Source: Perkinsus olseni (taxonomy: Eukaryota). Taken from it: 63,962 bases of DNA. A program made the translations under genes and the position numbers. Below the pieces are notes generated by a model that saw nothing but the letters and a program-made list of their open reading frames with translations, had not been told where the DNA came from and ran no database searches. Numbering within the stretch: the stretch's first letter is position 1; every line of letters starts with the position of its first letter. This document shows positions 1 to 63,962 of this stretch, in pieces. The stretch is taken from positions 1 to 63,962 of the forward strand of contig JABANN010000131.1 in assembly GCA_013115125.1 (NCBI GenBank), in the 5' to 3' direction.

Positions 1-1324
1 TCAAACACGTAGTATGTGCTGAATTAGACTGATTTTTGTGATTTGCATATCGAATTGGAACACCCTGTAGAGCTCATATTGTCCTGGAATTTCAACTATC
101 AGCTCTCCTAATATTGTTAGCTTGTTTCAACATGTCACGGATCGAACAATCGAACAAAACATTTTTCGGTGCAGCGTTATCATAACACCTAGGACGATAA
201 GTCCAACTCTCAGCTTAATGGAGGGCCTCTTTAATGGGGGTCAGGTTAGCGGCGGGCCTGGAATGAAGAGTCTTCATTCGCCAACTTCATGTCCCTGTCT
301 CGACTCTGACGCCAAACCGTTGTCTTTACTCGCTAATGTGATATCCTGGAGTGCCGGCATAACGGCTTTAACCAAGGGCCTTGGTCCAAGGCCGGATGGG
401 CTTCTGCCGAATGGTGAATCTGATTATGCTGGGAATAATAGCAGATACTAGAATAGAAACTGAGGAAGACTGACATGCGGGATGCTATCTTGGAGCTGAG
501 GAAGTCGCCCTTGCCGTTGATCGCCAAGTTGCGGTGAAGCATCAATGGGCGACTCTGTCAGCCTGGCAGTGCCAGGAATGCCGCTACAAATCACTCCTAC
601 AGCGTTCCCTCGCCTGAGTATTATATCAGTTTCTGCGAGGCCTCCAGCTGTTAGACAGCTTCGGAAAAACAGGAACCCGAAACGTCTTACTGAATTGTTT
701 CATGGTCAGAACTAGCTCCTCGTCTCGCTCTACATGATGCATCACCGCTCGCATTCATAAACCAAATAAGAAGCTTCTGAAAGGGCTCGCTCCGCTGTTA
801 CAACTGCAACCCAACAGCACTTAGCGATAAGATTTTATTGTTCTAGTAAAGAGTAAATATCAGAGTACAAGGTAAGCATGACGCTGCTGCTAACGGTGAC
901 AGCGATAGAGACACCATCAACGGCCGCCTCAGTCTACTGAGCAGAGACTCCCATGATGGTGCAGCTTCGCCGTTCAAGTATACCACCAGCAAACAGCACG
1001 CTCCGCAAGTACCGACTGGTACAAAGCAATAGTAGCAACATATTCGAAATGATCATAGCGTCTTCAACGCTTCCAACCAGAGCACCAACGTTAGTGTAGA
1101 TGCCGATGGAAGCGAAAACCCAGAATGGCCTTCTACGACTGGCAGGGCCATTCAGCAAATGACGCTCTGTACTACCAGCAATGGGGTGTTGAGCGAAAAT
1201 GTCTTATCAATCGTAATTATCATTACCAATATTCTATAGAGAAAGTATAGGTATTAGTGGGGCGAAATGTATCAACGGCATAGCAGCGACAACGATGACG
1301 GCCGTAGTTTGGTATCTATGATTC

Positions 1325-2445
1325 TCATCATAATCCAACGATCCACACTCCAGAGCACTACAGTCGTCATGGTGAGGACAGGTTGCAGCAGTAGTAGTAG
1401 CACAAATGGTGAGAAGGGTAATACGGGATTGGTAGTGGGAATGTTGCCGTTATCGTATTGGTGATGCTATCAATGTAATAAGGGTAATTGTAATAATCGT
1501 ATCAACCATAGTAATTAGCCACAACAATAGTAAATATCATCATAACCATCACCATCAACTACTACTACTTCTAATACGAATAATAACGACCACAGACCAA
1601 AGCGGTGCGACCAGTGACAGCCTCATTCGCCAGCACTAGCGAAGGGACTTCAAACTCCATCACCGATGGACTGCTAAGGAGGCCCATCACTGGCCACACC
1701 AGTAGCAATCAGCACTGCAATATCCTCAGCGGTGGTGACAGTCATCTCGGGAGTGGCAAGAACACAACAGCCGCGTTTTACCATCTAGAATCCAATCTTA
1801 GATCTACTAATGTTAGCGTCATCAGGGGTGTAGGTCGGGTCGTTGAGCGCAGCTCTCTACCAGACAGGGCATCGGTAGAATTACTACACTTTCACTGAGG
1901 TGACCGAAAAATGTCCATAAATCTTATCAATCGTAATCATGGTGATGCTGATGATGAGGATCAGAAAGGATTCATCAATGTGGTCATTATCAATATTCTA
2001 TAGAGAAGGATAGCAAGGTAATAGTAGGGGGAAAATCTATCAACGGCAGCAGCAGCAACAGCAGCAGCAACGGCAGTAGTAGCGTAGGCAGCAGCGACTA
2101 CAACAATAACGACAGCGCCAGGGTGAGTAGTAGTGGTGGTAGTAGCGAACAACTATCATCGTCATCATCATTGTTACAGGTATCATCATAATCCAACGAT
2201 CCACACTCTAGAGCACTACAGTCGTCATGGTGAGGACAGGTTGCAGCAGTAGTAGTAGCACAAATGGTGAGAAGGGTAATACGGGATTGGTAGTGGGAAT
2301 GTTGCCGTTATCGTATTGGTGATGCTATCAATGTAATAAGGGTAATTGTAATAATCGTATCAACCATAGTAATTAGCCACAATAATAGTAAATATCATCA
2401 TAACCATCACCATCAACTACTACTACTTCTAATACGAATAATAAC
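1325..2445. repeat. Near-identical ~263 bp direct repeat (1325-1587 and 2183-2445) within trinucleotide-rich low-complexity sequence downstream of the Puf gene
   Basis: Both copies run TCATCATAATCCAACGATCCACACTC...TACGAATAATAAC with about 2 substitutions. A looser upstream match extends the unit (about 1195-1290 vs 1908-2060). Confidence 0.9.
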
Positions 2446-2491
2446 AACGAGAGAAAGGATATTGGTAACGTCGTCAACATGAGAAGCAGGC

Positions 2492-5469
2492 CTACTCATC
2501 AGCACTAGTAGAGGAGCTTTTAACTTCTCCACCAACCGGCGGAGGCTGCTGACGAAGCGGGTCGTCCGCCGCGCCACTCGCAGCTAGTACCGCATTTTCC
2601 TCAGCAGTAGCAGCGGACTCGGGCGTAGTAGAAGCACCCCAGCCATCAGCATCAGTGCCACTCACGGCTCCTGATGTACCAGGCCCGGCCTTGTTGGCAC
2701 CAGTAGTAGGAGGCGCGAAGGCGTCCTTGAGGCTTTCCCAGTTGTCACTGGCCAAACCCTGTTGTTGGGCCTTGGCCTCAGCAGTGGCGTTAGTGGTAGC
2801 AGTGGAACCTTCTCCGGCGCTGCGGTTGTGGCTAGGCGTCGCCGCCGAGCCCGAGACAGTACGAGGAGCTCCGTACTGTTGTTGCTGTTGCTGATGGGCA
2901 CCACTCGCGGCCTGCGGACCAACCCCTTGAGAAGGAGGGCCACCATAACGACCATCACTCTGGTGCATGCTTCCGGTGTTGGGCTGGCCAGAGTAGTAGG
3001 AGCCACCATAACCCCCACCTTGTCCGGGATGACCACTGTTATAGTAATGCTGCCTACTACCATAACCATTGTCCTGCTGCTGATGATGATAATCACGACT
3101 TCCGTAATGGAACCCGCCGGCGGACCCGTGGCGATACTGCATACCACCATAGCCGCCACCACCACCCGAAGGGTATCCGCCGCGACTGTTGCCACTGGCA
3201 AGCTGCGGCGCCATCTGATGTCTGCTGCCTCGACGGCCTTGCGGACTCAGCTGTGGGAACTTCGCGATCAACTTCTTAGCAAGCCTTTGATGACGACCAG
3301 CGTCAATATCATTCTGAGCTCTGTTACCACCATAACCACCATGAGAGGGTTGCTGCTGCTGCTGTTGCTGACCAGGACCATACATCAGATCAGCCACGCA
3401 CGGCTGGACCGCGTCGACCAGAGTCTGGAAGGTCTTTCCTCCCTCTTGACTGGCCAAAGTTAGCATCTTTTGCAGGACGTAGTTGCCGTACTTGTCAAGG
3501 AGAAGCTCTCTAACAGCACCGATAGAGACGATCTCGTTGATCAGACTTCGGACGTATTCCAGGGAGCTCTGTGCAAGGAGATGCTCCATGCAGTTGGAGG
3601 AGTACTTATGCTTCGACATTTCAACCACCTAACGAAAAAACATCATTGGCGCTCACAAATCCTCGGCGATCTCACCTGTGGTCTGACGATGAGGCCCATC
3701 TGGGCTACAGCCTGGTGGCCCTCCTCCGTCTGCATCAACTCGCTGCCGCCTTGCAACAGGTGCTGCACAGCATAGTTGCCGAACTGATCTCGAGACAGTC
3801 TCTCGAAGTTATCAACAAAGAGCTTCAGCAAGCGCCTTGAGTGCCTTCCCACGACAATCGGCAACCGCTGCTGTTGTGGCACAGGAGTTCGGCCCGGACC
3901 ACTGGGCGTAGGGGATGGTGGTGGGTCGTTAGGGTAGGTGGTCAATAGGTGAGGATGGGCCTCCACTCTATCCACTGAGGTAGCCCTCTCGATCACTTTC
4001 TTAACCGTAACAACACCCCATTGGCTGCAGCATATGTCGCACATGCGGTCGATAAGTATCTCCAAAAGCCAGCCACTTTGTCCCATAACATCAAGGACCT
4101 TCAGAAGGACATAACAGCCGTTGGGATCCAGTGCCAGCTCAAGGCAGCACTGTCGAATGGCGCCCAGTAGCGGCAACTGATTCGAACCATGATACCTAGT
4201 ATTAGCCTCAGAGATGATCTTCTGCACGACTCGGGTGCCGTGCGTATGCGTGCACATCTCAAAGAGAGTTCTACCACGCAAAAGTTGATTTGATATTATC
4301 ATCTCGAAAGTGGGCATGTCGCAAACGTCAATCACTGCCTGGGAAACGTAGTTGCCGATAGGGTCAAAGGCAAGCGTGACGAAGTGCGGTACCAGGCGTT
4401 GCACAACCTGCTGTACCTCTTCATTAGTGTACAGATTGTCCTTACCGGTGCCGTGCTTCCTCAGCATATCCTGGAGATGGATCGAACTCATATGGTCCTC
4501 AGCGTAGGCCACCACTTCACGGTCGCTCAAACGCATGAACATGTCGAATACGAAGGCCTGACCACCGCCCGAGCGATGCTGCTGTTGCTCCATGGCAGCT
4601 CTCCTTTGATAGCTGTCAGGACCAGCAGGCTGATAGTACGTTCCAGCCATAGTGAGGTGCCCACCACTGTGAGGATATTGTCCAGAACCCTCGTAGTAAG
4701 CCGGTGGAGATGGTTGACGCTCGTACGCGCCATAGCCGCTCCCGTACCCAGGAGTAGCAGTGTAATACTGACCACCGTTAACGCCTCCTCCCGCGGCGTT
4801 AGGCTCGCCATTGTAAGGAGCATAGCCGCTCGCGGGGGCCTGACCCATATAGTAGCCCTGAGAGTTGTCAGGAGTAGCATAACCAGGGCCCGCAGCATAC
4901 CCAGCCGCTGAGCTTCCCTGGTAGTTGGGAGGGCCAGGAGGGACTTGCCCTTGGCCGGGCACTTGGGTGTAGTACTCGTAGCCAGCTGAGGGGGTACTGG
5001 CGGTTCCACGGTACATGTCGGACTCATTGCCTGAGGATGACAGGTGACGACTGTAGTGAGCCCCGGCTAGGGAGGTTGACTTACCTCGGACGTCAGTCGA
5101 AGCTCCTTGCCATTGCGTGAGTCCACTCGGCCATGTGTCCCGGGGGGCCGCCTGAGAGAAGAGGTCCCCGATAATACGGAAGAGCAGATCTTATTGACGT
5201 ATTCACAGCTCGGGATGATCGATTATATTCTATCACATGCCAGCTCAACCTCAAGATAATGATTGTAGATTCCGTCTAATGTATGCTTCAACCTTAGATA
5301 CGCATCTTACGGTTTCAAAAGATACTTCAACAGAGGTCGACCTAGAGCTCAAAGCTTCCCCTCCCGTTCATACCTGCATGTCGGGTCTTGCTGTCCAGCC
5401 CGATGGGGCAGGCATCCCTCCGCCCAGAAGCCTCGAGTCTCTATGTGGTGCCGCTGCAGAATTACTCAT
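2492..5469 (-). CDS. Pumilio/Puf-family RNA-binding protein (spliced)
   Basis: Puf repeats (DPIGNYVSQ, HTHGTRVVQK, DPNGCYVLLK, DQFGNYAVQH, HKYSSNCMEH, DKYGNYVLQK) in ORFs 3643-5016 and 2492-3628, joined by GT-AG intron 3629-3675. Start at 5469 is inferred via small upstream exons. Confidence 0.9.
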
Positions 5470-5975
5470 ACCAACTTGTTCCAATTGTATAGGTAATAAT
5501 AGGGCGACGGCTACTGCAACCGTAAAAGGGCCCTATCAGTTCAAGGAGGAGCTTGCGACGCGGAGAACATAAACGCGTTGAGGAATTGCAAGAGCTCAAG
5601 ATTGACGAGCAGTCGCGCACGCCTCTGCGATCGATTGAGCCATCATCTTCTCAAATTGAAGTCCCCGCGACGATCTCGACAGTCACCGTGCCTTCCCTGA
5701 GTAGCCACTCGCTTATTCCCTCCAGGTTTCGAAAGGGTCTTGGGCCTCGCGCTTGACCGTATCTAGTGCTCGTATGAATGTTACTCACATGCTCGCTCCA
5801 CCCAGGTTCAATTCCCGGCTCTTCCATCTCTAGAGGTCTTTCGCGTTCAATTGCTGGTTGCCCAGGCCCAATGTAGCCAAGCACATCTCTCATCATTATT
5901 TACTTGCTCGGACAAAATCCGCTATAGAGATATCACTCGTAGTTAGCCTGTTATTGTTGTTTAATAGAATCTTTA

Positions 5976-8592
5976 ATGTCGGTCGAAGCGGTCATGCTGT
6001 GCTTGGACACCTCCGAATGGTGTCGCAACGCTGATTACGTGCCTGATAGAATCCAGGCCGAGACTGAAGCGGCCAACCTCATCTGCGGGGCGAAGTCACA
6101 ACAGCATCCTGAGGTAATTCTGTAGAGCTCAAGGGTCGACCTAAGATTCCTCCTCCATTCAGACGGCTGTTGGAGTATTGACTATGAGCGGCAGCAGTGA
6201 CGGCTCCGGCGTGGATGTAGGCCCCGTCATCGCATCATCAACATCGCCTCGTCACACCGGTCGTTGTCAGCTTCGACAAACTCCCACGACGAATCTCGGC
6301 GAAATGCTAACAGCGTTGTCGAACCTCTCGCCCGAAGTCAAGGACTTCGGCCCGAACGGTCCTAGGTCTGCAGACTTGGTAGTATCTTGGGTTCAACTTC
6401 AGCCATCGGTTAGGGGAATCTTTTGAAGGGTTGGCGGTCTTGTCGATGGTTACTCACTCGAAAGATTCTTTGGAATCTTGACCGAATCTCAGGTCCGGGG
6501 GATACAGACAGCGCAGTTGGTGTTGAAGCACAGACAAAATAAAAATCAAAAGCAACGGATCGTGTGCTTTGTGGGCAGTCCCGTGGGTGCTACTAAAAAA
6601 CAGATGGAGACACTTGGAAAAAATCTCAAGAAGAACAACGTGGCCATCGGTAGTAGTGGTGGGGTATTGGTGCAGTGGTACGCGCTATGCCTGGCATTCC
6701 GGAGGTCGCGGGTTCGAGCCCATCTTGTTCGGCCATCAGATATCGTCAGTTTTGGTGAGGTCGATGCGAACAAGCCCCTTTTGCAAGACCTCTTAGACCA
6801 CGCTCAATCCAGCGGCAACAGCTGCATGGTAAGCAACGCTCGAGTCCACGCCGAATAACAACCAAGCGTCTCATGGGACTCGTCTAACGAATGAATCTCC
6901 CGGAGTACACTGAGGCAACACCCTGGAAGTCGGAGATGACGGTATCTGGTAATCTAGTAAAATCGGATACCGATCCACCATTGGGGTCCTCGAGTCAATT
7001 AGCCTCCGGGTTTGGCGGTTGCGAAGGAGGGCGGTCCATCGTCTGCTCCGTCAACGAGATGAGCGCTCCAGTGGATGCAGACTCACCCTCCGCGTGTCGT
7101 TGGACATGGCCGTTGGGGAAGGGCTTCGCTTCAGGTGGAGGTCCCGCCTTACACTGACCAGATCATGTCCGACGTCCTCATGAGTACGCCAGTCGTCACT
7201 CCCGAAGGAGCAGCTCCTCCTGCTGCTGCTGCCGGTGAGGGAGGCTTTGAGTTCGGAGTGGACCCTAGCCAGGATCCTGAGCTGGTACGTCGTCCACGCA
7301 TGCACATAAGATTCACGTGAGGTCGATCAGGCGATGGCACTGCGCATGTCGATGGAGGAGGAGAGGGCAAGGCAGGGTCAGAGTGCCGCTGCTGGAGGCG
7401 AGGGATCGGCGGCACAGCAGGAAGGGAGTAATACATGAAGCGTTGAAGTGACGGGCTATATACGATCAACTTATAGAGGCGTTGGTCACTTTTATGTCGA
7501 CCTATTATCATAATCGTTATCGGAGAGATGGTGTGCTCTATCGTTTTCCGAAGGTGTTAGTGTCTACCTTGCGGGAATCACTACCGTTCATTGCACAACG
7601 GAAATGTCATATACTCCTTCAGGCACCGCCGCCGCCCCTGCTGCCCCTGCTGGGTCTGCTCAAGAGAGTTCGGCCAGCACTTCGGAGATGGACCCTCGGC
7701 TGCAGGCAGCACTCGCCGACGCTGCTGCTGCCGGGGAGGAGGTTGGTCTGTTCGGAGATGATGATTAGTCGTCCAGTGGCTTCTTGGCAGGTTGATGATG
7801 AACTTCGTCAAGCCTTGTTGTTGTCTCTGCAAGAGTCGGACTCGCAGCAGAACAAACAACAGCAGCAGCAGCAGCAGCAGCAGGAACAGCATAAGGAGGA
7901 AGGTAGTGTCCGAACCCGGGGAGGGAGTGCTTGATGGTTGTCCTACTAGGCGAGAAGAAACCGGAAGAGAATGCCGCCGAAGAGGTGCCTGCGAAGACCT
8001 CTGCTCCCTCGGCTCCGGCGCCTGAGGACGACATGGATGAGGAGTTGAGGAAAGCCCTGATGGAGAGCCTGGAGGATTGGGATGGCGGGTAGGGAAGGGG
8101 TTTCTAACGCAGCGAGAATGATATCTTTCTACGATCGATCATGGATTACTCTTTACCTTACTTAAGTGTCGTAAAGCCTCTGATTGGCTGACGCTATTGA
8201 GCACTGTTCCTTTGGTAGGGAGAAGACTAAAGGCGATGGGGATGCCTTGGCCGAGAAGAAGCAGAAGAAGGACAAACCAGCTGCTGCTGATTCCTCATCC
8301 TCGTCTTCATTCGCCCAGGGAGCCTCCGACGAAGCCGCGATCTTCCAGGTGCAACCTAAGATACCCTCGATGTTAGCGATGCGCCTTCGCGCTTTAGGAC
8401 CCCTCGATGGTTGCCGAGCTGCTCAGTGGACTGCCTGGCGTCGACCTTAACGATCCTAGGATCCAAGAGGCCCTCAGGGACTTGCAGCAAGGGTGAGCTT
8501 CGACCCTCCCCACTAGGGCGTGTAGCGAACTTGTATTCCTCAGGGATAAGGGGGACTCGGCGAAAAAAGACGACGACAAGGAGAAGCAGTGA
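5976..8592 (+). CDS. RPN10: 26S proteasome ubiquitin receptor Rpn10/S5a (multi-exon)
   Basis: Starts MSVEAVMLCLDTSEWCRNADY; vWA motifs GIQTAQLVLKHRQNKNQKQRIVCFVGSP and KKNNVAIDIVSFGE; UIM VDPSQDPELAMALRMSMEEE; C-terminal LPGVDLNDPRIQ. Confidence 0.95.
6661..6735 (+). pseudogene. Degenerate full-length tRNA-like sequence filling RPN10 intron 6650-6739
   Basis: A-box TGGTGCAGTGG at 6668-6678 (T8, A14, G15 and GG at canonical offsets), variable loop AGGTC, B-box GGTTCGAGCCC at 6711-6721; stems pair poorly. Confidence 0.7.
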
Positions 8593-8869
8593 CTGAGGGG
8601 AGAGTAGCCACTGTTCTATCATCGAAGGGTTGTAGTTTTCGTGGTCGCAGCAGTGACGGTTGAGTTACAGTTCTTTGAGAGTTGGGAAGAGCTGTTCATT
8701 GGCAGTTCATTGTTCGTCCCTCGATGCTCCATAGGGGAATAGCACCGACAGGTAGTACCATGGGAGAGCAGCTGGGAGCGGTCGACTATACTCATACTGA
8801 GCCAGCTTCGACCTAAGATGTTGATGCCGTAGTATGAGCACTGGAATCACTTCATTTTATCCTATTGAC

Positions 8870-10086
8870 AGTAACGCTTTGGAGAAGAGGCGTGTTTTGA
8901 TGGTGGCTCCGGCCAGCTGGAACCCCTCCAGGTCTCTTTTACGCTCGTCTTTTCTTGCTCGTACCAGCCACCGTTGAAAGCACTGCCCAACTCAACGCGA
9001 AATCGACCGAATAGCGAACAGCAAGAAAGTGGCAAATTTGTTATACCAACTTCTGCTCTGCGTCGCTCGGACATCTGTGCCGGCGTGGTGGCGACTTCTA
9101 CTGGATTTTCTCAGGTCCTCGAGGAGGCCTGCCTTTCCCGAGTACAAGCACCGTGGTGAAGTCCTCGCCACTTTCTGGCGCCTACGATGATGATGACGAG
9201 GAGTAGGTGGATGATTTGAGGGAAATTTGGTATGTAAAAGAACGTGCACGCGGTGCTGATCAGATACGACCCGATGCATCCGAATGACTATGATATTATA
9301 AACAGAGAGCGTAAACGTAAGGCTGAGGAAGATGACCTTGCCGAAAGGAAGGAGATCGCAAGTAACATCTTGGCGACCTTGAGATACTCCAAAGACATTC
9401 TCAGAAATTGCGGCTAAACCTGCGGTCCAGAAGGATTCGGCCGGGAGCAAATTGTTGAAGAAAATGGGTTGGACAGAAGGGCAGGTGAGGAATCTTATGT
9501 TCATGCTTGCTTTCGGCAGAAAATGTTCTCTTAGGGTCTCGGAGCTCAGAATCAGGGGATAACGGCACCGTTGATGCACAAGAAAATTGACTCGACGCAG
9601 GGAAAGATAGAAATGGGGAAGATTTCGGTGAGGAGGGCGGAGCGATGGGAAGTGGGAGACGATCGAATCAGATTTTGCCACCGAGTATTGGCCAATCGTC
9701 ACCTGAGCCTGAGAGCCGAATTTTGCTATTAAAGAATATGGTGGGTAAGGGAGAGGTAGATGAGGACCTTGAGGATGATGTCAAGGAAGAGTGTGAAACG
9801 TGAGTATCCATCAACTTGAGCTATCTTGTATCCTACCAGCATCAACCTTAGATACGGCAAGGTCGAAGAAGTGAAGGTCCTCGAGCTCCAGACTGAGGTC
9901 AGAGTATTTGTAGTGTTTGGTGACGTTGCCGCGTCAGAAAAGGCGAAAAAAATCATGCATGGCCGGTAAGCCACGCGCGCGGCGTCAAACTATGATTCTC
10001 GTTCCATCAGAACCTTCGACCAGAAGCGAATCGACGCTACCTCGTACGATGAAGGGAAGTACAGCAGAGGCATCTACGACGCTTGA
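8870..10086 (+). CDS. SPF45: Splicing factor SPF45/RBM17 (G-patch + UHM); start uncertain
   Basis: YDPMHPNDY motif, G-patch GSKLLKKMGWTEGQ, UHM KNMVGKGEVDEDLEDDVKEECERYGKV; stop TGA at 10084-10086. Confidence 0.85.
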
Positions 10087-11029
10087 CGATTCGACACGTG
10101 TTGTGTTGTTAAGAATGCTCTGAGCTACACATCGGGCATCTCAAAGCACTACGAATATTTACTTCGCGATCAACGTGATCGACGCTTCAACGACATCATC
10201 ATCTCACCATGCGTTGTCTCGGCGTCATTTCGTTCCACGCGTGCGTCTCGATGCGAAAGATTTCTGCCACATCATCGCATTGTTCGCGAAAAAATCGCGC
10301 AAAATAGTTTGAAATGCAGAACAGATGAAAGTCCAGAGCAGCTGTTCTGAAACTCGCCATTTTTACACGCTAAGCGATCAGAGTCGCTTTACCTGATCGA
10401 TCAGGGCTCGGTTCATCTGAGCTCTCGATGTATCGTTAAACCATTTCTCGATCGAAATGAATTTTTTCGGTTCATTTGAAAAGACACGAGGAAGGAACGA
10501 AAAAGAGTAATTATTTGAACGGGAAATAGTGATTGTGTTTACGACCCCCAGATGGATACGTTGTGTAACGCTCAAGTCGCCCATCGACGTGTACACGACG
10601 GGCAATTATCGCCTTCTTCGAGTTGTTGTCGCGGAGGTTAGATGACAGACCGTCGTCCCGAGACAAATAACGTGGAGACGAAGTGACCAGCAGTGGTCTG
10701 TCAACCTAGTTGTTAGCACCTCCTTGATTTCTGCTGAGATTAGTCCTGACACGCGGATCAGGAGTTGTTAGGCGAGGACCCCTCCCTTCAGGCCCCAAGC
10801 GGCGCACGAGAGAGAATCTGCATCTCGAAGGAAGGCTATCCCAGAGAGCACTTGAACGACAACAGGAGCAAGTAGTGACGATAGTAGAAGGCAGACGAGG
10901 CGAATAGTCCGGTCGATGAGTTCATCAAACAATCAGCAGGAGGAGGAGGAGCGATGATACAAAACTTAGCATCAACGACGACGACAAGTATGGCGAAAGT
11001 CAGACAAGAGCACAGAGAGTAGTTCACAA

Positions 11030-12973
11030 ATGATATAACTTCGAGGCGAATGATACGCATAGAAGTGCTAAGTACAGGGTCAGGACGCCAAGCCTGGGTT
11101 AGGTTTCCTCTTCTCCGAGCTCCGAAAAGATACCGGAGTCTTCATCTTTGTTATCGTCATCGTCATCGGCATCCTCGGAATCGTGCTGAGGAGGAAACGA
11201 CAATTACACAGATTATGATAAGACCAATCACAAACATATGTCTAATCGTCAGCGACTCAGCGACGAATCATGTTCTCTCGCTGACACTCCAGCGTAGAGG
11301 TTTTCACGGGCGAGTAGAGGCCTCAAGAAAGAAAAACTTTTTGATGAAAAAAGCGAATTTTGATAATCTCATCGATAGAACGCTCAGTGTTCTTATAAAA
11401 CGGAAGGCAACTCACCAAATCGAAGTCCCACGCTCCGCTGACGGCGCCACTGAAGCCAGTGCGGACCTTAGGAGCTCGCGGAGACCGGTATCTAAAATCA
11501 CACGAAGTGCAACCTTCGACCTAAGATACTTCTAACTCACCCTGGAGGTTTCGTGGGCTCCCTTTGCTCAATTGTCGGTAACTGTTTCAGGAGGTCGACA
11601 AGAGCCTCCTTGTCGGCCTGGCGGAAAAATGCATCGTGTCGGGAGAGAAGCTGATCGACGGAAGGCCTGAACAGAAGGCAATGACGATGTAGGAGAGAAC
11701 GGCGAGATGCCCACCGCTTGCTAGGGTCCTTCTGAAGACAGTCAGCCACCATTTTCACGAACGAGGAATCCCACGGGGTTGACTTAGTTCGCTCTAAGGT
11801 CGGCGGGGGATTCTCTAAGATATTCTTCATGACCTGAATCGAGAAAATCTTCGCAGTGCGGCAGATGCTTCGCCTGCGTACCTTCAATGGGTGAAGATTC
11901 TGATAGGGTGCGCTGCCGTTGGCCAACTCTAACGCCGTCACTCCGAAGGACCAAATATCCGCCTTATAGTCGTACCTGTCTTCGCGTCACCCCAACGGAG
12001 AACTGTGGCAAGGCGACTACCCATTTTTGCTCTGCTCAAGAACCTCAGGGGCCATCCAGCAGGGCGTTCCGACGAAGGTCTGTCGAGACCTGGAGTCTCT
12101 CATCGACGCAGAGACACCGAAGTCAGACAGATACCTGGTTAAGAGAATCTAAGAGGGAATTTGGGGGAAATGTGGTATTACACTCTGCCGTCTAAACTGA
12201 GGAGGATATTGCCCGCCTTAAGGTCGCGGTGAATTTGCTGGTTGGAATGAAAATGACGAAGGGCTATAGCCGTTTCCCGAAGAATGTACGCTATGATCCC
12301 GATGTTCTGAATGATGATAGCAACAGCAGACTACCGTCACCGCGCCACGAAATTACTGTAACTATTACGTTGATGCTGTGACCAGTGCGCTTCTTGAACT
12401 CTCTGATGACGTTCTGGCACGAGCCGCCGTTGATGAGGGGCATGACCAACCACATTTTGGCGTCCGGAGAGGAAAACGCAGCGTGGTAGGTGATGACCTG
12501 GACGCGATGGAAATGACGATTTTCGAGCGGCCGCGGGTATTATCACATTCGGATGAGTGCACATCCGCATGACTTGAAGTTCCTTGCGGATGTCGTCGAA
12601 AGTGGTGCCATCAAGGCACTCGAGATCGATCACTTTAATCGCCGCTGGTTCGCCGGAATGAACGCCCGATACGACAGTAGCCTTGTACCTGGCAAAATCT
12701 TGCTCGGCAGATGCGTATCTTAGGTCGAAGCTGGCACTCCACGGAATGGCTCATATAAGATACATAATTCCAAAAAAGTTCCATACCATTCCAACGCCAA
12801 GAAACGGTCGCTAGCTCGACTCTTCCGTCCCTACGGAAACCCTTCCCGACCTACACAGTAGCGAAAGCACCGTAGCCGATGGAGCACTCGAGTTGATAGC
12901 CTTCAGTAGTGGTGGGCCACTCACTAGGAGGCTCATGCACGCCACCTCCCGATGGCGATGATGTCCCTGTCAT
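11030..12973 (-). CDS. STE20-family Ser/Thr kinase (OSR1/SPAK-like); 3' end approximate
   Basis: [60 protein letters not shown] across many short-intron exons. Confidence 0.88.
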
Positions 12974-13139
12974 GCGAGATACTGACTAAAGCAATCTGGA
13001 GAAGCCGAGAGATGAAAATTGACATTCGTGCAACGAGAACTTCGCTCCGCTAGAAAGAATCTCGCTCGCCCGGCTGATCGTTTGCGCTCTAATCCGCTAT
13101 TGCAAGCCTTTGTCTCTCAGCCGCAGCGAGGATTGAACC

Positions 13140-13841
13140 ATGGTAATAGGGACGGGGAGGCATTTTATGCTACTTTACTGTTGTTAACCTGTCGAGAGAC
13201 TCCCATTAACGTGGCGTTGACTGTGTCCATCTTTTCTTGTTGAATCGACGGCGGCTGCTTTCAGGCCAAGTCCGGCAAGTCGAACCCCATGCGCAATTTG
13301 CGCATCGAGAAGTTGACTCTCAACATCTGCGTTGGTGAGTCCGGTGATAGGCTCACTCGTGCCACTCGTGTCCTCGAGGCCCTCACCGACCAGAAGCCCC
13401 TCACTTCCAGCGGTAATAATTTTTTCCCGTCGGGAATTTTCCGGGAGTATTTTTCGCGCTTTTTCAGCTCGCTACACCATCCGTTCCTTCGGCATCCGTC
13501 GTAATGAGAAGATCTCCTGCCACGTCACCGTCCGCGGTGAGAAGGCCGCCGAGATTCTCGAGAGGGGCCTCAAGGTCAAGGAGTACGAGCTCCGCGACCA
13601 GAACTTCTCCGAGACCGGCAACTTTGGTTTCGGCATCAGCGAGCATATCGATCTCGGCATGAAGTACGATCCTTCCACTGGTATCTACGGTATGGATTTC
13701 TACGTCCATATGGGCCGCCCTGGTCGTCGTGTCGGTGAGCGCAAGCGCAAGTCCGCTCACGTTGGTCGTCATCATCGCGTGTCCGCTGATGAGACCAAAG
13801 AGTGGTTCAAGGCCAAGTACGATGGCATCATCCTTCACTAA
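13140..13841 (+). CDS. RPL11: 60S ribosomal protein L11 (uL5)
   Basis: [27 protein letters not shown]...[16 protein letters not shown]...GIYGMDFYV; introns follow the ATG (13143-13264) and fall near 13413-13467. Confidence 0.98.
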
Positions 13842-15029
13842 GCGGCGGTTCTGCTGTCCACTCGTGTTGTCTTCGCTACTACGATGATGATACGGATGGA
13901 GGCGACGCGGTCGGTTAACTGTCGACGGAGTTTGGCCCCCGGACCATTTCTGCTGCGAAAGGAGATTTTTATCGGAGTTGTGTTGATCATGATTTAACAG
14001 GGGATGGCGAAAGAAAGTGGGAAATTTGAGAGTTGGGACGGCTGGGGAATTCGTCTTGTGGAGGCCTTACGTTGTGAGTTGGGTTCTAACGAGACTCCGG
14101 ACGCGAGACCGTACGTGCTATCACGTTAGTCTGGTTGAGGTCTTGGGGCACAGCCGAGCTGCTCGCCTGTGTGCGGAGGTTAACAACACCAGGTTGATGG
14201 AGTTTTCGTAATTCTGTCTTGAAGTGTGCGATTAGTCTCTACCAGGTTTATGAAAGGGTTAAAGTGCCAAAGAAATGTTTCTGCGTACAAATGCCTGAGA
14301 AATTTTTGGGCCGAATACTCCGCTTCGGAAATGCGATTCGAACCGAGTGCCTCTTCGTCGTAATGAACAGCGGGAAAAAAGTAAAAGTAAAATAGAAAAT
14401 CAATTTGCATCGAAAGCATCTACTGCGCATTTGTGAAGCAAGAAAGTTGGAATTGTTAGGCCGATACCCGATAAGGAGAAATTGGTGGTGGCTTCGAAAT
14501 TCTCTCGCGGGCGGCGATGATTAATTGAGAGGGTTTTTCTCCTTCTCTGGCGAGACAAACAACGAAACACACTTTGTGTATTGACAGAATATCAGACGGA
14601 AAAGTAGGCGATTGGTGTTGCCCGACAGACGAGTTGTGGTTGGTGTGGTAGTAACGAAAGAATGGTAATGAGCAGCATCTGTGATAGCAAACTTATGAGA
14701 ATCATGATGATCGATGATGATGATGAAATTGTTTTCGCGCGCCTTTCACCATTGAGGGGGACGGAGAGAAATAAATAATAAAACAATTACATGGACTTAG
14801 ACCAGTGGGACTACGACGACTATGACATGTTCTGCAGAAATCTGTTTGGGACTAGAACGCTCTTACGACTACTGACGGCTATGGCTACTAGCAGCAGTAG
14901 AAGGAAATGTTAATGATACAGAGTTGTCGTGTGATGTTGTTGAGCAAGCATCACACCGGACGACCACCGTTCATGTCTTCTTGAACAGGACGACGACGTT
15001 GACGATGATGACGTCATTAAATCACATGC

Positions 15030-17144
15030 TCATGGTGGTGAGGACGCGCTCTTGGTGGCACCACCGAAGTACTTTAAGTTTCGATCTCGAACGCTGATGC
15101 AAAAACAGGAAAATTCACAAGTGTGATTAACTGTCGAAGGACTTACTGTTCTCTCGCTGATTGGGACACTGACGGCACTGGAGAGGTTGTTGCCGATCCC
15201 TGCTTACTCTCAGTTGATTCCAGTCGGGCGGTAGCTCCTAAGGGACGACCGATACTGACTGGTTGGAGAAAGGGTTTTGTCATACGCTTAGTTTTCTGCC
15301 ACAATCGGGCCATCAAACTGGTCTTCCTCGGCGACAGCTCACCGCCTTCAGAACGGGTTTGATGACTCGCTTGGGTCTCCCCAAAGGTAGTGCCCTTCTT
15401 AATCAGACAAGGCGAATCATCCTGCAAGGACGATTGCGGTAAAAACGGAAAAAATTTTTCCCCTGTTACTGTAGAGAAGGCGTCCTCCGGGTTTGTGGTG
15501 TGCGGGAAGTTAGAGTAAAATTCCAACTCGTCAAAATTCCACACAGGCCGTAAATTCAAATTCCGGAGGTACCTGCCGTAACAGCACTCAAGAAGGGGGA
15601 AGAGCCAGCAAGACACCTACACTTGGCATTGGACAACGAGCCGCTTCTTCTGCTTGGCAATCGGCGATGCACTGGGCGAAGGAGGACAGTCCGACGATTG
15701 GCTACTGCCAACCTCTGCGTTGGCTGCTTTTAAAACCTACAGGGAAATGTCGATCGCAATCTGTACTAAGGAAATTCTGTCCGAGCGAAAAAATGATTTT
15801 ACGATAATTTTCCCTCATCAACCGATTTTATGAATCATCTCGCTGTGCGACTTACTTTAACAGCTTCCTCGTAAACATCTGGCATTAGTCGTTCCAGCGC
15901 TTTGTGGTCATAAGGTGCAATGGCCATGGTGCGCCGCTCGTACCTGTCACTCTAGGAAGATACAGAAAAAAAGATACTTCCATGACCGACCTCCTCGGGC
16001 ATCCTTCTAGTATGTCCAACTCTCTCAACTTAGAAGGCGAGACTTTGTAAATTTCCCTGAAGAAAGCCATAGTCGATAATCGCAAAAAGCGCACGCCCTG
16101 ATGATCGATATTACCCTTCCACAAGGAGGCCGGCTCCGGGTATGTCCAACAGGTAGGGGAAGAAGTAGTTGGCGTCGTATATCATAGGATAGGGGATAGC
16201 AGTTTGTGCAGCGGTCACGAAGACAATGTCATCACTCCCTCCTGAAAAAAAATGTCATGAGCAGGGATCGAACCTGCGTGGATGCTCACCCCGCGGTAAC
16301 ATGTACTTCTGATTCCTGCACCCCCGCTTGAGAGTTCCTAAACAGGCAATTCTCAAACTGCTCCATACCACACTTTCTCCTACCATATACAAATACTAAC
16401 TGCGGGGTGGGCTCGTACTCGCAGTCACTGAGGCAGGTGCCTTCCAAATGGCTTTCCGTTGGCGATATCAACGACCATGGAGATCGGACCCTGAACCCGA
16501 TTCATAAATGCGCGTATGGGACGCCAGTCGGACCCAGGCCCTCCTCCGCGAGCGCTTTCGGCTGATACTAAAGAACACGAGCTCATGTTGCGACGCATGT
16601 TAGGGGAAGAGGCCATGTACCGGAAACTGAGAAAAAAAGATTCTCATTGATGTGAGTGGTGATCTTTCTGACACCTCTAGCTGTGCTTACCTAGGGTCAG
16701 ACGCAGCAGTGTGCAGAGGTGCCCCCAGCCCTGAAGGGGAGCGTCCAGCACAGGGCGTGGATGATGCATTCCTGGGACGAGGGGGGCTGCCGGGCCCTTC
16801 AGTGAGGAGACTCCAGTAAGGAGCCCGCCTGAGATGGGTGATTCGAACGCTCGACGACAGAAGGCTGTCATCTCCTCCCTACCGAGGGGCGCCGCCGCCG
16901 TTGGTGCTGTTGTTGTCACCGCCGCCGCCGCCGCTGCAGTAGCTACTGAGTGAATTGGTCGAAGGCCAATTGTGTCGAGTAAGGGACGGGGATGAGGAGG
17001 AAGGGGCGCCAACCGGAAGCCCGTTGTTGAACATGATAGAAGTACACGAAGCGACTGAGGATAAGAAGCGAAAGCGTGATCATCCCTGCATGGATCGACA
17101 CGAGAATCTTTTGTTTCGTATCTTCCGTCCTCGACCTCGAGCAT
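15030..17144 (-). CDS. Gamma-glutamylcyclotransferase (GGACT/AIG2-like) domain protein; termini approximate
   Basis: Spliced exons give LVFVYGTLKRGCRNQKYM...PYLLDIPGAGLLVEGEIYKV...LRELDILEG, the GGACT signature. Confidence 0.75.
16242..16289 (-). other. 48-nt spliceosomal intron made of a tRNA 3' end plus oligo-T
   Basis: gtgagcatccac-GCAGG-TTCGATC-CCTGC-TCATGAC-A-T8-cag; removing it restores the GGACT frame (LPRG/GSDDIV). Confidence 0.85.
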
Positions 17145-17312
17145 ATAAGCCTTTCGTTGGCGACACAATCCTTTGATCGATTAAAGCCGCAATTGTAGCA
17201 TAAAAGTACCGCGCGCAAAATTCCAGATGAAGCTAGCACTACTAGTCTGTAAAACCTCCCCGGTGAGGCACCGAAACACTCAGTGAGAAGGAAACGACGC
17301 TTCTATTATGAA

Positions 17313-17862
17313 CTAGTTGTAGTAGAGTTCGAGCCCCATTCCATCGTGAATCTCATAGTCCGCCAGCGTGATGTGGTCCTTGTATACAGTGTACCACTTC
17401 TGTATCCGAATCTTCTCCGGTCGGGTGCCTGAACCATCAGTCCCAATACCAAAGGCTGTTCCAGCGAGACATGGGTGATTCCGAAGACGCCTGCCTCGCT
17501 CAAGAGTGAGACTTCGGCTACGGAACTTCTGGAGAAGTAGCCTAGTATCATAAAGTATCGAGACCCGCATACTATTTTCACCTCCAAAATTCATAAATTT
17601 TGGTGGAGTGCCCAGAATTACAGCTCAAAACGACCACGAAGAAGCAAGGCGGCTAAACTCAGTAGCGACAAACCCGCCTTCACAAAACCATCATTCACAC
17701 CTCGGTGAAACACCCCTCAAGTAAACCTGCTGCGGCGGCCCTCTTCTCATTCGTACCTATCTGAGCTGCCAACAGCTTTTTGAGGTCGCCAATGGTGTCG
17801 TCGGGGTTGCACTTGACCCGAATCTTCTTCCCGAGACGATCGTTGCAAACGACCTCGATCAT
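17313..17862 (-). CDS. UBL5: Ubiquitin-like protein 5 / Hub1
   Basis: [36 protein letters not shown] + [37 protein letters not shown]; one intron. Confidence 0.97.
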
Positions 17863-17977
17863 CGCAGGACAGTTAAACAACTACCAAATGCCTTCCCCTT
17901 CGACCCCGTCATTAACACCAACATCCACTTTCACCAGAGACATCACCACCAATTTTACATAACCATGGCATGGTCCA

Positions 17978-18961
17978 CTACCGCCCATCCTGCCCCTTCG
18001 AATCGAATACTCGGTCGAACTCGAGAAGCTCCTTGTTGCGCGGCCTCAGGCGCGGAACGCCGAAGGTGTACAGAAGGAAGCCCATGACGCAGAGGAAGTA
18101 GCCCGTCCAGGCAGCGAGGGAGATATCTGCCGGGTGCGTCACCAAAGATACCATCGTCGTCAAGAACTTGGCCACTGTATTGAAAACTTGCATGGACGTC
18201 GCCGACGCCCTCAACTGCAGCTCAAACATGAGGACACCGATAGCTAGACAGAGGACCGAACTCGCAATCAGCAGCAAACCACCACCGTCTAACAGAGGGA
18301 GAGCTGCGATCGACGCTTCGCCACTGACGCCAATCATGACGGCCAGGAACGGCAACGAGAGGACAAGACGGTAAAGGTTGAGGCCTATCGGAGTTTGCTC
18401 CTTCTTCAACTTGCACATGATGGCGTGTTCGTACACACTGAGGCCGCCCACTAAAAAGGTATAGAGGAAAGCATAACCCACACCATCGCCCTCCCAGGCA
18501 AAGTCGCTCATCGTCGCTATAACATACCCAACTACAATGATGGTCAGGGCGGCAGCTCTGTCGATTGGGACGGTCTTTCCAAGGACGAGGAACTCCAAGA
18601 TCGCCGTGCATGCTGGCCGAGCGTTGCAGGCCACCACGTAGATGGGCACGGGTACGTAGTGCAGTGCCCGCAGACTAGACCAGATCACCATCACCATCCA
18701 AATTGCGTTAACAAAGCCAGGCAGAACGTGAGATCTTCTGACTGGACGAAGCGCCTGAACTCGACAGACCAGGAGAGTTGCGGTGCAGACCAGGGCTCCT
18801 GAGTTCTGGACCAGTACGGTCGTCCACGGGTGAGGGTAGGCTAGGGCGAGGCTTTTGTTAATTAGTGTCAAGCTGATACTCACGACGCCGTAGGCTGCGA
18901 ATAATAGGGAGGTCTTGAGGACCCCACTAGACAAGGGAGGGAGGGGGAGAACACAGCGCAT
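17978..18961 (-). CDS. Nucleotide-sugar transporter (SLC35/GONST-like), intronless
   Basis: 327 aa ORF with about 10 hydrophobic segments, SISLTLINK and ALHYVPVPIYVV motifs. Confidence 0.8.
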   Translation of the reverse strand: MRCVLPLPPLSSGVLKTSLLFAAYGVVSISLTLINKSLALAYPHPWTTVLVQNSGALVCTATLLVCRVQALRPVRRSHVLPGFVNAIWMVMVIWSSLRALHYVPVPIYVVACNARPACTAILEFLVLGKTVPIDRAAALTIIVVGYVIATMSDFAWEGDGVGYAFLYTFLVGGLSVYEHAIMCKLKKEQTPIGLNLYRLVLSLPFLAVMIGVSGEASIAALPLLDGGGLLLIASSVLCLAIGVLMFELQLRASATSMQVFNTVAKFLTTMVSLVTHPADISLAAWTGYFLCVMGFLLYTFGVPRLRPRNKELLEFDRVFDSKGQDGR

Positions 18962-19392
18962 GACGGCAAGGGAGCAGACTAGAACTGCGGAGGGAAAACC
19001 CTCGGCTCTCCCCGTAGACCGAGAGCAAACTTCAAGGGCATGCTTTAAAGAGGGCGCATGAAAAACACCTCAAGTTTTTGATATCTAGCTTTCCCGCTGC
19101 TTCCCTCGCAGCACAAACAGCGAAGACAAGGATAATTAGTATATTAATTTCAACTCTCAGACCCCACCGTCGAGGCCGGCTAAAACCCACCACCATTTGA
19201 CGTCCTAAATTTCCTCAATCCATTCTCGAGTCGATAGGGCACCCGCAAGAAGCCTATACTATGGGTTCCGGTATCGCAATCATGATTCGTCACCCTTCTT
19301 ACAACCGAGGCAAAATCGAGAGCCGTAGATTTTATGCTACAAACCGCAGGGTAACGCAATAGAAAAATATATAAACTCACGTTAGAAACACG

Positions 19393-21203
19393 TCATTTCT
19401 TGCTCTTCTTGCCCTCTCTTATAATTCCGCAATCTGCAATTACCGCCGGGACCCGAGGTTTCCCTCCGTCATCGTCAGCAGCGCACTCGTCGTTAAGACG
19501 TTCAACAACCTCCATACCAGACGCCTGAGCACGGACGCATAACGAAAGGCGTCCAACCCCGAGCTCGCTGGTCGAATTTGCGTCCTAACCTCCGGGCAGG
19601 GGTAAAAACTTTAGTGGCGAGTTGTCACCAAATTCATCAGGTACCACGTACGGCCAACAGTAGTAACAGTCCGACTATGAGTCCGTCGCACACAAATTCA
19701 TATGTTGCGCGCATGGTCTTTGCGTAGCAATATCGTTCGTAACACGTACAGAGTGTACGTTATTGGGTGGTAAGACCTCGATGGTCATCTACCCACGACA
19801 CGATCAGCTTCCGCGAGCTCCCATACGGTGCATACAGGAGACTACTGTATGCAGAGCGGCTAGAGTGAACCAAACACAAGAAATGACCAATCTGCCGACT
19901 ATTCAATTTACCAGTTGAATTACGGTCCACAGTGCTCGACCCGAGGATCGCGACCCCCTAGCAGTAGTAGTACCACTCTCCCAAAGACCACATGCTTTCC
20001 ATCTAACTGCGGCGTCGCTTTGAAGGTGATGTAAAACTGGGAAGTGTTGGAATTCTTACCTGCAGGAAGCGTCGACCCTTTCGCCAAGCGACCCTGTTCT
20101 ACTACCGGTGTTGCACATCCCCACCACACCCGGGCCTGCATGTTTCAACTTCAGGCCACCAGCGTCGTCCTTGAACTTCTTACCGTAACTACCTATACGT
20201 ACCACTCCTCTCCCAATTCCTACACGAACAGCCACCGTAGCTCACTCTCTCCCCCAGCGCCAGTGCCAGTAACGATATCTCCGGTTTGTGCTACAAAGCC
20301 CTTGACAACCCGATGGAAGGGACAACCCACATAGGAAAGCCTCTTGCCTGACGAAGTGAACAGTGGTAGAAAGATTGGCATCTCAGCGAACGCAGAATTT
20401 TCAGCAGGAAACCCGAGCGGAGCGAAGGTAAACAGCGATAACTAAGTGGGTATTATCCGTATTCCCACGCCAAGGCGATCGAGCACGGGTATTACCCGAC
20501 TGCTTTGAAAGGCCCTTGTCTCCCTTGATGAGGTGCTTAAAGTTCTCCACAGCAAGAGGGGCCTTGGCGTCGTAGAGCTCGATCGTTATCCGATCCTCAG
20601 GGCATTTGAAGATGGCTGGCCCCTTCTTGGACCACTCGTAGTCAGATGAATACCTGCAGGCAGCAGTCCCGCGAGCTCAAAAGACGTACATGGATCGAGC
20701 AATCGAAGCATTCGCCTCCCGTGTATATGCCACTTTAGAAGCAACACGACGCGGCCCGCGAGCCTACCCCTCAGTTACAAGCCCATCAGCCCATCAGTAG
20801 TGTGCCAGCGACGTCGTATCAATATTATAGACTAGCTTTTCTATTGCATGTAGGCTAACATATCTGTATCGGATCTACAACTGGGCACTCACAGAGTATC
20901 TTTGCGCTGTATCGAGGTCGAAGGTGGTAAGATACTCACTACTGGGCTAGCCTCCATCCCATATTACAGTTCAGGCAGCCGTGCTACCTCCGATCCGCCA
21001 AGTTTGGTGATATCCGAGCTGCTCAGACCGTATCTTAGGTCAAACCGTGCAAGATACAAAACATGTCAGTTTGAAGCCGTTTATTACTTGAGGTTGCTCT
21101 GAGACACGAAGTCCACACCTCTAGCATACGCTGACCGGCCGGTTATCTCCGAGTCGATGTCGATATCGATGAAAACTACAGTGTGATCTGCTTCCGACGA
21201 CAT
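19393..21203 (-). CDS. Cyclophilin-type peptidyl-prolyl isomerase
   Basis: [58 protein letters not shown] across exons. Confidence 0.9.
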
Positions 21204-21370
21204 AACCTCTTCATCAGCGACACCGTAGTACAAAATTGCTAAACTTGAATCGCTTCGCTCCGCCGCGCGCGGAAAAGCGCAATTTGATAATCAGGTTTCT
21301 CTCGAATTACTCTCGAGCATTCTAGAAGGGTCGCGGCGAGGTAGGCTTAACCCCAGTAGTTTCTTTCCGC

Positions 21371-22792
21371 ATGCCAGTCCGGCGACCGACGAGGCTCGTG
21401 CCTTGGTACGATGGACTCGACGCAACTGCACAAGTTTCCGCTCCTGATGATGAGAAGGTCGAGGCCGCGCCCTCTGTGAACCTGCCTGTAGTAGAGAAGG
21501 ACATCTGGGAGGACACTGACAGCGACGATAGCGGCACGGAAACCGATGAAGGCATTCAGCGGCCAGAGGATGATGATGAGCACTATGAGGAAGTTGTATT
21601 CAGTAGGTGGTCGTAGTGGGTTGGAGCGGCGAGAGAATGATGCTGGTGGTTCTCTCGCAGTGGAAACAGTGGACGCTGAGGACCCTTCGTTGAAGCTGGA
21701 AGTGTTCCTAACGCAAGGCGGAGTGGCCGTTTTCGAGACCGTTGATGATGAGGAGGAGGATGACACGAGTTCCGATCGGAGTGGTATGGACGAGGATCCG
21801 ATGACCCCGACGAACACGGCCGAATCTAACGGGGTAGTGACAGCACTTCTCATGTTAGCATTGGAAGCTTGGCTCAGGATAAGGGCGGGGTGGAGGAAAC
21901 AGGAGCGAAGCAAGACTTCATTCTACAGGATGACGTCGAGGTTCCTCGGCCGAAAGACGTAGTAGTCGGACACGAGTCGACGGGCAGGCATGCCTGGGTC
22001 AGGTGCTCTTCGTGTGGGATTATGACGATACTATTCTTCCCACGGAGTGGTGTACTCACAACGTATGCCACTTCTACTCTCGCTGAGTCCCCATTGCTCC
22101 GTTCAGGGAGCGTCGCCGTATCGCCCCACTGTTATTCACGATTGGCTCCTGGATGACCTCGATAGGACTGCTGAAATAGTGAGATACATTTCCTACCACA
22201 CCATGCGCGAATCGTGATTTGACTAGGTGCATCAAACTTTGGAAATGTGCCGTGCTCTCGATGGAGAGATCTGCATCATCACAAACGCTGAGAGCGGCTG
22301 GATCGGGTCGGTCAGCCCTTCCCTGTTGACTTGCACGCCATCGTATGGATCAGGTTCAGTAGCCTTGCACTAGTGCCGAGCATGGCTGATTATCTCCTCG
22401 ATTTTGAGATCATATCAGCTCGCAGTGTGTACGCTCCCACGTTCCCTGACGGAGGGAATGGCGCCAGAGTAGGACTCACCTGCCGGCAGGGCTCCAGTTT
22501 GATGATTTATCGATGATCAGTGGAAGATGAGGGCCTTCCACGATAAGATAACAGCATGGTTGAAGAGAAGGAGGGAATGGGAGGAAAGTAGGTTGCCGCT
22601 ACATCATCATTGTATAAAGAGATTCCTATGATAGTTACCGGTGAGGAGTTGGGGGTGCCGTCGGTGTACTCCTTCGGAGACTGCAACGCGGAGCGCGAAG
22701 CTATGAGGCAGGTCTGCAGCGAGTACAATATTATCGGTAGTAGTGGCGGCGTGAGAGGCCTCGATGGTCGTATCTTCAGGGAAGAGCGTTAA
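21371..22792 (+). CDS. Hypothetical acidic protein (multi-exon)
   Basis: Successive acidic ORF blocks separated by GT-AG introns; no family recognised. Confidence 0.5.
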
Positions 22793-23689
22793 GTTCTTGG
22801 AGAAACCACGGTCAGATCAGATTAGGAAGGAGCATAGGATAATACAAGGGTCGTTGAAGCGCTTGGTACTACCAAGTTGGTAGTGGTTTTTTTGGCATGG
22901 TGGTACAACAGCGCGCTTGGAATCAATAGGTCGTTGGTTCGTTCCCAACCTCAATTCCTCTGCGACTTTCGCCCTCGTGGTTGCCCAGCGCTTCTTCTTC
23001 AGATGCAAGAGAAGCGAGACCTTGATCTCTTCATGCGACTTGCCGAAGCACCATAATCGTTCGCGCCGGCGCGGGCCCTCCTCCGCCACAGCACTATGTA
23101 TACTTATGACGATATATATTCCACTGCGCTTCCCTCGCGTATCTTCTTGTTGTCGTTTACTTTTACTTTTACTATCGTCATTACTGGCTCACATCACAGC
23201 TGAGGACGCTATTACTGGTGGGAGTCTCCTGCCGGTGTTAGCCTCATTAGCTTTTAACCATGCCACTGTTCCAGCCATGGTGATGATGGTGTGAAACTTC
23301 TGTTGTTGAATATGTCCTCATTAGTGGGACCTATTGTGTTTCTGAGATGAAACCATTGTGGGGACCAGCTGGACTGTCTTGATGTGTGGGGTCAAGACAA
23401 AAACACGCCTCTACAAAAAGTCTAGGGCCAAGACTCTTGAAACGAGGTGTTATATACATCAACATGTAGAAGGGATCATCCCTTTTGCCTGCTAGGCTAC
23501 TCTTCGATTTGCGTTGCGCTTTCTAGTAGCGTACAGTTAACAATGTGCTACTAACAATATTTCCGAGGGTTTCCGCGAGGGAGGCGGAGTCCGAAGAAAA
23601 ATCCCCCACTAGGTGGATCGTGCCTGAGTACTCTTCACTAATTAGGCACCCGAACCCCTCTCTTAGAGAGACCTTATCGGCGACAAATT

Positions 23690-24730
23690 GTCGACGACAA
23701 TGGACTTTCACAATGCATAGTGTGAGAGTACGCAAGAAGCAATCATCGTCGCTTACCGGGAGTTATGTTTTGATCCTTCGACGGTACTTCCTGGCAATAT
23801 ACGGGCACCTAACACTACGCGGTGGCAAGTGCCTAGTTTGCAGTGCAAACTTTGCACCTACCTGCCTGGAACCTCGGCGAGCTCATCAGCTTCCGTGGGA
23901 CGCGTGAGTACCCTGTTTTCGCGCTTCTGAAACAGACGGCCCGTCTGAGACGGGTTCGGTTCGGATACAGACAAGGCCCCATACATCTTTCGTGCTGGTC
24001 ACTATGTATTAGACATTGCCACGGATCCCACGAGCTGGCGTCTCTTTCTTCCTGGTGTCTCAACGGTTTTCCCGTAATCATCAGTCTCATATTCGAGCAC
24101 CATCGCTCTCTCCGGCCTTGTTGGAAACGCGTGTCGACTGGAGCGATTTTGGATTGGTCCCCCCGATAATGCTCAGCGAAATAGTGTTCTGCTCTCGCAG
24201 CAAACCCGATGTAGAGCGCTTTTTTCTCTGGATCTGCTCAGGTGGTAGCAGACGGTGTTGGACGTATGCTGTAGACACTAGTGCCACTCGTCTAGTGGGC
24301 CGCACTCCCGTTCCGCACGACGAGTGATCGAGCCCTCGATCGAGATAACACTCTCCAACTTGAGAGTTCGAGCGGCTGGTAAACTCCCGACGGTACAGGA
24401 GCAGGTTGCGGACCCGGTCCGCAACTTGCAGTACCCGCAATAGTGATATCACAGATCTGAGATCAGTGATCTCAGAATCTTCCGCGAACGGTTGTGCTTT
24501 CATTCTGCTCGTATCGATGTAATGGCCCCGCCGCGGCGTCTTTCGGCTCTTGCTTGCGTCGCTGGCATGCAAATCTGCGAGTTCGTATCTTCAAATCAGC
24601 TTCTGTCTATGGTCATTGTCAAGGACTCCTTGTTCGTTCAATCCGTTTTCGGAAGATGGAATCCCTTAAACTCGGTGAAACGGTTATACTAAAAACTCAG
24701 CTGGTAGATCTCAGTGAGATCTTGGGATCT
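23690..24730 (+). pseudogene. Disrupted paralog of the 27.9-29.0 kb hypothetical gene
   Basis: Colinear nucleotide similarity to 27995-28900; in-frame TGA where the other copy has TGG, and similarity spread over several frames. Confidence 0.75.
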
Positions 24731-25508
24731 CAGTGACTTGTCATGCTCGTGGCATGAGCATGACAAGTGGAGCCCCAATCCAGAGTGTCCCACTGGGACA
24801 TTCCTGATTTTCACGCCAGGCAACGATCACGCGGACAGCACTAGTAGGGCACTCCAACTGTTTAGCCATTTGATTCCCGCGAACGGCTCGCAAAAACTAC
24901 TGCTTCGTGTTCATAGTGCAGCTGAAGAAACTCGAGGCTCGAGCTGAGCTTCTTCTCTTGAAACCGTGCTGAGACGGGTGTGGCTGCACGACTTGCGGTG
25001 GTTGGCACTCAATTCCTCGTACCCAGAACGGACCCTAGCCGCCGGACGTCTCAGACGGCTACAGACGGATGCTGATGGGTAACACCTTGTGGTTTTTAAG
25101 AACCGATGAGTACCAGAATTGATGAAGTCCCATTCACAAAATGCCCCGTGTTGTGTGGGTGTCTTTGTGTCGACGGTCTCGCCAGTCGCGAGAAGAGTGA
25201 TCGAGGATGCTACCTTCTCTTGGGACGGAAACAGAATTGTACATGTCGGACTCTGTTTCCATCCGCTACCTGCAATCGAGGCAACTGAGAACTCAAAACC
25301 AAATCGATAGCGGCTGTGGGTAGCTATTATCGGATAGCTGTCGAAGAATTGTGATTGGCGGTAAAAAAGGTAAAAAGTAGTAAAGGCTACACTGGGAAAA
25401 CTGTGAAGGAATAAGTTTCAGAAAATCTAAGCAATGTTTCGTCCATCACAGGCGACTACTCGAACAACTGAACCACGTAGGTAAGGCTACGTCGGCTTAC
25501 AGTATTTC

Positions 25509-26423
25509 TTACGAGTAGAAATCAGAATCGTTCGAAGCTTGTTTATAAAGACGATTGTAGGGATACCGAACGCCTAATGTGTACATCATATCGGAAGAGA
25601 GAAAACCGGCGGTAAAAAACTCTTCCTTGAAAACAGTAGAGCCTCGCCAGACAGGACAAGCTTGCATAAAACTGTCGATGAGGTCCTGCGGTGTATGAGA
25701 CGGCCCACGTACGAGCTTGTAGAGTTTACCAGGCCCCTCCCTCACCAGGCGCAACGCCATCACTTCACTGTGGTTCCTACGATAATGACGGACTGGTTCG
25801 CAGCCAAGCATCGCATAGATGTATCCATCCGGGAAGACGAGATACTTAATCTTGAGGTCAACGCCTGGTGAAGTATAGTCGGTCACATAGTTCCCCGCGG
25901 TCAATGGCAGCCACTGTCGCTCAAGAACAATACTTTTACCGCCCAGCTCAGCCCCCACATTCGCCTGCTCGTTGATAGCAATCAACTGCAGATCGGTGTT
26001 TTTGATGTCAAGGTGGGGGCATTTATGTCGAAGATCGTCAAGCTTGGCCCGATGATGCCGGTCTCCGTCCCAATAATTGACGATGGTTTCTTCGAAAAGG
26101 TCGTCAGGCTTTACACGTGCTGGGAACCAACCATCTTCATATTTTTCCGGTAGACCACAGTCTACCGCGAGCATACACCAACCGTACTTAGTGACATTCA
26201 AGATCACTCTCAGCTTGCTGTCATCCGGCCCCACAGACTCGTAGATGAAGTCTCCGTAGTCCTTCCGGACCCGACTGCGGTAATCCTCGGGTGGCGGCGG
26301 AGTGGGCATGAGCGTCGTCCCGGGAGGTGTACTGCTAGGTGAAGCATGCTTCGCCTTGGTCTTCCCGCCACCATGGGCCAGGCAGAAGGTAGAGAAGAGA
26401 ACGAGGACGGAGCGAAGGGACAT
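25509..26423 (-). CDS. Secreted hypothetical protein, intronless
   Basis: 304 aa ORF with N-terminal signal peptide (MSLRSVLVLFSTFCLAHG) followed by a Pro/Thr-rich linker. Confidence 0.7.
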   Translation of the reverse strand: MSLRSVLVLFSTFCLAHGGGKTKAKHASPSSTPPGTTLMPTPPPPEDYRSRVRKDYGDFIYESVGPDDSKLRVILNVTKYGWCMLAVDCGLPEKYEDGWFPARVKPDDLFEETIVNYWDGDRHHRAKLDDLRHKCPHLDIKNTDLQLIAINEQANVGAELGGKSIVLERQWLPLTAGNYVTDYTSPGVDLKIKYLVFPDGYIYAMLGCEPVRHYRRNHSEVMALRLVREGPGKLYKLVRGPSHTPQDLIDSFMQACPVWRGSTVFKEEFFTAGFLSSDMMYTLGVRYPYNRLYKQASNDSDFYS

Positions 26424-26617
26424 TCTACAGGGAACCGATCTACATTAAAAAGGATAATGCACGAGGCCATCGTAACGAGGGGATTAATGCAGCTATGGGA
26501 ATCGCTGAGAGCTCCTCTGTCGCTGGAATCGCTACCGCTAGGAATCACTGACGATAACAGCGCGCGTCGACGAAAAAGACACACACGACCCCCGGCGTCG
26601 GAAGAGGAATAAGAATC

Positions 26618-26673
26618 CCTGGTGACGCCCAGGGCAGTCTCCTGGTGACGCCCAGGGCAGTCTCCTGGTGACG
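26618..26673. repeat. 23-bp tandem repeat, 2.4 copies
   Basis: CCTGGTGACGCCCAGGGCAGTCT x2 + CCTGGTGACG. Confidence 0.95.
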
Positions 26674-27921
26674 AGGAAATCGATCGTGACACCGATGAAC
26701 AGTCTACTGATCGTCCGAATATTTGTCATCGGAAGGATTCGTGTTATTTATCAAATGACTGGTGGAGAGCACCACTCGGCCATCTCTCGGCAATAGGGGG
26801 TTTCCGTAGATCGTCCATCTGTATGACGATGGTATACGGCGGAAATCGGCGTGTGACGTCGAGAACAATGGCGCGTCTCCACGGTGACCCGAGGGCCAGC
26901 TGCAGCACAGTCGACGCGCCGGCTCCGGCACACAGTTCAACTGCGACACTTAGGATGCCACAGTGAAGTGAGGTGACGATAATACCCCTCCAAAGCATGG
27001 CTGTGTCTCCGCCGGAGACTCTCCGGTGTCGTCCGGAGGCGGACGTCTGTAACTCTCCGGCCCCAACGGAGAGCAAGCGAACAGCTGAGCTTGGAGTAGT
27101 TGCTTTCTCTGCCTTCACTCAAATCACCCGCCAACTCTACCTAGCTGCGTTAATAAACGAGATTGAAGGCAAGAAAATTACAATTGGGCCGGGGAAATTT
27201 TTTCTTCTCGTGAATTTCTCGCGAACCCCGGTAAGTATTTCCAGTTCACCCGTATCGGTTGAAAGAGCAACAAATTTCCAATATAGTGATGCTCTCGGCT
27301 TACACTTACTCGGCAGATAACCTTTCCGAATTTTCTCTGGACAATTTTCTTTGACATGACTGTAAGAAACACATGCTCGAAAAGACACCGAAAGGCTAGA
27401 CGTGACGAACTAGCCCTGAGCCTCGTTGAGAAATAGACGATACCCAAGTACCCATGGTACTACATAATGCCGCTCGGGTGCATCCAGCGTACGAAGGGCC
27501 GTACGCCGTCAAGGCGATCAACATCAGTTATGTCTCCAGTGTATAACTCTGCAGGTCGCGAGCAAGGCATGGACAATGTAGATGCGACGACCACTACGCG
27601 TGCGGAGACGGGGACGAGCCGGGACCCCTAAATATTGACCGCGCGCCACAGTGATCGATTCGAAAAGATGTGATAACTGCGCGCGGCGGCGGTGCTTTAC
27701 CAGAGGCGTAGGTAGTTTCCCAGTTGGCGTAAGTAACCGCTGCGTGTAGTGACTGGGATCACTCTCAACTCTCCCTGAGATCTTGGAACGAACCATTCAC
27801 CGCGCGACCGCGCAACCTTTGGAAAGCCGCGCAATCCCCGGCAGTAAGCATAGACTTGAGCTGAGTAGAGTGATGTCAGGTGAAGTTCCGTGTCAGGCCT
27901 GCGTCAGCTTTTCTAAACTAA

Positions 27922-29039
27922 ATGGGAGAGTCAGTACTTCTCGAGCGTTTATCGACTGTTCTACCCTACCTGAATAGGCGCTCGAACCTCTTTCTCGGCG
28001 ACAATGGGCTTTTGCAATTCATGATATGGAAATATGCAGCACCAATCTGCGTTGGTTACCACCGGGAGTTATGCTCTTATCCTCTGACTCTACTTCCTGG
28101 CAATATAGGGGCGCCTGACACTTGCCACCTAGCTCCGTGCCACGGAGTCCGTGGGCGCGTGGCGAGATCATCGGCTTCCGTGGCACTCGCGAGTACTCTG
28201 TTCTTACGCTCAGCTGTCGAAACGGACGAGTTCGGGTCGATCAAGGGCCCCCATACATCTTTCATGCTGGTCATTATGTATTAGATATTGCCACGGATCC
28301 CACGAGCTGCCGGATCTTTCTCCTTGGTGTCTCCTACAATGGTTTTCCTTTAATCGTCAGTCTCGTTTTCGACCACCATCGCTCTCTACGACCTTGTTTC
28401 GAAACGCGTGTTGACTGGAGCGATTTTGGATTTGCCCCGATAGTGCTCTGCAAAATGATATTCTGCTTTTGCAGCCATCCTGATACAGAGCGCTTGTATC
28501 TGAGGAGCTGCTCAGCGGATAGTAGACGGTGGTGGGTGTATGCTGTAGATACTAGCCGGCCGCACTCTCGTTCCGCACGACGCGTCGTTGAAACCTCTAG
28601 GAAGATCACAGCTTTGGCCTGCAACTTGAGAACTGGTCATCTCCCGACGGTACAAGAGCAGGTTGCGGTACTAGTTCGCAATGGTGATAACACTGATCTC
28701 AGAATCTTCTACGATGGACTGTGCGTCCATTCAGCTCGTATTGATGTAATGACCCCACCGCGATGCCTTACGACTCTTGCTTGCCTCTCTGGCATGCAAA
28801 TCTGCGAGTTCGCAGCTTCTGTCAATGGCCCCTGTACGTTCAATCTGTCTTTCGTTGAATTTGGTGAAACAGTTCTACTAAAAACTCTCGCTGATTTACA
28901 TTGGCATTGCAATGTGGTACCCTACTCAATTAGTCGTAGTTCTCAGCGAAATACGGTCGATGGAACGGTTGTCTGGTTCATCAACACTCACCGATCCCGT
29001 GACACGTGTCTGATCGTGTGTGAGAGCGTATTTAATTAG
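27922..29039 (+). CDS. Lineage-specific hypothetical protein split over two overlapping frames (possible pseudogene)
   Basis: ORFs 27922-28284 and 28122-29039; synonymous substitutions versus the 23.7 kb paralog support both frames. Confidence 0.5.
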
Positions 29040-29384
29040 CTGTAAGTTCATCGAATCCGTTGTATTTTTCTAAGACGTTATGATGTCCTCATGTGGCATG
29101 ATACTCGTCATATGTTGTCTCAAGAGGGTTGGGACTAATCTCAAGCGTTGAGTTCCTCTCAAATCGAAACGCTTTGGAAGCATAAAAAGTTTCGTACTGA
29201 CGTCCCCTCCGTTCTCCGCGCTCAGGCTAAGATTCCCATGCCACCCCGAATCCCGGCTCCCCACAACCCCCGTAAGCAGTTGGACCGTCCAACTTGGACG
29301 TACTACATCCGATGTAACCGTGGCAGAGCTCAGTAGCCGAACAACATGAAGGAAGGCTGTATGTTGGTCAAGCGTAAGCAGCAG

Positions 29385-29490
29385 TGCTGATTCAGCACAT
29401 TTAATAACTTATTAAATGTGCTGAATCAGCAAAAAACCCAAGCAAGTACATGTGCTTTAAGGTTTCCCCCTCTCAAAGAGGGGGAAACCT
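29385..29490. repeat. Two perfect inverted repeats (23-bp arms at 29385-29431; 14-bp arms at 29460-29490)
   Basis: TGCTGATTCAGCACATTTAATAA-C-TTATTAAATGTGCTGAATCAGCA and AGGTTTCCCCCTCT-CAA-AGAGGGGGAAACCT. Confidence 0.95.
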
Positions 29491-29644
29491 CAATGAGATT
29501 CCGGCAGCTTGAGACGGCATGCAGGAATAGGAGTTGGGTGCTACTATCCTCGTTGTAGGTTTGTCTTGTTTGATAAAATCATTGATCGTTTAATGCCCAA
29601 CATCCCTGCTGGTATTGATAATTTCAATTACTCAGCCTGTTTTA

Positions 29645-32600
29645 GCATCGCGGCAGCACAAGGACTGCGCTCCCTAGCGCCTTTCGAGAAGAGAATCGTA
29701 ATAAGGGCAATGGAGGAGGGGTCCCTCCCGTAGAACAACACGAAGTCTCGAGTTTCGGGCGCAAATCTCCCGTTAGTAGTAGATTCCGTGTCGACCCTCT
29801 CCTGACAACAAGGGAAGAGGGCCGAGGACAAACGCATTCACAACAGGCTGCTGTCAATCCTCCTGTCCTCGGCTCTAGCGGGGTTTAGTATCAACGCGAT
29901 AAGTGATGTGTCGTCAGGGCCTTGTTGACAAGGCATTGGCGATGGGTGACTGAGGTGTTTTCGTCGATTTGGAAATGACATTTCCATTTTGGATTTCATT
30001 TTTTCGGCTTGATGGGTGATATTGATAACCAGATATGAGGCGGGCTTCCTTCCAGGCTACGTGTGGCAGTTCTCGAATGAACCAGGACTGCTTTCAAGCC
30101 CAAATTGTTCTAACTGTGATAACGGTTTTTGGCGAAAAATCGGGTGCTGAGCGATTAACTTAGCGGTATCTTATAGCCTCTGCGTATGTTGTTCTTGATG
30201 GACGCGAGAAGGACCTGCAGGACACGTCACCGTAATCGATCAGGAGTCGCGGCTTCACGTGCTGCCCTACCTCGCCACATATATGCAATCTCAATGAGAT
30301 TGCATATATGTGACGATATATGAGATTATCTCATCAGGACCCGTCTGCCGATGCGCGATGCTACTACTACTGATAACAGTTTTAATATAGGTTTTCCTAA
30401 AACCCGATTTCGATTTTTTCAGTACTATACTAGGAAAACCGCTCGTTTGGGGTATAAAGTCACTATGCAGCGCCATATCGTGATCTCTGAGTGTTGATTT
30501 GGCCTGCGCTCTTCCCCGGCACTTCGCCGCTGGGTAGGCCCGTCCGGATCCAGGGGTTGTATTATCAGGTTGATGGTGATGATAACAATGCTCCCGAGCC
30601 CAGCGGCGGTCTGGCCTCGACCTTGCAGACACTGTTTGAGCAAATGGCGGACGGGTCTAAAGGGCCTGCGGACATTAGATGCTTCTTTGAGCAGTGCAAG
30701 AAGGTCTGCCCGGAGCTCATGCGGGAGCCCTATCGTCAGCACGATTCTCAAGTAATAGGGGATGCTGAGTGCTGGCCTTCTCTGTAATTACGTGATGGGA
30801 ATTCAGGATTGTGGTAGGAGGACGTAACCTGCGTCAAATAGTTCGATATGTAGCCCCGCAGATTGATAATCTAGCGTTATGGTTGTTGGCAGAAGCTTCA
30901 TGACGTCACGAAGCCGTATCATTGACATCCTCGTCTATCGTCGATAGAAAACAAACGATCGTACTGAGTTTGTCTTGAATGGTTTTCAGTGGAGACGGCA
31001 TCACGCACGTCTGACGTGATAGGTGATAGATGTACTTTTTGAATGGTCGAACAATAGCACGTTGCTTATAGGGTATAAACTCTGTTGTAACAGTGGAGCT
31101 GCTAGATGTCGGTTGTCTCGAGCTCGTCTTCTTTGGGCGCGGCATAGCCCATTGAGCCCTACTGTCGCCTCGGCCGTCTCCGGTTGTTGCCAAAGGTTTC
31201 ATCCTGTTCAAATATCGCAACACCACCGCTTAGTATACGCTAGAGGCATACCCGGGCGGGTATGCCGGGTATGCATACCCGCCTTCAGGTCAGGGTGGGT
31301 ATGATGATCCGTGCGGGATTTGGTCATCCGGGGCTCGGGCGGGAGCAGAGGTTGCGCCCCGTAAAGTGAAAATTATTTCGCTTCAGCTTCGCTCCGCCCT
31401 CAGGTCCTTTTAGAGGCTGTTTTGGATGGTCTACCGTCGGAAACGCGGAAAATGTTTCAATTCAAATTAAGGGATTCTATCTTATGTAGGTTTTAAGACC
31501 TTCCAACGTTTTAACGCGGGTTAAAACGGTAGTACTCAGGTGATAACTGTAATTACGTCAATCGTGTCAATACGACTGATCACATGCTACGCCTAAAAAT
31601 CGGCGCCCACCCTCACCCCGGCGAGCCAGTACTGGTGGAACTCCATCGAGAAGACGTCAGTGAGAAGTGGGGCATTCAATGGGATGAGGAGGCGTACAGA
31701 GGACGACGGGAATTGGTAGGTCACTGCGGCTGTGGTTTTCTTGCACGGGGGACAGGCACTTTATAATGAGCGTTTATGATCGGTTTCATCATCTGTGAGA
31801 TTTTGTAGAACCGTTTTCCAACGGCGCACATTTTGGGTGGTGCTCATTCGCCTCTACGCCAGAATTGCGTAGCCTGATGGCTACGACCGGCATGCTCAGC
31901 TGTGCGTTGTGAGACTCTGGTGGATCGTATCTATTGTGGTCCTCGCTATACTTTAGCGGGGGTTGTGTCACTAGTATTCGAGAAGCAGGAATGCGCAGGA
32001 TTATCGCGCGCCACCAAATTATGTTCACAGGTAATTCGGTCTGTGTCGGCGGGTTCGAAGGCTGCCCTGCAGCTGTCCGGTCATATCGGATGGAAGTGCG
32101 TTCGAGTGAACGACAGCACTTCTCGGATAGACATGCGGCAAGAGATGTGCCAAAGACGGAGTGTCGAGATGGCCCTGCTACCGCCAGAGAGCATCGCGAG
32201 CAGCTCATCCGACTTGGACTGGCTCGTCAAGGCAACATACTGTCCTCGTAATAATAATCGTTTGGGTGAATTATTCCGTTGGGGCGTGTGAACTGCTCCC
32301 CGCTGCGTATAAGTGCTGCTTAGAAAAGTCCGTCTTTTACTCGTCACTCGCCACGAAATTTAACGGAAACTCGAAAATTTCAGATCGTCAATTTTTCAGT
32401 CACCACGGCGGTATGAACAATAGTCGAGAAACCGTCGATGTTAGATTTATCGATCGATTCCCTTCTATCCGTTTTACTGAGAAAAAATTGTTTCAGAAAA
32501 ATATTTTCGGTTAGTCGGAACTGTTTGCTTTTCAGAATTGAATCGGGAGGTCATATCCGACTACCACTGTGACGAGTGCAAGGCCGACACCTCATGTGAG

Positions 32601-33421
32601 GATGGGAATTTCGTGACGCGTGACGTTATTTGGTTCGGAACAGGTACGCGTACAACTGAGATCGTATCCTCGATGCCTTCTTGTTTAATCGTTCATATAT
32701 GGAGGGACATGTACTTCACTGGCATCAAAGATACCACTTACGTATCTTTCGATCGGTGAGTTCTTCGCGCTGCGTGCAATCAGCGTATCTTTTGCCTCGT
32801 CTGGCACCATCCTTTGCTTCTGTAAGATCCGCTGTAGATCATAGGACGTCGAAAAAGCTGCTCTGAATGGTCGTGTTTTTCGAAATTTCGTACTTACCGC
32901 GTTACGTGTCCGAGTGTGCGTGCGAATTCGTAGAATTCCCGTCCAGCACAAAGGCCTCGGTAAAGTACGTTCTTGCAGCGAACAAAATGATTTCCAAAGA
33001 GAATTCCAGCTCTAGAAAATCTCCCACAACGATGTTTCCGAGCAGAAGTGGAGGGGACAGGCCGACACTGAACCATCGTTAAAGAAATAACTCAGCAGCG
33101 CGATCGGCTTCGCTCCGCCAGGTACTTGAACACTTTCGAGACACCGGATGGACGACAGCGGTATCGTCTAACAGGAGTAGTGGAGCACTTGGGTTACAGC
33201 CTCAACAGCGGTCACTATGTGGCCTACGTTGCTCGGGATGATGAGGAAGGCCCTGACGGTCATGAGCAATGGTGCGTTCTTACCACTCCATGCCCTCATC
33301 GTAGCCTTCCCTCGCATCTCCCTCCAGGTACTTCTTTAGTGATTCCGTGGTAGAACCGATCTCGTATGAGGAGGTGGCCACGAAGAACGCTTATATGCTC
33401 TTCTACGTCCGGATGGACTGA
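29645..33421 (+). CDS. Ubiquitin-specific protease (USP/C19)-like; 5' structure unresolved
   Basis: RQHDSQ box, DYHCDEC, MPSCLIVHI, His box YRLTGVVEHLGYSLNSGHYVAY, NAYMLFYVRMD*. Canonical Cys box not found. Confidence 0.7.
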
Positions 33422-33743
33422 CCTGATCTGCGATCAATAGCGCTCGCCCTGATGATCGATTTAGGAGTATCATAGTCTCTTCGTCTTCGTTATGCCACAG
33501 AACTTCGTTCCATATTTCATACCATTGTTGTCGTTTCTTGTATAAACTACGGGAGTCGCAGCAGCGGCGGCGGGCCCGGTCGATCTCGGGCTCAGTCACG
33601 CCGTCCGACCAGCCATCACGGCGACTGCGCTCCGTTCCTCGCACTGTACGTGTAAAATACTTCTAGTCCAGGCGGGTGTTGAATTAGAAGGGGTAGAGGA
33701 GAGGCGGGCCGGTTGGGTGGTTGAGAGTAGTTGATGGTGTGGT

Positions 33744-34313
33744 ATGGCTAAAACACTGCCGTTTGAGTGTGCCCTCATATCTTGGTTGTTTTCTGATCGC
33801 CCTATTGACGATCGATTGAGGAGGATTCTACAACGGGTTGCATCAAGGTGGACAACCGAAGAGCTCGACAGGAACCTGGCGGCCTGCGCTGACGACGATG
33901 ATCTTCTCAGCGTTTGTGGGAGTGCAAAACGCAGCGGAGCGAAGCTGCCATGGTGCCACGCAGTCCTCCTTCTCCGTCGTCTGGGTGGCAGTCTTGGAGA
34001 GGCTTGCCCCTCTTGGGAGGAGTGCCTGCTGGCGGCGACGCTGCGGTCAACAGCGGAGCGCCTCTACCGCAGCATGCTGGCTGGTGGTACCCCGGTGGAG
34101 GTGGTCATTGATGCCACTACTAAAGTCCTGTGCTGCTTGTACGTGGAGAAGCAGTATCGGGGAGAGGGCACTGTCAAGGCTTCCCTCGCTACGTGTGAGG
34201 CCGGGAGGGTGTCCGACTGCTGCTGTTGCTGTTGGGAAGTCCTCGTTCTTGTTCGTCGAAGGGGTAGAGATCAGAGGGTGAGACAGGTTGACCTTCATGA
34301 GCACCTTCCATGA
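33744..34313 (+). CDS. Hypothetical protein (may extend by splicing)
   Basis: 189 aa ATG-initiated ORF; no recognised family. Confidence 0.35.
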   Translation: MAKTLPFECALISWLFSDRPIDDRLRRILQRVASRWTTEELDRNLAACADDDDLLSVCGSAKRSGAKLPWCHAVLLLRRLGGSLGEACPSWEECLLAATLRSTAERLYRSMLAGGTPVEVVIDATTKVLCCLYVEKQYRGEGTVKASLATCEAGRVSDCCCCCWEVLVLVRRRGRDQRVRQVDLHEHLP

Positions 34314-35477
34314 AGGCTTATCGATCGATAAAAGCTTTCCTTATACATCCTGCTGTACTTAATCAGTTACATCGCAGTACTTATCCTGCGATGGTATAAT
34401 AATCGCCACGTCTCTCGCCACAAAGGGAGACGTCGCTGCCTGCTGTCACGTCAATTCCGCATAACGCCACCGTCACACAAAAGGCTGAGTATGAGTAAAT
34501 CCACCCGACGCACGTACGGTTCCTCAATAACAGCAGCCTTCGTTCTCTCTTGTTGTATGCATCACGGTGTAGGTCATACGATGCTGCCGCTGCTGCCACC
34601 TGAGGACCATGCCTCCCGGCAACCATCTCGTCCAGCCGGAACAGCGATGACGGTGGGTGATCGCACCGCTGCATCAATCCGCTTCTGGTCGTATCAGCTG
34701 TCGACTGTCTTCATGTCCTCGACAGGGATGAACCTCTCTGCTGCCCATCGTCGCTTTCGTTTGTGTGATCGCTGAGGGTTCGCTCAGGTTTCGGTTGAGG
34801 AGCTTGGTAGCATCACTCTGGAGGTGCATCGAAGGCTCCCCGCAGGAAGGCTCGAGTCGGCCTCGACTTTGCAACAGCTGCTTCATGACGTGGTTGAGTT
34901 GATAGTGCCTTCTGAGTAACATTGCATGCAAACCATGATGCTTGCGGATGTCCTTCCGTTGACGGTCTCCTAGAGAACAGAAATTGTCGTGTGACTATCG
35001 CCCGGCGCTTCGAGACCGATCCGGAGTAGAGCTTAGCCGGCACCGAGGGTTCCCAGCCCGAGCGACTGCGGTGCTGCGGCTGTTCCAATGGTTCCTCGAG
35101 TCTCTCACGAACAGTTGACAGCCCCCGCTTGCTTCGAGTTTGCGAGGACCGTCCTGAGCTCAATCCCAAATGATAGGGTTGTCTGTTGTCACGAGAAGGG
35201 CATCGTACAACAAAAAGGCAGTAGGCAGGAGTCGAACTCGGGACCTTTGCAGGCTCAACGTTAAGGGTCTCCGTAGCTTGCCACTCCAGTTGGTAATTGT
35301 AGCCTGTAACAATACTAACTGTATGGGAGAGTGCGTCATTCCGTCTCCGGATCCGTTCAGCGTTGCCTTTCCCCTCGTTGGAGGATGCTCTTGCCACTCA
35401 TGCATTTTCTATTATCCGTCTTATGTTGTTGTTGGCCAGTAGTGATGGGACGGGACAAAACTGTTTCCTGGTATCAG

Positions 35478-36322
35478 ATGTCATCATCCTCAGTAAGCCA
35501 TGCCATAAGCACGCCCCACACGCCGCCGCCTCACGTACGTTTACTTAACGACGCGGAGTTCGCCCAGGTAGAGGGGGGGCTGTCCCAAAAGATGGAGCTC
35601 GACACTGGTGAAGAGTGGATCCTGCCAGAAGGGAGTGGAATGGCCTGCTCTGTTTTTTCCTCTCGTTGTGGCAGCCTCCGGGCCAGCTGAACAGCGCAAC
35701 ACCGAGCTCATCGTTGATAGCGCATCGGCGTTAAGTCTGACTAAGCCGGCGGTGGCGTCGAACTTCAAGCTGATCCACTCGCCCTTGCTCTCTTGGTCCT
35801 CTCAGTGTCTCCTTAACGTGGATTACGTCATGTGGCTGGCCTCTGAGGGTTACTTCGAGGACGAAGCCTTTCTTAACTATTTGAAGTACTTGGAGTATCT
35901 TCGGGAGGGTAAGGAGACAACGACAGGTAGACTTGATCGTCGTTGGTCTGGAAAAGTTTTTATCTCTAATTTGGAAAAATATATTCGATTTTTTTCGAAT
36001 TCTAACATTGATTTTTTTTCACGTTCGGAGATTTTTTTTCTCTAGGCCGGTTTTGATAGAATTGGTTTTATTGGTTCGTTCTTGTTCAGCACCGTATTTC
36101 CACCTTCTGGTCTACCCAAGCAGCATGGACATGATACGGATACTCCGCTGTCCATCGGTCCGCCAGCAGCTACTGAAAGAGCCTGCTGCGGCCCGAGCCG
36201 TCCTGCAGGAGCAGCTCTGGTGCTCTTGGGGCCTTCGGAATGAGGAGGAGGAGTTGAAAGAGGGCGACGAACAAGTTGACGAGGAGATGCTGAAAAGTGG
36301 AATCGTTGACGGCGAAAAATAG
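35478..36322 (+). CDS. MED31: Mediator subunit 31 (Soh1)
   Basis: CLLNVDYVMWLASEGYFEDEAFLNYLKYLEYLRE + PYFHLLVYP match the Med31 core. Confidence 0.85.
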
Positions 36323-36400
36323 TTTCTCATTTTGTCGGCCGCTTTGTGTTGTGCAGTGGGGCTTGTCGAATTTACTGTGAAGGTAGTTGTATTGCTGTGA

Positions 36401-37228
36401 ATGGCTCGACGCCCACTCGAGGGAGAGGGCAAGGCCCTGGTCAGGAACGCTCTGGATCAGGTGAGTCTATTACGAACCCCTCTCCTTGCTCCTTTCGCGA
36501 CGGTTTCGCAGCAACGTGTGACGCGAAATGCCCTCAACAGCTCAGCAGACAGATCGCTAGTCCGCTTAGGCCAACTCTCACAACGTCTACCTCGAGAAGC
36601 AAGCCATGTGGGCGGTGAAGCGGAAGGCCGAGGAAGAGGAGGAGGAGAAGCGACACTCGGGAAGATCAAAACGAGAGACCAGCCGATCCTCGTCGCGGCA
36701 GCACGGTAAGCGTGACGAAGACCGAGCAGAATTTCGTCGCTTCTGGTCGCCGTTTTGAAGCTCCGCTGAAGAGCTTTTTGTTTCAGGGGAGAGCAGCCGA
36801 AAACGTCACCGGAGGCATGAGACGGAGGCTGTGAAAGAACACCGATCAAATGAAGAGAATTTTTGGGAAGCGGAGCGAGAAAGGCATGCTCGGGAAAAGG
36901 TAACAGCATGCATCGCCGTAGCTCCACAGCAGGTGCAACCGGCGGAAGATTTTGACTGTTTCGCTGCTCACTTTCTGTCGTGGTTTCAGGAGCGGCATGC
37001 AGACCGGATGCTCCGACGCGAAAGGCAGATGCGAGTACTTCGAGAAGTGGTAGCGATGTGAGCTCCACGCGTACGATCGAGAGGTTGGCAATTGGCCGTC
37101 GTGTCAGGCCTAGCTCGATAAGTCAGACAGATTTTCTATGGAGCGACGACGAGGATGCGTCGCCTGTTACTTCCCACCGTGAAAAGAAGAAAAAGAAAAG
37201 AAAGAAATCTAAGCATCACAAGACTTAG
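36401..37228 (+). CDS. Hypothetical charged protein with Lys-rich C-terminus
   Basis: Spliced ORF blocks; ends REKKKKKRKKSKHHKT*. Confidence 0.5.
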
Positions 37229-37861
37229 CTGACTCCGCGATTGTTTTTGGTTGAGTCTGGGGTTGGATTCTTTCCGTTGTGGTACGAGAACTGCCAGGGC
37301 AGGGAAAACGGGTACACTCAGGGTAACTCCTGGGCAACAGAGCGAAGCTGTTGCACAGGCGACACAATATGCGGTAAATATAAATTATCTTCGCTTGGGG
37401 AGGAGTTGTCGATGATGAGGTGGAAGCAACCCGCGTGCCTGACTTGAACTCAGAACTTGTTAGGGTGTGAAAAAAAGATGTCCTCCTCTCCTGTAGAAAC
37501 TGCAATGTGGCTAAAACCATTAATGGTTAAGATTCTTAAGCTCGTCTACTACGTGCATGCGTGCACGTAAATTCTACCCAAATGATGACGACTAGTGACG
37601 GGATTGTCAATCCAAAAGTAACGAATATAAATATACGTTAAATAGAGGAACCGTCATTCGGACCGCAAAGGGCCATTAAACAAGGGAACAGTCTGCTTAG
37701 TATCCTTCTCGAGTAGCCTCCATAGTAGAGGGAAGCGCCGAGACTACAAAAATGTGCAACTCATCCCTCCTAGGCCTTCATACTGTTCAACTGTGATCAT
37801 AACGTGCCAAGAAAGACACCGTATCAAGGTAGATGGCACGACAAGAAACGACGAGTAAAAA

Positions 37862-38997
37862 TTAAGACGGCTTTCTGTGACTGAGTATATCTTTTTTGTA
37901 ATCTTGAATAATCTTCATCCTATCTTCTGGTGGAAGGTCGGGCCTCTGTTCTTGGACGGTCCGCAGCAGATTCCGAGTCCTCTTGCTCGGTCTAATTCTC
38001 TGTTTGACTCGGGTCAGACCTTCGTGCCCATCTTCGTGACAGAAAAGACACTTGGCTCCCCGCAAGCATCTTCTTTTTGCATGAAACAAACACGGTGCGC
38101 ACTCTTGCTCCTCCTCCTCCCTCCCGTGGAGTAGGGAACCGAGGCTGGCTCCATGGGGAATGTATTGCTCAATCTGCTCGGGCGTCATTTTAGACACCCC
38201 TCCGTCAGGGTCTGCCGTAGGGACGTAGCCTCTCTCGCGCAGGACTCTCAGGACGCCTTCTCGAAGCCGCGGAACTTGGACCCTCGGCTGAGCTCTCCCA
38301 GGCTGAGCTCGCTGCGGCTCCAACCGAGGCCGACTTGACTCTGCTACTGAGGATGATGATGGAGGGGCCCTCTCGACTCGCGGTGCCTCAATTTCCGGGC
38401 GCGCGGTCATAGCGACCGTGGAAGGGACCTCCTGGCCAGACGTAGCGTAATATCGTAAGCGCTCCTGCTCTTCCCCATATATCGAAAGCTGCTGCGGTAA
38501 ACCCTCCCTGAGGAGAAACGTTAACCCCGAGGCGTGTGAGTCCAGCCCCGGTGTCACCCTACCGCGGTTGTTCCGGCGGGTGCGGTTCTATTTGCCGCTG
38601 ACCTTCGCTCTCTCCTAGCGCCTAAATACTCGTGATGATCAGCGATGCTGGTGGGCATGAAGACCCACCTGCCTGGCAGCCGCTGCTGCTGATATTTCCC
38701 TCGCTCGTCTGTGCCAAGGCCGTCTACCGCCGGGAGATGATTCCGCAGGGAGCGCGGTTTGGGTGGGCTCTATCGCAGATTCGGAGCGCATGTGCCGACG
38801 AGAAGGGAGAGATGAACTCGCCGTCGGCCGTCGATGTGAATCTGAACGCGAAAGAAGACGGTCTTTCCTGCAAGCGTAGCCCTTGACTCACCATCTCGGG
38901 CAGCTCCGCTCGAGGGGGGCGCCGACGCTGAACGGTCGGCGCCAGATCCAGTTGCTCTACGGGTTGGCGACTGTGATGAGGATGAACTGGATGACAT
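37862..38997 (-). CDS. CCCH zinc-finger protein
   Basis: SLGSLLH...CAPCLFHAKRRCLRGAKCLFCH in ORF 37862-38557; upstream Ser-rich exon inferred. Confidence 0.7.
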
Positions 38998-39737
38998 GAG
39001 GATCAAAGTCTATGCTGAGTAACCGCTCCGGAGACGGTCTACCCGTGCAGGGTTGGGAAAGACACGCAGCGTGCTGGACAAAACAGATGCCAGCATGATG
39101 GCAGCAGCTCGCCGTCGTTCGAGGACGGTGGCGTCACCTCCGGTGGACCGGCGCGTGACACGGCCTGCCAGCCGCAACCGACCGTGACGCTGACGCCCGC
39201 GTCACCGCAGCCCGGCCTACGACGACCGAGGGCCCGGGGTGTTCAGTTTGGTTCACAGCCCGCAGCTCCTGGCGACTCAGCGAGACGCTCATGAATGGTT
39301 GGCTGTTTGATTTGGCTGAATAATTTCGCTGTGGGGTTCGGTAGGACCGAGGTTTTCCGTCTTCCTGTTCGTGTAAGGAGAGATCGTGAATTGCCCTTCT
39401 GCATCGGGTCCGCTTCTGCTACCGTCTTCCCTCAGGAGTACATTCAACCAGAAAGGTAAAATCAGAGTTGCGCGATGACTTTGAACGATTGCCAATGTTC
39501 TGAGGCGAGCGCCAAATCCTCGGCGGCGCGCAGCGGCAGACCAAAATCAACATATGCGAAGGCAACAAAAAGGTTTGACTTCTCGTATAGGGTATATATG
39601 TTGGTTCACTCGGTGATGTTGTGAGACCTACTGTTCAACAACACGACACCCGGGTTCTGCCATCTGTAACTGCGCCCTCCCCAATAGCATCAATACCGAT
39701 TTAGCTTAGCTTCAGCGCAGCTCCTCGTCGAAGCACG

Positions 39738-40445
39738 ATGGGAATATCCCTTGGTATGAACACTACAGCGGCGGACAGCTATGACCGTTGTTGCGTCTCT
39801 CACTGTTATCCTCTACTATGGAGTCGTGCTTGCTCACGACCAAACGAACAAGTATCGAGGCTTCTTATCTGTGCCGAAAGTGACACCTTTCTCGTCCTCT
39901 ATGAATTTCACGATGATAGTTTCTCTCCTATGGTGCGTGTGAGTATCAGTTTGGAGTCCAAACCTTTCGCCGGCTTGGTCGAATTCGGAATCGATATGCT
40001 GTTGACTCAACAACGAGCCATGGCGCTTAATGTTGTCGAAAATAGCGAAGACCCTCAGGTGGGAAAGTACCGTCCAAAGAAATGTCCTCGGCCGAGGTAG
40101 ATCTCCGCGGGCCAATACGAGCGGTTGAACATGACAGTGAAGCGTTTGCGGGGCAACCAGACCTCACCGACTTGCGACTATCGTTATTTGCGATACAGCG
40201 AGCCCAAACATAACCGCTGCGTTGCCTCGAACGATCATGAAGTACCAATGGTACCAAGGCAGCTGGTGTTCGAAACTCTCAAAGTTGATCAAAGTAGGGA
40301 TTACGACGTACACGGAAAATGGTCTCTCGTTTGCCTGAACTTCTCTCCAATATTGATGCCCGTCGTATTCTCGTTCCCCACGGCTTTCTCCGGGCTATTG
40401 ACTCTTCCACCGTATGGGAACTGTGCCCATGGGGTTGTTCAGTGA
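39738..40445 (+). CDS. Hypothetical protein (spliced)
   Basis: Consecutive + strand ORFs with plausible short introns. Confidence 0.3.
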
Positions 40446-41160
40446 AACTATCCCGAGATTCACTATCGACTCTAGGGCTTATTTTTACACGTTGAGGGGC
40501 CACGAGATCAATCGGGATCGGTAAATTGAAGACCCTTTATGTCTCCCTTCCTGTGGGCTCGAGTCTGTAGTCAAACGCCGGTTCCGGCTTGGTCGGACTC
40601 TCACCGATGGGGCTTTACGTGTAGATTAATATACAGCGCTGGTTGTCAGATGGTTATCAAAAGACTTTTATTCGAGCTGAGACATTTTCTTGACAGGATC
40701 CACCCGAGGTCGAAGGTCTGTGCGTCCCATCATCTCTTATCGCGAGGAACTCGATAAATGGTAGTTGTTAATGAAACGTCCATAGCAAAGGATGCAGCGG
40801 CACAAGTCTCACGTCCCGATGTGCTCGACGAACCCTGAAAAGGAGAATCACGACAACGACGGTAACGATAACAATGAGAGTAGTAACGATGATAACAATT
40901 ACAACAGAAAAGAATCAAAATAACAACGGCAACGATAATAGAAACGGAAATAACAGCAACAACAACAACAGCAACGCAATGCTCATCCAAGTCACCTCTT
41001 GCTGCAGGTCCTCCTCCTTCTGAAGGTACCACAGCCGCACCAGTTTCGTCCATTTCCATACCAGCCGCCGCCTGACTCTGAGATATTCCTGTGATACCCT
41101 CCTCCTCCATCTCGTATCTGGGCTCATCATATCCGGCATGGGTCAAGCTTGAACGTTGCC

Positions 41161-43533
41161 TTACATGTTCTTAGTCCCCTTGACGATATCGAAGAACCTC
41201 ACCTTGTTGTCATCACAACCTGAGGATGAACGCAATCGCCGGAACTCGATGGCGCCGAAAAAAGGAGGAAAACGATCGACTCCCTCAATCAGTCTTTGCG
41301 TGTGTGTCTCAAGTCCAACGACGAGAACCGGGTTAGTCAACAGACTACCACCGCCGATGTATCTTGTTTCAAGAGGGACGAGTTTTGGCAAGGTTATTGA
41401 GCACAGCAAGTAACGCACAGGCATGTATTTGTACTGATGGTCTCGAAATGGTACACGGTGATAGTGACAAGAAAGGCAATTTTTACGGTGATACAGATTG
41501 TACTCGAGAATCGCAAGAGACGACTTTCATTGACTGTCCTTTTCACCGGACACCAACACACCTGTGATGATGGTCTTGTCAACAGGAGATGCCGCAACGG
41601 CCCTCACTGGACTCGAGTGCCCACCGACCGCAGGCACGAGGACGTCACCTGATACCACACCATCCGCAACAACATCGAGATTCGAGGATGTACCAGTCAA
41701 GGAGTCAAGAAGACACATATCAGACTCTCCGATCCTTGACGAGGTCGTGGCAATGTACCTAATCAGAAGAACCTTCGCGCGCGGAATTTTTGGGCGAGTG
41801 ACGGTACTGTTCGTTTCCAGCAAACGTAGCCGTCATAAAGGAGCAATCAGTCGATGTAGTTGCGCCCGAGTAGACCATCAGCTCCTTGCCGGTCCTCATA
41901 TCCCACAGCCGCGCTCGATGGTCACCGCCGCTCGTGAGGAGGTAACGGCAATTTCGGCTCCACTGGACGGTGAAAACTGGATGTCCCGAGTGCGGTTTCA
42001 CGGTGGAGCCTCCGACACCCGGCGCACCATGCAGCTTGTTGATGAGACGATTGGAAACACCGTCCCAGAGGTGAACGTGACCTGCGTTGAGGAGTTGCAA
42101 GATTTGCAAGATTGCAAGAATCACCCACCATCACTGCCTGCCGATGCGAATACGCTACCATCACTCGCACATGCGATATCCAGCACCTAAAAAGATACTC
42201 ATCGTGAACGCACAGCGAAGATTTTCGACCTACACTGCCGTTGTGGTGCTGCCCTCCTCCTCCGCCGCCGCCAGCGCCGGCCCCTCCACCGTAGTAAGCG
42301 GAGAAGCACTGCAACGTCCTGGTGTCGTAGAGGCGTATCACTCTATGAAGGGTCCCAACATACACGAAGTCCCCACAGGGATGAACTTGGACCTTGTTAA
42401 TCGGGTAGACCTGCCAGGGACGGGTGAGCCGCAACGGTGACACCCCTGAGCTGCTCACGTCCACGACGTTGTGTTGGGCCCGCTTGTTGTGATGGGGTTT
42501 GGTGAGATCATACACCTTCAAAGTCCTACAAAGATATGCTCATGAACGACAGATAGATCGATCATGCCTACTTATCGTAGCTTCCACTGAACAGTATGGG
42601 CTGTCTCGGGTGAAATGATACGCTGGTAACAGTGCCAACGTGATCGTAGTAGGTCCTGACCACCGGTCTGAGGCCGTCGTCTCGCTCTCCCGCTCTCAAC
42701 AGGGTAGCATCGCCCCCAGCCACTGCATGCATGCGCATCTTGGCAGTCTCGAGCACCTTGATGGAGGTATCGGTCGATCCGGAAGCACAGAGTCGACCGT
42801 CCGGGCTGAACGCCACGCAACGGACTTCCTTCTTGTGTTGGGTAGTAAACCTCAGCCGTACCTACTTCGACAAGTGAGCGTCGACAAGGCACCCACCATC
42901 TCCTACCACAGGCGTCGGTCTAGTGACCCGCTTAGCCTCCTCTGTAATCATATCCTCCTCGTAAGTCTCCCCTCTCGGCGCATCATCATCCTCATCGTCA
43001 AGGTCCATCTCGTCAACATCCCTGCCTTTGAAGGGTTGATCTCTTCCCTCCGCCTCCAACTGCGCCTGTAGCCTATCATTGTAGCTAACTCTCAGATCCA
43101 GATGGTCTTCGTGGGCGGAGAGCGGCGGATACGGACGACACTTTATCGGCTTCCACTTGTCCGCTTCCGACCCCTTCTCCTGTCTTCGGATACTGTCAGC
43201 ATACACGTCATAAAGGAAGTCTTTCTCGATCGCCCCGCCGACTGTGAGATCTGTACTCGCATTAGCCCCTCCAGGGACGTTGCCGTTCTCGTTCTCCTCA
43301 TTGCTCGGCTCCACTGGTAGACTCAGGTTCAACCGCGTCGCCACGGACTTCGCTTCGTCCATCAGGCCATCGCCGTACAACTGTGATACCACATATCGGT
43401 AAAATCCCAACTTCTGTGCCTTGAAATTGAGCCCCACCTGGGGCGCTCTCTTGGCGCCCGCTGCACCCGTGGCCGTGGGACCACCGCCACCGGCCGCTGC
43501 CTGATGATGGAAGGTGGAAGAGGCAGAGGCCAT
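41161..43533 (-). CDS. CSTF1: Cleavage stimulation factor 50 kDa subunit (WD40); a further 3' exon near 41.0-41.1 kb is possible
   Basis: YRYVVSQLYGDG N-terminus, AFSPDGRLCASGSTDTSIKVL, RPVVRTYYDHVGTVTSVSFHP, YLLTSGGDHRARLWD, GCDDNKVRFF. Confidence 0.9.
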
Positions 43534-43773
43534 CGCTTCAACAACACGACCACAACAGAAGCCTCAACTGACCTGAGGAATTTACTGACACCTCTAGCTG
43601 TGGATTATCCCAGGCAACCCGACTTGGCGAACATATAGTAATTCTGATGAAACTTGCTGATTGCGGCCGAGAGGAATGATGCGACTACAGTTTAAACAAT
43701 CTTACAAAAAACGCACTATCTGCTCATCACATCACGACGACGACCAAATCGATCGCCAGGGCGCGCGCTACTC

Positions 43774-46393
43774 TCAATCGTTCAAATGTACCGCCTTGGC
43801 CTCGATATCCCTGGCTTCAGCGGTGATTTTGGGGTCCATGACAGGCATCGGACCGCGAGGGACATTGGGTCCCTTCATGTGGTAGAAAAGCATGTACGCG
43901 CTCGTGTTGGGGCGCTCCAGGCCACTCAAGAGACGGTCGACCTCCTCCTTGCTGATGTCCGTGATCTCAGAATCATTATACTCGTGCCACCTACCCCGGG
44001 TTGCCTCCGACCTCCGTCCAACTGTGATGTAATGGCCGTTCTGGATGGTCTCCCCTTTGTGGAGGATGGAGCCATAGCACTCGTACTGGGCCCCACCAAA
44101 GGACAAGTCGTCCATGTCCGGGTAAACCACCGTCTTCTCCTTTTTGAAATCACAACTTTCTATGTCGAATGAAAAACGATAAAGCACCAGTATGAGATGG
44201 GTCGGCGGTGGGCTGCTCAGTTCCACCCATCGCTTGGCGTCCCTCTTGCACCCGCAGTTCTCGCAGCTGTACTGATTGTTGCCTGTCATCAGCTCCGGCT
44301 CCGACCATGTCCTCAGAAGACCAATGACATCTAGGTTACCCTGGCCCAGGACCTCAGCTTCCCTCGGCACACTCAGGCCGATATCGGTGCAGGTCTCGGT
44401 GCGCTTCGAGATGGTATGGCAAGTTTCGCACTTTGTCTTGTGTACTAGCTCCAACGCGAAGATATCTCCCACAAGTCTCTGCTTGCATCTGAGACGAAAA
44501 AAGATTCTCCTCGTACCACACCACGACCAACTTACCCGCCCAACTTGTCCAGGATCCATCGAGCGCTTTCGGTGGTGTCCTGCTCCTCCCCAGTGCGAAA
44601 ACTCGGCGGCAGAATTTTGATGAAGTCGGAGATTTCAACGTAAGCGTACGGGGTCAGCAACATCCGCGCGAAGAGGAGACGAAGGCCGTCCAGGATCTTC
44701 TTGCCCTCCTCGAAATCATCTCCCTTCAGGTCGTCAGTTTCCTGCAGTTGGAAGCCGTAGATGGAAGAGCAGAAGGCATCGGTCAGGAACAGCATCTGCA
44801 GGAAGACCCCAAGGTAGCACCTGAGGCGGCAGGACGGTGGTGGTCATTGGTAGCGATGAAAGAGACCAAGAATACAAAAGCGAAATCACTTGTAGTGTAC
44901 TATCTTCAACATTAGATACCAATACAGACTGACTGCTTCTTCGCCCACGATGCCTGTAATTTTCCGATTCCTCCATGGCTGGTTCGCAATGCTACAAATA
45001 TCCACGACGCAGCGACCTCACCCATGACGACCTAGCTTCGACCTCGGATACTCATACTCCCACCTTCTCTAAATCATGACAAATATCCCAATATCGCTAA
45101 CCGCCCCCTGATTTCCGTTCAAAAAGATACCAACCTAACTCCCCCACCGCCCTTATTACGTGTTGTTGTAGTTTTGTATGCCTACCGTATGCTTCCTGAA
45201 TTTTACGGTTTCTCCATTAGATCCGGTCACATAAACCACGCGAGGCTTCTCTTGAGCGGCTGGCTGCTGAGGGGCCACCTGCTGCTGCTGCTGTGGCGCC
45301 GCAAAGTCCCCCACGACGGGTAGAAGGTAATTCGTCGTCGGCATCTGACCAGCCCCAGTCGGCCAAGGCCCGGCAGTGGTAGTAGAAGCTGGGGGCATCG
45401 GCATCCCCTCAGGAGGGGTAGTGCTGATCCGTGCAGCCGTCGGTGGTAGCCCTAGCATGGCAGCAGTGGTGACCTGGGCGGAGCCGTAGGCAGGTGTCAT
45501 GTCCCCAACGTAAGGTCGGATGAGGTCGATGAGCTCTTCGATCAGGGACAGAGCAAACGGTGGAAGGCCCTCGACTCTACCGGACTCCCACAGCGTTCGA
45601 AGCCTCTCATAATACGGCAGCAAACTCGCGTCGAAGATCTGTGCGACGGCGCCATGCAGTAGTATAGAGCCCTGGCCACCATGTCCTCCATTCCGGAAGG
45701 GACCAGCGGGCTTGAGGATCATCAGGAGCTGTCTTAGACCGTCCACAGCTGTGGCCGGGCCGTGCAACTTCGCCGAGAGCGTTCTCAGCATGGACTCCGT
45801 CATGACCCGCCAGTCCACGCCTCCGCTGGAAGCCGACTTGTCCGAATAACACTGCCGAATGACACAGCGGAAATAGGTCGTCACCAAGGAGTATCTAAGG
45901 TTGAAGCATGTCCATAACAAAATAGTAGAGACGAAGCTCACATCGGGTAAGGACTGCTCCAACGGTCCATGTTGACCATCCCCATAGCATACTTGGGTGG
46001 AGGCATCGCCGGTATCGATATCAACTTGACCCAGAGGGCCATCATGTCCTCCCCTCCCCCATCCGACGCCAGCAGCAAGGCCTGCACCGTCACAGCCAGC
46101 GTCTCCGGCCGCAAAAGGAGAAGACAGGCCTGCAACTGAGGGCTCGCCTTAGCCGCCATTTTGAAGTAGTCCGCCAGGAGATAGCAGTCAAAGGTAAGGG
46201 TATTTGGGAACTCCTTCTTGACCCTCATCATCAAACTAAAGGCCATCGGGGCTACTCGATTGGCAGGGTCGGGAGCGTCCATCCAGGAGAGGAGGAGGCT
46301 GAGCATCTCCTCGGGAGCCTGGGGCATGCTCGACGGGACCTCCGTCCACAGCCGTAGGAGGCCCAAGGGGGTGCGGTGGTAGGTTGTATCCAT
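43774..46393 (-). CDS. Ubiquitin-specific protease (USP/C19)
   Basis: Cys box GIQNYNNT/CYLGVFLQML, EQDTTES, YSCENCGCKRDAK, His box ILHKGETIQNGHY, SAYMLFY. Confidence 0.9.
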
Positions 46394-46490
46394 GGTAAAA
46401 ATACAAGCTTGGAGAGAATGATGGAATGGAATCTTAACTCGAAGCTTGCACAAAACAGAGATAATGATACGTACAAGTGAAGTGAGGAAG

Positions 46491-48856
46491 TTACAAGGCC
46501 GTTCCCCTCTCGAGATTAGCCTTGATCTCCTTAGTGTACCTGCAGAAAAAAAATGACCGGTGCCGGGATCGAACCTGCGCCCCAAGCCATACTTGCCGAA
46601 CTCCCTTTCGATCTTCCTATTGAAGTGCTGGTTACGAGCATTGATGTAATCAACATCCTCATCCGGATTGACCAGACGGCGTCTGAGACAAGGACCGCTC
46701 TACCATTGCCGCCAGTCCGTCGATGGCATAAGAAGAACTTTCAAATTAAGGAAGACAATAACATACTCATGAATAACTAATAACGGCAATCTGAGTGAGA
46801 GACCTTTCAGGATGCAGCGCTTTTACGATCATAATTTCTTCCCTCAACTTTCTTGGGATCAATTTTTTGAACCCTCACGAGTTTTCTTCGTTGATTCTTC
46901 TTCCGAACTTCCATGATTTATGAGTTTCTACTAGCCTACTCCCTACTTCATAATACTAGGAGAGCTTCTATCTAGTAATGATAAAACTACCTCCACCAAA
47001 ACTTTGAAACTGTCGCGAAATTCAAGAGTCCCAAAAAATCTGCAGCTCATACTCCCCCCCCCCACACCTGGAGAAGGCCCTCCGCTTGTCATCAGCTTTC
47101 TTCATGGCCTGGGCCAACCGCTCCTTGCCCTCCTCGGAAGGCTTCGCACTGACCAGATCCTCGTCATCGTAGAAGGCTTGCCCGAGAGCTTCCTTCTGCT
47201 TTTCATACCTGGCAAGGAGGGCTGGCGAAGGCTTCTATAGGGGGAGGGCCGTACTTCACTTCATTAAACTGCACATCCACAAGTTTCTTATCGTGCGCTC
47301 GATAGAGAGAATCCTGAGGTCGAGCATGCAAGATACAAAACAGGTCAACCTGAAGACCGCCTACTTCATTGAAGACCTCCCATCCAAAGGTATGATTATT
47401 GCCCTTTCGAGCCTTCTTCTCAGCCCTAGCCTCAGCCATCGATGCTTGCTCGTTGAGATACCATCGCGTGTGGTCCCAATCCTCCCCCTTCTTATACTCT
47501 GACCAACCACCACCTCCCAATTCCCAAGCACCTTCTCCAGTACTACTTCTCCGCTTCCCTCCTGTCCCCTCCGGAGCATCCTGATCTTCCCGAGGGCCCC
47601 CCTGCTGACCCTCCTTATCTTCCTTCAGCACCTCCTCTTGGTTAGCAACCCGCGCCTACCGGAAAATACAGTCACCACGCATCACACTGCCTCAAGGCTG
47701 GCCCTCTTCGCTAGTCGTCAGCGCAATAGTTTCACGATGGAAAGTCGCAAGCAATGCGGAAGATTCGATCCCAACTCACCTGGTTCATCTTCAATCTCAA
47801 CTCGAACATCCTCGCCTCCCTCTTATTCTTGAACCCAGCAGACGGCTGAATAATAACGTCCTGCTCAACCCACTCCAAGGGAAGGCGTCTCACCTTGACA
47901 GGAGTAGAAGATACTTCTTCGACCTCCGACTCGCTGCTGGCTCCAGCCTCGTCCTCATCGTCCTCCAAATCAATCGGTATGTCTTCCGCTGACTCCTCGC
48001 TTTCCGCAGCATTATCAAGCAGCTTTTTGCCTGCGATCAGCATCAGTAACCGACCCCCCTGTTGGACCTAGCCCGATGCCCCCGTACTACCCAAGGAAGC
48101 AGCAGTGGCGACCCCTTCAGCCCGGAGCTGCTTTCGGCTCTTGAATCGGCCTTGCTCGACTGCAGCTTTCCTCTCCTCTAGAGCCTCGTCCACTTCCTTT
48201 TTGCCAACCATACCACATTTCACGATAATTATATCAACGCGAGGGCGATCTTGGTCATCAGTCGGGACCTTCTCTATGGCTCTGATAACCTCCATGCCTC
48301 TAGTGACCCGTCCGAAGGGGACATGGCGGAAATCCAGCGCCCGAGACCTAGCGTACGTAACCATGTACTGCGAAGTGTTGTTGTGGCGCTTCTCTCCTTG
48401 ATAAGTGGTCGTCAAGATACCCGCCCCACTATGCTTGTTGATGGAACTACCATAAACGATATCGCCGGAGCGAACGCCCGAACCCTAGACCTACTTCTCA
48501 TCTCGGAAGGGTTTGCCGTAGACCGACAGACCACTGCTACCGTCATTAGCAACGATATCGCCTCCCTGCAGTCCCTCGCCCTTCACCGATTTGAAAATCT
48601 TCGAATTGCGGTAGGTCAGCTCAGGGCCGTATTCTCCCGTACCTACAGGATTTTCTTTACGCGATGACTATTATCCATAAGATATCCTTGCTTCGCTCCG
48701 CTAAGATTTGCCCCATTTTCCCGTCCTACATAGTCCTCTGAAGTTCTCAGCCGTCTCCGGACAGGTATCAGCGAAGAGTTCGAACTCCACCCGACCACCC
48801 GCAGCCGCGCCGATCTTCACCTCCAGAAACACGCGAGGGTTACGTCGATGCCTCAT
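46491..48856 (-). CDS. Cyclophilin-SYF2 fusion protein
   Basis: N-terminal cyclophilin (NPRVFLEV...FELFADTCPETAENFRGLC, HVPFGRV) and C-terminal SYF2 ([50 protein letters not shown]). Confidence 0.88.
46540..46592 (-). other. 53-nt spliceosomal intron containing a tRNA 3' end plus oligo-T
   Basis: gtatggcttggggc-GCAGG-TTCGATC-CCGGC-ACCGGTC-A-T8-ctgcag; removing it restores SYF2 FGK/YTKEIK. Confidence 0.85.
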
Positions 48857-48886
48857 GACGTTGTACAAGGGCGGAGAGACAAAACC

Positions 48887-48932
48887 CTGATGTCCGAACA
48901 TGGAATCGAACCCGGGACCTCCAAGTCCGCAC
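48887..48932 (-). other. Putative 46-nt 5'UTR intron with tRNA 3'-half (B-box)
   Basis: gtgcggacttGGAGGTCCCGGGTTCGATTCCATGTTCGGACATCAG, aligning to the 3' part of RPN10 intron 6650-6739. Confidence 0.55.
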
Positions 48933-49072
48933 TCGAACCCAACTGTAGCAGTAGGAAGAGGGTAAGGGGATTGGAAACAAGCACAGTTTTCAACAGTACA
49001 ACGATGATTCGGACGTATGAAGCCACTCGAGCGACTCTCTCTCAGCCACTCGGGGACGTAGTAAATAATAAT

Positions 49073-52000
49073 TCAGTTTCGCTTTCGTTTATGACCAGCA
49101 GCATGATGGTCCTTGGCATCCCCTGCAGCCAGTAGGGGTTGGCGTCTACTCATCCCCTCGTTGATCTCCTCCTTGGGTACGTCGTACATGAGCTTGAAGA
49201 GCCCTGTGCCGAGATGGACTGGGTTGCCCATGATGATGGACTCGGAGACACCGACGACCGGGTCTGGCCGATTGAACCTGGCCATCATCACCACGGTCTC
49301 CAATCGGTAGGAAATTGCAGGGAAATTCCGGCGGGTATATTCTCATAAAGGGGTACGTATAAAAACGCGGCGATTCCAAAACCGAGCTCGTTTCTTCCTG
49401 GACCAAAGATACCATCACCGAAAGACTCCCTTCACATCAAGTATGACAACTCCCGTACGTTTCAATTGGCCTGGCTGAGCTAAATACTGCGGAGATTGAC
49501 CAGAATTTCGCGCTAAGAAAAAAATTTCGCACCTTTTTTTCACGGCATGATAATAGGCAGTGAGATTCACAAGCAAGTCCATAAGTTTTCACTTCCGCAG
49601 CAAAAGAAGTTTAAGCTCGTTAATTCCGATCGACCGCTTCGACCTCAATAAAAGGGCGTATGGTCGTATTACTAGGATACGTTTTCTCAGAGTCAACCGG
49701 AGGGATCGATAGTTTTGACAGGAAGACCATCGGGCCAAACCCCAGCTTACACCGCGGCCTCGAAGAGGAAGTCCGACGTCTTCTCGAAGGAAGCAAGCAT
49801 CATAGTGGAGTTGCTCATCTTGGAGATACCAAATCGATTAATACCCAACGTCTCACCACGGTATCTGATCAAGGGAGAATGTCAACAACCAACCTACTCT
49901 CGTATCTTGCACGCTTCAACCTAAGATACCCCGTTAATATTACGTCATACAATCACCCAGCATCTGAATATGTCTGTAATCCACCGACATACCGAAGTGC
50001 TTCATAATGACATCAATCTCGGACATGATAGACTTCCTAGCCGCCTCGATGCCCAAAACTCTCTGCACCTCCAAGACGTGATTACTGACGGTCTTCTCAG
50101 CTACCACTCCCTCAATACCCATCACATCCTGCAGACCATAGCCCTCCACCAGCAGCGAGTATATAGTATCATTAGTGCCATCCTTAGCCTCTTCCTTATT
50201 TACCACCACCCTACTGCACTGCTTCAGTCCCTTCACGGAAGCTTGGGGAAGGGCATTCCTCAAGGCCTGCACTTCAAACCATAGCGTTTCCGGGTTGGGT
50301 GGGAGGGTACGGCCGCGACTGTCGACAGCTCCCGCCGGGCGGATCGCCAACTTCAGTTTTCCGCGGGACTCGATGCATTCTGGGCGGATCTTGAGCCCTC
50401 CCGGCAGCGCCCCCTTCGCGCAGAGAGCCTCCTTGAGCTCGTCCATGGTCAAGTCCAACTGCATCCTACGCAGGGTCTCACCACACAGCTTGACGATGAG
50501 GTAGACTCCCGAAGGTTCGTACACCTGAGGATGGACGAGTTGCGGAAAATTTGGTATCACCAAGCCAGTACCTGTTTAATATACTCGCAGATATCGCCAA
50601 GCACTGTCCTCTGAATCTTGCTCTTCACCATGAAGGCAGCCGCTTCCACCCGATCCTGTTCCAGCTTACCTGCAACCAAAGATACCCCTCACCGCAGCGC
50701 AAAGATTCCCTCCGCCCTACAGGAAATAATCGGCGTAGAGATGGTCTTAGCCGCGTTAATAATCTCCTTAATCCTAGGCACACCCAAAGTAACGTTCATG
50801 CTAGCAACGCCAGCAAAATGGAAGGTCTTCAGGGTCATCTGCGTCGCCGGTTCTCCGATACTCTGGGCACTCGTAGCCCCCACAGCCTCCCCAGGTTCCA
50901 TCAACGCCCTCCTGTACTTCCTCGCGCAGGTAGTCATGAAGGACCTCAACTGCGCTTCTGTCAAAGCACAGCTAAGGTCGCATAGTGTCCTCTCCCTCGC
51001 GTCGTTCGGGGACCTCTCGTCCACCGCCAGACCGACCTTCGCCCTCTCCTTCTCCATCTCGGTCGCCATATCCCCAATGAACTCCGTCAGATCCCCCGTA
51101 AACCTACTGGTGTCCAACGACGTTAGCGGACAGATGGACTTGACCTCCTGATCCACCTGCTGGATCAGTTGATTCGTCAAAGAACGATACTCCCTCGGTA
51201 AAAGAGCAACCTCATTGCTATGATGCTTCTCCACAACATGCTGGACGTGGTTCATCGTGTGCTCGAAATTCAAAGGCTTGCTCTTGCCCTCCATCATCGC
51301 CGGATTCAACCCATCATCACCGAACACGAACTGGACCACAGTGCCATCGCTCGTTCTCACCGTCATGTCGTACTTCAAACCCAGGTCCTCCAAAGCCTTG
51401 ATCAACTTCCTTTGCATGTACCCAGTCTCAGCCGTCTTCACAGCAGTATCAACCAACCCTTCTCGACCACCCATCGTATGGAAGAAGTACTCGAAGGGGT
51501 TCAACCCAGAAAAGAAGCTGTCCTCTACAAATCCTCGTGACTGCGGAGTCTTCGAAAATTTCTTGAAGTGCGGCAATGTTCTGTTCACAAAGCCGTTTTG
51601 GATCCGCTGGCCGCCCACATTCTGCTGTCCCAAGCACACAATCATCTGCGACAGGTTAATAGGGCTTCCCTTAGAGCCGCACTGCGCCATAATACGAGGT
51701 TTGTTAAACCTCGGAAGGACCTTCTCCAGCCTGTCACCCACAGAGTTTCGTATTTTTCCCAACTCGCCATTAATGACAGCCTCCAGCGTCTGCTCAGCAT
51801 CGCAGCCCGGTTTCAACGGCAACTTGCCTTGTTTGTACTCCTCTATTTTCTCTGCAACATACGCGTACTTCTCTGCCACTTGCTCTTTCTTAAAGGCCTC
51901 AATATCAGGGCTAGCAGTCACATCATCGATACCAAAGGACATCCCCCTCGTACCCAGCCACCGAGCGGACAGCTTCGACAAGCGCCCAAGGCAAGCAGCG

Positions 52001-54374
52001 GCCACGGCAGGAGAGTTGTCACGAATAAGGACGAAGGTTAGACCGGGCTTGGAGCCGCCGAGGATCTTCTTGCCCAGGTTACCCGCGATGAGCTCGGAGT
52101 TGTAGAAAATAACGTAACCGTCGTTGCGGCAGAAGTACGGATCGCCGTGACTGAAATTTTTCTCGGGCATTTCTAGGTTGACAAGTACCTGAGAGGACCA
52201 ACCAAAGATACCACAGAATTCATGAACGACCATGATCAACCTAAGATACCACAGATCTCATGAACGACCATGATCAACCTAAGATACCCCTCCCGTCTAT
52301 TACCGTGCTCTTATGCGACGGCCTCAACATCAACGATATCAACTGCTTCCCCGTCCACAACTGGACGGGCTTCATCACCTGAAAGTATAATTATCAATAC
52401 CATAAAACGACGAAATCCTTCTATTACCGTAGGCGGAGGTAACTCAAGAGACTCCGCAGCCTTACCGAAGTACCTGATGAAAGAAACGCTGATAGGCTCA
52501 AATCGTCTAAGTCAATTTTCCACTGAATCAAGACGTATCTAATATTTCGTGATGAGCCATAATCAACCTCGGCCGCCGCCCCCCTATTACATGGCGATAT
52601 TGGCGATCTTGTCCTTAGTCAAGAAAGTGTCCCTCTGCGTCAACAGCCAGGCAGAGGTGAGGAAATCCTGGGTGGCGGCCACGATAGGCTCACCATTCTT
52701 AGACGTAATAAGGTTGTTCTGCACCCCCATTAACGCCAATGCCTCCGCCCGGGCCTCCTGCGTTTGCGGCAGATGGATGTTCATCTCATCACCATCAAAA
52801 TCAGCGTTGTAAGGCGAACAAACGCACTCGTTGAAGCGGAAGGTCCTCCAGGGCATAACCTTAGCTCGGTGAGCCATGATACTCATTTTGTGCAGACTCG
52901 GCTGTCGATTGAATAGAACAACATCACCATCTTGCAGATGTCGCTCGACCACATCACCGTACTGCAGATCCGCAGCCAGCTCCTCCCGGATTTGCTTCTT
53001 GATAAACGCCAGATTTTTCACCCCGCCACTCTTAAGTCTGATAATATGGGCTCCCGGATGGCCCTCAGTTCCCCTGATCACCCGGTCCCTCAGCATGTCG
53101 ATGTTGGTACGGCAGACGACCTCCGGGAATGTCAGCTTCATAGCCGAGTATTGCGGTATGATAACTTCCGTCACCTCCAGATTGGGGTCCGGACTGATGA
53201 CCGTTCGACCGGAAAAATTCACGCGTTTTCCCGATAAATTTCCGCGAAATCTTCCCTCCTTTCCCTTCAACCTCGAACAGATACTCCTGATCGGCTTAGT
53301 AGTAGGCGCTGCTGCCGCCAAGCCCGTCGCCTCCGAGTTCATCATCAACGCCACTTGGGCCGACAACCACTGCCATTGCTCGGCCACTTGCTTCAACGTC
53401 CCTCCCCTCGAGAGAGTAGCTTTAATATTATTATTAGTAGCCACAATGTCGCTGGTCTGCACCGATAGATCATCTTCCTGCGTCCCCGCGTCGCCGATCT
53501 GCACGCTCGGTCGAATACACACCGGAGAGACCGGTACATGTGTCACCACCAGTCGCTCAGGTTGCGGAGGAAGCTTCAACATCTCCTGATCCGACGGAGG
53601 CATCTTGGCGAGTAAGGGAAGAAGGTGCAGAGGAGTCAGATCTTCATAAGCGACCTTACTGAGATGGTTCCCGATCTCGGGGTTGTTGGCAACAGCATCA
53701 GTGTACTGCTGTTGGTACTCTACTTTAGCTTGGTCCTTTGGGAGCTCATGGACCAGCGTCATGTACCCTCGAGTGCCCTTCTTAACCGCTCCATTATAAG
53801 CATCACAATAGGGGCATTGCCGAACCTTCTTGCACGTATCAACCAACTTCCTGAAGACACCCTTCTGCTGCTGGACGTCCTTAGTAGCCTTCCTCGTCCG
53901 ATTCAGCCACACCGATCGCTTCTCGGGAGCCAGCAGTACTCTGCCGCATCGCTTGCAAATCGCAGACAGCAGCAACTGGACGTGGCGGAAGTACCCCACG
54001 TGAAAGACGGGTAGTACCAACTTTATCGATCCAAAATGGCCCGGACATTCCCGAAAATTTTTCCCGCAGGTCTGGCAGTCGCTCATTCTGTTCATAGCCC
54101 CCAGTCGCGGGTCGTGACAGCCCAAGGCGAGCTGCTTGTGCGTCATGGGGTCGAAGTACCCCTGGTTCAAGACCTCAACTTCGCCGTACTTGGAAATTTC
54201 CTCGCCCGACATAATACCAAAATCAACGCCCTTGATGGCATAGCTCTCCCCGCCGTTCTCTGCTGACGGTATGGGCTCCTTGAGAAGATACTCGAGGCCT
54301 TCATCGTTATTACCGCCGCCACTGCTGCTGCCTTTGGGCGTCTCCACCTCCGTGGGGACGGCAGAAGCAGCCAT
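49073..54374 (-). CDS. RPC1: DNA-directed RNA polymerase III largest subunit
   Basis: [72 protein letters not shown]; no CTD heptads. Confidence 0.95.
52206..52288. repeat. 38-bp tandem repeat (2.2 copies) in an RPC1 intron
   Basis: AGATACCACAGAWYTCATGAACGACCATGATCAACCTA repeated at 52206, 52244 and partially at 52282. Confidence 0.92.
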
Positions 54375-54677
54375 AGAGGGAAGACAAGACTGAAGTACAA
54401 GAGTTACGAAAGGAGTGGTATGGCGAATTGAAGATACGTAGCAAGGACAATGGGCGAGAACCTCTCCAACGGACACCACGATGCTTCGAATGAACAAAAT
54501 ACCACAACATGTACCAAATCTTGAGCGGAGCGAAGCTCTACTTTTTCATCGATTAGTTGGGCGCGCGCTAGTTTCCTCACGGACCGGGATGATGATGGTG
54601 ACGATCAACAACAGCAGCAGCTCGTGACTTAATCGCGTTTAGTTTCTTCTTCTTTTTCTCCTTTTCCTGCATACACC

Positions 54678-56049
54678 ATGTTTTTCGGAATGGACGACAT
54701 GTTCGGCGGGGCTGCTGGTCCGAAGAAGGACGTCGACACTCAAAAATTTTACGACGTCCTCGGGGTCAAGAAGGACGCGTCCAAAGCTGAAATTAAGAAG
54801 GCGTAAGTATCAATGAAGGGGGTATCCGAGGTCCATGCTGGCAGTTTACAAGCGGTAAAGATACGCTAGCTCAAGGATTCTCATTGGTAAGGTACCGGAA
54901 GCTCGCTTTGAAAGAGCATCCTGATAAGGGCGGTGACCCTGAGAAGTTCAAGGAGCTCACCCGCGCCTACGAGGTCCTCAGCGACGAGCAGAAGCGAGCA
55001 CGCTACGACAAGTTCGGCGAGGAGGGCGTCGACCAGGACGGTAGGCCAGCTCGAAAGCTCAACGTTCGTCCACAGCCCCGTTTCTAGGTATGGGCCCTGG
55101 CAACGCTGAGGATATCTTTGATATGGTCTTCGGTGGTGGTCGTGGTCGATCGACTGGCCCTCGGAAGGGGGAGGATATCTCTCACGTTTTGGAGGTCCCC
55201 TTGGCCCAGTTCTACAACGGTGCCACTAGGAAGCTCGCCATTAACAGGGTTGTTATCGACCGATCCTCGCCTATCACCACTTGCAACGCCTGCGACGGCC
55301 AAGGCGTGACGGTGAAGACGGTCCGGATGGGCCCGATGGTGCAGCAGATGCAATCGACTTGTCAACAGTGTCATGGCCAAGGACGCACTTTCAAGACTAA
55401 GAAGTCCAAGGAGATCATTGAGATTCACATTGAGAAGGGCATGAAGTCGGGCCAGCGGATTCCCTTCCGAGGGATGGCCGATGAGAGTAGCCCGGATGTC
55501 GAGCCAGGCGACCTGATAATCATCCTGAAGCAGAAGGAAAATGAAGACACTCCCTTCACTAGAAAGGGCAACGATTTGTTCTTGAGGAAGCCTATCAGTT
55601 TGGTGGAAGCTCTCACTGGTTACACGACCGTCGTCACCCATTTGGACGGCCGTAAGCTGATCGTACGGTCGAAGCCTGGCGACATCATCAAGCCCATTGA
55701 CCTCACCTCGCAGAAGCACTACTTGAAGTGCGTGAAGGGCGAGGGTATGCCCACCCATCAAAACCCCTTCCTTTGCGGCAACCTCTTCCTCATTCTCGAT
55801 ATTGTCTTCCCTGAGTCCCTCACTCCGGACGCCTGCGAGATCCTTCGAGAGATCCTCCCGGCTCCGACCGACGCGCCGATCATCACGGATCAGATGGAGG
55901 AGACCTACGAGCATCATGAGTTGGTGGACATGGACCCTAAGGAGAGCGCTGCGGCGACGGCTGGCTACGACAAGTCCAGCGAGGCATACGAGGAGGATGA
56001 CGAAGGCTCCATGCCAGGAGCTCAGAGGGTTCAGTGCGCTCAACAGTAG
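54678..56049 (+). CDS. DnaJA/Ydj1-type Hsp40, copy 1
   Basis: J-domain with HPD, G/F region, CxxCxGxG x2, C-terminal CaaX CAQQ; two short introns. Confidence 0.95.
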
Positions 56050-56523
56050 TTGTTGTTGCAGCTGCTGGTCACGATGTCCTTCGGTGATGGTATTATTACT
56101 ATTATATTCCTGCAGCCACGGAGCTTCTGACTGAAGGGTCCTTTTCATTTTGACCGACCCTTTGTTGCGGCTGGTGAGCTGACGGGAAGAATTAGGAGAA
56201 ACACCGGTCGTCGTCGTCGTCGTCGTCGTTCATCTACTGTATCTTATAATACAGACTGTTGCTACTGACATCACCCCTACTGATCGATAACAGGGGCTCC
56301 CTTCTCAGGAGAGGGGTCCCTACGGAATTACTATCATTGCTATTCACTCCGCCCACTGCCCCCTAAGGGCGGCAGCAAAAACCAAATACCCGCTTCGCTC
56401 CGCCTGTGTTGTGTTCTGGGTTAATAGAAAGCAGCAGTGCTGTCCTTCTCAGCTTGGCCGGATTTACGTCGCCGGTTTTCGGTCGTTTTATTCTTGTATC
56501 CTACATCAACCCCTCCCTGAGAG

Positions 56524-58552
56524 ATGTTCTTCGGCAGTGGTGGTATGTTCGGTGAGGATTTCGGCGGCGGCCGAGGCCCCGGAGGGCCTTCGAAAAAGGC
56601 GGACACGCAGAAGCTCTATGACGTCCTCGGGGTTGGCAAGAACGCCAGTTCGTCGGATATTAAGAAAGCGTGAGTCGAAGAGGTATCTTTTGGGTCTGTG
56701 TAAAGCCAGCTTCAACCTTAGATACCGAAAGTTGGCGATGCAACACCATCCTGATAAAGGAGGGGATGAGGAGCAGTTCAAGCTCATCACGAAAGCATAT
56801 GAGATTCTTAGTGATGATGAGAAACGAAGAAGATACGATCAATTCGGAGAGGAGGGAGTCGATTCTGACGGTAAGAACACGGGCCTACGTCTTGCAAAGT
56901 TCCATACGTTCCGATTTAGGTGGTATGGCCCACGCAACTGATATTTTCGACATGATGTTCGGCGGTGGCGGTAGACGAGGAGGGGGAGGAGGTCGGCGTA
57001 GAGGCGACGACGTCCAGCACATTTTGGAGGTGCCCTTGAAGCAGCTTTACACTGGGGCTACTCGGAAGCTGATGATTAACCGAGTGGTGGTCGACAAGGA
57101 CGTACCGGTTACCACTTGTAACGCGTGTGATGGCCAAGGGGCGACTGTGAAGGTCATCAGAATGGGACCGATGATTCAACAGGTGGGCTCGGGCTTAGGC
57201 GACGATCTCACCAGCTTCGCTCCGCTGATTATAATCGACGAGGATATTCTAGGATTCGACGGGTCCTTCTAGCCGTACTGTGACGGGGATTGCTAGTGTT
57301 GAACAGAATGCTCCTCGCGAATTACCGAACGAGCTCTGGGTGCTACGCGGTGTGGTGACCATGCTGGGGACAGCGCGCATCGCGATACACTCACTGAAGT
57401 CCAAGTTGTCATTTTTGTCTTTCCACTGGCGGAAAAATCGCAGTTCACTCGTCATGGATGAGGCTCAAGCGAACGAGGAGTAGGAGGGCCGATGGATTTC
57501 CTTATGAGACCCCTGGAGGATTTTGGGTAGAAAAACAGAAACGCCGAACGTTTCTTCCCGGCAGTTTATCGGTTGTATTGCAATTTTTCCCTGCATATAG
57601 CTGACAAGTAACAGGCCCCGCGTCACTATGAATGACCTCGCTGGGTTAGGGCCGAGAGGTCCTCTCGCAGCCTCTTCGGTGCTACCAGGATTTTCGGTGG
57701 CGACGCGCAAGGGGAGAAGAAGAATTTCTTTATCGTCTGGGTTGTGTGGTGCGCTGCGAGGCTTAGTAGAATTATATATTTTGGATTTTTGTTACGGTAT
57801 TTGTATCTTGAGCTCACCCTTGCCAGATATGGATATCACATTCAGTATCGTTCTGATGTCAGTTACAATCGCCGTGCCGCCAGTGTCAAGGACAAGGTCA
57901 GAGTTTCAAAACCAAACGAAGCAAAGAGATGGTGGAGGTCCACATTGAGAAGGGCATGAAGCACGGTCAGCGCATCCCCTTCCGCGGTATGGCCGATGAG
58001 AACAGCCCTGGGGTAGAGCCCGGCGACCTGATCATTCTATTGAAGCAGAAGGAAGATGATAGTGGCTTCACTAGGAAGGGCAACGACCTCTTCATCCGGC
58101 GTACGGTTACTCTGTTGGAGGCCCTCACTGGGTATACTACGGTGCTCACGCATCTGGATGACCGGAAGCTGATAATTCGGTCTAAGCCTGGGGATATTAT
58201 CAGGCCTATTGACATGACGTCAGAAAAGCATTTTTTGAAGGCTATTAAGGGGGAGGGGATGCCAACGCACAAAAATCCGTTCGTGTATGGTAATTTATTT
58301 TTGATACTGGACATAGCCTTCCCGGAAAGTCTGTCGGAGGAGGCGATGGCGAGGTTGAGAGAGGTACTTCCGGCGCCGAAAGATTCTCCGAGAATTACGA
58401 AGAAGATGGAGAAAGAATATGAGCATCATGAGCTCACCGATATGGATCCTAGCGTGAGTGCTCGGATGGGAGCGGAGACCAGTGGCGGCGAGGCCTACGA
58501 TGAGGATGAGGAGGGACCTAGGGGCCCGAGTGTTGCCTGCGCACAACAGTAG
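56524..58552 (+). CDS. DnaJA/Ydj1-type Hsp40, copy 2
   Basis: HHPDKGG J-domain, [20 protein letters not shown]; three introns including 57183-57862. Confidence 0.95.
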
Positions 58553-58722
58553 TTCCTCGAGGTAGACACACCCAAGACACTAGCTGCTACTACTCCTGCT
58601 GGTCATTACCATCAATATTGCTGTCCTATCTATTAGTACCCCTTTTTATTGTCATCATCATCATGATCGGAGCCGCGTTGTAGTAGTTATGGTAGGTGGG
58701 CTGCTCATCAGGCTTGTTATTT

Positions 58723-60414
58723 ATGATATCCAATTCGATACGTGCCCTGCGGAGCGTGCTGGTTCCGTCGATGGTCCGAGCTTCGATGCCACGCCCTGTT
58801 GGAAGCTTGCTCGCAACGTCGCCGCCGTCTGGGAGATTTTTCTCAAGTGAGCTGCTTCGCTCCGCTAGATCTCTAATGCGCTGCTCTGGCGATTCTCTGG
58901 TCTTTCCGAACCACAGTCGGTCGGGTGCTTCGTCCGTACTGTTTCGTGTGGTAGGCGATACAACGAAAACAGGAGGGGCGGAGGAGGTCGTCGGGAAGGG
59001 GAAAGAGGGTGGACCGGACCTAGTCTATGAAGGCCCATCCGTGCAGGGCGTACTGAAGGACTCTGAGAAGAAGTTTTACATGGGTGAGCTGGTTGCTGCG
59101 GATTGGATTCTTCCCGGTACTGCCATTATCAGGTCTGGGTATGGAGTGCTGCGGTATTGCCTCTTACACGGTGATGTGGGCGGAGACCATCAATCCTGGC
59201 GGTAGCAAAAGAGAGGCTCTCTTGGGAGGAAGGATATTTCCTTTCAGCTACGGCGATGCTGTTGTTTCTGCTCTGCACGCAGCTGGCCTTCTCTGTGAAG
59301 TCTCAAAGCTTGCTCGAGTAATAGCACGACCCTGGGGAGGGGTAGGAATCTTCGCTGTGCGTTAGGTACGCTGCTATGGTCAAGAACGTCACACGCATGT
59401 ACGCGCAGAAGCTGCCGGAAGGAAGCTCCACCACCTACGGCAAAGCGTGGAGGCTCTTTATTGAGACGGACGGGATGAAACGTACTACATGGGGCCGATG
59501 TAGAAAGCGCGCGCCCGGATTATTGTTCATGGCCAGGCCGAATTGATCTGGAGCCACGCGGGTCGTTGCCTCGCGGGGATGCGGCAGCAGGGAGGGTAGG
59601 GAGTGATCGGCCTGTTGGGGCGTATCTTTCGACCCTGTCTTAGGTCAGCTTCGACCAGCTCGTCCGCCTAGGGGCCTTGGAGTTTGATGTTGATGCCAAG
59701 GGAGCTGTCGTGCATGATAAGGACACCCTGGATGGTCTGGCGCCTTCTATCTTCACTAGGCGGGGCGAGCAGCGACACACAGCTAGTGATTCGGAGTTGG
59801 TCATCACCCAGGAGGAGGTGGAGACTACTCGAACCATCGACGCCTCGTTCGTGCCCAACGTCCGTCTTTCCGAGCTCACTACGAAGCAGCTCGAGGAAGC
59901 TTTGGTGGGCCTCTTGTTCCTCGGCTGCGTCACGACGTCACAGTTGGTCTTCTCAGGCCAAACGACCGGGGGCGCTGGGAGGGCAGAACATTAAGGCAGT
60001 TCCGTCGCGGATTGTAGGCTGGCCGGGCGCTACGACAAGGGGACAGTTCTTGTGTCATCGTGGGTCAGTTGTTAAACAAGGCCTCGGATACTCTCTTCTA
60101 CGGAGGGGCCTTCATCCTTGGAGGCGCTGTCCTGTTTGGACTCTTCGGCGGCAGCACTGAGGAGTATCTGAAGAGGGCTGAGGACGAACACAATAGGATG
60201 ATGTATTATTGGCCGCCTCCGGCGAGTGGAAACACCGGGGCCTTGGATCAGGTCGGGCAGGATGATGACGCCCTTCCCGCAGCAGCCCCAGCAGTACTAC
60301 GGCGGCTACGGTGCCCCTCCTCCTCCATCGCCACAGCAACAGCAGTACTACGGCGGGTACGCCCCTCCGCCGCCGCCACAAGGAGGGCCATACCCCTCAG
60401 GAGGGCAGTACTGA
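58723..60414 (+). CDS. Hypothetical membrane protein, possible mitochondrial presequence, Pro/Gln/Tyr-rich tail
   Basis: Arg/Ser-rich N-terminus, hydrophobic FYGGAFILGGAVLFGLFG segment, spliced tail ending GGPYPSGGQY*. Confidence 0.5.
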
Positions 60415-60550
60415 AGAGACTTTTCTTGGCTGTTGTGATACTTGTGATGGCGTTGAGAGTTTCTAAAGCCACATGAGTGTTGCCGTTTCCTCCCTCCCCC
60501 GTCCACCCTTGTCGCATGCCCTTCAGTCTCGCTGGTCCACCTGTCGTCAA

Positions 60551-61449
60551 ATGGCAAAGCCGATCGTCCGGTACTACCTAACGCTGTATAACACAGTCCA
60601 AGCGCTGGGATGGGCCTACATCCTCTACGCTACTCTCGGCAGCCCGCTATTCACAGTCAGTCCAAAGGTTCTCACGGCCATGTAAGATACGTTGCGCACA
60701 GCGGAGATTTTCTCTCAGTGTCATCGTCATTTCTTAGGTATCTTTTCCAGGGCCTGGCGGTCCTGGAGGTGCTCAACGCTGCGGCAGGAATCGTGAGATC
60801 TAACTTCCTTACGACAGTAGTCCAAGTAAGTCACAGCTAGAGGTGTCAGAAAAGCTCCAGCCCCCTTCAGGTCTTCTTCAGAGACCAAGTACTTTACCTC
60901 CTCTACCGCTGCCATAGTGCCGGTATCGAGTCCCATGGCCTCCTTCCGATGGCACTTGCCTGGTCCCTGGCCGAAACCATTAGGTCCTCGCCGGGCCCTC
61001 ATCTACGTGATAATACAGCTGCCTCCTAGGTACCCCTACTTAGCGTTGCACATGAGCAGGCGGGCGCCTCCAGCTCTCACTTGGTTGCGTTACTCGTGAG
61101 TGGACGTTGTCCGTCAGTCTGCGTTGTAGTGGTAGTAGTAGGTTCTTCCTCGTCCTCTACCCTCTGGGAGTGTACGGTGAGATGAGAGTTATCTACGACG
61201 TCCTGCCGGTAGTGGAGAGAGATCACATCCTGTCCGTGGCGATGCCCAACGCCTTCAACTTCTCCTTCAACTATGCTGCATTCCTCAAGGTAACATCGAA
61301 AGATACCTCAGCGCACCGCAAAGATTTTCGCCCTTCTCACTGGCGTTCAGCTTCTCCTCTTCTTGTACCCCCTCGGCCTTCTCCTGCAGTACAAGCATAT
61401 GCTTCGTCAAAGGGCCAGGCATCTGGGCACCCCCGCTAGGCGACACTAA
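60551..61449 (+). CDS. Very-long-chain 3-hydroxyacyl-CoA dehydratase (HACD/PHS1), copy 1
   Basis: YLTLYNTVQALGW, FQGLAVLEV, WSLAETIRYPY, LTWLRYS, FLVLYPLGVYGE. Confidence 0.92.
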
Positions 61450-61495
61450 CCTCACTGGCTAGTAGTAACTGGACGGTGCCTTGAGTTGACCAGCA

Positions 61496-61546
61496 GCCTG
61501 GATGAGTCCCTGAGATGAGTCCCTGAGCCTGGATGAGTCCTGAGTA
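61496..61546. repeat. Short imperfect tandem repeat of GATGAGTCC(C)TGA x3
   Basis: Seen directly between the two HACD genes. Confidence 0.8.
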
Positions 61547-61660
61547 TGATAGCATGCCTTGTGTGAGACGTCTCTGGCAAGAATGGGTGGTGCTTCGGCT
61601 GGTCGCTGGTGGGTGCTATCCCTGCCTTAGTTGACTAGTTGTTGTTTTTGTGAAGAAGCC

Positions 61661-62876
61661 ATGGGGTCCCTCTCCCACTCCTACCTAATCTTCTACAACC
61701 TTGTCCAGACTCTAGGATGGAGCTACATCCTCTTTGAAGCTCTCGTTGGTCCTTTGCCGGCTCTCAGCGAGAAGGTCATCGACCCGCTGTAGGCAGGGGT
61801 GCTGAAGGTCTTCTTTCTCATGGATTTTTGTTAGGTACTTTTTCCAAGGTCTGGCTGTGCTGGAGATTTTACACTCTGTGCTTGGACTAGTGAGGGCAAA
61901 CCCTGTCATCACTACCATACAGGTAGTGGACTCAGTATTCACCGATCCCATCAATTTTATGTTACTTTTGCGACTATAATGTATCTATGCGATTTCTCCC
62001 GTTGAATACCATATTTTCCTATAATCACGCTCATACCTCTTTGAATAGACTGACCATCCAGTGAGATGATACAGTGGTGAGTTCAGAGGACCTCGACCCT
62101 ATTTGAACCAGAAGAGACCCGTTTGCTTGTTGGCATTAGTATTTTCAAAGTAATATCTCCCTTGTTCATGCTTCGCTGATAAGTTCTTAGAAAACGATTG
62201 ACGCCTAACGGACTCTGGAATTGGAAATAGCTCCTTGAAAAATCCCCAGTCGACTCATCCTCCATCGTTCGGTTGCCGTTGCACCACCACCGTCTCCCTG
62301 TAGGTTTACTCCAGAGTCCAGCTCATCTACCTGCACTACCGTTGCCGGGAGGTAGCTGATCACAGCCCCGGCCTTCTCCCCATGGTCATCGCCTGGTCCG
62401 TCACTGAGGTTGTGAGGTAGCCCTGCCACCCCTCACTACCATCGTGCTGCATCGTGCTCTCTCGCAGGTACTCCTACCTAGGTCTACATATGTCAATCGG
62501 GGCTCCGAGTTTTCTCAAGTGGCTGCGTTACACGTAAAAGCCGGCTCGTCGCTTTCCCTTCGCTGACTCCGTTTCGTCAGGCTCTTCCTCGTCCTCTACC
62601 CTCTGGGAGTGTACGGTGAGATGAGGGTCATCTACGACGTCTTGCCGGTAGTGGAGAGGGATCACATCCTGTCGGTGGCGATGCCCAACGCCTTCAACTT
62701 TTCCTTCTGCTTCGCTGCATTCCTCAAGGTGGGCTCAACCGGTCGCCACTGCCTCCTTGTCACGCTCGTTTCAGTTCCTTCTGGCCATCTACCTGCCCGG
62801 TCTTTACGTGCAGTACACTCATATGCTGCATCAGAGGAAGAAGCAGCTCGGCGGCGCCGCCAAGAAGACTCAGTAA
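61661..62876 (+). CDS. HACD/PHS1, copy 2
   Basis: YLIFYNLVQTLGW, AWSVTEVVRYSY, LKWLRYT, LYPLGVYGE; C-terminal ER-retrieval KKTQ. Confidence 0.92.
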
Positions 62877-63962
62877 ATTTTCCGCTGTTATTTAGCGTGT
62901 TAGTTTGGCAGATTATTGAAAGTACACACCATCAGATTGATCCTTACCGCCCTAGAGCGTTGATAAGGGAAGGAGACGGCGAGTTGCGTTCACAGTAAAA
63001 ACGAGTGTTACTGAGGCAACCCTGACTTCTCTAAAAATGACGAGGTCAATCTAAACACGTATACCACTCCAAACGCTAATCATCGAGGATCGCAGAGATG
63101 GAGCAGACAGCCTGCGCGCAGCCGATATGAAAGGAATTCGCCCGTCACGATGAAGTGTAGCAGCATGTGCTTCTTCGACACCAGACCTCAGTTGTGTATG
63201 CAGCATAGTGTGGGCGGATATCTTCAACGTCGTGATCGAGTCGTCGGTTGATACTACACCATTTCCACACCTACTTAGTAAAACCCCAGAGCAATTAAAT
63301 AAAGCCCAGGCCAAATTAGTAGAATCCCAAAGCAATTTAGTCGGCTCGCGAGACGCATCCGGATCGTACCTCCTCCCGGCCCGGGGACTCCGGCCCATAA
63401 GTGGCGGGAGAGGCGGTGGAGCGAAGGCAGAGTACCTCCTGCCGTACTGTGAGAAGTTGCTTTAAGAAGGGGTTGAAGAGGTAACTATGCAACTGCAACT
63501 TTATTTCAATCACGCCCAAACATGGTACCCTTTTTGCTCAGCTATGTAAGGCTCGCCAGTCGGAGGCTCAATTTGAATGTTCAACGATTAAACTTTAACC
63601 CGCGATCTGTTCGCGTCCTCCACAATCAGAAGTTTCATCTATGATGAACCAATACCTGCGGTTATGCAGGGCTTGGACTATCGCGCGCATAGTAGCCTGT
63701 CCAATCAGGGCCTGATTATCGGGCGAACCATCTCAGCCAGGAAATCCGCGGAAGCTAACTTAGTACGATGGCTCCGGCCAAGGCACCAACATACATCATC
63801 ATCGTGCCTCTTAAGGAGCTCGAGAATCTGCCGTGCAGTCCCCTCAGAGTGATTGTGGCCTCCCACTGGCAAGTTTTGTCGGAGAGACCTTCTCACAACG
63901 TCGAGGATGCAGAGAAGAGCGCTCCTGCCGCGCTTGGCGGCAGCGTGACTCTGATTGCTCAA

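Follow-up and report, generated by a model that had tools for sequence, protein, structure and literature searches.

Short introns and an intron-like segment with tRNA-like 3′ ends in unrelated genes of Perkinsus olseni

Perkinsus olseni is a parasite of clams. We analysed a single 64-kb window of its sequence, meaning by this the whole stretch of DNA under study. In this window, four short GT..AG segments associated with different genes were found to consist in large part of sequence resembling the tail of a tRNA gene: one in RPN10 (6650-6739), one in GGACT (16242-16289), one in SYF2 (46540-46592) and one upstream of the start codon of a cyclophilin gene (48887-48932, referred to as CYP). All four are present at the positions at which an earlier note on this DNA had reported them. 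They represent two copies each of two families, so that a recurrence in unrelated genes refers, within the 64 kb, to four loci. The earlier note had regarded three of them as confirmed introns. Judged by protein colinearity, removal of the segment restores the conserved reading frame in RPN10, GGACT and SYF2, as is characteristic of a GT-AG spliceosomal intron, and for these three genes the assignment stands. The CYP segment is better described as an intron-like candidate. Gene models were obtained by protein-to-genome mapping; gene finders that use codon bias or the bridging of open reading frames were too unspecific and were discarded.

The RPN10 intron (6650..6739, plus strand) is 90 nt long and carries the longest of the tRNA-like copies. 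It is in frame and free of stop codons. Its translation gives 30 residues that are located exactly between residues 140 and 141 in comparison with solved RPN10. These 30 residues are missing in all five homologues that were aligned, namely those of P. olseni, P. chesapeaki and P. marinus, a transcript-derived protein and the protein of Vitrella. Protein-to-genome mapping also recovered the junction (83/83). Within the intron, a tRNA-like body (6661..6721, plus strand) consists of an acceptor 5′ strand, a D-arm, a decayed anticodon region, a variable loop and a T-arm. In a local alignment to tRNA-Ile with a score of 22, positions 12-72 of the intron are aligned to positions 3-63 of the tRNA, and the colinearity with the real tRNA extends from the acceptor to the T-loop, spanning both the D-arm and the T-arm. 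A match to the B-box pattern GGTTCGANNCC is located at 6711-6721 (plus strand), and an A-box-like stretch lies about 43 nt upstream of it. The body is followed by a tail (6722..6739, plus strand) that is common to the CYP copy and places CATCAG at the acceptor end. The boundaries of the RPN10 intron show a 7-nt direct repeat, GGCCATC, which is contained in the tail and also closes the upstream exon, compared with a maximum of 5 nt in 15 control introns. A resemblance of about 10 nt between this tail and the Perkinsus spliced leader, as represented by primers in PMC3101222, was seen in the RPN10 copy only and was judged to be a coincidence.

The GGACT intron (16242..16289, minus strand, 48 nt) comprises a T-arm (16277-16261) with a perfect stem of 5 bp, 7 nt followed by an A (16260-16253), a run of eight T residues (16252-16245) and CAG at the acceptor (16244-16242). 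The proposed junction is spanned by two P. olseni protein models, and reading on without splicing runs into a stop. The exon 3′ of the intron matches residues 30-65 of human GGACT; a PDB search with the upstream exon of 21 residues gave no match. The same order of elements was observed in the SYF2 intron (46540..46592, minus strand, 53 nt), with a T-arm at 46578-46562, 7 nt and an A at 46561-46554, eight T residues at 46553-46546 and CTGCAG at 46545-46540. In this copy the T-arm stem forms four of five pairs. Once spliced, SYF2 ends in the same residues as its P. chesapeaki counterpart, apart from a single one 5′ of the junction.

The CYP segment (48887..48932, minus strand) is 46 nt long and lies 5′ of the cyclophilin ATG. 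A T-arm-like stretch with a broken stem (48915-48899) is followed by 7 nt and an A (48898-48891), a single T (48890) and CAG (48889-48887). The segment falls into a gap of roughly 220 nt between the stop codon of RPC1, whose last block was mapped to about 49076, and the ATG of cyclophilin. For this segment alone, it is a serious possibility, to which we give somewhat less than even weight, that no cis-intron is present and that the sequence either precedes an acceptor for spliced-leader trans-splicing or is intergenic DNA with a tRNA relic. The location in the gap is consistent with this, as is the spliced-leader trans-splicing documented in Perkinsus (PMC3101222). Transcript data point in the same direction. 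Four RNA runs, which gave 44 joints in total on 33000-52900, were placed on the sequence, three of them as contigs (X7, X8 and X9); in these three, with about 48936 as the dividing point, depth is greater towards cyclophilin than towards RPC1, and the raw-read run X24 placed only 3 reads. Additionally, a second weak tRNA relic, described below, sits outside known introns. On the other hand, the CYP segment has GT..AG ends and a length typical of introns, and its acceptor-abutting layout is that of the confirmed RPN10 intron.

Comparison of the four segments supports the two families that had been proposed. In blastn, RPN10 and CYP (family 2) align over 39 nt at 82% identity (E 8e-5), and GGACT and SYF2 (family 1) over 35 nt at 86% (E 3.5e-6). 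All four have a common layout, in which a T-arm is followed by 7-10 nt, an A, one or eight T residues and, at the acceptor, (CTG)CAG. In every segment, the similarity within the family reaches the acceptor AG and ends there, in agreement with the claim that the tRNA 3′ end adjoins the acceptor, and the 5′ extents vary. No sequence is common to the copies on the donor GT side. Since the 3′ end of the element coincides with the acceptor AG in 4/4, one splice site is carried by the shared sequence. Both family-2 copies have the broken T-stem strand CCAT together with an identical tail, which suggests descent from one already degenerate copy and not from two working tRNA genes. The B-box pattern was found four times in the 64 kb, once per segment and nowhere else in the window, where 0.66 matches were expected; four matches were attained in one of 100 shuffles. 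All four matches lie on the coding strand of the host gene, which confirms the sense orientation reported earlier.

Two further loci are weakly supported candidates. A possible fifth copy lies 5′ of the RPN10 start codon (5780..5833, plus strand) and is a GT..AG segment of 54 nt with a T-arm-like hairpin, 7 nt, an A, a pyrimidine run and AG. It aligns with the GGACT copy over 25 nt at 84% (blastn, E 0.07), and the hairpin scan taken alone is at chance level. A possible tRNA relic with a run of five T residues (35217..35287, minus strand) is located outside known introns, in a region with no clear coding frame. It aligns with the CYP copy over 19 nt at 89% (blastn, E 0.06) and is called by ARAGORN at the 80% threshold only.

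To judge the tRNA origin claimed for the segments, we scored them against 12 real tRNAs, none of which had been chosen by the search pattern, with 43 introns as controls. The RPN10 and CYP segments reached scores of 22 and 17 and thereby exceed all controls (maximum 15, mean 9.5), which supports the claim. SYF2 and GGACT both scored 13; two longer control introns (109 and 238 nt) reached 15 and 13, and these two copies are therefore not above the controls. The tRNA alignment crosses the D-arm and the T-arm in the RPN10 copy, whereas GGACT, SYF2 and CYP retain the B-box part only. In none of the four segments did tRNA finders recognise the cloverleaf of a functional tRNA gene. ARAGORN at standard settings reported no tRNA genes, and at the 80% threshold it made 48 calls, too noisy for use. 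No match was obtained with Rfam at the gathering score, the best tRNA-model score being 10.8 bits where 29 are needed; the partial match to GGACT, which ends at 16253, has 10.8 bits and an E value of 7.7. The same model did not match RPN10 or SYF2 at E values up to 10, and across all four segments loose thresholds gave sub-threshold matches only. In folding calculations, none of the segments was appreciably more stable than its shuffles (z-scores of −1.4 to +0.65), and a loose scan for T-arm hairpins found 3 where 3.2 were expected, which is chance level.

A metagenome scan for the family-1 arrangement of T-arm, 7 nt, A and T-run returned 18 loci, all of them ordinary tRNA gene ends. The tRNA 3′ end called by ARAGORN falls on the pattern match in 14 of these loci, and three of the other four are cut by contig ends; this speaks for a tRNA-gene architecture of the family-1 copies. 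None of the 18 loci is Perkinsus-like, and the scan added no further intron copies. The family-2 pattern gave no match in a scan of viral contigs. We also considered a ‘mini-tRNA’, in which the first 7 nt of the intron would be the 5′ acceptor strand of the tRNA, and rejected it. By eye, 6/7 pairs were counted for CYP and 4/7 each for GGACT and SYF2, and in CYP the 7-nt stretch could just as well be the 3′ strand repeated in direct orientation.

For comparison, 46 supported introns were assembled; this is a biased set, as it was the finding itself that led us to map the genes for RPN10 and GGACT, and the SYF2 intron was included manually. The median length is about 49 nt, and CYP (46 nt), GGACT (48 nt) and SYF2 (53 nt) are at or near it. 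T-runs of at least 7 occur in 6 of the 46 introns, and some of these six bear no likeness to a tRNA. Because long T-runs are also found near the acceptors of such introns, the run of eight T residues is not necessarily a Pol III terminator, and the earlier reading of oligo-T as a terminator is weakened. At the SYF2 boundaries, 9 of 16 positions match compared with a maximum of 8 in the 15 control introns, which is marginal; the boundary repeats of GGACT and CYP are unremarkable against the same controls. A donor GT derived from a duplicated target found no support, as the downstream exon begins with GT in only one of the four cases (SYF2), compared with 21 of 46 introns generally. Recurrent short modules of other kinds were noticed in other introns of the same genes.

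The explanation that we favour, and to which we assign an even chance, is that the segments are spliceosomal introns and owe their body and 3′ end to decayed copies of tRNA genes or of tRNA-SINE-like elements inserted in sense orientation. The interpretation given by the earlier note is, as a whole, partly supported, and judged from the sequence an intron-generating element of tRNA origin appears plausible. Each copy would have retained the 3′ part of a tRNA gene, from the T-arm through the acceptor 3′ strand to the discriminator A and the T-run behind it, followed by CAG. Survival of the 5′ part would be variable, with almost the whole tRNA left in RPN10 and the last third only in GGACT, SYF2 and CYP. 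As the copies are in sense orientation, the spliceosome could use the T-run past the tRNA end as its pyrimidine tract and the CAG as its 3′ splice site. The donor GT would be supplied by sequence that is not common to the copies. Such copies may have been inserted into coding sequence through retroposition with 5′ truncation, or when tRNA-gene DNA was captured at a break, and the survivors would be sense insertions only, spliceable and near the usual intron size of 45-50 nt. The source pool may have been amplified tRNA genes of the kind reported for the sister species P. marinus, in whose scaffolds 349 tRNA-Leu, 116 tRNA-Gly and other tRNA genes were described (Kojima and Jurka 2013, PMC3706591). 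A broader proposal, which we find rather doubtful, is that there is a perkinsid class of tRNA-gene-derived, intron-creating elements, in which 5′-shortened pseudo-tRNA copies would be tolerated because the terminator T-run and AG form a ready-made tract and acceptor, and which would account for thousands of introns of roughly 47 nt genome-wide.

It is also conceivable, if unlikely, that no intron was created and that old introns were invaded by abundant tRNA-derived repeats and then trimmed to the tract and acceptor part by pressure for a length of roughly 47 nt. The recurrent modules in other introns of the same genes suggest that repeat insertion is a general means of sequence turnover in the introns here, introns often have T-runs near their acceptors, and clear target-site duplications are absent in three of the four segments; each of these observations fits an invasion. 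[quoted passage not shown] The other interpretation in the earlier note, that the B-box pieces may be retained by selection as TFIIIC-binding sites or small Pol III units within Pol II genes, seems improbable to us. The B-box match in all four segments was the sole support for TFIIIC docking sites, to which the A-box-like stretch of RPN10 may be added, but a docking site requires neither a fixed orientation to the host nor an exact end at the acceptor AG, and both would remain unexplained; moreover, the T-stem is decayed in both family-2 copies and fold stability is not above that of shuffles. That the tRNA resemblance is due to chance or convergence in short GC-rich introns is very improbable, for although the hairpin scan at expectation, the one shuffle in 100 and the sub-threshold covariance models are in line with it, the pairwise E values within 64 kb, the colinearity of RPN10 over D-arm and T-arm, the RPN10 and CYP scores above all 43 controls and the placement of all four in GT..AG segments on the host strand argue against it.

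The origin of new spliceosomal introns is a long-standing open question. Insertion of introner elements, most of which are DNA transposons, is a well-documented bulk route of intron gain (2024 review, PMC11282704). Introners are known from Micromonas, Aureococcus, fungi, dinoflagellates and Amoebophrya (PMC11282704; Gozashti 2022, PMC9860276; Farhat 2021, PMC7789003), and are reported mostly to carry inverted repeats and target duplications and to reach hundreds to thousands of copies. As with introners, related sequence composes introns of unrelated genes in the window. As in Micromonas, the element seems to bring one splice site, the other coming from outside the shared sequence; in the Micromonas introner, however, the element provides the 5′ site and the duplication the AG (PMC11282704), whereas the Perkinsus element provides the acceptor. 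Further differences are that the source here resembles a tRNA gene or a tRNA-derived repeat, and that the four copies in 64 kb show no inverted repeats and a duplication at RPN10 only.

In antisense Alu elements, a T-run complementary to the poly(A) tail supplies a pyrimidine tract and 3′ splice sites, and a new exon results inside an old intron. Similarly, the T-run of a Pol III-type repeat would be reused here as a tract before AG. Unlike in Alu, the Perkinsus T-run follows a sense tRNA end, and the product would be the intron itself. Introns are also known from filler DNA captured at repaired breaks, including one derived from mitochondrial DNA; these are single events involving arbitrary sequence. 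A piece of unrelated cellular DNA that turned into an intron through chance splice signals would be common to both cases, but here the same kind of piece recurs in constant orientation and ends at the acceptor. With tRNA-derived SINEs, the RPN10 copy may share a head that resembles a tRNA and has stretches similar to an A-box and a B-box, the copies share a common 3′ end and a variable 5′ end, as in retroposed copies, and family 2 shares a degenerate master. Unlike SINEs, the copies have no clear target duplications and no non-tRNA body or 3′ tail (LINE-like, poly(A) or simple repeat), and they end with the acceptor strand, A, T-run and CAG. Ends that differ in this way from those of an ordinary SINE, without a poly(A) or LINE-like tail, count against the origin that we favour.

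In P. marinus, Dada elements, DNA transposons of 4.7-11 kb, insert into tRNA genes (PMC3706591). The present case resembles this situation in that Perkinsus genomes contain, according to the same report, unusually many tRNA copies and associated mobile elements (PMC3706591), but nothing ties Dada elements to the introns of 46-90 nt. In the literature searched, no description of tRNA-derived introns was found. If the broader proposal of a perkinsid class of intron-creating elements is correct, this would be the first introner family of Pol III/tRNA rather than DNA-transposon origin. A tRNA-gene piece equipped with its own tract and acceptor would offer another, very simple path to new introns and would link Pol III gene amplification to intron gain. 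Introns with tRNA tails may indicate that introns are made or remodelled in a manner not described so far. Additionally, as the 90-nt RPN10 intron remains in frame without a stop, it is relevant to gene prediction in Perkinsus.

The B-box (TFIIIC) pattern GGTTCGANNCC was found four times within the 64-kb window, where 0.66 matches were expected and a count of four was reached in 1 of 100 shuffles. Each match lies in a different segment and always on the same strand as the host's coding sequence: RPN10 (6650-6739, +, 90 nt), GGACT (16242-16289, -, 48 nt), SYF2 (46540-46592, -, 53 nt) and CYP, upstream of the cyclophilin start codon (48887-48932, -, 46 nt). GT..AG ends are present at all four of these positions, and the earlier note's placement of the segments, with the B-box in sense orientation to the host in each, is thus confirmed. 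Comparison of the segments with the window by blastn gave two significant pairs, GGACT with SYF2 (family 1; 35 nt, 86%, E 3.5e-6) and RPN10 with CYP (family 2; 39 nt, 82%, E 8e-5), and both alignments extend to the acceptor AG as their limit. These pairs bear out the proposed division into two families, but the order of parts is common to all four segments: a 17-nt T-arm, a spacer of 7 nt (10 in RPN10), an A, a T-run (8 nt in GGACT and SYF2, 1 nt in RPN10 and CYP) and an acceptor end of CAG or CTGCAG. The 3′ ends are common to the copies, the 5′ ends vary and the GT donors sit outside the common sequence. In family 1 the T-stem is intact or nearly so and the 7-mers differ; therefore, separate tRNA genes may have given rise to the copies, or divergence may have set in since. 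In family 2 a broken T-stem strand and the tail are identical between the copies, which points to a single, already degenerate ancestor and hence probably to a repeat family, not two independent captures.

Protein comparison supports the claim that three of the segments are introns. The 90-nt RPN10 segment is in frame and carries no stop. Its read-through translation was used as a query against solved RPN10 chains, where query residues 24-74 correspond to chain residues 90-140 and query residues 105-126 to chain residues 141-164. The 30 extra residues therefore fall exactly between chain residues 140 and 141, and they are absent from all five aligned homologues (P. olseni, P. chesapeaki, P. 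marinus, a transcript-derived protein and Vitrella). As the length of this intron is a multiple of three, its retention would lengthen the VWA domain by 30 internal residues, and gene-prediction programs could miss it and continue the reading frame. The GGACT segment contains a stop in the unspliced frame, its proposed junction is crossed directly by two P. olseni protein models, and residues 30-65 of human GGACT align to the exon downstream. Once its segment is removed, SYF2 reads identically to the P. chesapeaki protein over the C-terminus, apart from a single residue that precedes the junction. The CYP segment is located in the gap of about 220 nt between the end of the neighbouring gene RPC1 and the cyclophilin ATG. 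Since Perkinsus mRNAs receive a trans-spliced leader (PMC3101222), the AG at 48887 possibly serves as an acceptor for the leader instead of ending a cis-intron.

At curated thresholds, neither ARAGORN nor Rfam reported a tRNA in the four segments. At loose thresholds, GGACT gave a 5′-truncated match of 10.8 bits to the Rfam tRNA model, ending at the base before T8, and CYP gave a tRNA-Sec match of 12.3 bits; no Rfam tRNA-type match was observed for RPN10 or SYF2 even then. Scanning metagenomes for the family-1 pattern (T-arm, 7 nt, A, T-run) yielded 18 loci; at 14 of them the match coincides with a tRNA 3′ end placed by ARAGORN, three others are truncated at a contig end and the last has no ARAGORN call. 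We also aligned the 12 distinct tRNAs from these loci that the pattern had not picked out to the four segments and to 43 control introns (47 sequences in all). RPN10 (score 22) and CYP (17) exceeded all 43 controls (maximum 15, mean 9.5), whereas SYF2 and GGACT scored 13, which two longer control introns equalled or surpassed. The tRNA likeness claimed for all four segments is thus set apart from the controls for two of them. In the RPN10 intron, positions 12-72 match tRNA-Ile positions 3-63, covering acceptor strand, D-arm, variable loop and T-arm. Judged from these sequence comparisons, a tRNA origin of the segments is very likely.

As background we assembled 46 introns (4,257 nt in total, median length near 49 nt): 30 from alignment of three Perkinsus proteins to the window, 15 RNA-supported ones taken from the joints listed (RNA runs gave 44 joints over 19.9 kb, and the SYF2 and CYP joints are not among the 15 listed), and SYF2. 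The B-box occurs in sense in 3/46 and in antisense in 0/46, in a set that is biased because two genes were chosen for mapping in view of the finding and SYF2 was entered manually. T-runs of at least 7 nt are present in 6/46 introns and 12 times in the whole window, four of these being at least 8 nt long. The T8 that the earlier note linked to Pol III termination does occur in GGACT and SYF2, but T-runs of at least 7 nt are also seen in introns without tRNA likeness, and T8 alone is therefore no proof of a terminator. The boundary direct repeat of RPN10 measures 7 nt (maximum of 5 in 15 controls), making it the sole segment above controls; that of SYF2 is marginal (9/16, control maximum 8 in 15 controls). 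Folding energies of the segments were not unusual. The exon after the acceptor begins with GT in 21/46 introns, often GTAC. The resulting AG|GT boundary could come from an extended splice-site preference or be a vestige of intron origin. Weaker tRNA-like relics lie upstream of the RPN10 ATG (5780-5833) and in apparently non-coding sequence (35217-35287). The RNA-supported 181-nt intron 35909-36089 (+) contains three T-runs of 7-8 nt and, at 36017-36045, a sequence that weakly resembles the family-2 tail, with T8 and CTCTAG after it (E 8.7, not significant).

The tRNA-like segments, as seen in this one 64-kb window, are a real and unusual feature, which is explained only in part. The reading we favour, at about an even chance, is that 5′-shortened copies of tRNA genes or tRNA repeats inserted into genes and became introns, by a conversion route that we infer. 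Only sense-oriented copies would survive, since their T-run and AG would enable the spliceosome to excise them at the length that is preferred for introns. It is plausible that the pool of sources is large, because P. marinus has tRNA gene copies in the hundreds (Kojima and Jurka 2013, PMC3706591). The main rival, that tRNA-derived repeats overwrote old introns, seems rather improbable to us. Selection of the segments for a TFIIIC or Pol III function is an unlikely alternative, and it leaves both the sense orientation and the end of the element at the AG unexplained. A search of the openly accessible literature found no introns described as tRNA- or SINE-derived, whether in Perkinsus or in other organisms, in agreement with the earlier note, which knew of no such description in perkinsids. 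The words 'tRNA' and 'SINE' are both absent from the accessible main text of Gozashti 2022 (PMC9860276), and a 2024 review of transposon-derived introns (PMC11282704) names tRNA, in its accessible text, in other senses only.

A second recurrent module, GTATCTTAGGTYGAAGC, is much commoner than the tRNA-like one, with 17 matches at up to three mismatches (0.24 expected), for example at 49913-49929 (-), 12715-12731 (+), 52233-52287 (-), 6133-6149 (-) and 8348-8364 (-). The inverted repeat AAGATAC often comes after it, and at least 6 of the 17 matches, in both orientations, lie within protein-supported introns. In the RPC1 intron 52189-52303 it belongs to a 38-nt unit of which there are about three repeats, every full unit starting with GT and ending with AG. 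Possible identities of the module are a hairpin-type introner or MITE and, alternatively, an intron 3′ end fused to an intron 5′ start; the one copy searched had no Rfam match. A third short module has three matches at up to three mismatches (0 expected), at 16089-16109 (-), inside the GGACT-gene intron 16057-16114, 33440-33460 (-) and 43748-43768 (+).

The RPC1 exon 52587-54545 (-) is 100% identical to a P. olseni protein and 94% to a P. chesapeaki protein. The P. chesapeaki model P0001 joins RPC1, cyclophilin and SYF2 in one product of 1,143 residues (window region 46494-54545, -), and the P. olseni RPC1 model P0002 bears the name 'pre-mRNA-splicing factor syf2'; both look like annotation errors from very short intergenic gaps. 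Local duplications of 76-98% identity were observed at 23755-24592 / 28061-28819, 1325-1596 / 2183-2454 and 55345-55544 / 57860-58059, the last pair in two DnaJ-type genes.

Follow-up and report, generated by a model that had tools for sequence, protein, structure and literature searches.

A decayed tRNA-like sequence makes up most of a spliced intron in the RPN10 gene of Perkinsus olseni

A short intron in the proteasome gene RPN10 of the clam parasite P. olseni contains a stretch with the length and landmarks of a tRNA, which raises the question of how such a sequence came to lie there and whether it does anything. The original prediction saw a tRNA-length unit with its promoter boxes kept and its structure lost, as in tRNA-derived SINEs. 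We analyzed the unit within a window of 63,962 nt (contig JABANN010000131.1, positions 1 to 63,962). The host gene is identified by its exon 4, which has 100% identity to the P. olseni 26S proteasome non-ATPase regulatory subunit 4 (P0121), and it extends past position 7745, where support from RNA contigs ends.

5977 to 7745, plus strand: RNA-contig-supported part of the RPN10 / PSMD4 gene, with seven GT..AG joints (contigs X7, X8 and X11)
6114-6162, 6217-6270, 6379-6492, 6650-6739, 6829-7134, 7285-7330 and 7428-7622, plus strand: the RPN10 introns, from RNA contigs
6650 to 6739, plus strand: RPN10 intron 4, 90 nt, GT..AG, phase 1, between NNVAI and D-IVSFGE, from RNA contigs

Intron 4 is an ordinary spliceosomal GT..AG intron, and it is spliced. 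Exactly 90 bases with GT..AG ends are excised in all three RNA-type contig sets (X7, X8 and X11; joint at 6648>6739, cut +1), and the six other RPN10 introns are likewise spliced out in them. That the unit lies within a real intron was thus correctly predicted. These sets are assembled contigs, with no power on transcript starts, ends or small RNAs; they leave the interior of intron 4 uncovered and cannot show absence. The upstream exon ends in GTGGCCATCG (6640-6649), the intron runs from GTAGTA to CATCAG, and the next exon begins with ATATCGTC. Because the intron is 90 nt long, in frame and without a stop codon (the read-through ORF 6427-6858 is open throughout), gene callers based on ORFs will read through it.

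6661 to 6735, plus strand: tRNA-length unit, 75 nt, Ala-like (GGC in the loop, G3-T70 pair), with a GCCA end, from layout and pair counts
6661 to 6667, plus strand: acceptor 5′ strand of the unit, from layout
6668 to 6678, plus strand: A-box-like TGGTGCAGTGG, one mismatch to the assumed consensus
6691 to 6697, plus strand: CTGGCAT loop, from layout
6703 to 6707, plus strand: AGGTC (variable loop), from layout
6711 to 6721, plus strand: B-box GGTTCGAGCCC, exact sequence match
6732 to 6735, plus strand: GCCA end, from layout
6751 to 6754, plus strand: TTTT in exon 5 (codons S-F), the first T4 run 3′ of the unit

Boxes at tRNA spacing had been predicted, and the exact B-box and the distance of 32 nt stand, while the A-box carries one mismatch to TRGCNNAGTGG, which we take to be its consensus; the resemblance to a Pol III promoter is judged from sequence only. 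Pol III terminates at T runs, and the only candidate stop is the T4 run 30 bases past the B-box. The CTGGCAT loop (GGC, Ala-like) and the GCCA end are present as described. The 7-base loops have the lengths correct for a tRNA, and 14 of 21 stem pairs can form: 4/4 in the D stem, 5/7 in the acceptor (allowing three G-T pairs), 2/5 in the anticodon stem and 3/5 in the T stem. The predicted loss of pairing therefore applies to the anticodon stem and only in part to the acceptor. None of about two dozen positions that we take to be invariant in tRNAs is altered in the P. olseni unit, yet at least seven stem pairs are broken. Outside the tRNA-like part, intron 4 has 15 bases: an 11-base GTAGTA leader and a 4-base TCAG tail. 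The unit includes the segment CATTCCGGAGGTCGCGGGTTCGAGCCC.

The conserved D-loop, T-loop and variable-loop positions, combined with residual pairing above chance, indicate that the unit is tRNA-derived. When a cloverleaf template was slid over the window, the mean was 7.8 pairs (sd 2.3), and 14 pairs were reached by 0.77% of 127,764 frames. The combined A-box and B-box pattern at tRNA spacing has one match in the window, the unit, and occurred in 1 of 300 dinucleotide shuffles of the window in its loose form and in 0 of 300 in its classic form. Extrapolated from that single shuffle, the loose pattern would give about two chance matches per 42-Mb genome, so the case for a tRNA draws in addition on the other tRNA positions, on the stem pairs that remain and on the relatives described below. 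The unit is not a working tRNA now. ARAGORN at default settings reported 0 tRNA genes in the window, and Rfam at E ≤ 10 returned no tRNA among 13 window matches or 3 matches in a 201-nt slice. With ARAGORN thresholds lowered to 90%, one unrelated call appeared (61541-61635); at 80% the unit was one of 48 calls, which is noise level, and the 264 calls at 70% are noise as well. Its folding energy was -28.2, compared with -30.4 ± 3.4 for shuffles (z = +0.65; 146 of 200 shuffles equal or better).

A copy of this intron from a second species is available indirectly. An ORF on an 8.1-kb contig (P0122) agrees with P. marinus RPN10 at 53 of 54 residues up to NNVAI and then runs into the intron; its taxon is taken from this identity, and we therefore call it P. 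marinus-type. Its last seven codons and stop, read in another frame, give P. marinus exon 5 (DIISFGE), which implies an intron of 100 nt with the same location and phase. This intron is known only through the translated ORF, with a third of its positions unfixed. On back-translation, 13/18, 6/7 and 12/16 informative positions agree with the P. olseni DNA in three colinear blocks; the global score is modest (z = 2.64, with 3 of 200 shuffled peptides equally good), and the neighboring intron 3 gave z = 0.63 and -0.11 in the same comparison. The P. marinus-type read-through is thus compatible with the same variable-loop and T-arm core, as far as back-translation can tell. It lacks CAGTGG, the A-box core, and has A/T at the conserved C of the B-box, so the claim that the promoter boxes have been kept fails in this copy. 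Its intron ends in TAYGTNGAYAG and is without the tail that the unit shares with an in-window relative (below), so the tail may have arisen later, as a change specific to P. olseni. P0122 was the sole further read-through ORF that our search recovered.

More distant lineages were reached by a metagenome scan with exon 4, which gave 45 loci, 19 of them examined. Most of those examined were contigs of 1.2-2.2 kb with an unbroken frame, which are probably transcripts and hence uninformative on introns; one locus (L018) terminates in apparent adapter sequence. In five of six apparently genomic distant lineages this site is free of introns (L031/L032; L036; L037-L041, comprising the four loci L037, L038, L039 and L041; L040; and L042), and the sixth (L022) carries an intron of 57 nt, located 9 bases upstream of the site. 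As none of the six is a close relative, they do not date the intron. An ancient position shared with distant alveolates would have spoken against the original prediction, and this holds in part: the position is shared, so far within Perkinsus only.

48885 to 48923, minus strand: 5′-truncated relative of the 3′ part of the unit (variable loop, T arm and tail TTCGGACATCAG), from blastn and nhmmer

Within the window, the unit has one partial relative, about 42 kb away and 33 nt upstream of a cyclophilin ATG (Pro_isomerase matches on downstream ORFs). It was detected by blastn (82% over 39 nt, E 1e-4) and reciprocally by nhmmer (E 0.058 and 0.043). Compared with 6700-6739, 32 of 37 aligned bases are the same, including 16 of the 17 that the general tRNA consensus does not account for (CCAT, GTTCGG, CATCAG). 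Similarity breaks off precisely at CAG, and the relative has no counterpart to the 5′ half of the unit. In 42.1 Mb of DNA contigs (X1), a search at ≥80% likeness found one other match, of 28 bases (6694-6721) with 3 mismatches; this third locus shares 25 of 28 bases, and its flanking sequence is absent from the window. The segment CATTCC-GGAGGTCG-GGGTTCGA is the best kept both there and in the P. marinus-type copy. The X1 search missed the in-window relative (82%, with a 3-base gap), and old diverged copies would likewise escape it. There are no high-identity copies of the unit elsewhere in this one DNA assembly, bin 6623-6693 showed no extra depth from X1 contigs, and no second full-length copy of intron 4 was found in the window or the X1 contigs. 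At high identity the unit is in effect present once, which in part goes against the original prediction.

6643 to 6649, plus strand: exonic GGCCATC, coding for V-A-I
6731 to 6737, plus strand: intronic GGCCATC, overlapping the GCCA end and followed by AG

The predicted 7-bp direct repeat at the junctions was confirmed. The longest word common to exon end and intron end is 7 bases at intron 4 and at most 4 at the six other RPN10 introns, and random 12-mer pairs share a 7-base word with P = 0.0026. Its interpretation as a target-site duplication is less secure: the repeat is real but not clean, for the intronic copy is followed by an extra A and lies within the tail TTCGGMCATCAG common to the 48885-48923 relative, which itself has no RPN10 flank. 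The repeat is also absent from the P. marinus-type copy.

On balance, we favor the explanation that 75 of the 90 bases of intron 4 are a decayed Ala-like tRNA remnant, inserted before the split of P. olseni and P. marinus. An Ala-like tRNA sequence with a GCCA end would have entered RPN10 before the two species diverged and, together with the GTAGTA leader and the TCAG tail, would have made the intron instead of being a guest in an older one. Perkinsus introns measure 39-1622 bp and are mostly <100 bp, according to one study (PMC3101222). With only 15 non-tRNA-like bases in intron 4, and 39 bp as the shortest reported length, the insert most likely made the intron; it probably did not invade an older one. 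The GCCA end is a hint that the source was a mature tRNA copied by reverse transcription. Hundreds of near-identical tRNA genes (e.g., 349 tRNA-Leu-CTT and 116 tRNA-Gly-GGA) and tRNA-targeting Dada transposons are described for P. marinus (PMC3706591). Later drift would have eroded the stems in P. olseni; in the P. marinus type it would have changed the core of the A-box as well as the 3′ tail. The A and B boxes of P. olseni would then be survivors that drew notice, not a maintained promoter. The intact invariant positions are odd under free drift; ascertainment accounts for part of this, perhaps not all. The unit is a curiosity of intron origin, not an active jumping element.

Other parts of the window are also rich in tRNA-like pieces. 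There are 4 exact B-box sites where 0.66 are expected, and GGAGGTCNCGGGTTCGA occurs 6 times with up to 3 mismatches (0.73 expected). Two further likely introns end in a piece resembling a tRNA 3′ half; the candidates are the 53-nt SYF2 intron (46541-46593) and a putative intron end near 16243. Rfam on a slice at about 16200-16420 gave only a 12.3-bit tRNA-Sec match (E 9.2). All relics in the window with an orientable neighboring gene are in sense orientation. Sequence reading alone adds three weak candidate relics, at 5733-5825, 22885-22955 (nhmmer E 0.56) and 35217-35287.

Alternatively, intron 4 could belong to a low-copy family of intron-like mobile units, either introners in a broad sense or sequences transposed through excised intron RNA, which we regard as a distinctly less probable account. 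Such a unit would bring along a 3′ splice site and perhaps the 5′ one as well, its copies would be made from RNA and often be 5′-truncated, and the 7-base identity with the exon end (P about 0.003) would reflect pairing or microhomology at insertion. The 48885-48923 relative, lacking its 5′ half and keeping nearly all non-consensus bases up to CAG, counts in favor of this, and a shared tail that ends exactly at the 3′ splice site is more in keeping with a mobile, intron-like unit than with one capture event; the third locus, the two other likely introns with tRNA 3′-half-like ends and the uniform sense orientation point the same way. However, there are two or three relatives only, none of full length and with marginal nhmmer E values (0.04-0.06), the 48885-48923 copy lies outside any demonstrated intron, the shared tail is missing from the P. 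marinus-type orthologue, and intron 4 has neither terminal inverted repeats nor a clean duplication.

It is unlikely that the unit has been retained for a function of its own, as a TFIIIC-binding (ETC-like) site, a nested Pol III small RNA or a splicing aid. The invariant positions left intact in P. olseni despite broken stems, and the CATTCC segment best kept across copies, could be read in this way, and the seemingly better conservation of intron 4 than of intron 3 between the species could reflect constraint. Against this, the P. marinus type has deleted the A-box core and changed the conserved C of the B-box, and the folding of the unit is not above chance.

More doubtful still is a tRNA-derived SINE copy, with Pol III boxes kept by selection for transcription and a target-site duplication on either side. 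It would account for boxes 32 bases apart with a T4 run 30 bases past the B-box, for the real 7-base repeat and for the frequent tRNA-like relics in the window. Yet the X1 contigs hold no multi-copy family at ≥80% likeness, and nothing extends beyond tRNA length: the GCCA end is followed by TCAG and then by the exon, with no tRNA-unrelated body and no A-rich, LINE-like or simple-repeat tail. An extra A follows the second copy of the repeat, which falls within the shared tail, and the P. marinus-type orthologue has lost the A-box core and altered the B-box. Of the original prediction, derivation from a tRNA that is no longer one holds up, whereas membership in a SINE family, with one 28-base match to go on, does not. 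Finally, a chance likeness of a GC-rich intron to a tRNA, which the expected loose-pattern matches and the blindness of Rfam and default ARAGORN would allow, is essentially refuted by the joint evidence of boxes accompanied by a complete D stem, 14 of 21 pairs, loops of the right length, AGGTC and GCCA at the end, and by the existence of a paralogue and a compatible orthologue.

The origin of new spliceosomal introns is debated case by case, with good documentation for two sources, transposon-like introners and the filler DNA left at repaired breaks. If the decayed-tRNA explanation is true, an intron body traceable to a tRNA offers a concrete and datable source (before the P. olseni / P. marinus split) in a genus with massive tRNA-gene amplification. 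A broader and quite tentative suggestion is that Perkinsus made spliceosomal introns from tRNA-derived sequences, with some units spreading further as RNA. Copies of tRNAs or tRNA genes, amplified to hundreds in the genus, would insert in coding exons in sense orientation, and inserts would survive by supplying a splice acceptor, either a T-run terminator serving as pyrimidine tract plus CAG or a tail ending in CATCAG. The 64-kb window would then hold three cases: RPN10 intron 4, the SYF2 intron and the intron end near 16243. Should this wider pattern of sense-oriented tRNA 3′ halves at intron ends hold, Perkinsus would be a good system for intron gain; should it fail, what is left is one decayed tRNA copy in an intron, without consequence for RPN10.

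Our literature searches turned up neither tRNA-derived introns nor introners described for Perkinsus; two papers that mention both introners and the genus report none there. Several known systems resemble the unit in part. In the Extra-TFIIIC (ETC) sites of yeasts, a B-box stands outside any working tRNA gene, as it does here; the B-box of the unit, however, has not been kept in the sister species, to judge by the back-translation. SINEs derived from tRNAs have a tRNA-related head with A and B boxes and do not require stem pairing, and the unit shares the boxes and the partly unpaired stems. In one assembly, though, it belongs to no family at ≥80% likeness, and it has neither a tRNA-unrelated body nor a LINE-like or A-rich tail, nor is it flanked by a clean duplication. 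New introns in Daphnia are reportedly flanked by short direct repeats and ascribed to double-strand-break repair. Intron 4 is similar in its junction repeat and in foreign filler DNA turned intron, whereas its repeat is imperfect (extra A) and absent from the P. marinus-type copy, and the event is old and not polymorphic. Introners of Micromonas, Aureococcus, dinoflagellates and Amoebophrya are inserts that by themselves form the intron, bordered by short direct repeats; they come in families of many similar introns and usually have inverted repeats (PMC7789003). The unit likewise forms the intron and has such a repeat where exon and intron meet, and it differs in having at most two or three partial relatives, no inverted ends and a tRNA derivation. 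The unit also resembles tRNA pseudogenes and CCA-ended retro-copies, which share its tRNA length, the preserved positions of the D-loop and T-loop, stems that have eroded, a CCA-like end present in the DNA and an occurrence in one or few copies, the GCCA being the one feature that points to reverse transcription. Unlike such pseudogenes, the unit fills almost all of a spliced intron within a conserved protein-coding gene, where 11 further bases provide GTAGTA and 4 provide AG.

Intron 4 of RPN10 (6650-6739, 90 nt), which holds the 75-nt tRNA-like unit (6661-6735), is genuine, as originally predicted. Contigs assembled from three RNA-type runs (X7, X8 and X11) skip exactly 90 bases with GT..AG ends, and across the locus the contig from X1, a DNA run of this organism, runs colinear with the window; 6650-6739 is therefore a real spliced phase-1 intron. 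The junction reads ...AACGTGGCCATCG (exon), GTAGTAGTGGT GGGGTATTGGTGCAGTGGTACGCGCTATGCCTGGCATTCCGGAGGTCGCGGGTTCGAGCCCATCTTGTTCGGCCA TCAG (intron), ATATCGTCAGTTTTGGTGAG (exon). Six more RPN10 introns (49, 54, 114, 306, 46 and 195 nt) are skipped in the RNA contigs. Translation of the exons on either side gives ...KKNNVAI and D-IVSFGE, which form the conserved RPN10/PSMD4 core. Exon 4 shows 100% identity to a protein named Perkinsus olseni 26S proteasome subunit 4, 98% to its P. chesapeaki counterpart and 96% to that of P. marinus; in each of these annotated proteins the sequence is NNVAI-DI(V/I)SFGE, with no intron in between. Intron 4 is in frame and stop-free, and a 143-residue ORF, 6427-6858(+), opens in intron 3 and runs on through exon 4 and intron 4 into exon 5. 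Gene callers that rely on ORFs will mis-annotate such an intron, as the sister-species ORF discussed below exemplifies.

The unit can be laid out as a tRNA as follows.

Layout of the unit, 6661-6735
Acceptor 5′ strand: GGGGTAT
Positions 8-9: TG
D arm: GTGC-AGTGGTAC-GCGC
Anticodon arm: TATGC-CTGGCAT-TCCGG
Variable loop: AGGTC
T arm: GCGGG-TTCGAGC-CCATC
Acceptor 3′ strand: TTGTTCG
Discriminator: G
3′ end: CCA

The stems form 14 of 21 pairs (acceptor 5/7, D 4/4, anticodon 2/5, T 3/5), whereas a cloverleaf template slid along both strands of the window gave 7.8 ± 2.3 pairs and reached 14 in 0.77% of 127,764 frames. The unit is also the single match in the window to an A-box plus B-box pattern at tRNA spacing, which appeared in 1/300 dinucleotide shuffles in its loose form and in 0/300 in its classic form. 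It fits all of the positions that we take to be invariant in tRNAs (8, 10, 14, 15, 18, 19, 21, 32, 33, 37, 48, 53-58 and 61). As about two chance occurrences of the loose box pattern alone are expected per 42 Mb, the case for a tRNA origin, which these results bear out, rests on the summed features and on the relatives of the unit. Erosion of the stems had been claimed for both the acceptor and the anticodon; it is evident in the latter (2/5), but the acceptor still pairs at 5/7 if three G-T pairs, one of them G3-T70, are counted.

A functional tRNA gene was rejected. ARAGORN found no tRNA in the whole window at default settings and called the unit only at thresholds cut to 80%, among 48 calls that were mostly noise. 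No tRNA was present among the 13 Rfam matches in the window or the three in a 201-nt slice (E<=10 in both), and intron 4 folded no better than shuffles (-28.2 versus -30.4 ± 3.4 kcal/mol; 146/200 shuffles as stable or more).

Kinship to tRNA-derived SINEs, as originally suggested, was not borne out. When the X1 contigs (42.1 Mb) were compared with 5700-7800 at 80% likeness, the sole added depth on the unit amounted to a single 28-base stretch from a different contig (6694-6721, 3 mismatches), a locus outside the window, and the bin over the 5′ half of the unit received zero extra depth. At this likeness old copies are missed, including a relative within the window, 48885-48923(-), with the sequence TGGAGGTCCCGGGTTCGATTCCATGTTCGGACATCAG. 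Relative to 6700-6739, 32 of its 37 aligned bases are the same with one 3-base gap (blastn E 1e-4; nhmmer in both directions, E 0.058 and 0.043). Outside the general T-arm consensus, 16 of 17 aligned bases agree, including the tail TTCGGMCATCAG and two bases that disrupt the T stem in each copy. Similarity sets in within the variable loop and breaks off precisely at CAG. A cyclophilin gene on this strand has its ATG 33 bases downstream of the relative, which may mark a 5′-UTR intron or a spliced-leader acceptor. The count of partial paralogues of the unit is thus at least one, perhaps two, which does not amount to a family.

A counterpart of intron 4 was found in a P. marinus-type genome as P0122, a 122-residue ORF on an 8.1-kb contig that shares 53/54 residues with P. 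marinus RPN10 up to NNVAI and then reads GSKYGVMVCALVNIREVVGSKSCSVLWKYLYVDRYHQFW-stop. Its final seven codons and stop are fully determined and spell AG/ATATCATCAGTTTTGGTGA, the start of exon 5 (P. marinus DIISFGE) in another frame, which implies that this genome, too, has an intron at that codon and in that phase, 100 nt long. In BLASTP its first eight codons align without gaps (GSKYGVMV versus GSSGGVLV). The back-translated ORF was compared with the P. olseni DNA at informative positions.

Back-translated P0122 compared with P. olseni intron 4
5′ 23 bases: matches at 13/18
CAGTGG of P. olseni (6 bases, in frame; A-box core): no counterpart
TACGCGCTA: matches at 6/7
Anticodon-loop region: 2-base length difference
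GGAGGTCGCGGGTTCGAGCCC: matches at 12/16, with A/T at the conserved C of the B-box
3′ remainder: P0122 18 bases longer, ending ...TAYGTNGAYAG, without GGCCATC

Global alignment of the P. olseni DNA to the degenerate sequence gave z = 2.64, shuffled peptides doing as well in 3/200 cases; the 3′ part of intron 3, put through the identical test, gave z = 0.63 and -0.11. As we read the translated ORF, intron 4 and its tRNA-like core would be older than the P. olseni/P. marinus split, and the A- and B-box do not both appear to be conserved across the two species, nor does the 7-base repeat. The proposal that the promoter boxes had been kept is not borne out by the back-translated copy, and the comparison lends no support to a maintained Pol III promoter.

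That repeat, GGCCATC, at 6643-6649 and 6731-6737, had been put forward as a possible target-site duplication. It is real: random 12-mers share a 7-base word with P = 0.0026, and the longest word shared by exon end and intron end in the six other RPN10 introns is <=4. It is not a clean duplication, as the second copy is followed by AG, not G, and only removal of GTAG...CATCAG restores the coding sequence. The second copy also lies within the tail common to the relative at 48885-48923(-), whose flanks are unrelated to RPN10. The repeat may stem from insertion microhomology, from a local change that came later on the olseni branch, or from chance.

A metagenome scan with exon 4 returned 45 loci, of which 19 were examined for gene structure. 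Those nearest in sequence (77-81% identity) are short contigs whose frames are uninterrupted, probably transcripts. Among six distant, apparently genomic lineages, which include no recognisable alveolate relative, five have no intron at this site (L031/L032; L036; L037-L041, comprising L037, L038, L039 and L041; L040; L042), and in the remaining one (L022) an intron lies 9 bases upstream of the intron 4 position.

The window contains no tRNA gene and several tRNA-like scraps. Exact B-boxes number 4 against 0.66 ± 0.87 expected (1/100 shuffles reach 4), and GGAGGTCNCGGGTTCGA (<=3 mismatches) occurs 6 times against 0.73 expected (0/100 shuffles reach 6). Two scraps, 46541-46593(-) and ~16243-16290(-), are alike (nhmmer E 0.002 and 0.07) and probably form intron ends; each consists of a T arm followed by 7 bases, A, T8 and CAG. 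The former may be a 53-nt intron of a SYF2-like gene: the Pfam SYF2 match stops just short of it, and the exon join follows the reading frame and what we take to be the SYF2 C-terminus. Weaker scraps, picked out only by visual inspection and by ARAGORN with thresholds lowered to 70-80%, lie at 5733-5825(+), 22885-22955(+) and 35217-35287(-); these are T-arm-like hairpins, one followed by TTTTT.

Separately, the motif GTATCTTAGGTYGAAGC (<=3 mismatches) has 17 sites in the window versus 0.24 expected, and its hairpin-ended form, GTATCT...AGATAC, 6 versus 0.09.

Example sites of GTATCTTAGGTYGAAGC
12715-12731(+)
49913-49929(-)
45891-45907(+)
56709-56725(-)
6133-6149(-)

In the RPC1 gene the motif occupies intron 5′ ends in sense orientation, and in RPN10 intron 1 it lies antisense, close to the 3′ end. 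Other X1 contigs match 6116-6152 and 6130-6147; the motif is apparently a short multi-copy element associated with introns. RPC1, the largest RNA polymerase III subunit, is encoded at 49940-54545(-), ~50% identical to the best matches in the length range searched; its presence here is coincidental to the Pol III question and no evidence on it. Between two RPC1 coding blocks, 52201-52289(-) carries a 38-nt tandem duplication with the GTATCTTAGGT motif twice. Two near-perfect palindromes with 1-base spacers lie at 29385-29431 (23-nt arms, 100%; weak microRNA-precursor matches, far under threshold) and 30272-30316 (22-nt arms, 95%). Paralogous blocks of 76-98% identity pair 23755-24600 with 28061-28820, 1325-1596 with 2183-2454, 55345-55544 with 57860-58059, and 61140-61291 with 62579-62730, the latter two in duplicated DnaJ and PTPLA genes.

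We conclude that the unit is an old Ala-like tRNA-derived insert that now constitutes intron 4, which is spliced normally and is decaying. The insert probably created intron 4 itself, since only 15 of the 90 bases lie outside the unit and could not have made up a prior intron of 39 nt or more; Perkinsus introns measure 39-1622 bp, most <100 bp (PMC3101222). An unlikely alternative is a mobile intron-like unit of low copy number or, in a wider sense, the seeding of Perkinsus introns by tRNA-derived sequences; the tail shared with 48885-48923(-) ends at the splice acceptor, as this would have it. Our literature searches turned up no account of tRNA-derived introns or introners in Perkinsus. P. 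marinus has very many near-identical tRNA genes, with 9, 46, 116, 23 and 349 copies for five types, and Dada DNA transposons that insert into tRNA genes (PMC3706591).

Follow-up and report, generated by a model that had tools for sequence, protein, structure and literature searches.

The origin of new spliceosomal introns is an old open question, for which the best-documented route is that of transposon-like introners. Introners in Micromonas, Aureococcus, fungi, dinoflagellates and Amoebophrya resemble the case described here in that similar sequence is found in introns of unrelated genes, and in that the splice signals are carried by the insert or lie next to it. The host in our case, Perkinsus olseni, is an alveolate related to introner-bearing lineages. 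However, most known introners resemble transposons, carry direct and inverted repeats and exist in many copies, whereas the unit described here is a tRNA-gene tail of about 34 nt, with ends that lack repeats, of which two copies were seen in 64 kb. In Amoebophrya, which is related to Perkinsus, ‘invasive intronic elements’ have been described that are introners of another structure (PMC7789003).

A second likeness is to tRNA-derived SINEs, which like the unit here have a B-box of tRNA origin, and to Alu exonisation, in which the homopolymer tail of a repeat is used as the polypyrimidine tract, just as the T-run here, apparently inherited, lies at the tract of a 3' splice site. Unlike SINEs and Alu, the unit in P. 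olseni has no A box, no body and no retroposon tail, and its T-run is a sense-strand terminator rather than an antisense poly-A; unlike Alu exonisation, the product is a whole intron and not a new exon. Introns can also be gained from filler DNA at repaired breaks, as in the new introns of Daphnia, and one intron of mitochondrial-DNA origin is known. Such gains share with our case that unrelated cellular DNA in a coding region gives rise to a short intron. They are, however, single events with varied sources, whereas here the same kind of source appears twice with the same boundaries.

Within the same genus, tRNA genes are very numerous and take part in mobile-DNA traffic. The Dada DNA transposons of Perkinsus marinus (PMC3706591) are elements of 4.7-11 kb that target tRNA genes in the A-box region; unlike the 34-nt unit, they are not intronic. 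A literature search at the level of abstracts and excerpts returned no report of tRNA-derived introners or of tRNA-like elements in Perkinsus introns.

A spliced 48-nt intron in a GGACT-like gene

The window, by which we mean the whole stretch of 63,962 nt that was analysed (contig JABANN010000131.1 of P. olseni), carries on its minus strand a gene for a GGACT/AIG2-like protein. In this gene a 48-nt GT..AG intron (16242..16289, minus strand) separates ..YMLPRG from GSDDIVF... The intron begins with GTGAGC and ends with CAG, and the coordinates singled out in the initial annotation correspond to precisely this one intron. Contigs of four runs (X7, X8, X11 and X18) were aligned to window positions 5000-17500; X8 is recorded as RNA, and X7, X11 and X18 are presumed to be RNA. 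In all four runs the contigs join 16240 to 16289 and skip 48 nt, with the plus-strand ends CT..AC.

After excision of 11 RNA-supported introns, the gene yields one open frame of 422 aa with a GGACT-like core, which includes ..LVFVYGTLKRGCRNQKYMLPRG|GSDDIVFVTAAQTAIPYPMIY.. across the intron site. The exon downstream of the 48-nt intron matches human GGACT/A2LD1 (PDB 3jub and 3jud) with an E value of 3.2e-4. With GT..AG borders, removal from RNA and a maintained reading frame, the segment has the properties of a U2-type spliceosomal intron, and these 48 bases are a working spliceosomal intron.

The other skips in the same GGACT-like transcript measure 48, 48, 48, 119, 47, 58, 46, 43, 64 and 54 nt among the RNA joints listed, from which we take it that tiny introns, with 48 nt as the modal size, are a feature of this genome. 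Across the 15 joints listed of 43, intron sizes lie between 43 and 64 nt in 12 cases and are exactly 48 nt in six, the shortest being 43 nt.

The 5' end of the GGACT-like transcript is a spliced-leader trans-splice acceptor, with the genomic AG at 17055-17056 (minus strand). Beyond this end the RNA contigs carry, in transcript orientation, TCTTGGCTCA joined to the genomic AG (17056/17055), and these 12 bases are identical to the 3' end of the P. marinus spliced leader PmaSL1, which points to Perkinsus as the probable host genus. PmaSL1 reads ACCGTAGCCATCTTGGCTCAAG, in which TCTT sets it apart from the dinoflagellate leader (PMC3101222).

Resemblance to the 3' end of a tRNA gene

Read 5' to 3' on the minus strand, the intron starts with a 12-nt segment (GTGAGCATCCAC, 16289-16278), followed by GCAGG (16277-16273), TTCGATC (16272-16266) and CCTGC (16265-16261). 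Together the latter three look like the 5' strand, loop and 3' strand of a tRNA T arm (16261..16277), with Watson-Crick pairs at five of five stem positions. The same sequence fits the B-box consensus, and the loop with its closing pair agrees with the B-box/T-loop consensus GGTTCGANNCC. Seven nucleotides that resemble the 3' strand of an acceptor stem come next (TCATGAC, 16260-16254), and within this acceptor-strand look-alike (16253..16260) lies the palindrome TCATGA. A discriminator-like A (16253) precedes a run of eight T (TTTTTTTT, 16252-16245), which looks like a terminator, occupies the place of a polypyrimidine tract and lies directly 5' of the terminal CAG (16244-16242). The perfect 5-bp stem, 7-nt loop, seven further nucleotides, A, T8 and CAG listed in the initial annotation are thus all present. 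The intron contains every feature of a tRNA-gene 3' end that was looked for, namely G53, T54, T55, C56, R57, A58 and C61, the 7-nt strand, the discriminator and the oligo-T.

As a control, a metagenome collection was scanned for the same T arm followed by six free bases, CA and at least six T, which gave 36 loci (L001-L036). In 25 of them ARAGORN called a tRNA whose end falls where the pattern predicts it. Six others (L011, L019, L021, L024, L030 and L031) show by eye an intron after the anticodon and a complementary 5' acceptor strand, four (L008, L009, L026 and L028) are truncated by the contig end, and one (L016) has no 5' half. In these real tRNA gene ends the T arm, the 7-nt spacing and the A are identical to those of the GGACT intron and are likewise followed by a T-run without an encoded CCA. 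In contrast to them, the intron has no 5' half, interrupts a protein-coding gene and is spliced out. With nearly all 36 loci being tRNA genes, the layout is in practice diagnostic of a tRNA gene end without encoded CCA, and the geometry proposed in the initial annotation is supported. Its suggestion of a Leu/Ser class tRNA is not, because the control tRNAs include Lys, Thr, Val, Ile, Met, Arg and Leu identities, all with the same T arm; the T arm therefore does not reveal identity. TCATGAC occurs as the acceptor strand in none of these 36 tRNAs.

The 25-mer of the GGACT intron has one match in the window at up to three mismatches, against 0.00 expected, and the pattern GGTTCGATCCCNGCN6CATTTTTT has two matches against 0.00 expected (100 shuffles). 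A loose T-arm definition (at most one mismatch, G-U allowed) gave three matches against a mean of 2.88 in 300 shuffles, which is not significant alone. With about 2.9 such matches expected per window, isolated weak T-arm look-alikes mean little.

Complete tRNAs were called by ARAGORN zero times in the window, and Rfam tRNA (RF00005) gave no match there even at E up to 10. The GGACT intron lacks a D arm, an anticodon arm and a 5' acceptor strand and so does not form a full cloverleaf. The 5' strand GTCATGA is absent upstream of the intron, its nearest minus-strand occurrence lying about 2 kb off at 18340, and the absence of a 5' half noted initially is borne out by these searches. Relaxed ARAGORN searches of the window produced 10 ‘genes’ at an 85% threshold and 48 at 80%, which we regard as noise, and a tRNA-Ser-like relaxed call at 16254-16341 was rejected for its poor cloverleaf.

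The last 36 bases of the 48-nt intron are best read as what is left of a nuclear tRNA gene's 3' end, a relic that is no tRNA and makes none. Its parts would be, in order, position 48, the T arm, the acceptor 3' strand, the discriminator and the oligo-T terminator. Because the T8 is present and CCA is not, a gene or a precursor is a more fitting template than mature tRNA, in agreement with what was originally suggested.

A second copy in a SYF2 intron

A lack of further copies in other introns would have spoken against the initial annotation, but one such copy is present, in a second intron with the same order of T arm, seven nucleotides, A and T8. This intron of 53 nt is predicted from reading frame and homology in the SYF2 gene (..EREFGK | YTKEIKANLERGTAL*; 46540..46592, minus strand). 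The exon upstream matches Pfam PF08231 SYF2 (E 6.4e-10, profile positions 114-144 of 154), and the frame downstream (..YTKEIKANLERGTAL*) matches the C-terminal residues of human SYF2 (E 1.9e-4). From 46592 to 46540 the intron reads GTATGGCTTGGGGC, GCAGG, TTCGATC, CCGGC, ACCGGTC, A, T8 (TTTTTTTT) and CTGCAG.

From C48 through T8, 30 of 35 positions are the same in the GGACT and SYF2 introns (E 0.002 for the window), and they have a 14-mer core, the ‘CA’ and exactly T8 in common. The two genes are unrelated and about 30 kb apart. Both copies are sense to the host gene and flush with the 3' splice site, and together with CAG the unit occupies 36-39 nt of introns that measure 48-53 nt. The 5'-terminal 12-14 nt of one intron bear no relation to those of the other. 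The copies differ at five positions, all of them confined to 9 of the 35 (P about 0.006), and these changes turn TCATGA into ACCGGT; both hexamers are palindromic, a property of about 1.5% of hexamers in the window. Four of the seven acceptor positions differ, while the T-loop core is identical.

In the SYF2 copy the T stem is broken, with A opposite G. The T arm is present in the predicted minimum-energy fold of the GGACT intron, at a z score (-1.42) that is not significant alone, and with +0.53 for the SYF2 intron neither folds better than shuffles. A role in RNA structure is therefore unlikely. Two further structural candidates were considered. A class-II variable arm over the exon-intron border (GGGT GAGC ATCC) is possible with only four pairs and is absent in the SYF2 copy. 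A minihelix between the intron 5' end and the ‘acceptor’ strand was dropped because its pairing is inconsistent between the copies, with six pairs including two G-U in SYF2 and 4/7 by eye in GGACT.

By inspection, no convincing target-site duplication or terminal (inverted) repeat was seen at either copy. A GCA[A/G]GTA repeat at the SYF2 intron was set aside as a target duplication, as the splice-site consensus alone would yield it.

Two heuristics were used for an intron census. The first recovered none of 13 known introns; the second recovered 9 of 12, but just 9 real introns were among the 28 candidates that it proposed for the test region, and because of this low precision its candidates served for all-against-all comparison only. 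Among the 1479 intron candidates compared in this manner, GGACT/SYF2 was the sole similar pair that could not be explained by segment duplication or simple repeats, with the exception of one 18-mer motif described below. The unit is thus present in two clear copies in one 64-kb window.

The T8 run and splice signals

Judged by its position, the T8 is plausibly the polypyrimidine tract of the GGACT intron, and a TGAC-type sequence just before it is a plausible candidate branch site. The initial annotation had the terminator double as this tract, which the position makes plausible. Such a tract is not a general need, however, because only 2 of the 14 RNA-supported minus-strand introns listed have at least seven T in their last 20 nt. 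Given the rarity of long T-runs near 3' splice sites, the T8 seems to have been inherited from the source rather than to have evolved for splicing. The window holds only four T8 runs, two of them directly 3' of the tRNA-like unit.

An AT-rich stretch at 35989-36040 (plus strand) contains one T7 and two T8 runs within 50 nt, with similar words between them (..TTCGA T7 CGAATTC..), and looks like a short local repeat.

Other tRNA-like stretches in the window

A degenerate, nearly full-length tRNA-like sequence occupies a predicted 90-nt intron of the Rpn10/PSMD4 gene (6650..6739, plus strand). It has an A-box-like TGGTGCAGTGGTA, a B-box GGTTCGAGCCC and the end TGTTCGGCCATCAG. Rpn10 homology breaks off at ..KKNNVAI, which is the predicted donor, and the reading frame suggests that the 90 nt are spliced out; the intron is outside the 15 joints listed of 43. 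A tRNA-like partner of this element (48887..48960, minus strand) ends in CATCAG some 40 nt before the start codon of the cyclophilin gene, perhaps within a 5'-UTR intron or an outron. The Rpn10-intron element and 48887-48922 share GGAGGTC[G/C]CGGGTTCGA and TGTTCGG[C/A]CATCAG, two collinear blocks equal at 16/17 and 13/14 positions. Both elements presumably resemble tRNA-Gly.

Although the Rpn10-intron element has both A and B boxes, its sequence differs from that of the GGACT/SYF2 unit, and we regard it, less securely, as a related theme from a different family. The GGACT and SYF2 introns hold a B box only and lack the further parts of a tRNA-derived SINE (A box, body and tail).

A T-loop-like motif is absent from 13 of the 15 RNA-supported introns listed. 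The exceptions are the GGACT intron and a 54-nt intron of the same transcript (16829..16882, minus strand), in which the weak look-alike GCGTTCGAATCAC near the 3' end may be due to chance. The same may hold for weak look-alikes at 5802, 16848, 35237 and 22928. When seven T-arm-like stretches were combined into a covariance model, it added only two weak matches, at 22928-22957 (E 0.048) and 59809-59843 (E 0.16); three of its seven inputs (5797-5826, 16828-16857 and 35217-35246) may themselves be chance matches, as about 2.9 loose T arms are expected per window.

The first of these matches falls in a candidate intron of about 114 nt (22880-22993, plus strand), which starts with GTAGTGG and has a D-loop-like GGTGGTA and a perfect 5-bp stem, GTTGG/CCAAC, around TTCGTTC. 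With its covariance-model E of 0.048 it may be a tRNA-like intron.

Origin of the introns

The reading we prefer, with about even confidence, is that a fragment derived from a tRNA gene was inserted into coding DNA and was tolerated because it is spliced out, which would be an introner-like gain of an intron. A short piece of tRNA-gene-derived DNA, perhaps a 5'-truncated copy from a small repeat family, would have entered the coding sequence in sense orientation. A GT about 12 nt upstream and the CAG right after the T-run would have let the spliceosome excise the insert cleanly, and to this it would owe its survival. The T8 would then take the place of the polypyrimidine tract, with the TGAC just 5' of it as a possible branch site. 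An older intron without the unit, of about 12-14 nt, would have been too short to splice, since the shortest intron listed has 43 nt.

Source DNA for such insertions should be ample, because P. marinus is reported to have tRNA genes in hundreds of copies, for example 349 copies of tRNA-Leu-CTT and 116 of tRNA-Gly-GGA (PMC3706591). An intact source gene would be expected to end in ..GCAGGTTCGATCCCTGC, TCATGAC, A and a T-run if it is reconstructed from the GGACT copy, and in ..ACCGGTC, A and a T-run if it is reconstructed from the SYF2 copy. Counting against insertion are that only two clear copies are present in one 64-kb window, that no target duplication or terminal repeat was found at them, that the SYF2 stem is broken and that the intron 5' ends are unrelated. 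In addition, the clustered, palindrome-keeping differences between the copies are not predicted by simple neutral decay of a mobile family.

Alternatively, no propagating family exists, and pieces of two different tRNA genes sharing a T arm were captured independently, as filler DNA in double-strand breaks, and became introns. We consider this rather unlikely, although it has several observations in its favour: the acceptor positions differ at four of seven while the T-loop core is identical, as for two tRNA species; in the control, tRNAs of many identities have one and the same T arm; the introns are unrelated in their 5' parts; and terminal repeats or target duplications were not found at either copy. 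Against independent capture are that both copies start at the same tRNA position (C48) and have exactly T8, that both ‘acceptor’ hexamers are palindromic when about 1.5% of those in the window are, and that two such events within 30 kb would be a coincidence, unless the process is frequent.

It is improbable that the introns instead go back to a tRNA gene or pseudogene nested in a longer, older intron that was shrunk by deletions to a local optimum of about 48 nt, the 3' part being kept as the carrier of the branch site, the tract and the 3' splice site. Such erosion could draw on the almost full-length degenerate tRNA-like sequence in the 90-nt Rpn10 intron and on the tight cluster of sizes (43-64 nt in 12 of the 15 introns listed, six of exactly 48 nt), but it needs the same 5' endpoint in two unrelated introns and leaves the 30/35 identity unexplained unless both introns hosted the same gene.

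Even less probable is a selected function, by which the conserved GGTTCGATCCC would be kept as a B-box site binding TFIIIC, similar to ETC sites, or the hairpin would aid folding of a tiny intron for splicing. The sequence agrees with the ETC-type B-box consensus GGTTCGATCCC, making it a putative site on sequence grounds, and the B-box core and T8 are identical in both copies with the differences clustered between them. However, the broken stem of the SYF2 copy speaks against selection for a hairpin, folding is no better than in shuffles (z -1.42 and +0.53), and 13 of the 15 RNA-supported introns listed do without any T-loop-like motif. Chance resemblance in a T-rich intron end is scarcely credible, for although about 2.9 loose T arms are expected per window, the full arrangement was seen twice against 0.00 expected and the copies share 30 of 35 positions (E 0.002 for the window).

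Under the preferred reading of insertion, an intron of 48 nt that is mostly tRNA-gene tail, together with a second in an unrelated gene, would add a different source of intron DNA. The case also illustrates how a sequence that stops one polymerase can come to lie where a different machinery reads a splicing signal. The two introns hint that stray tRNA-gene fragments can seed new introns; if they are only two isolated relics, they are a curiosity. A wider claim, which we put forward tentatively and consider unlikely, is that Perkinsus has a genome-wide class of tiny introns from inserted 5'-truncated Pol III genes or precursors, consisting of tRNA tail and terminator, with the oligo-T reused as the 3' splice-site tract. 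If so, such units would amount to a Pol III-derived ‘introner’, an origin of new introns that has yet to be described, and the palindrome-preserving differences may mark the recognition site of whatever inserts the units.

Other repeated sequences in the window

The 18-mer CACAGCTAGAGGTGTCAG occurs exactly three times (0.04 expected), at 16668-16685 (minus strand), 43585-43602 (minus strand) and 60832-60849 (plus strand). All three copies are in sense orientation, and each either closely follows a GTAAG-like site or precedes a start codon (two of them with ATGGCCTCT..). A common element of 5'-UTRs or first introns is one possibility. In three runs the RNA contigs part from the window sequence within this motif, at 16665.

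Two putative introns have the junction ATCG|GTAGTAGTGG exactly in common over 14 nt, at 6646-6659 and 22733-22746 (both plus strand). Words similar to GTAGTAGTGGTGG occur four times in the window, at these two sites and at 2127-2139 and 12905-12916. A near-perfect long palindromic hairpin (GCTGATTCAGCACATTTAATAA..TTATTAAATGTGCTGAATCAGC) is located at 29377-29439 and gives sub-threshold matches to Rfam microRNA families on both strands, the best scoring 32.6 bits against a gathering score of 70.

Near the window start, the duplicated segments 1316-1518 and 2153-2376 contain stretches of 64-67 nt at 100% identity. Paralogous stretches of 95-97% identity are found at 24269-24599 and 28552-28815, and at 61152-61212 and 62591-62651. 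A tandem pair of DnaJ (Ydj1-like) paralogues occupies about 55.0-58.6 kb.
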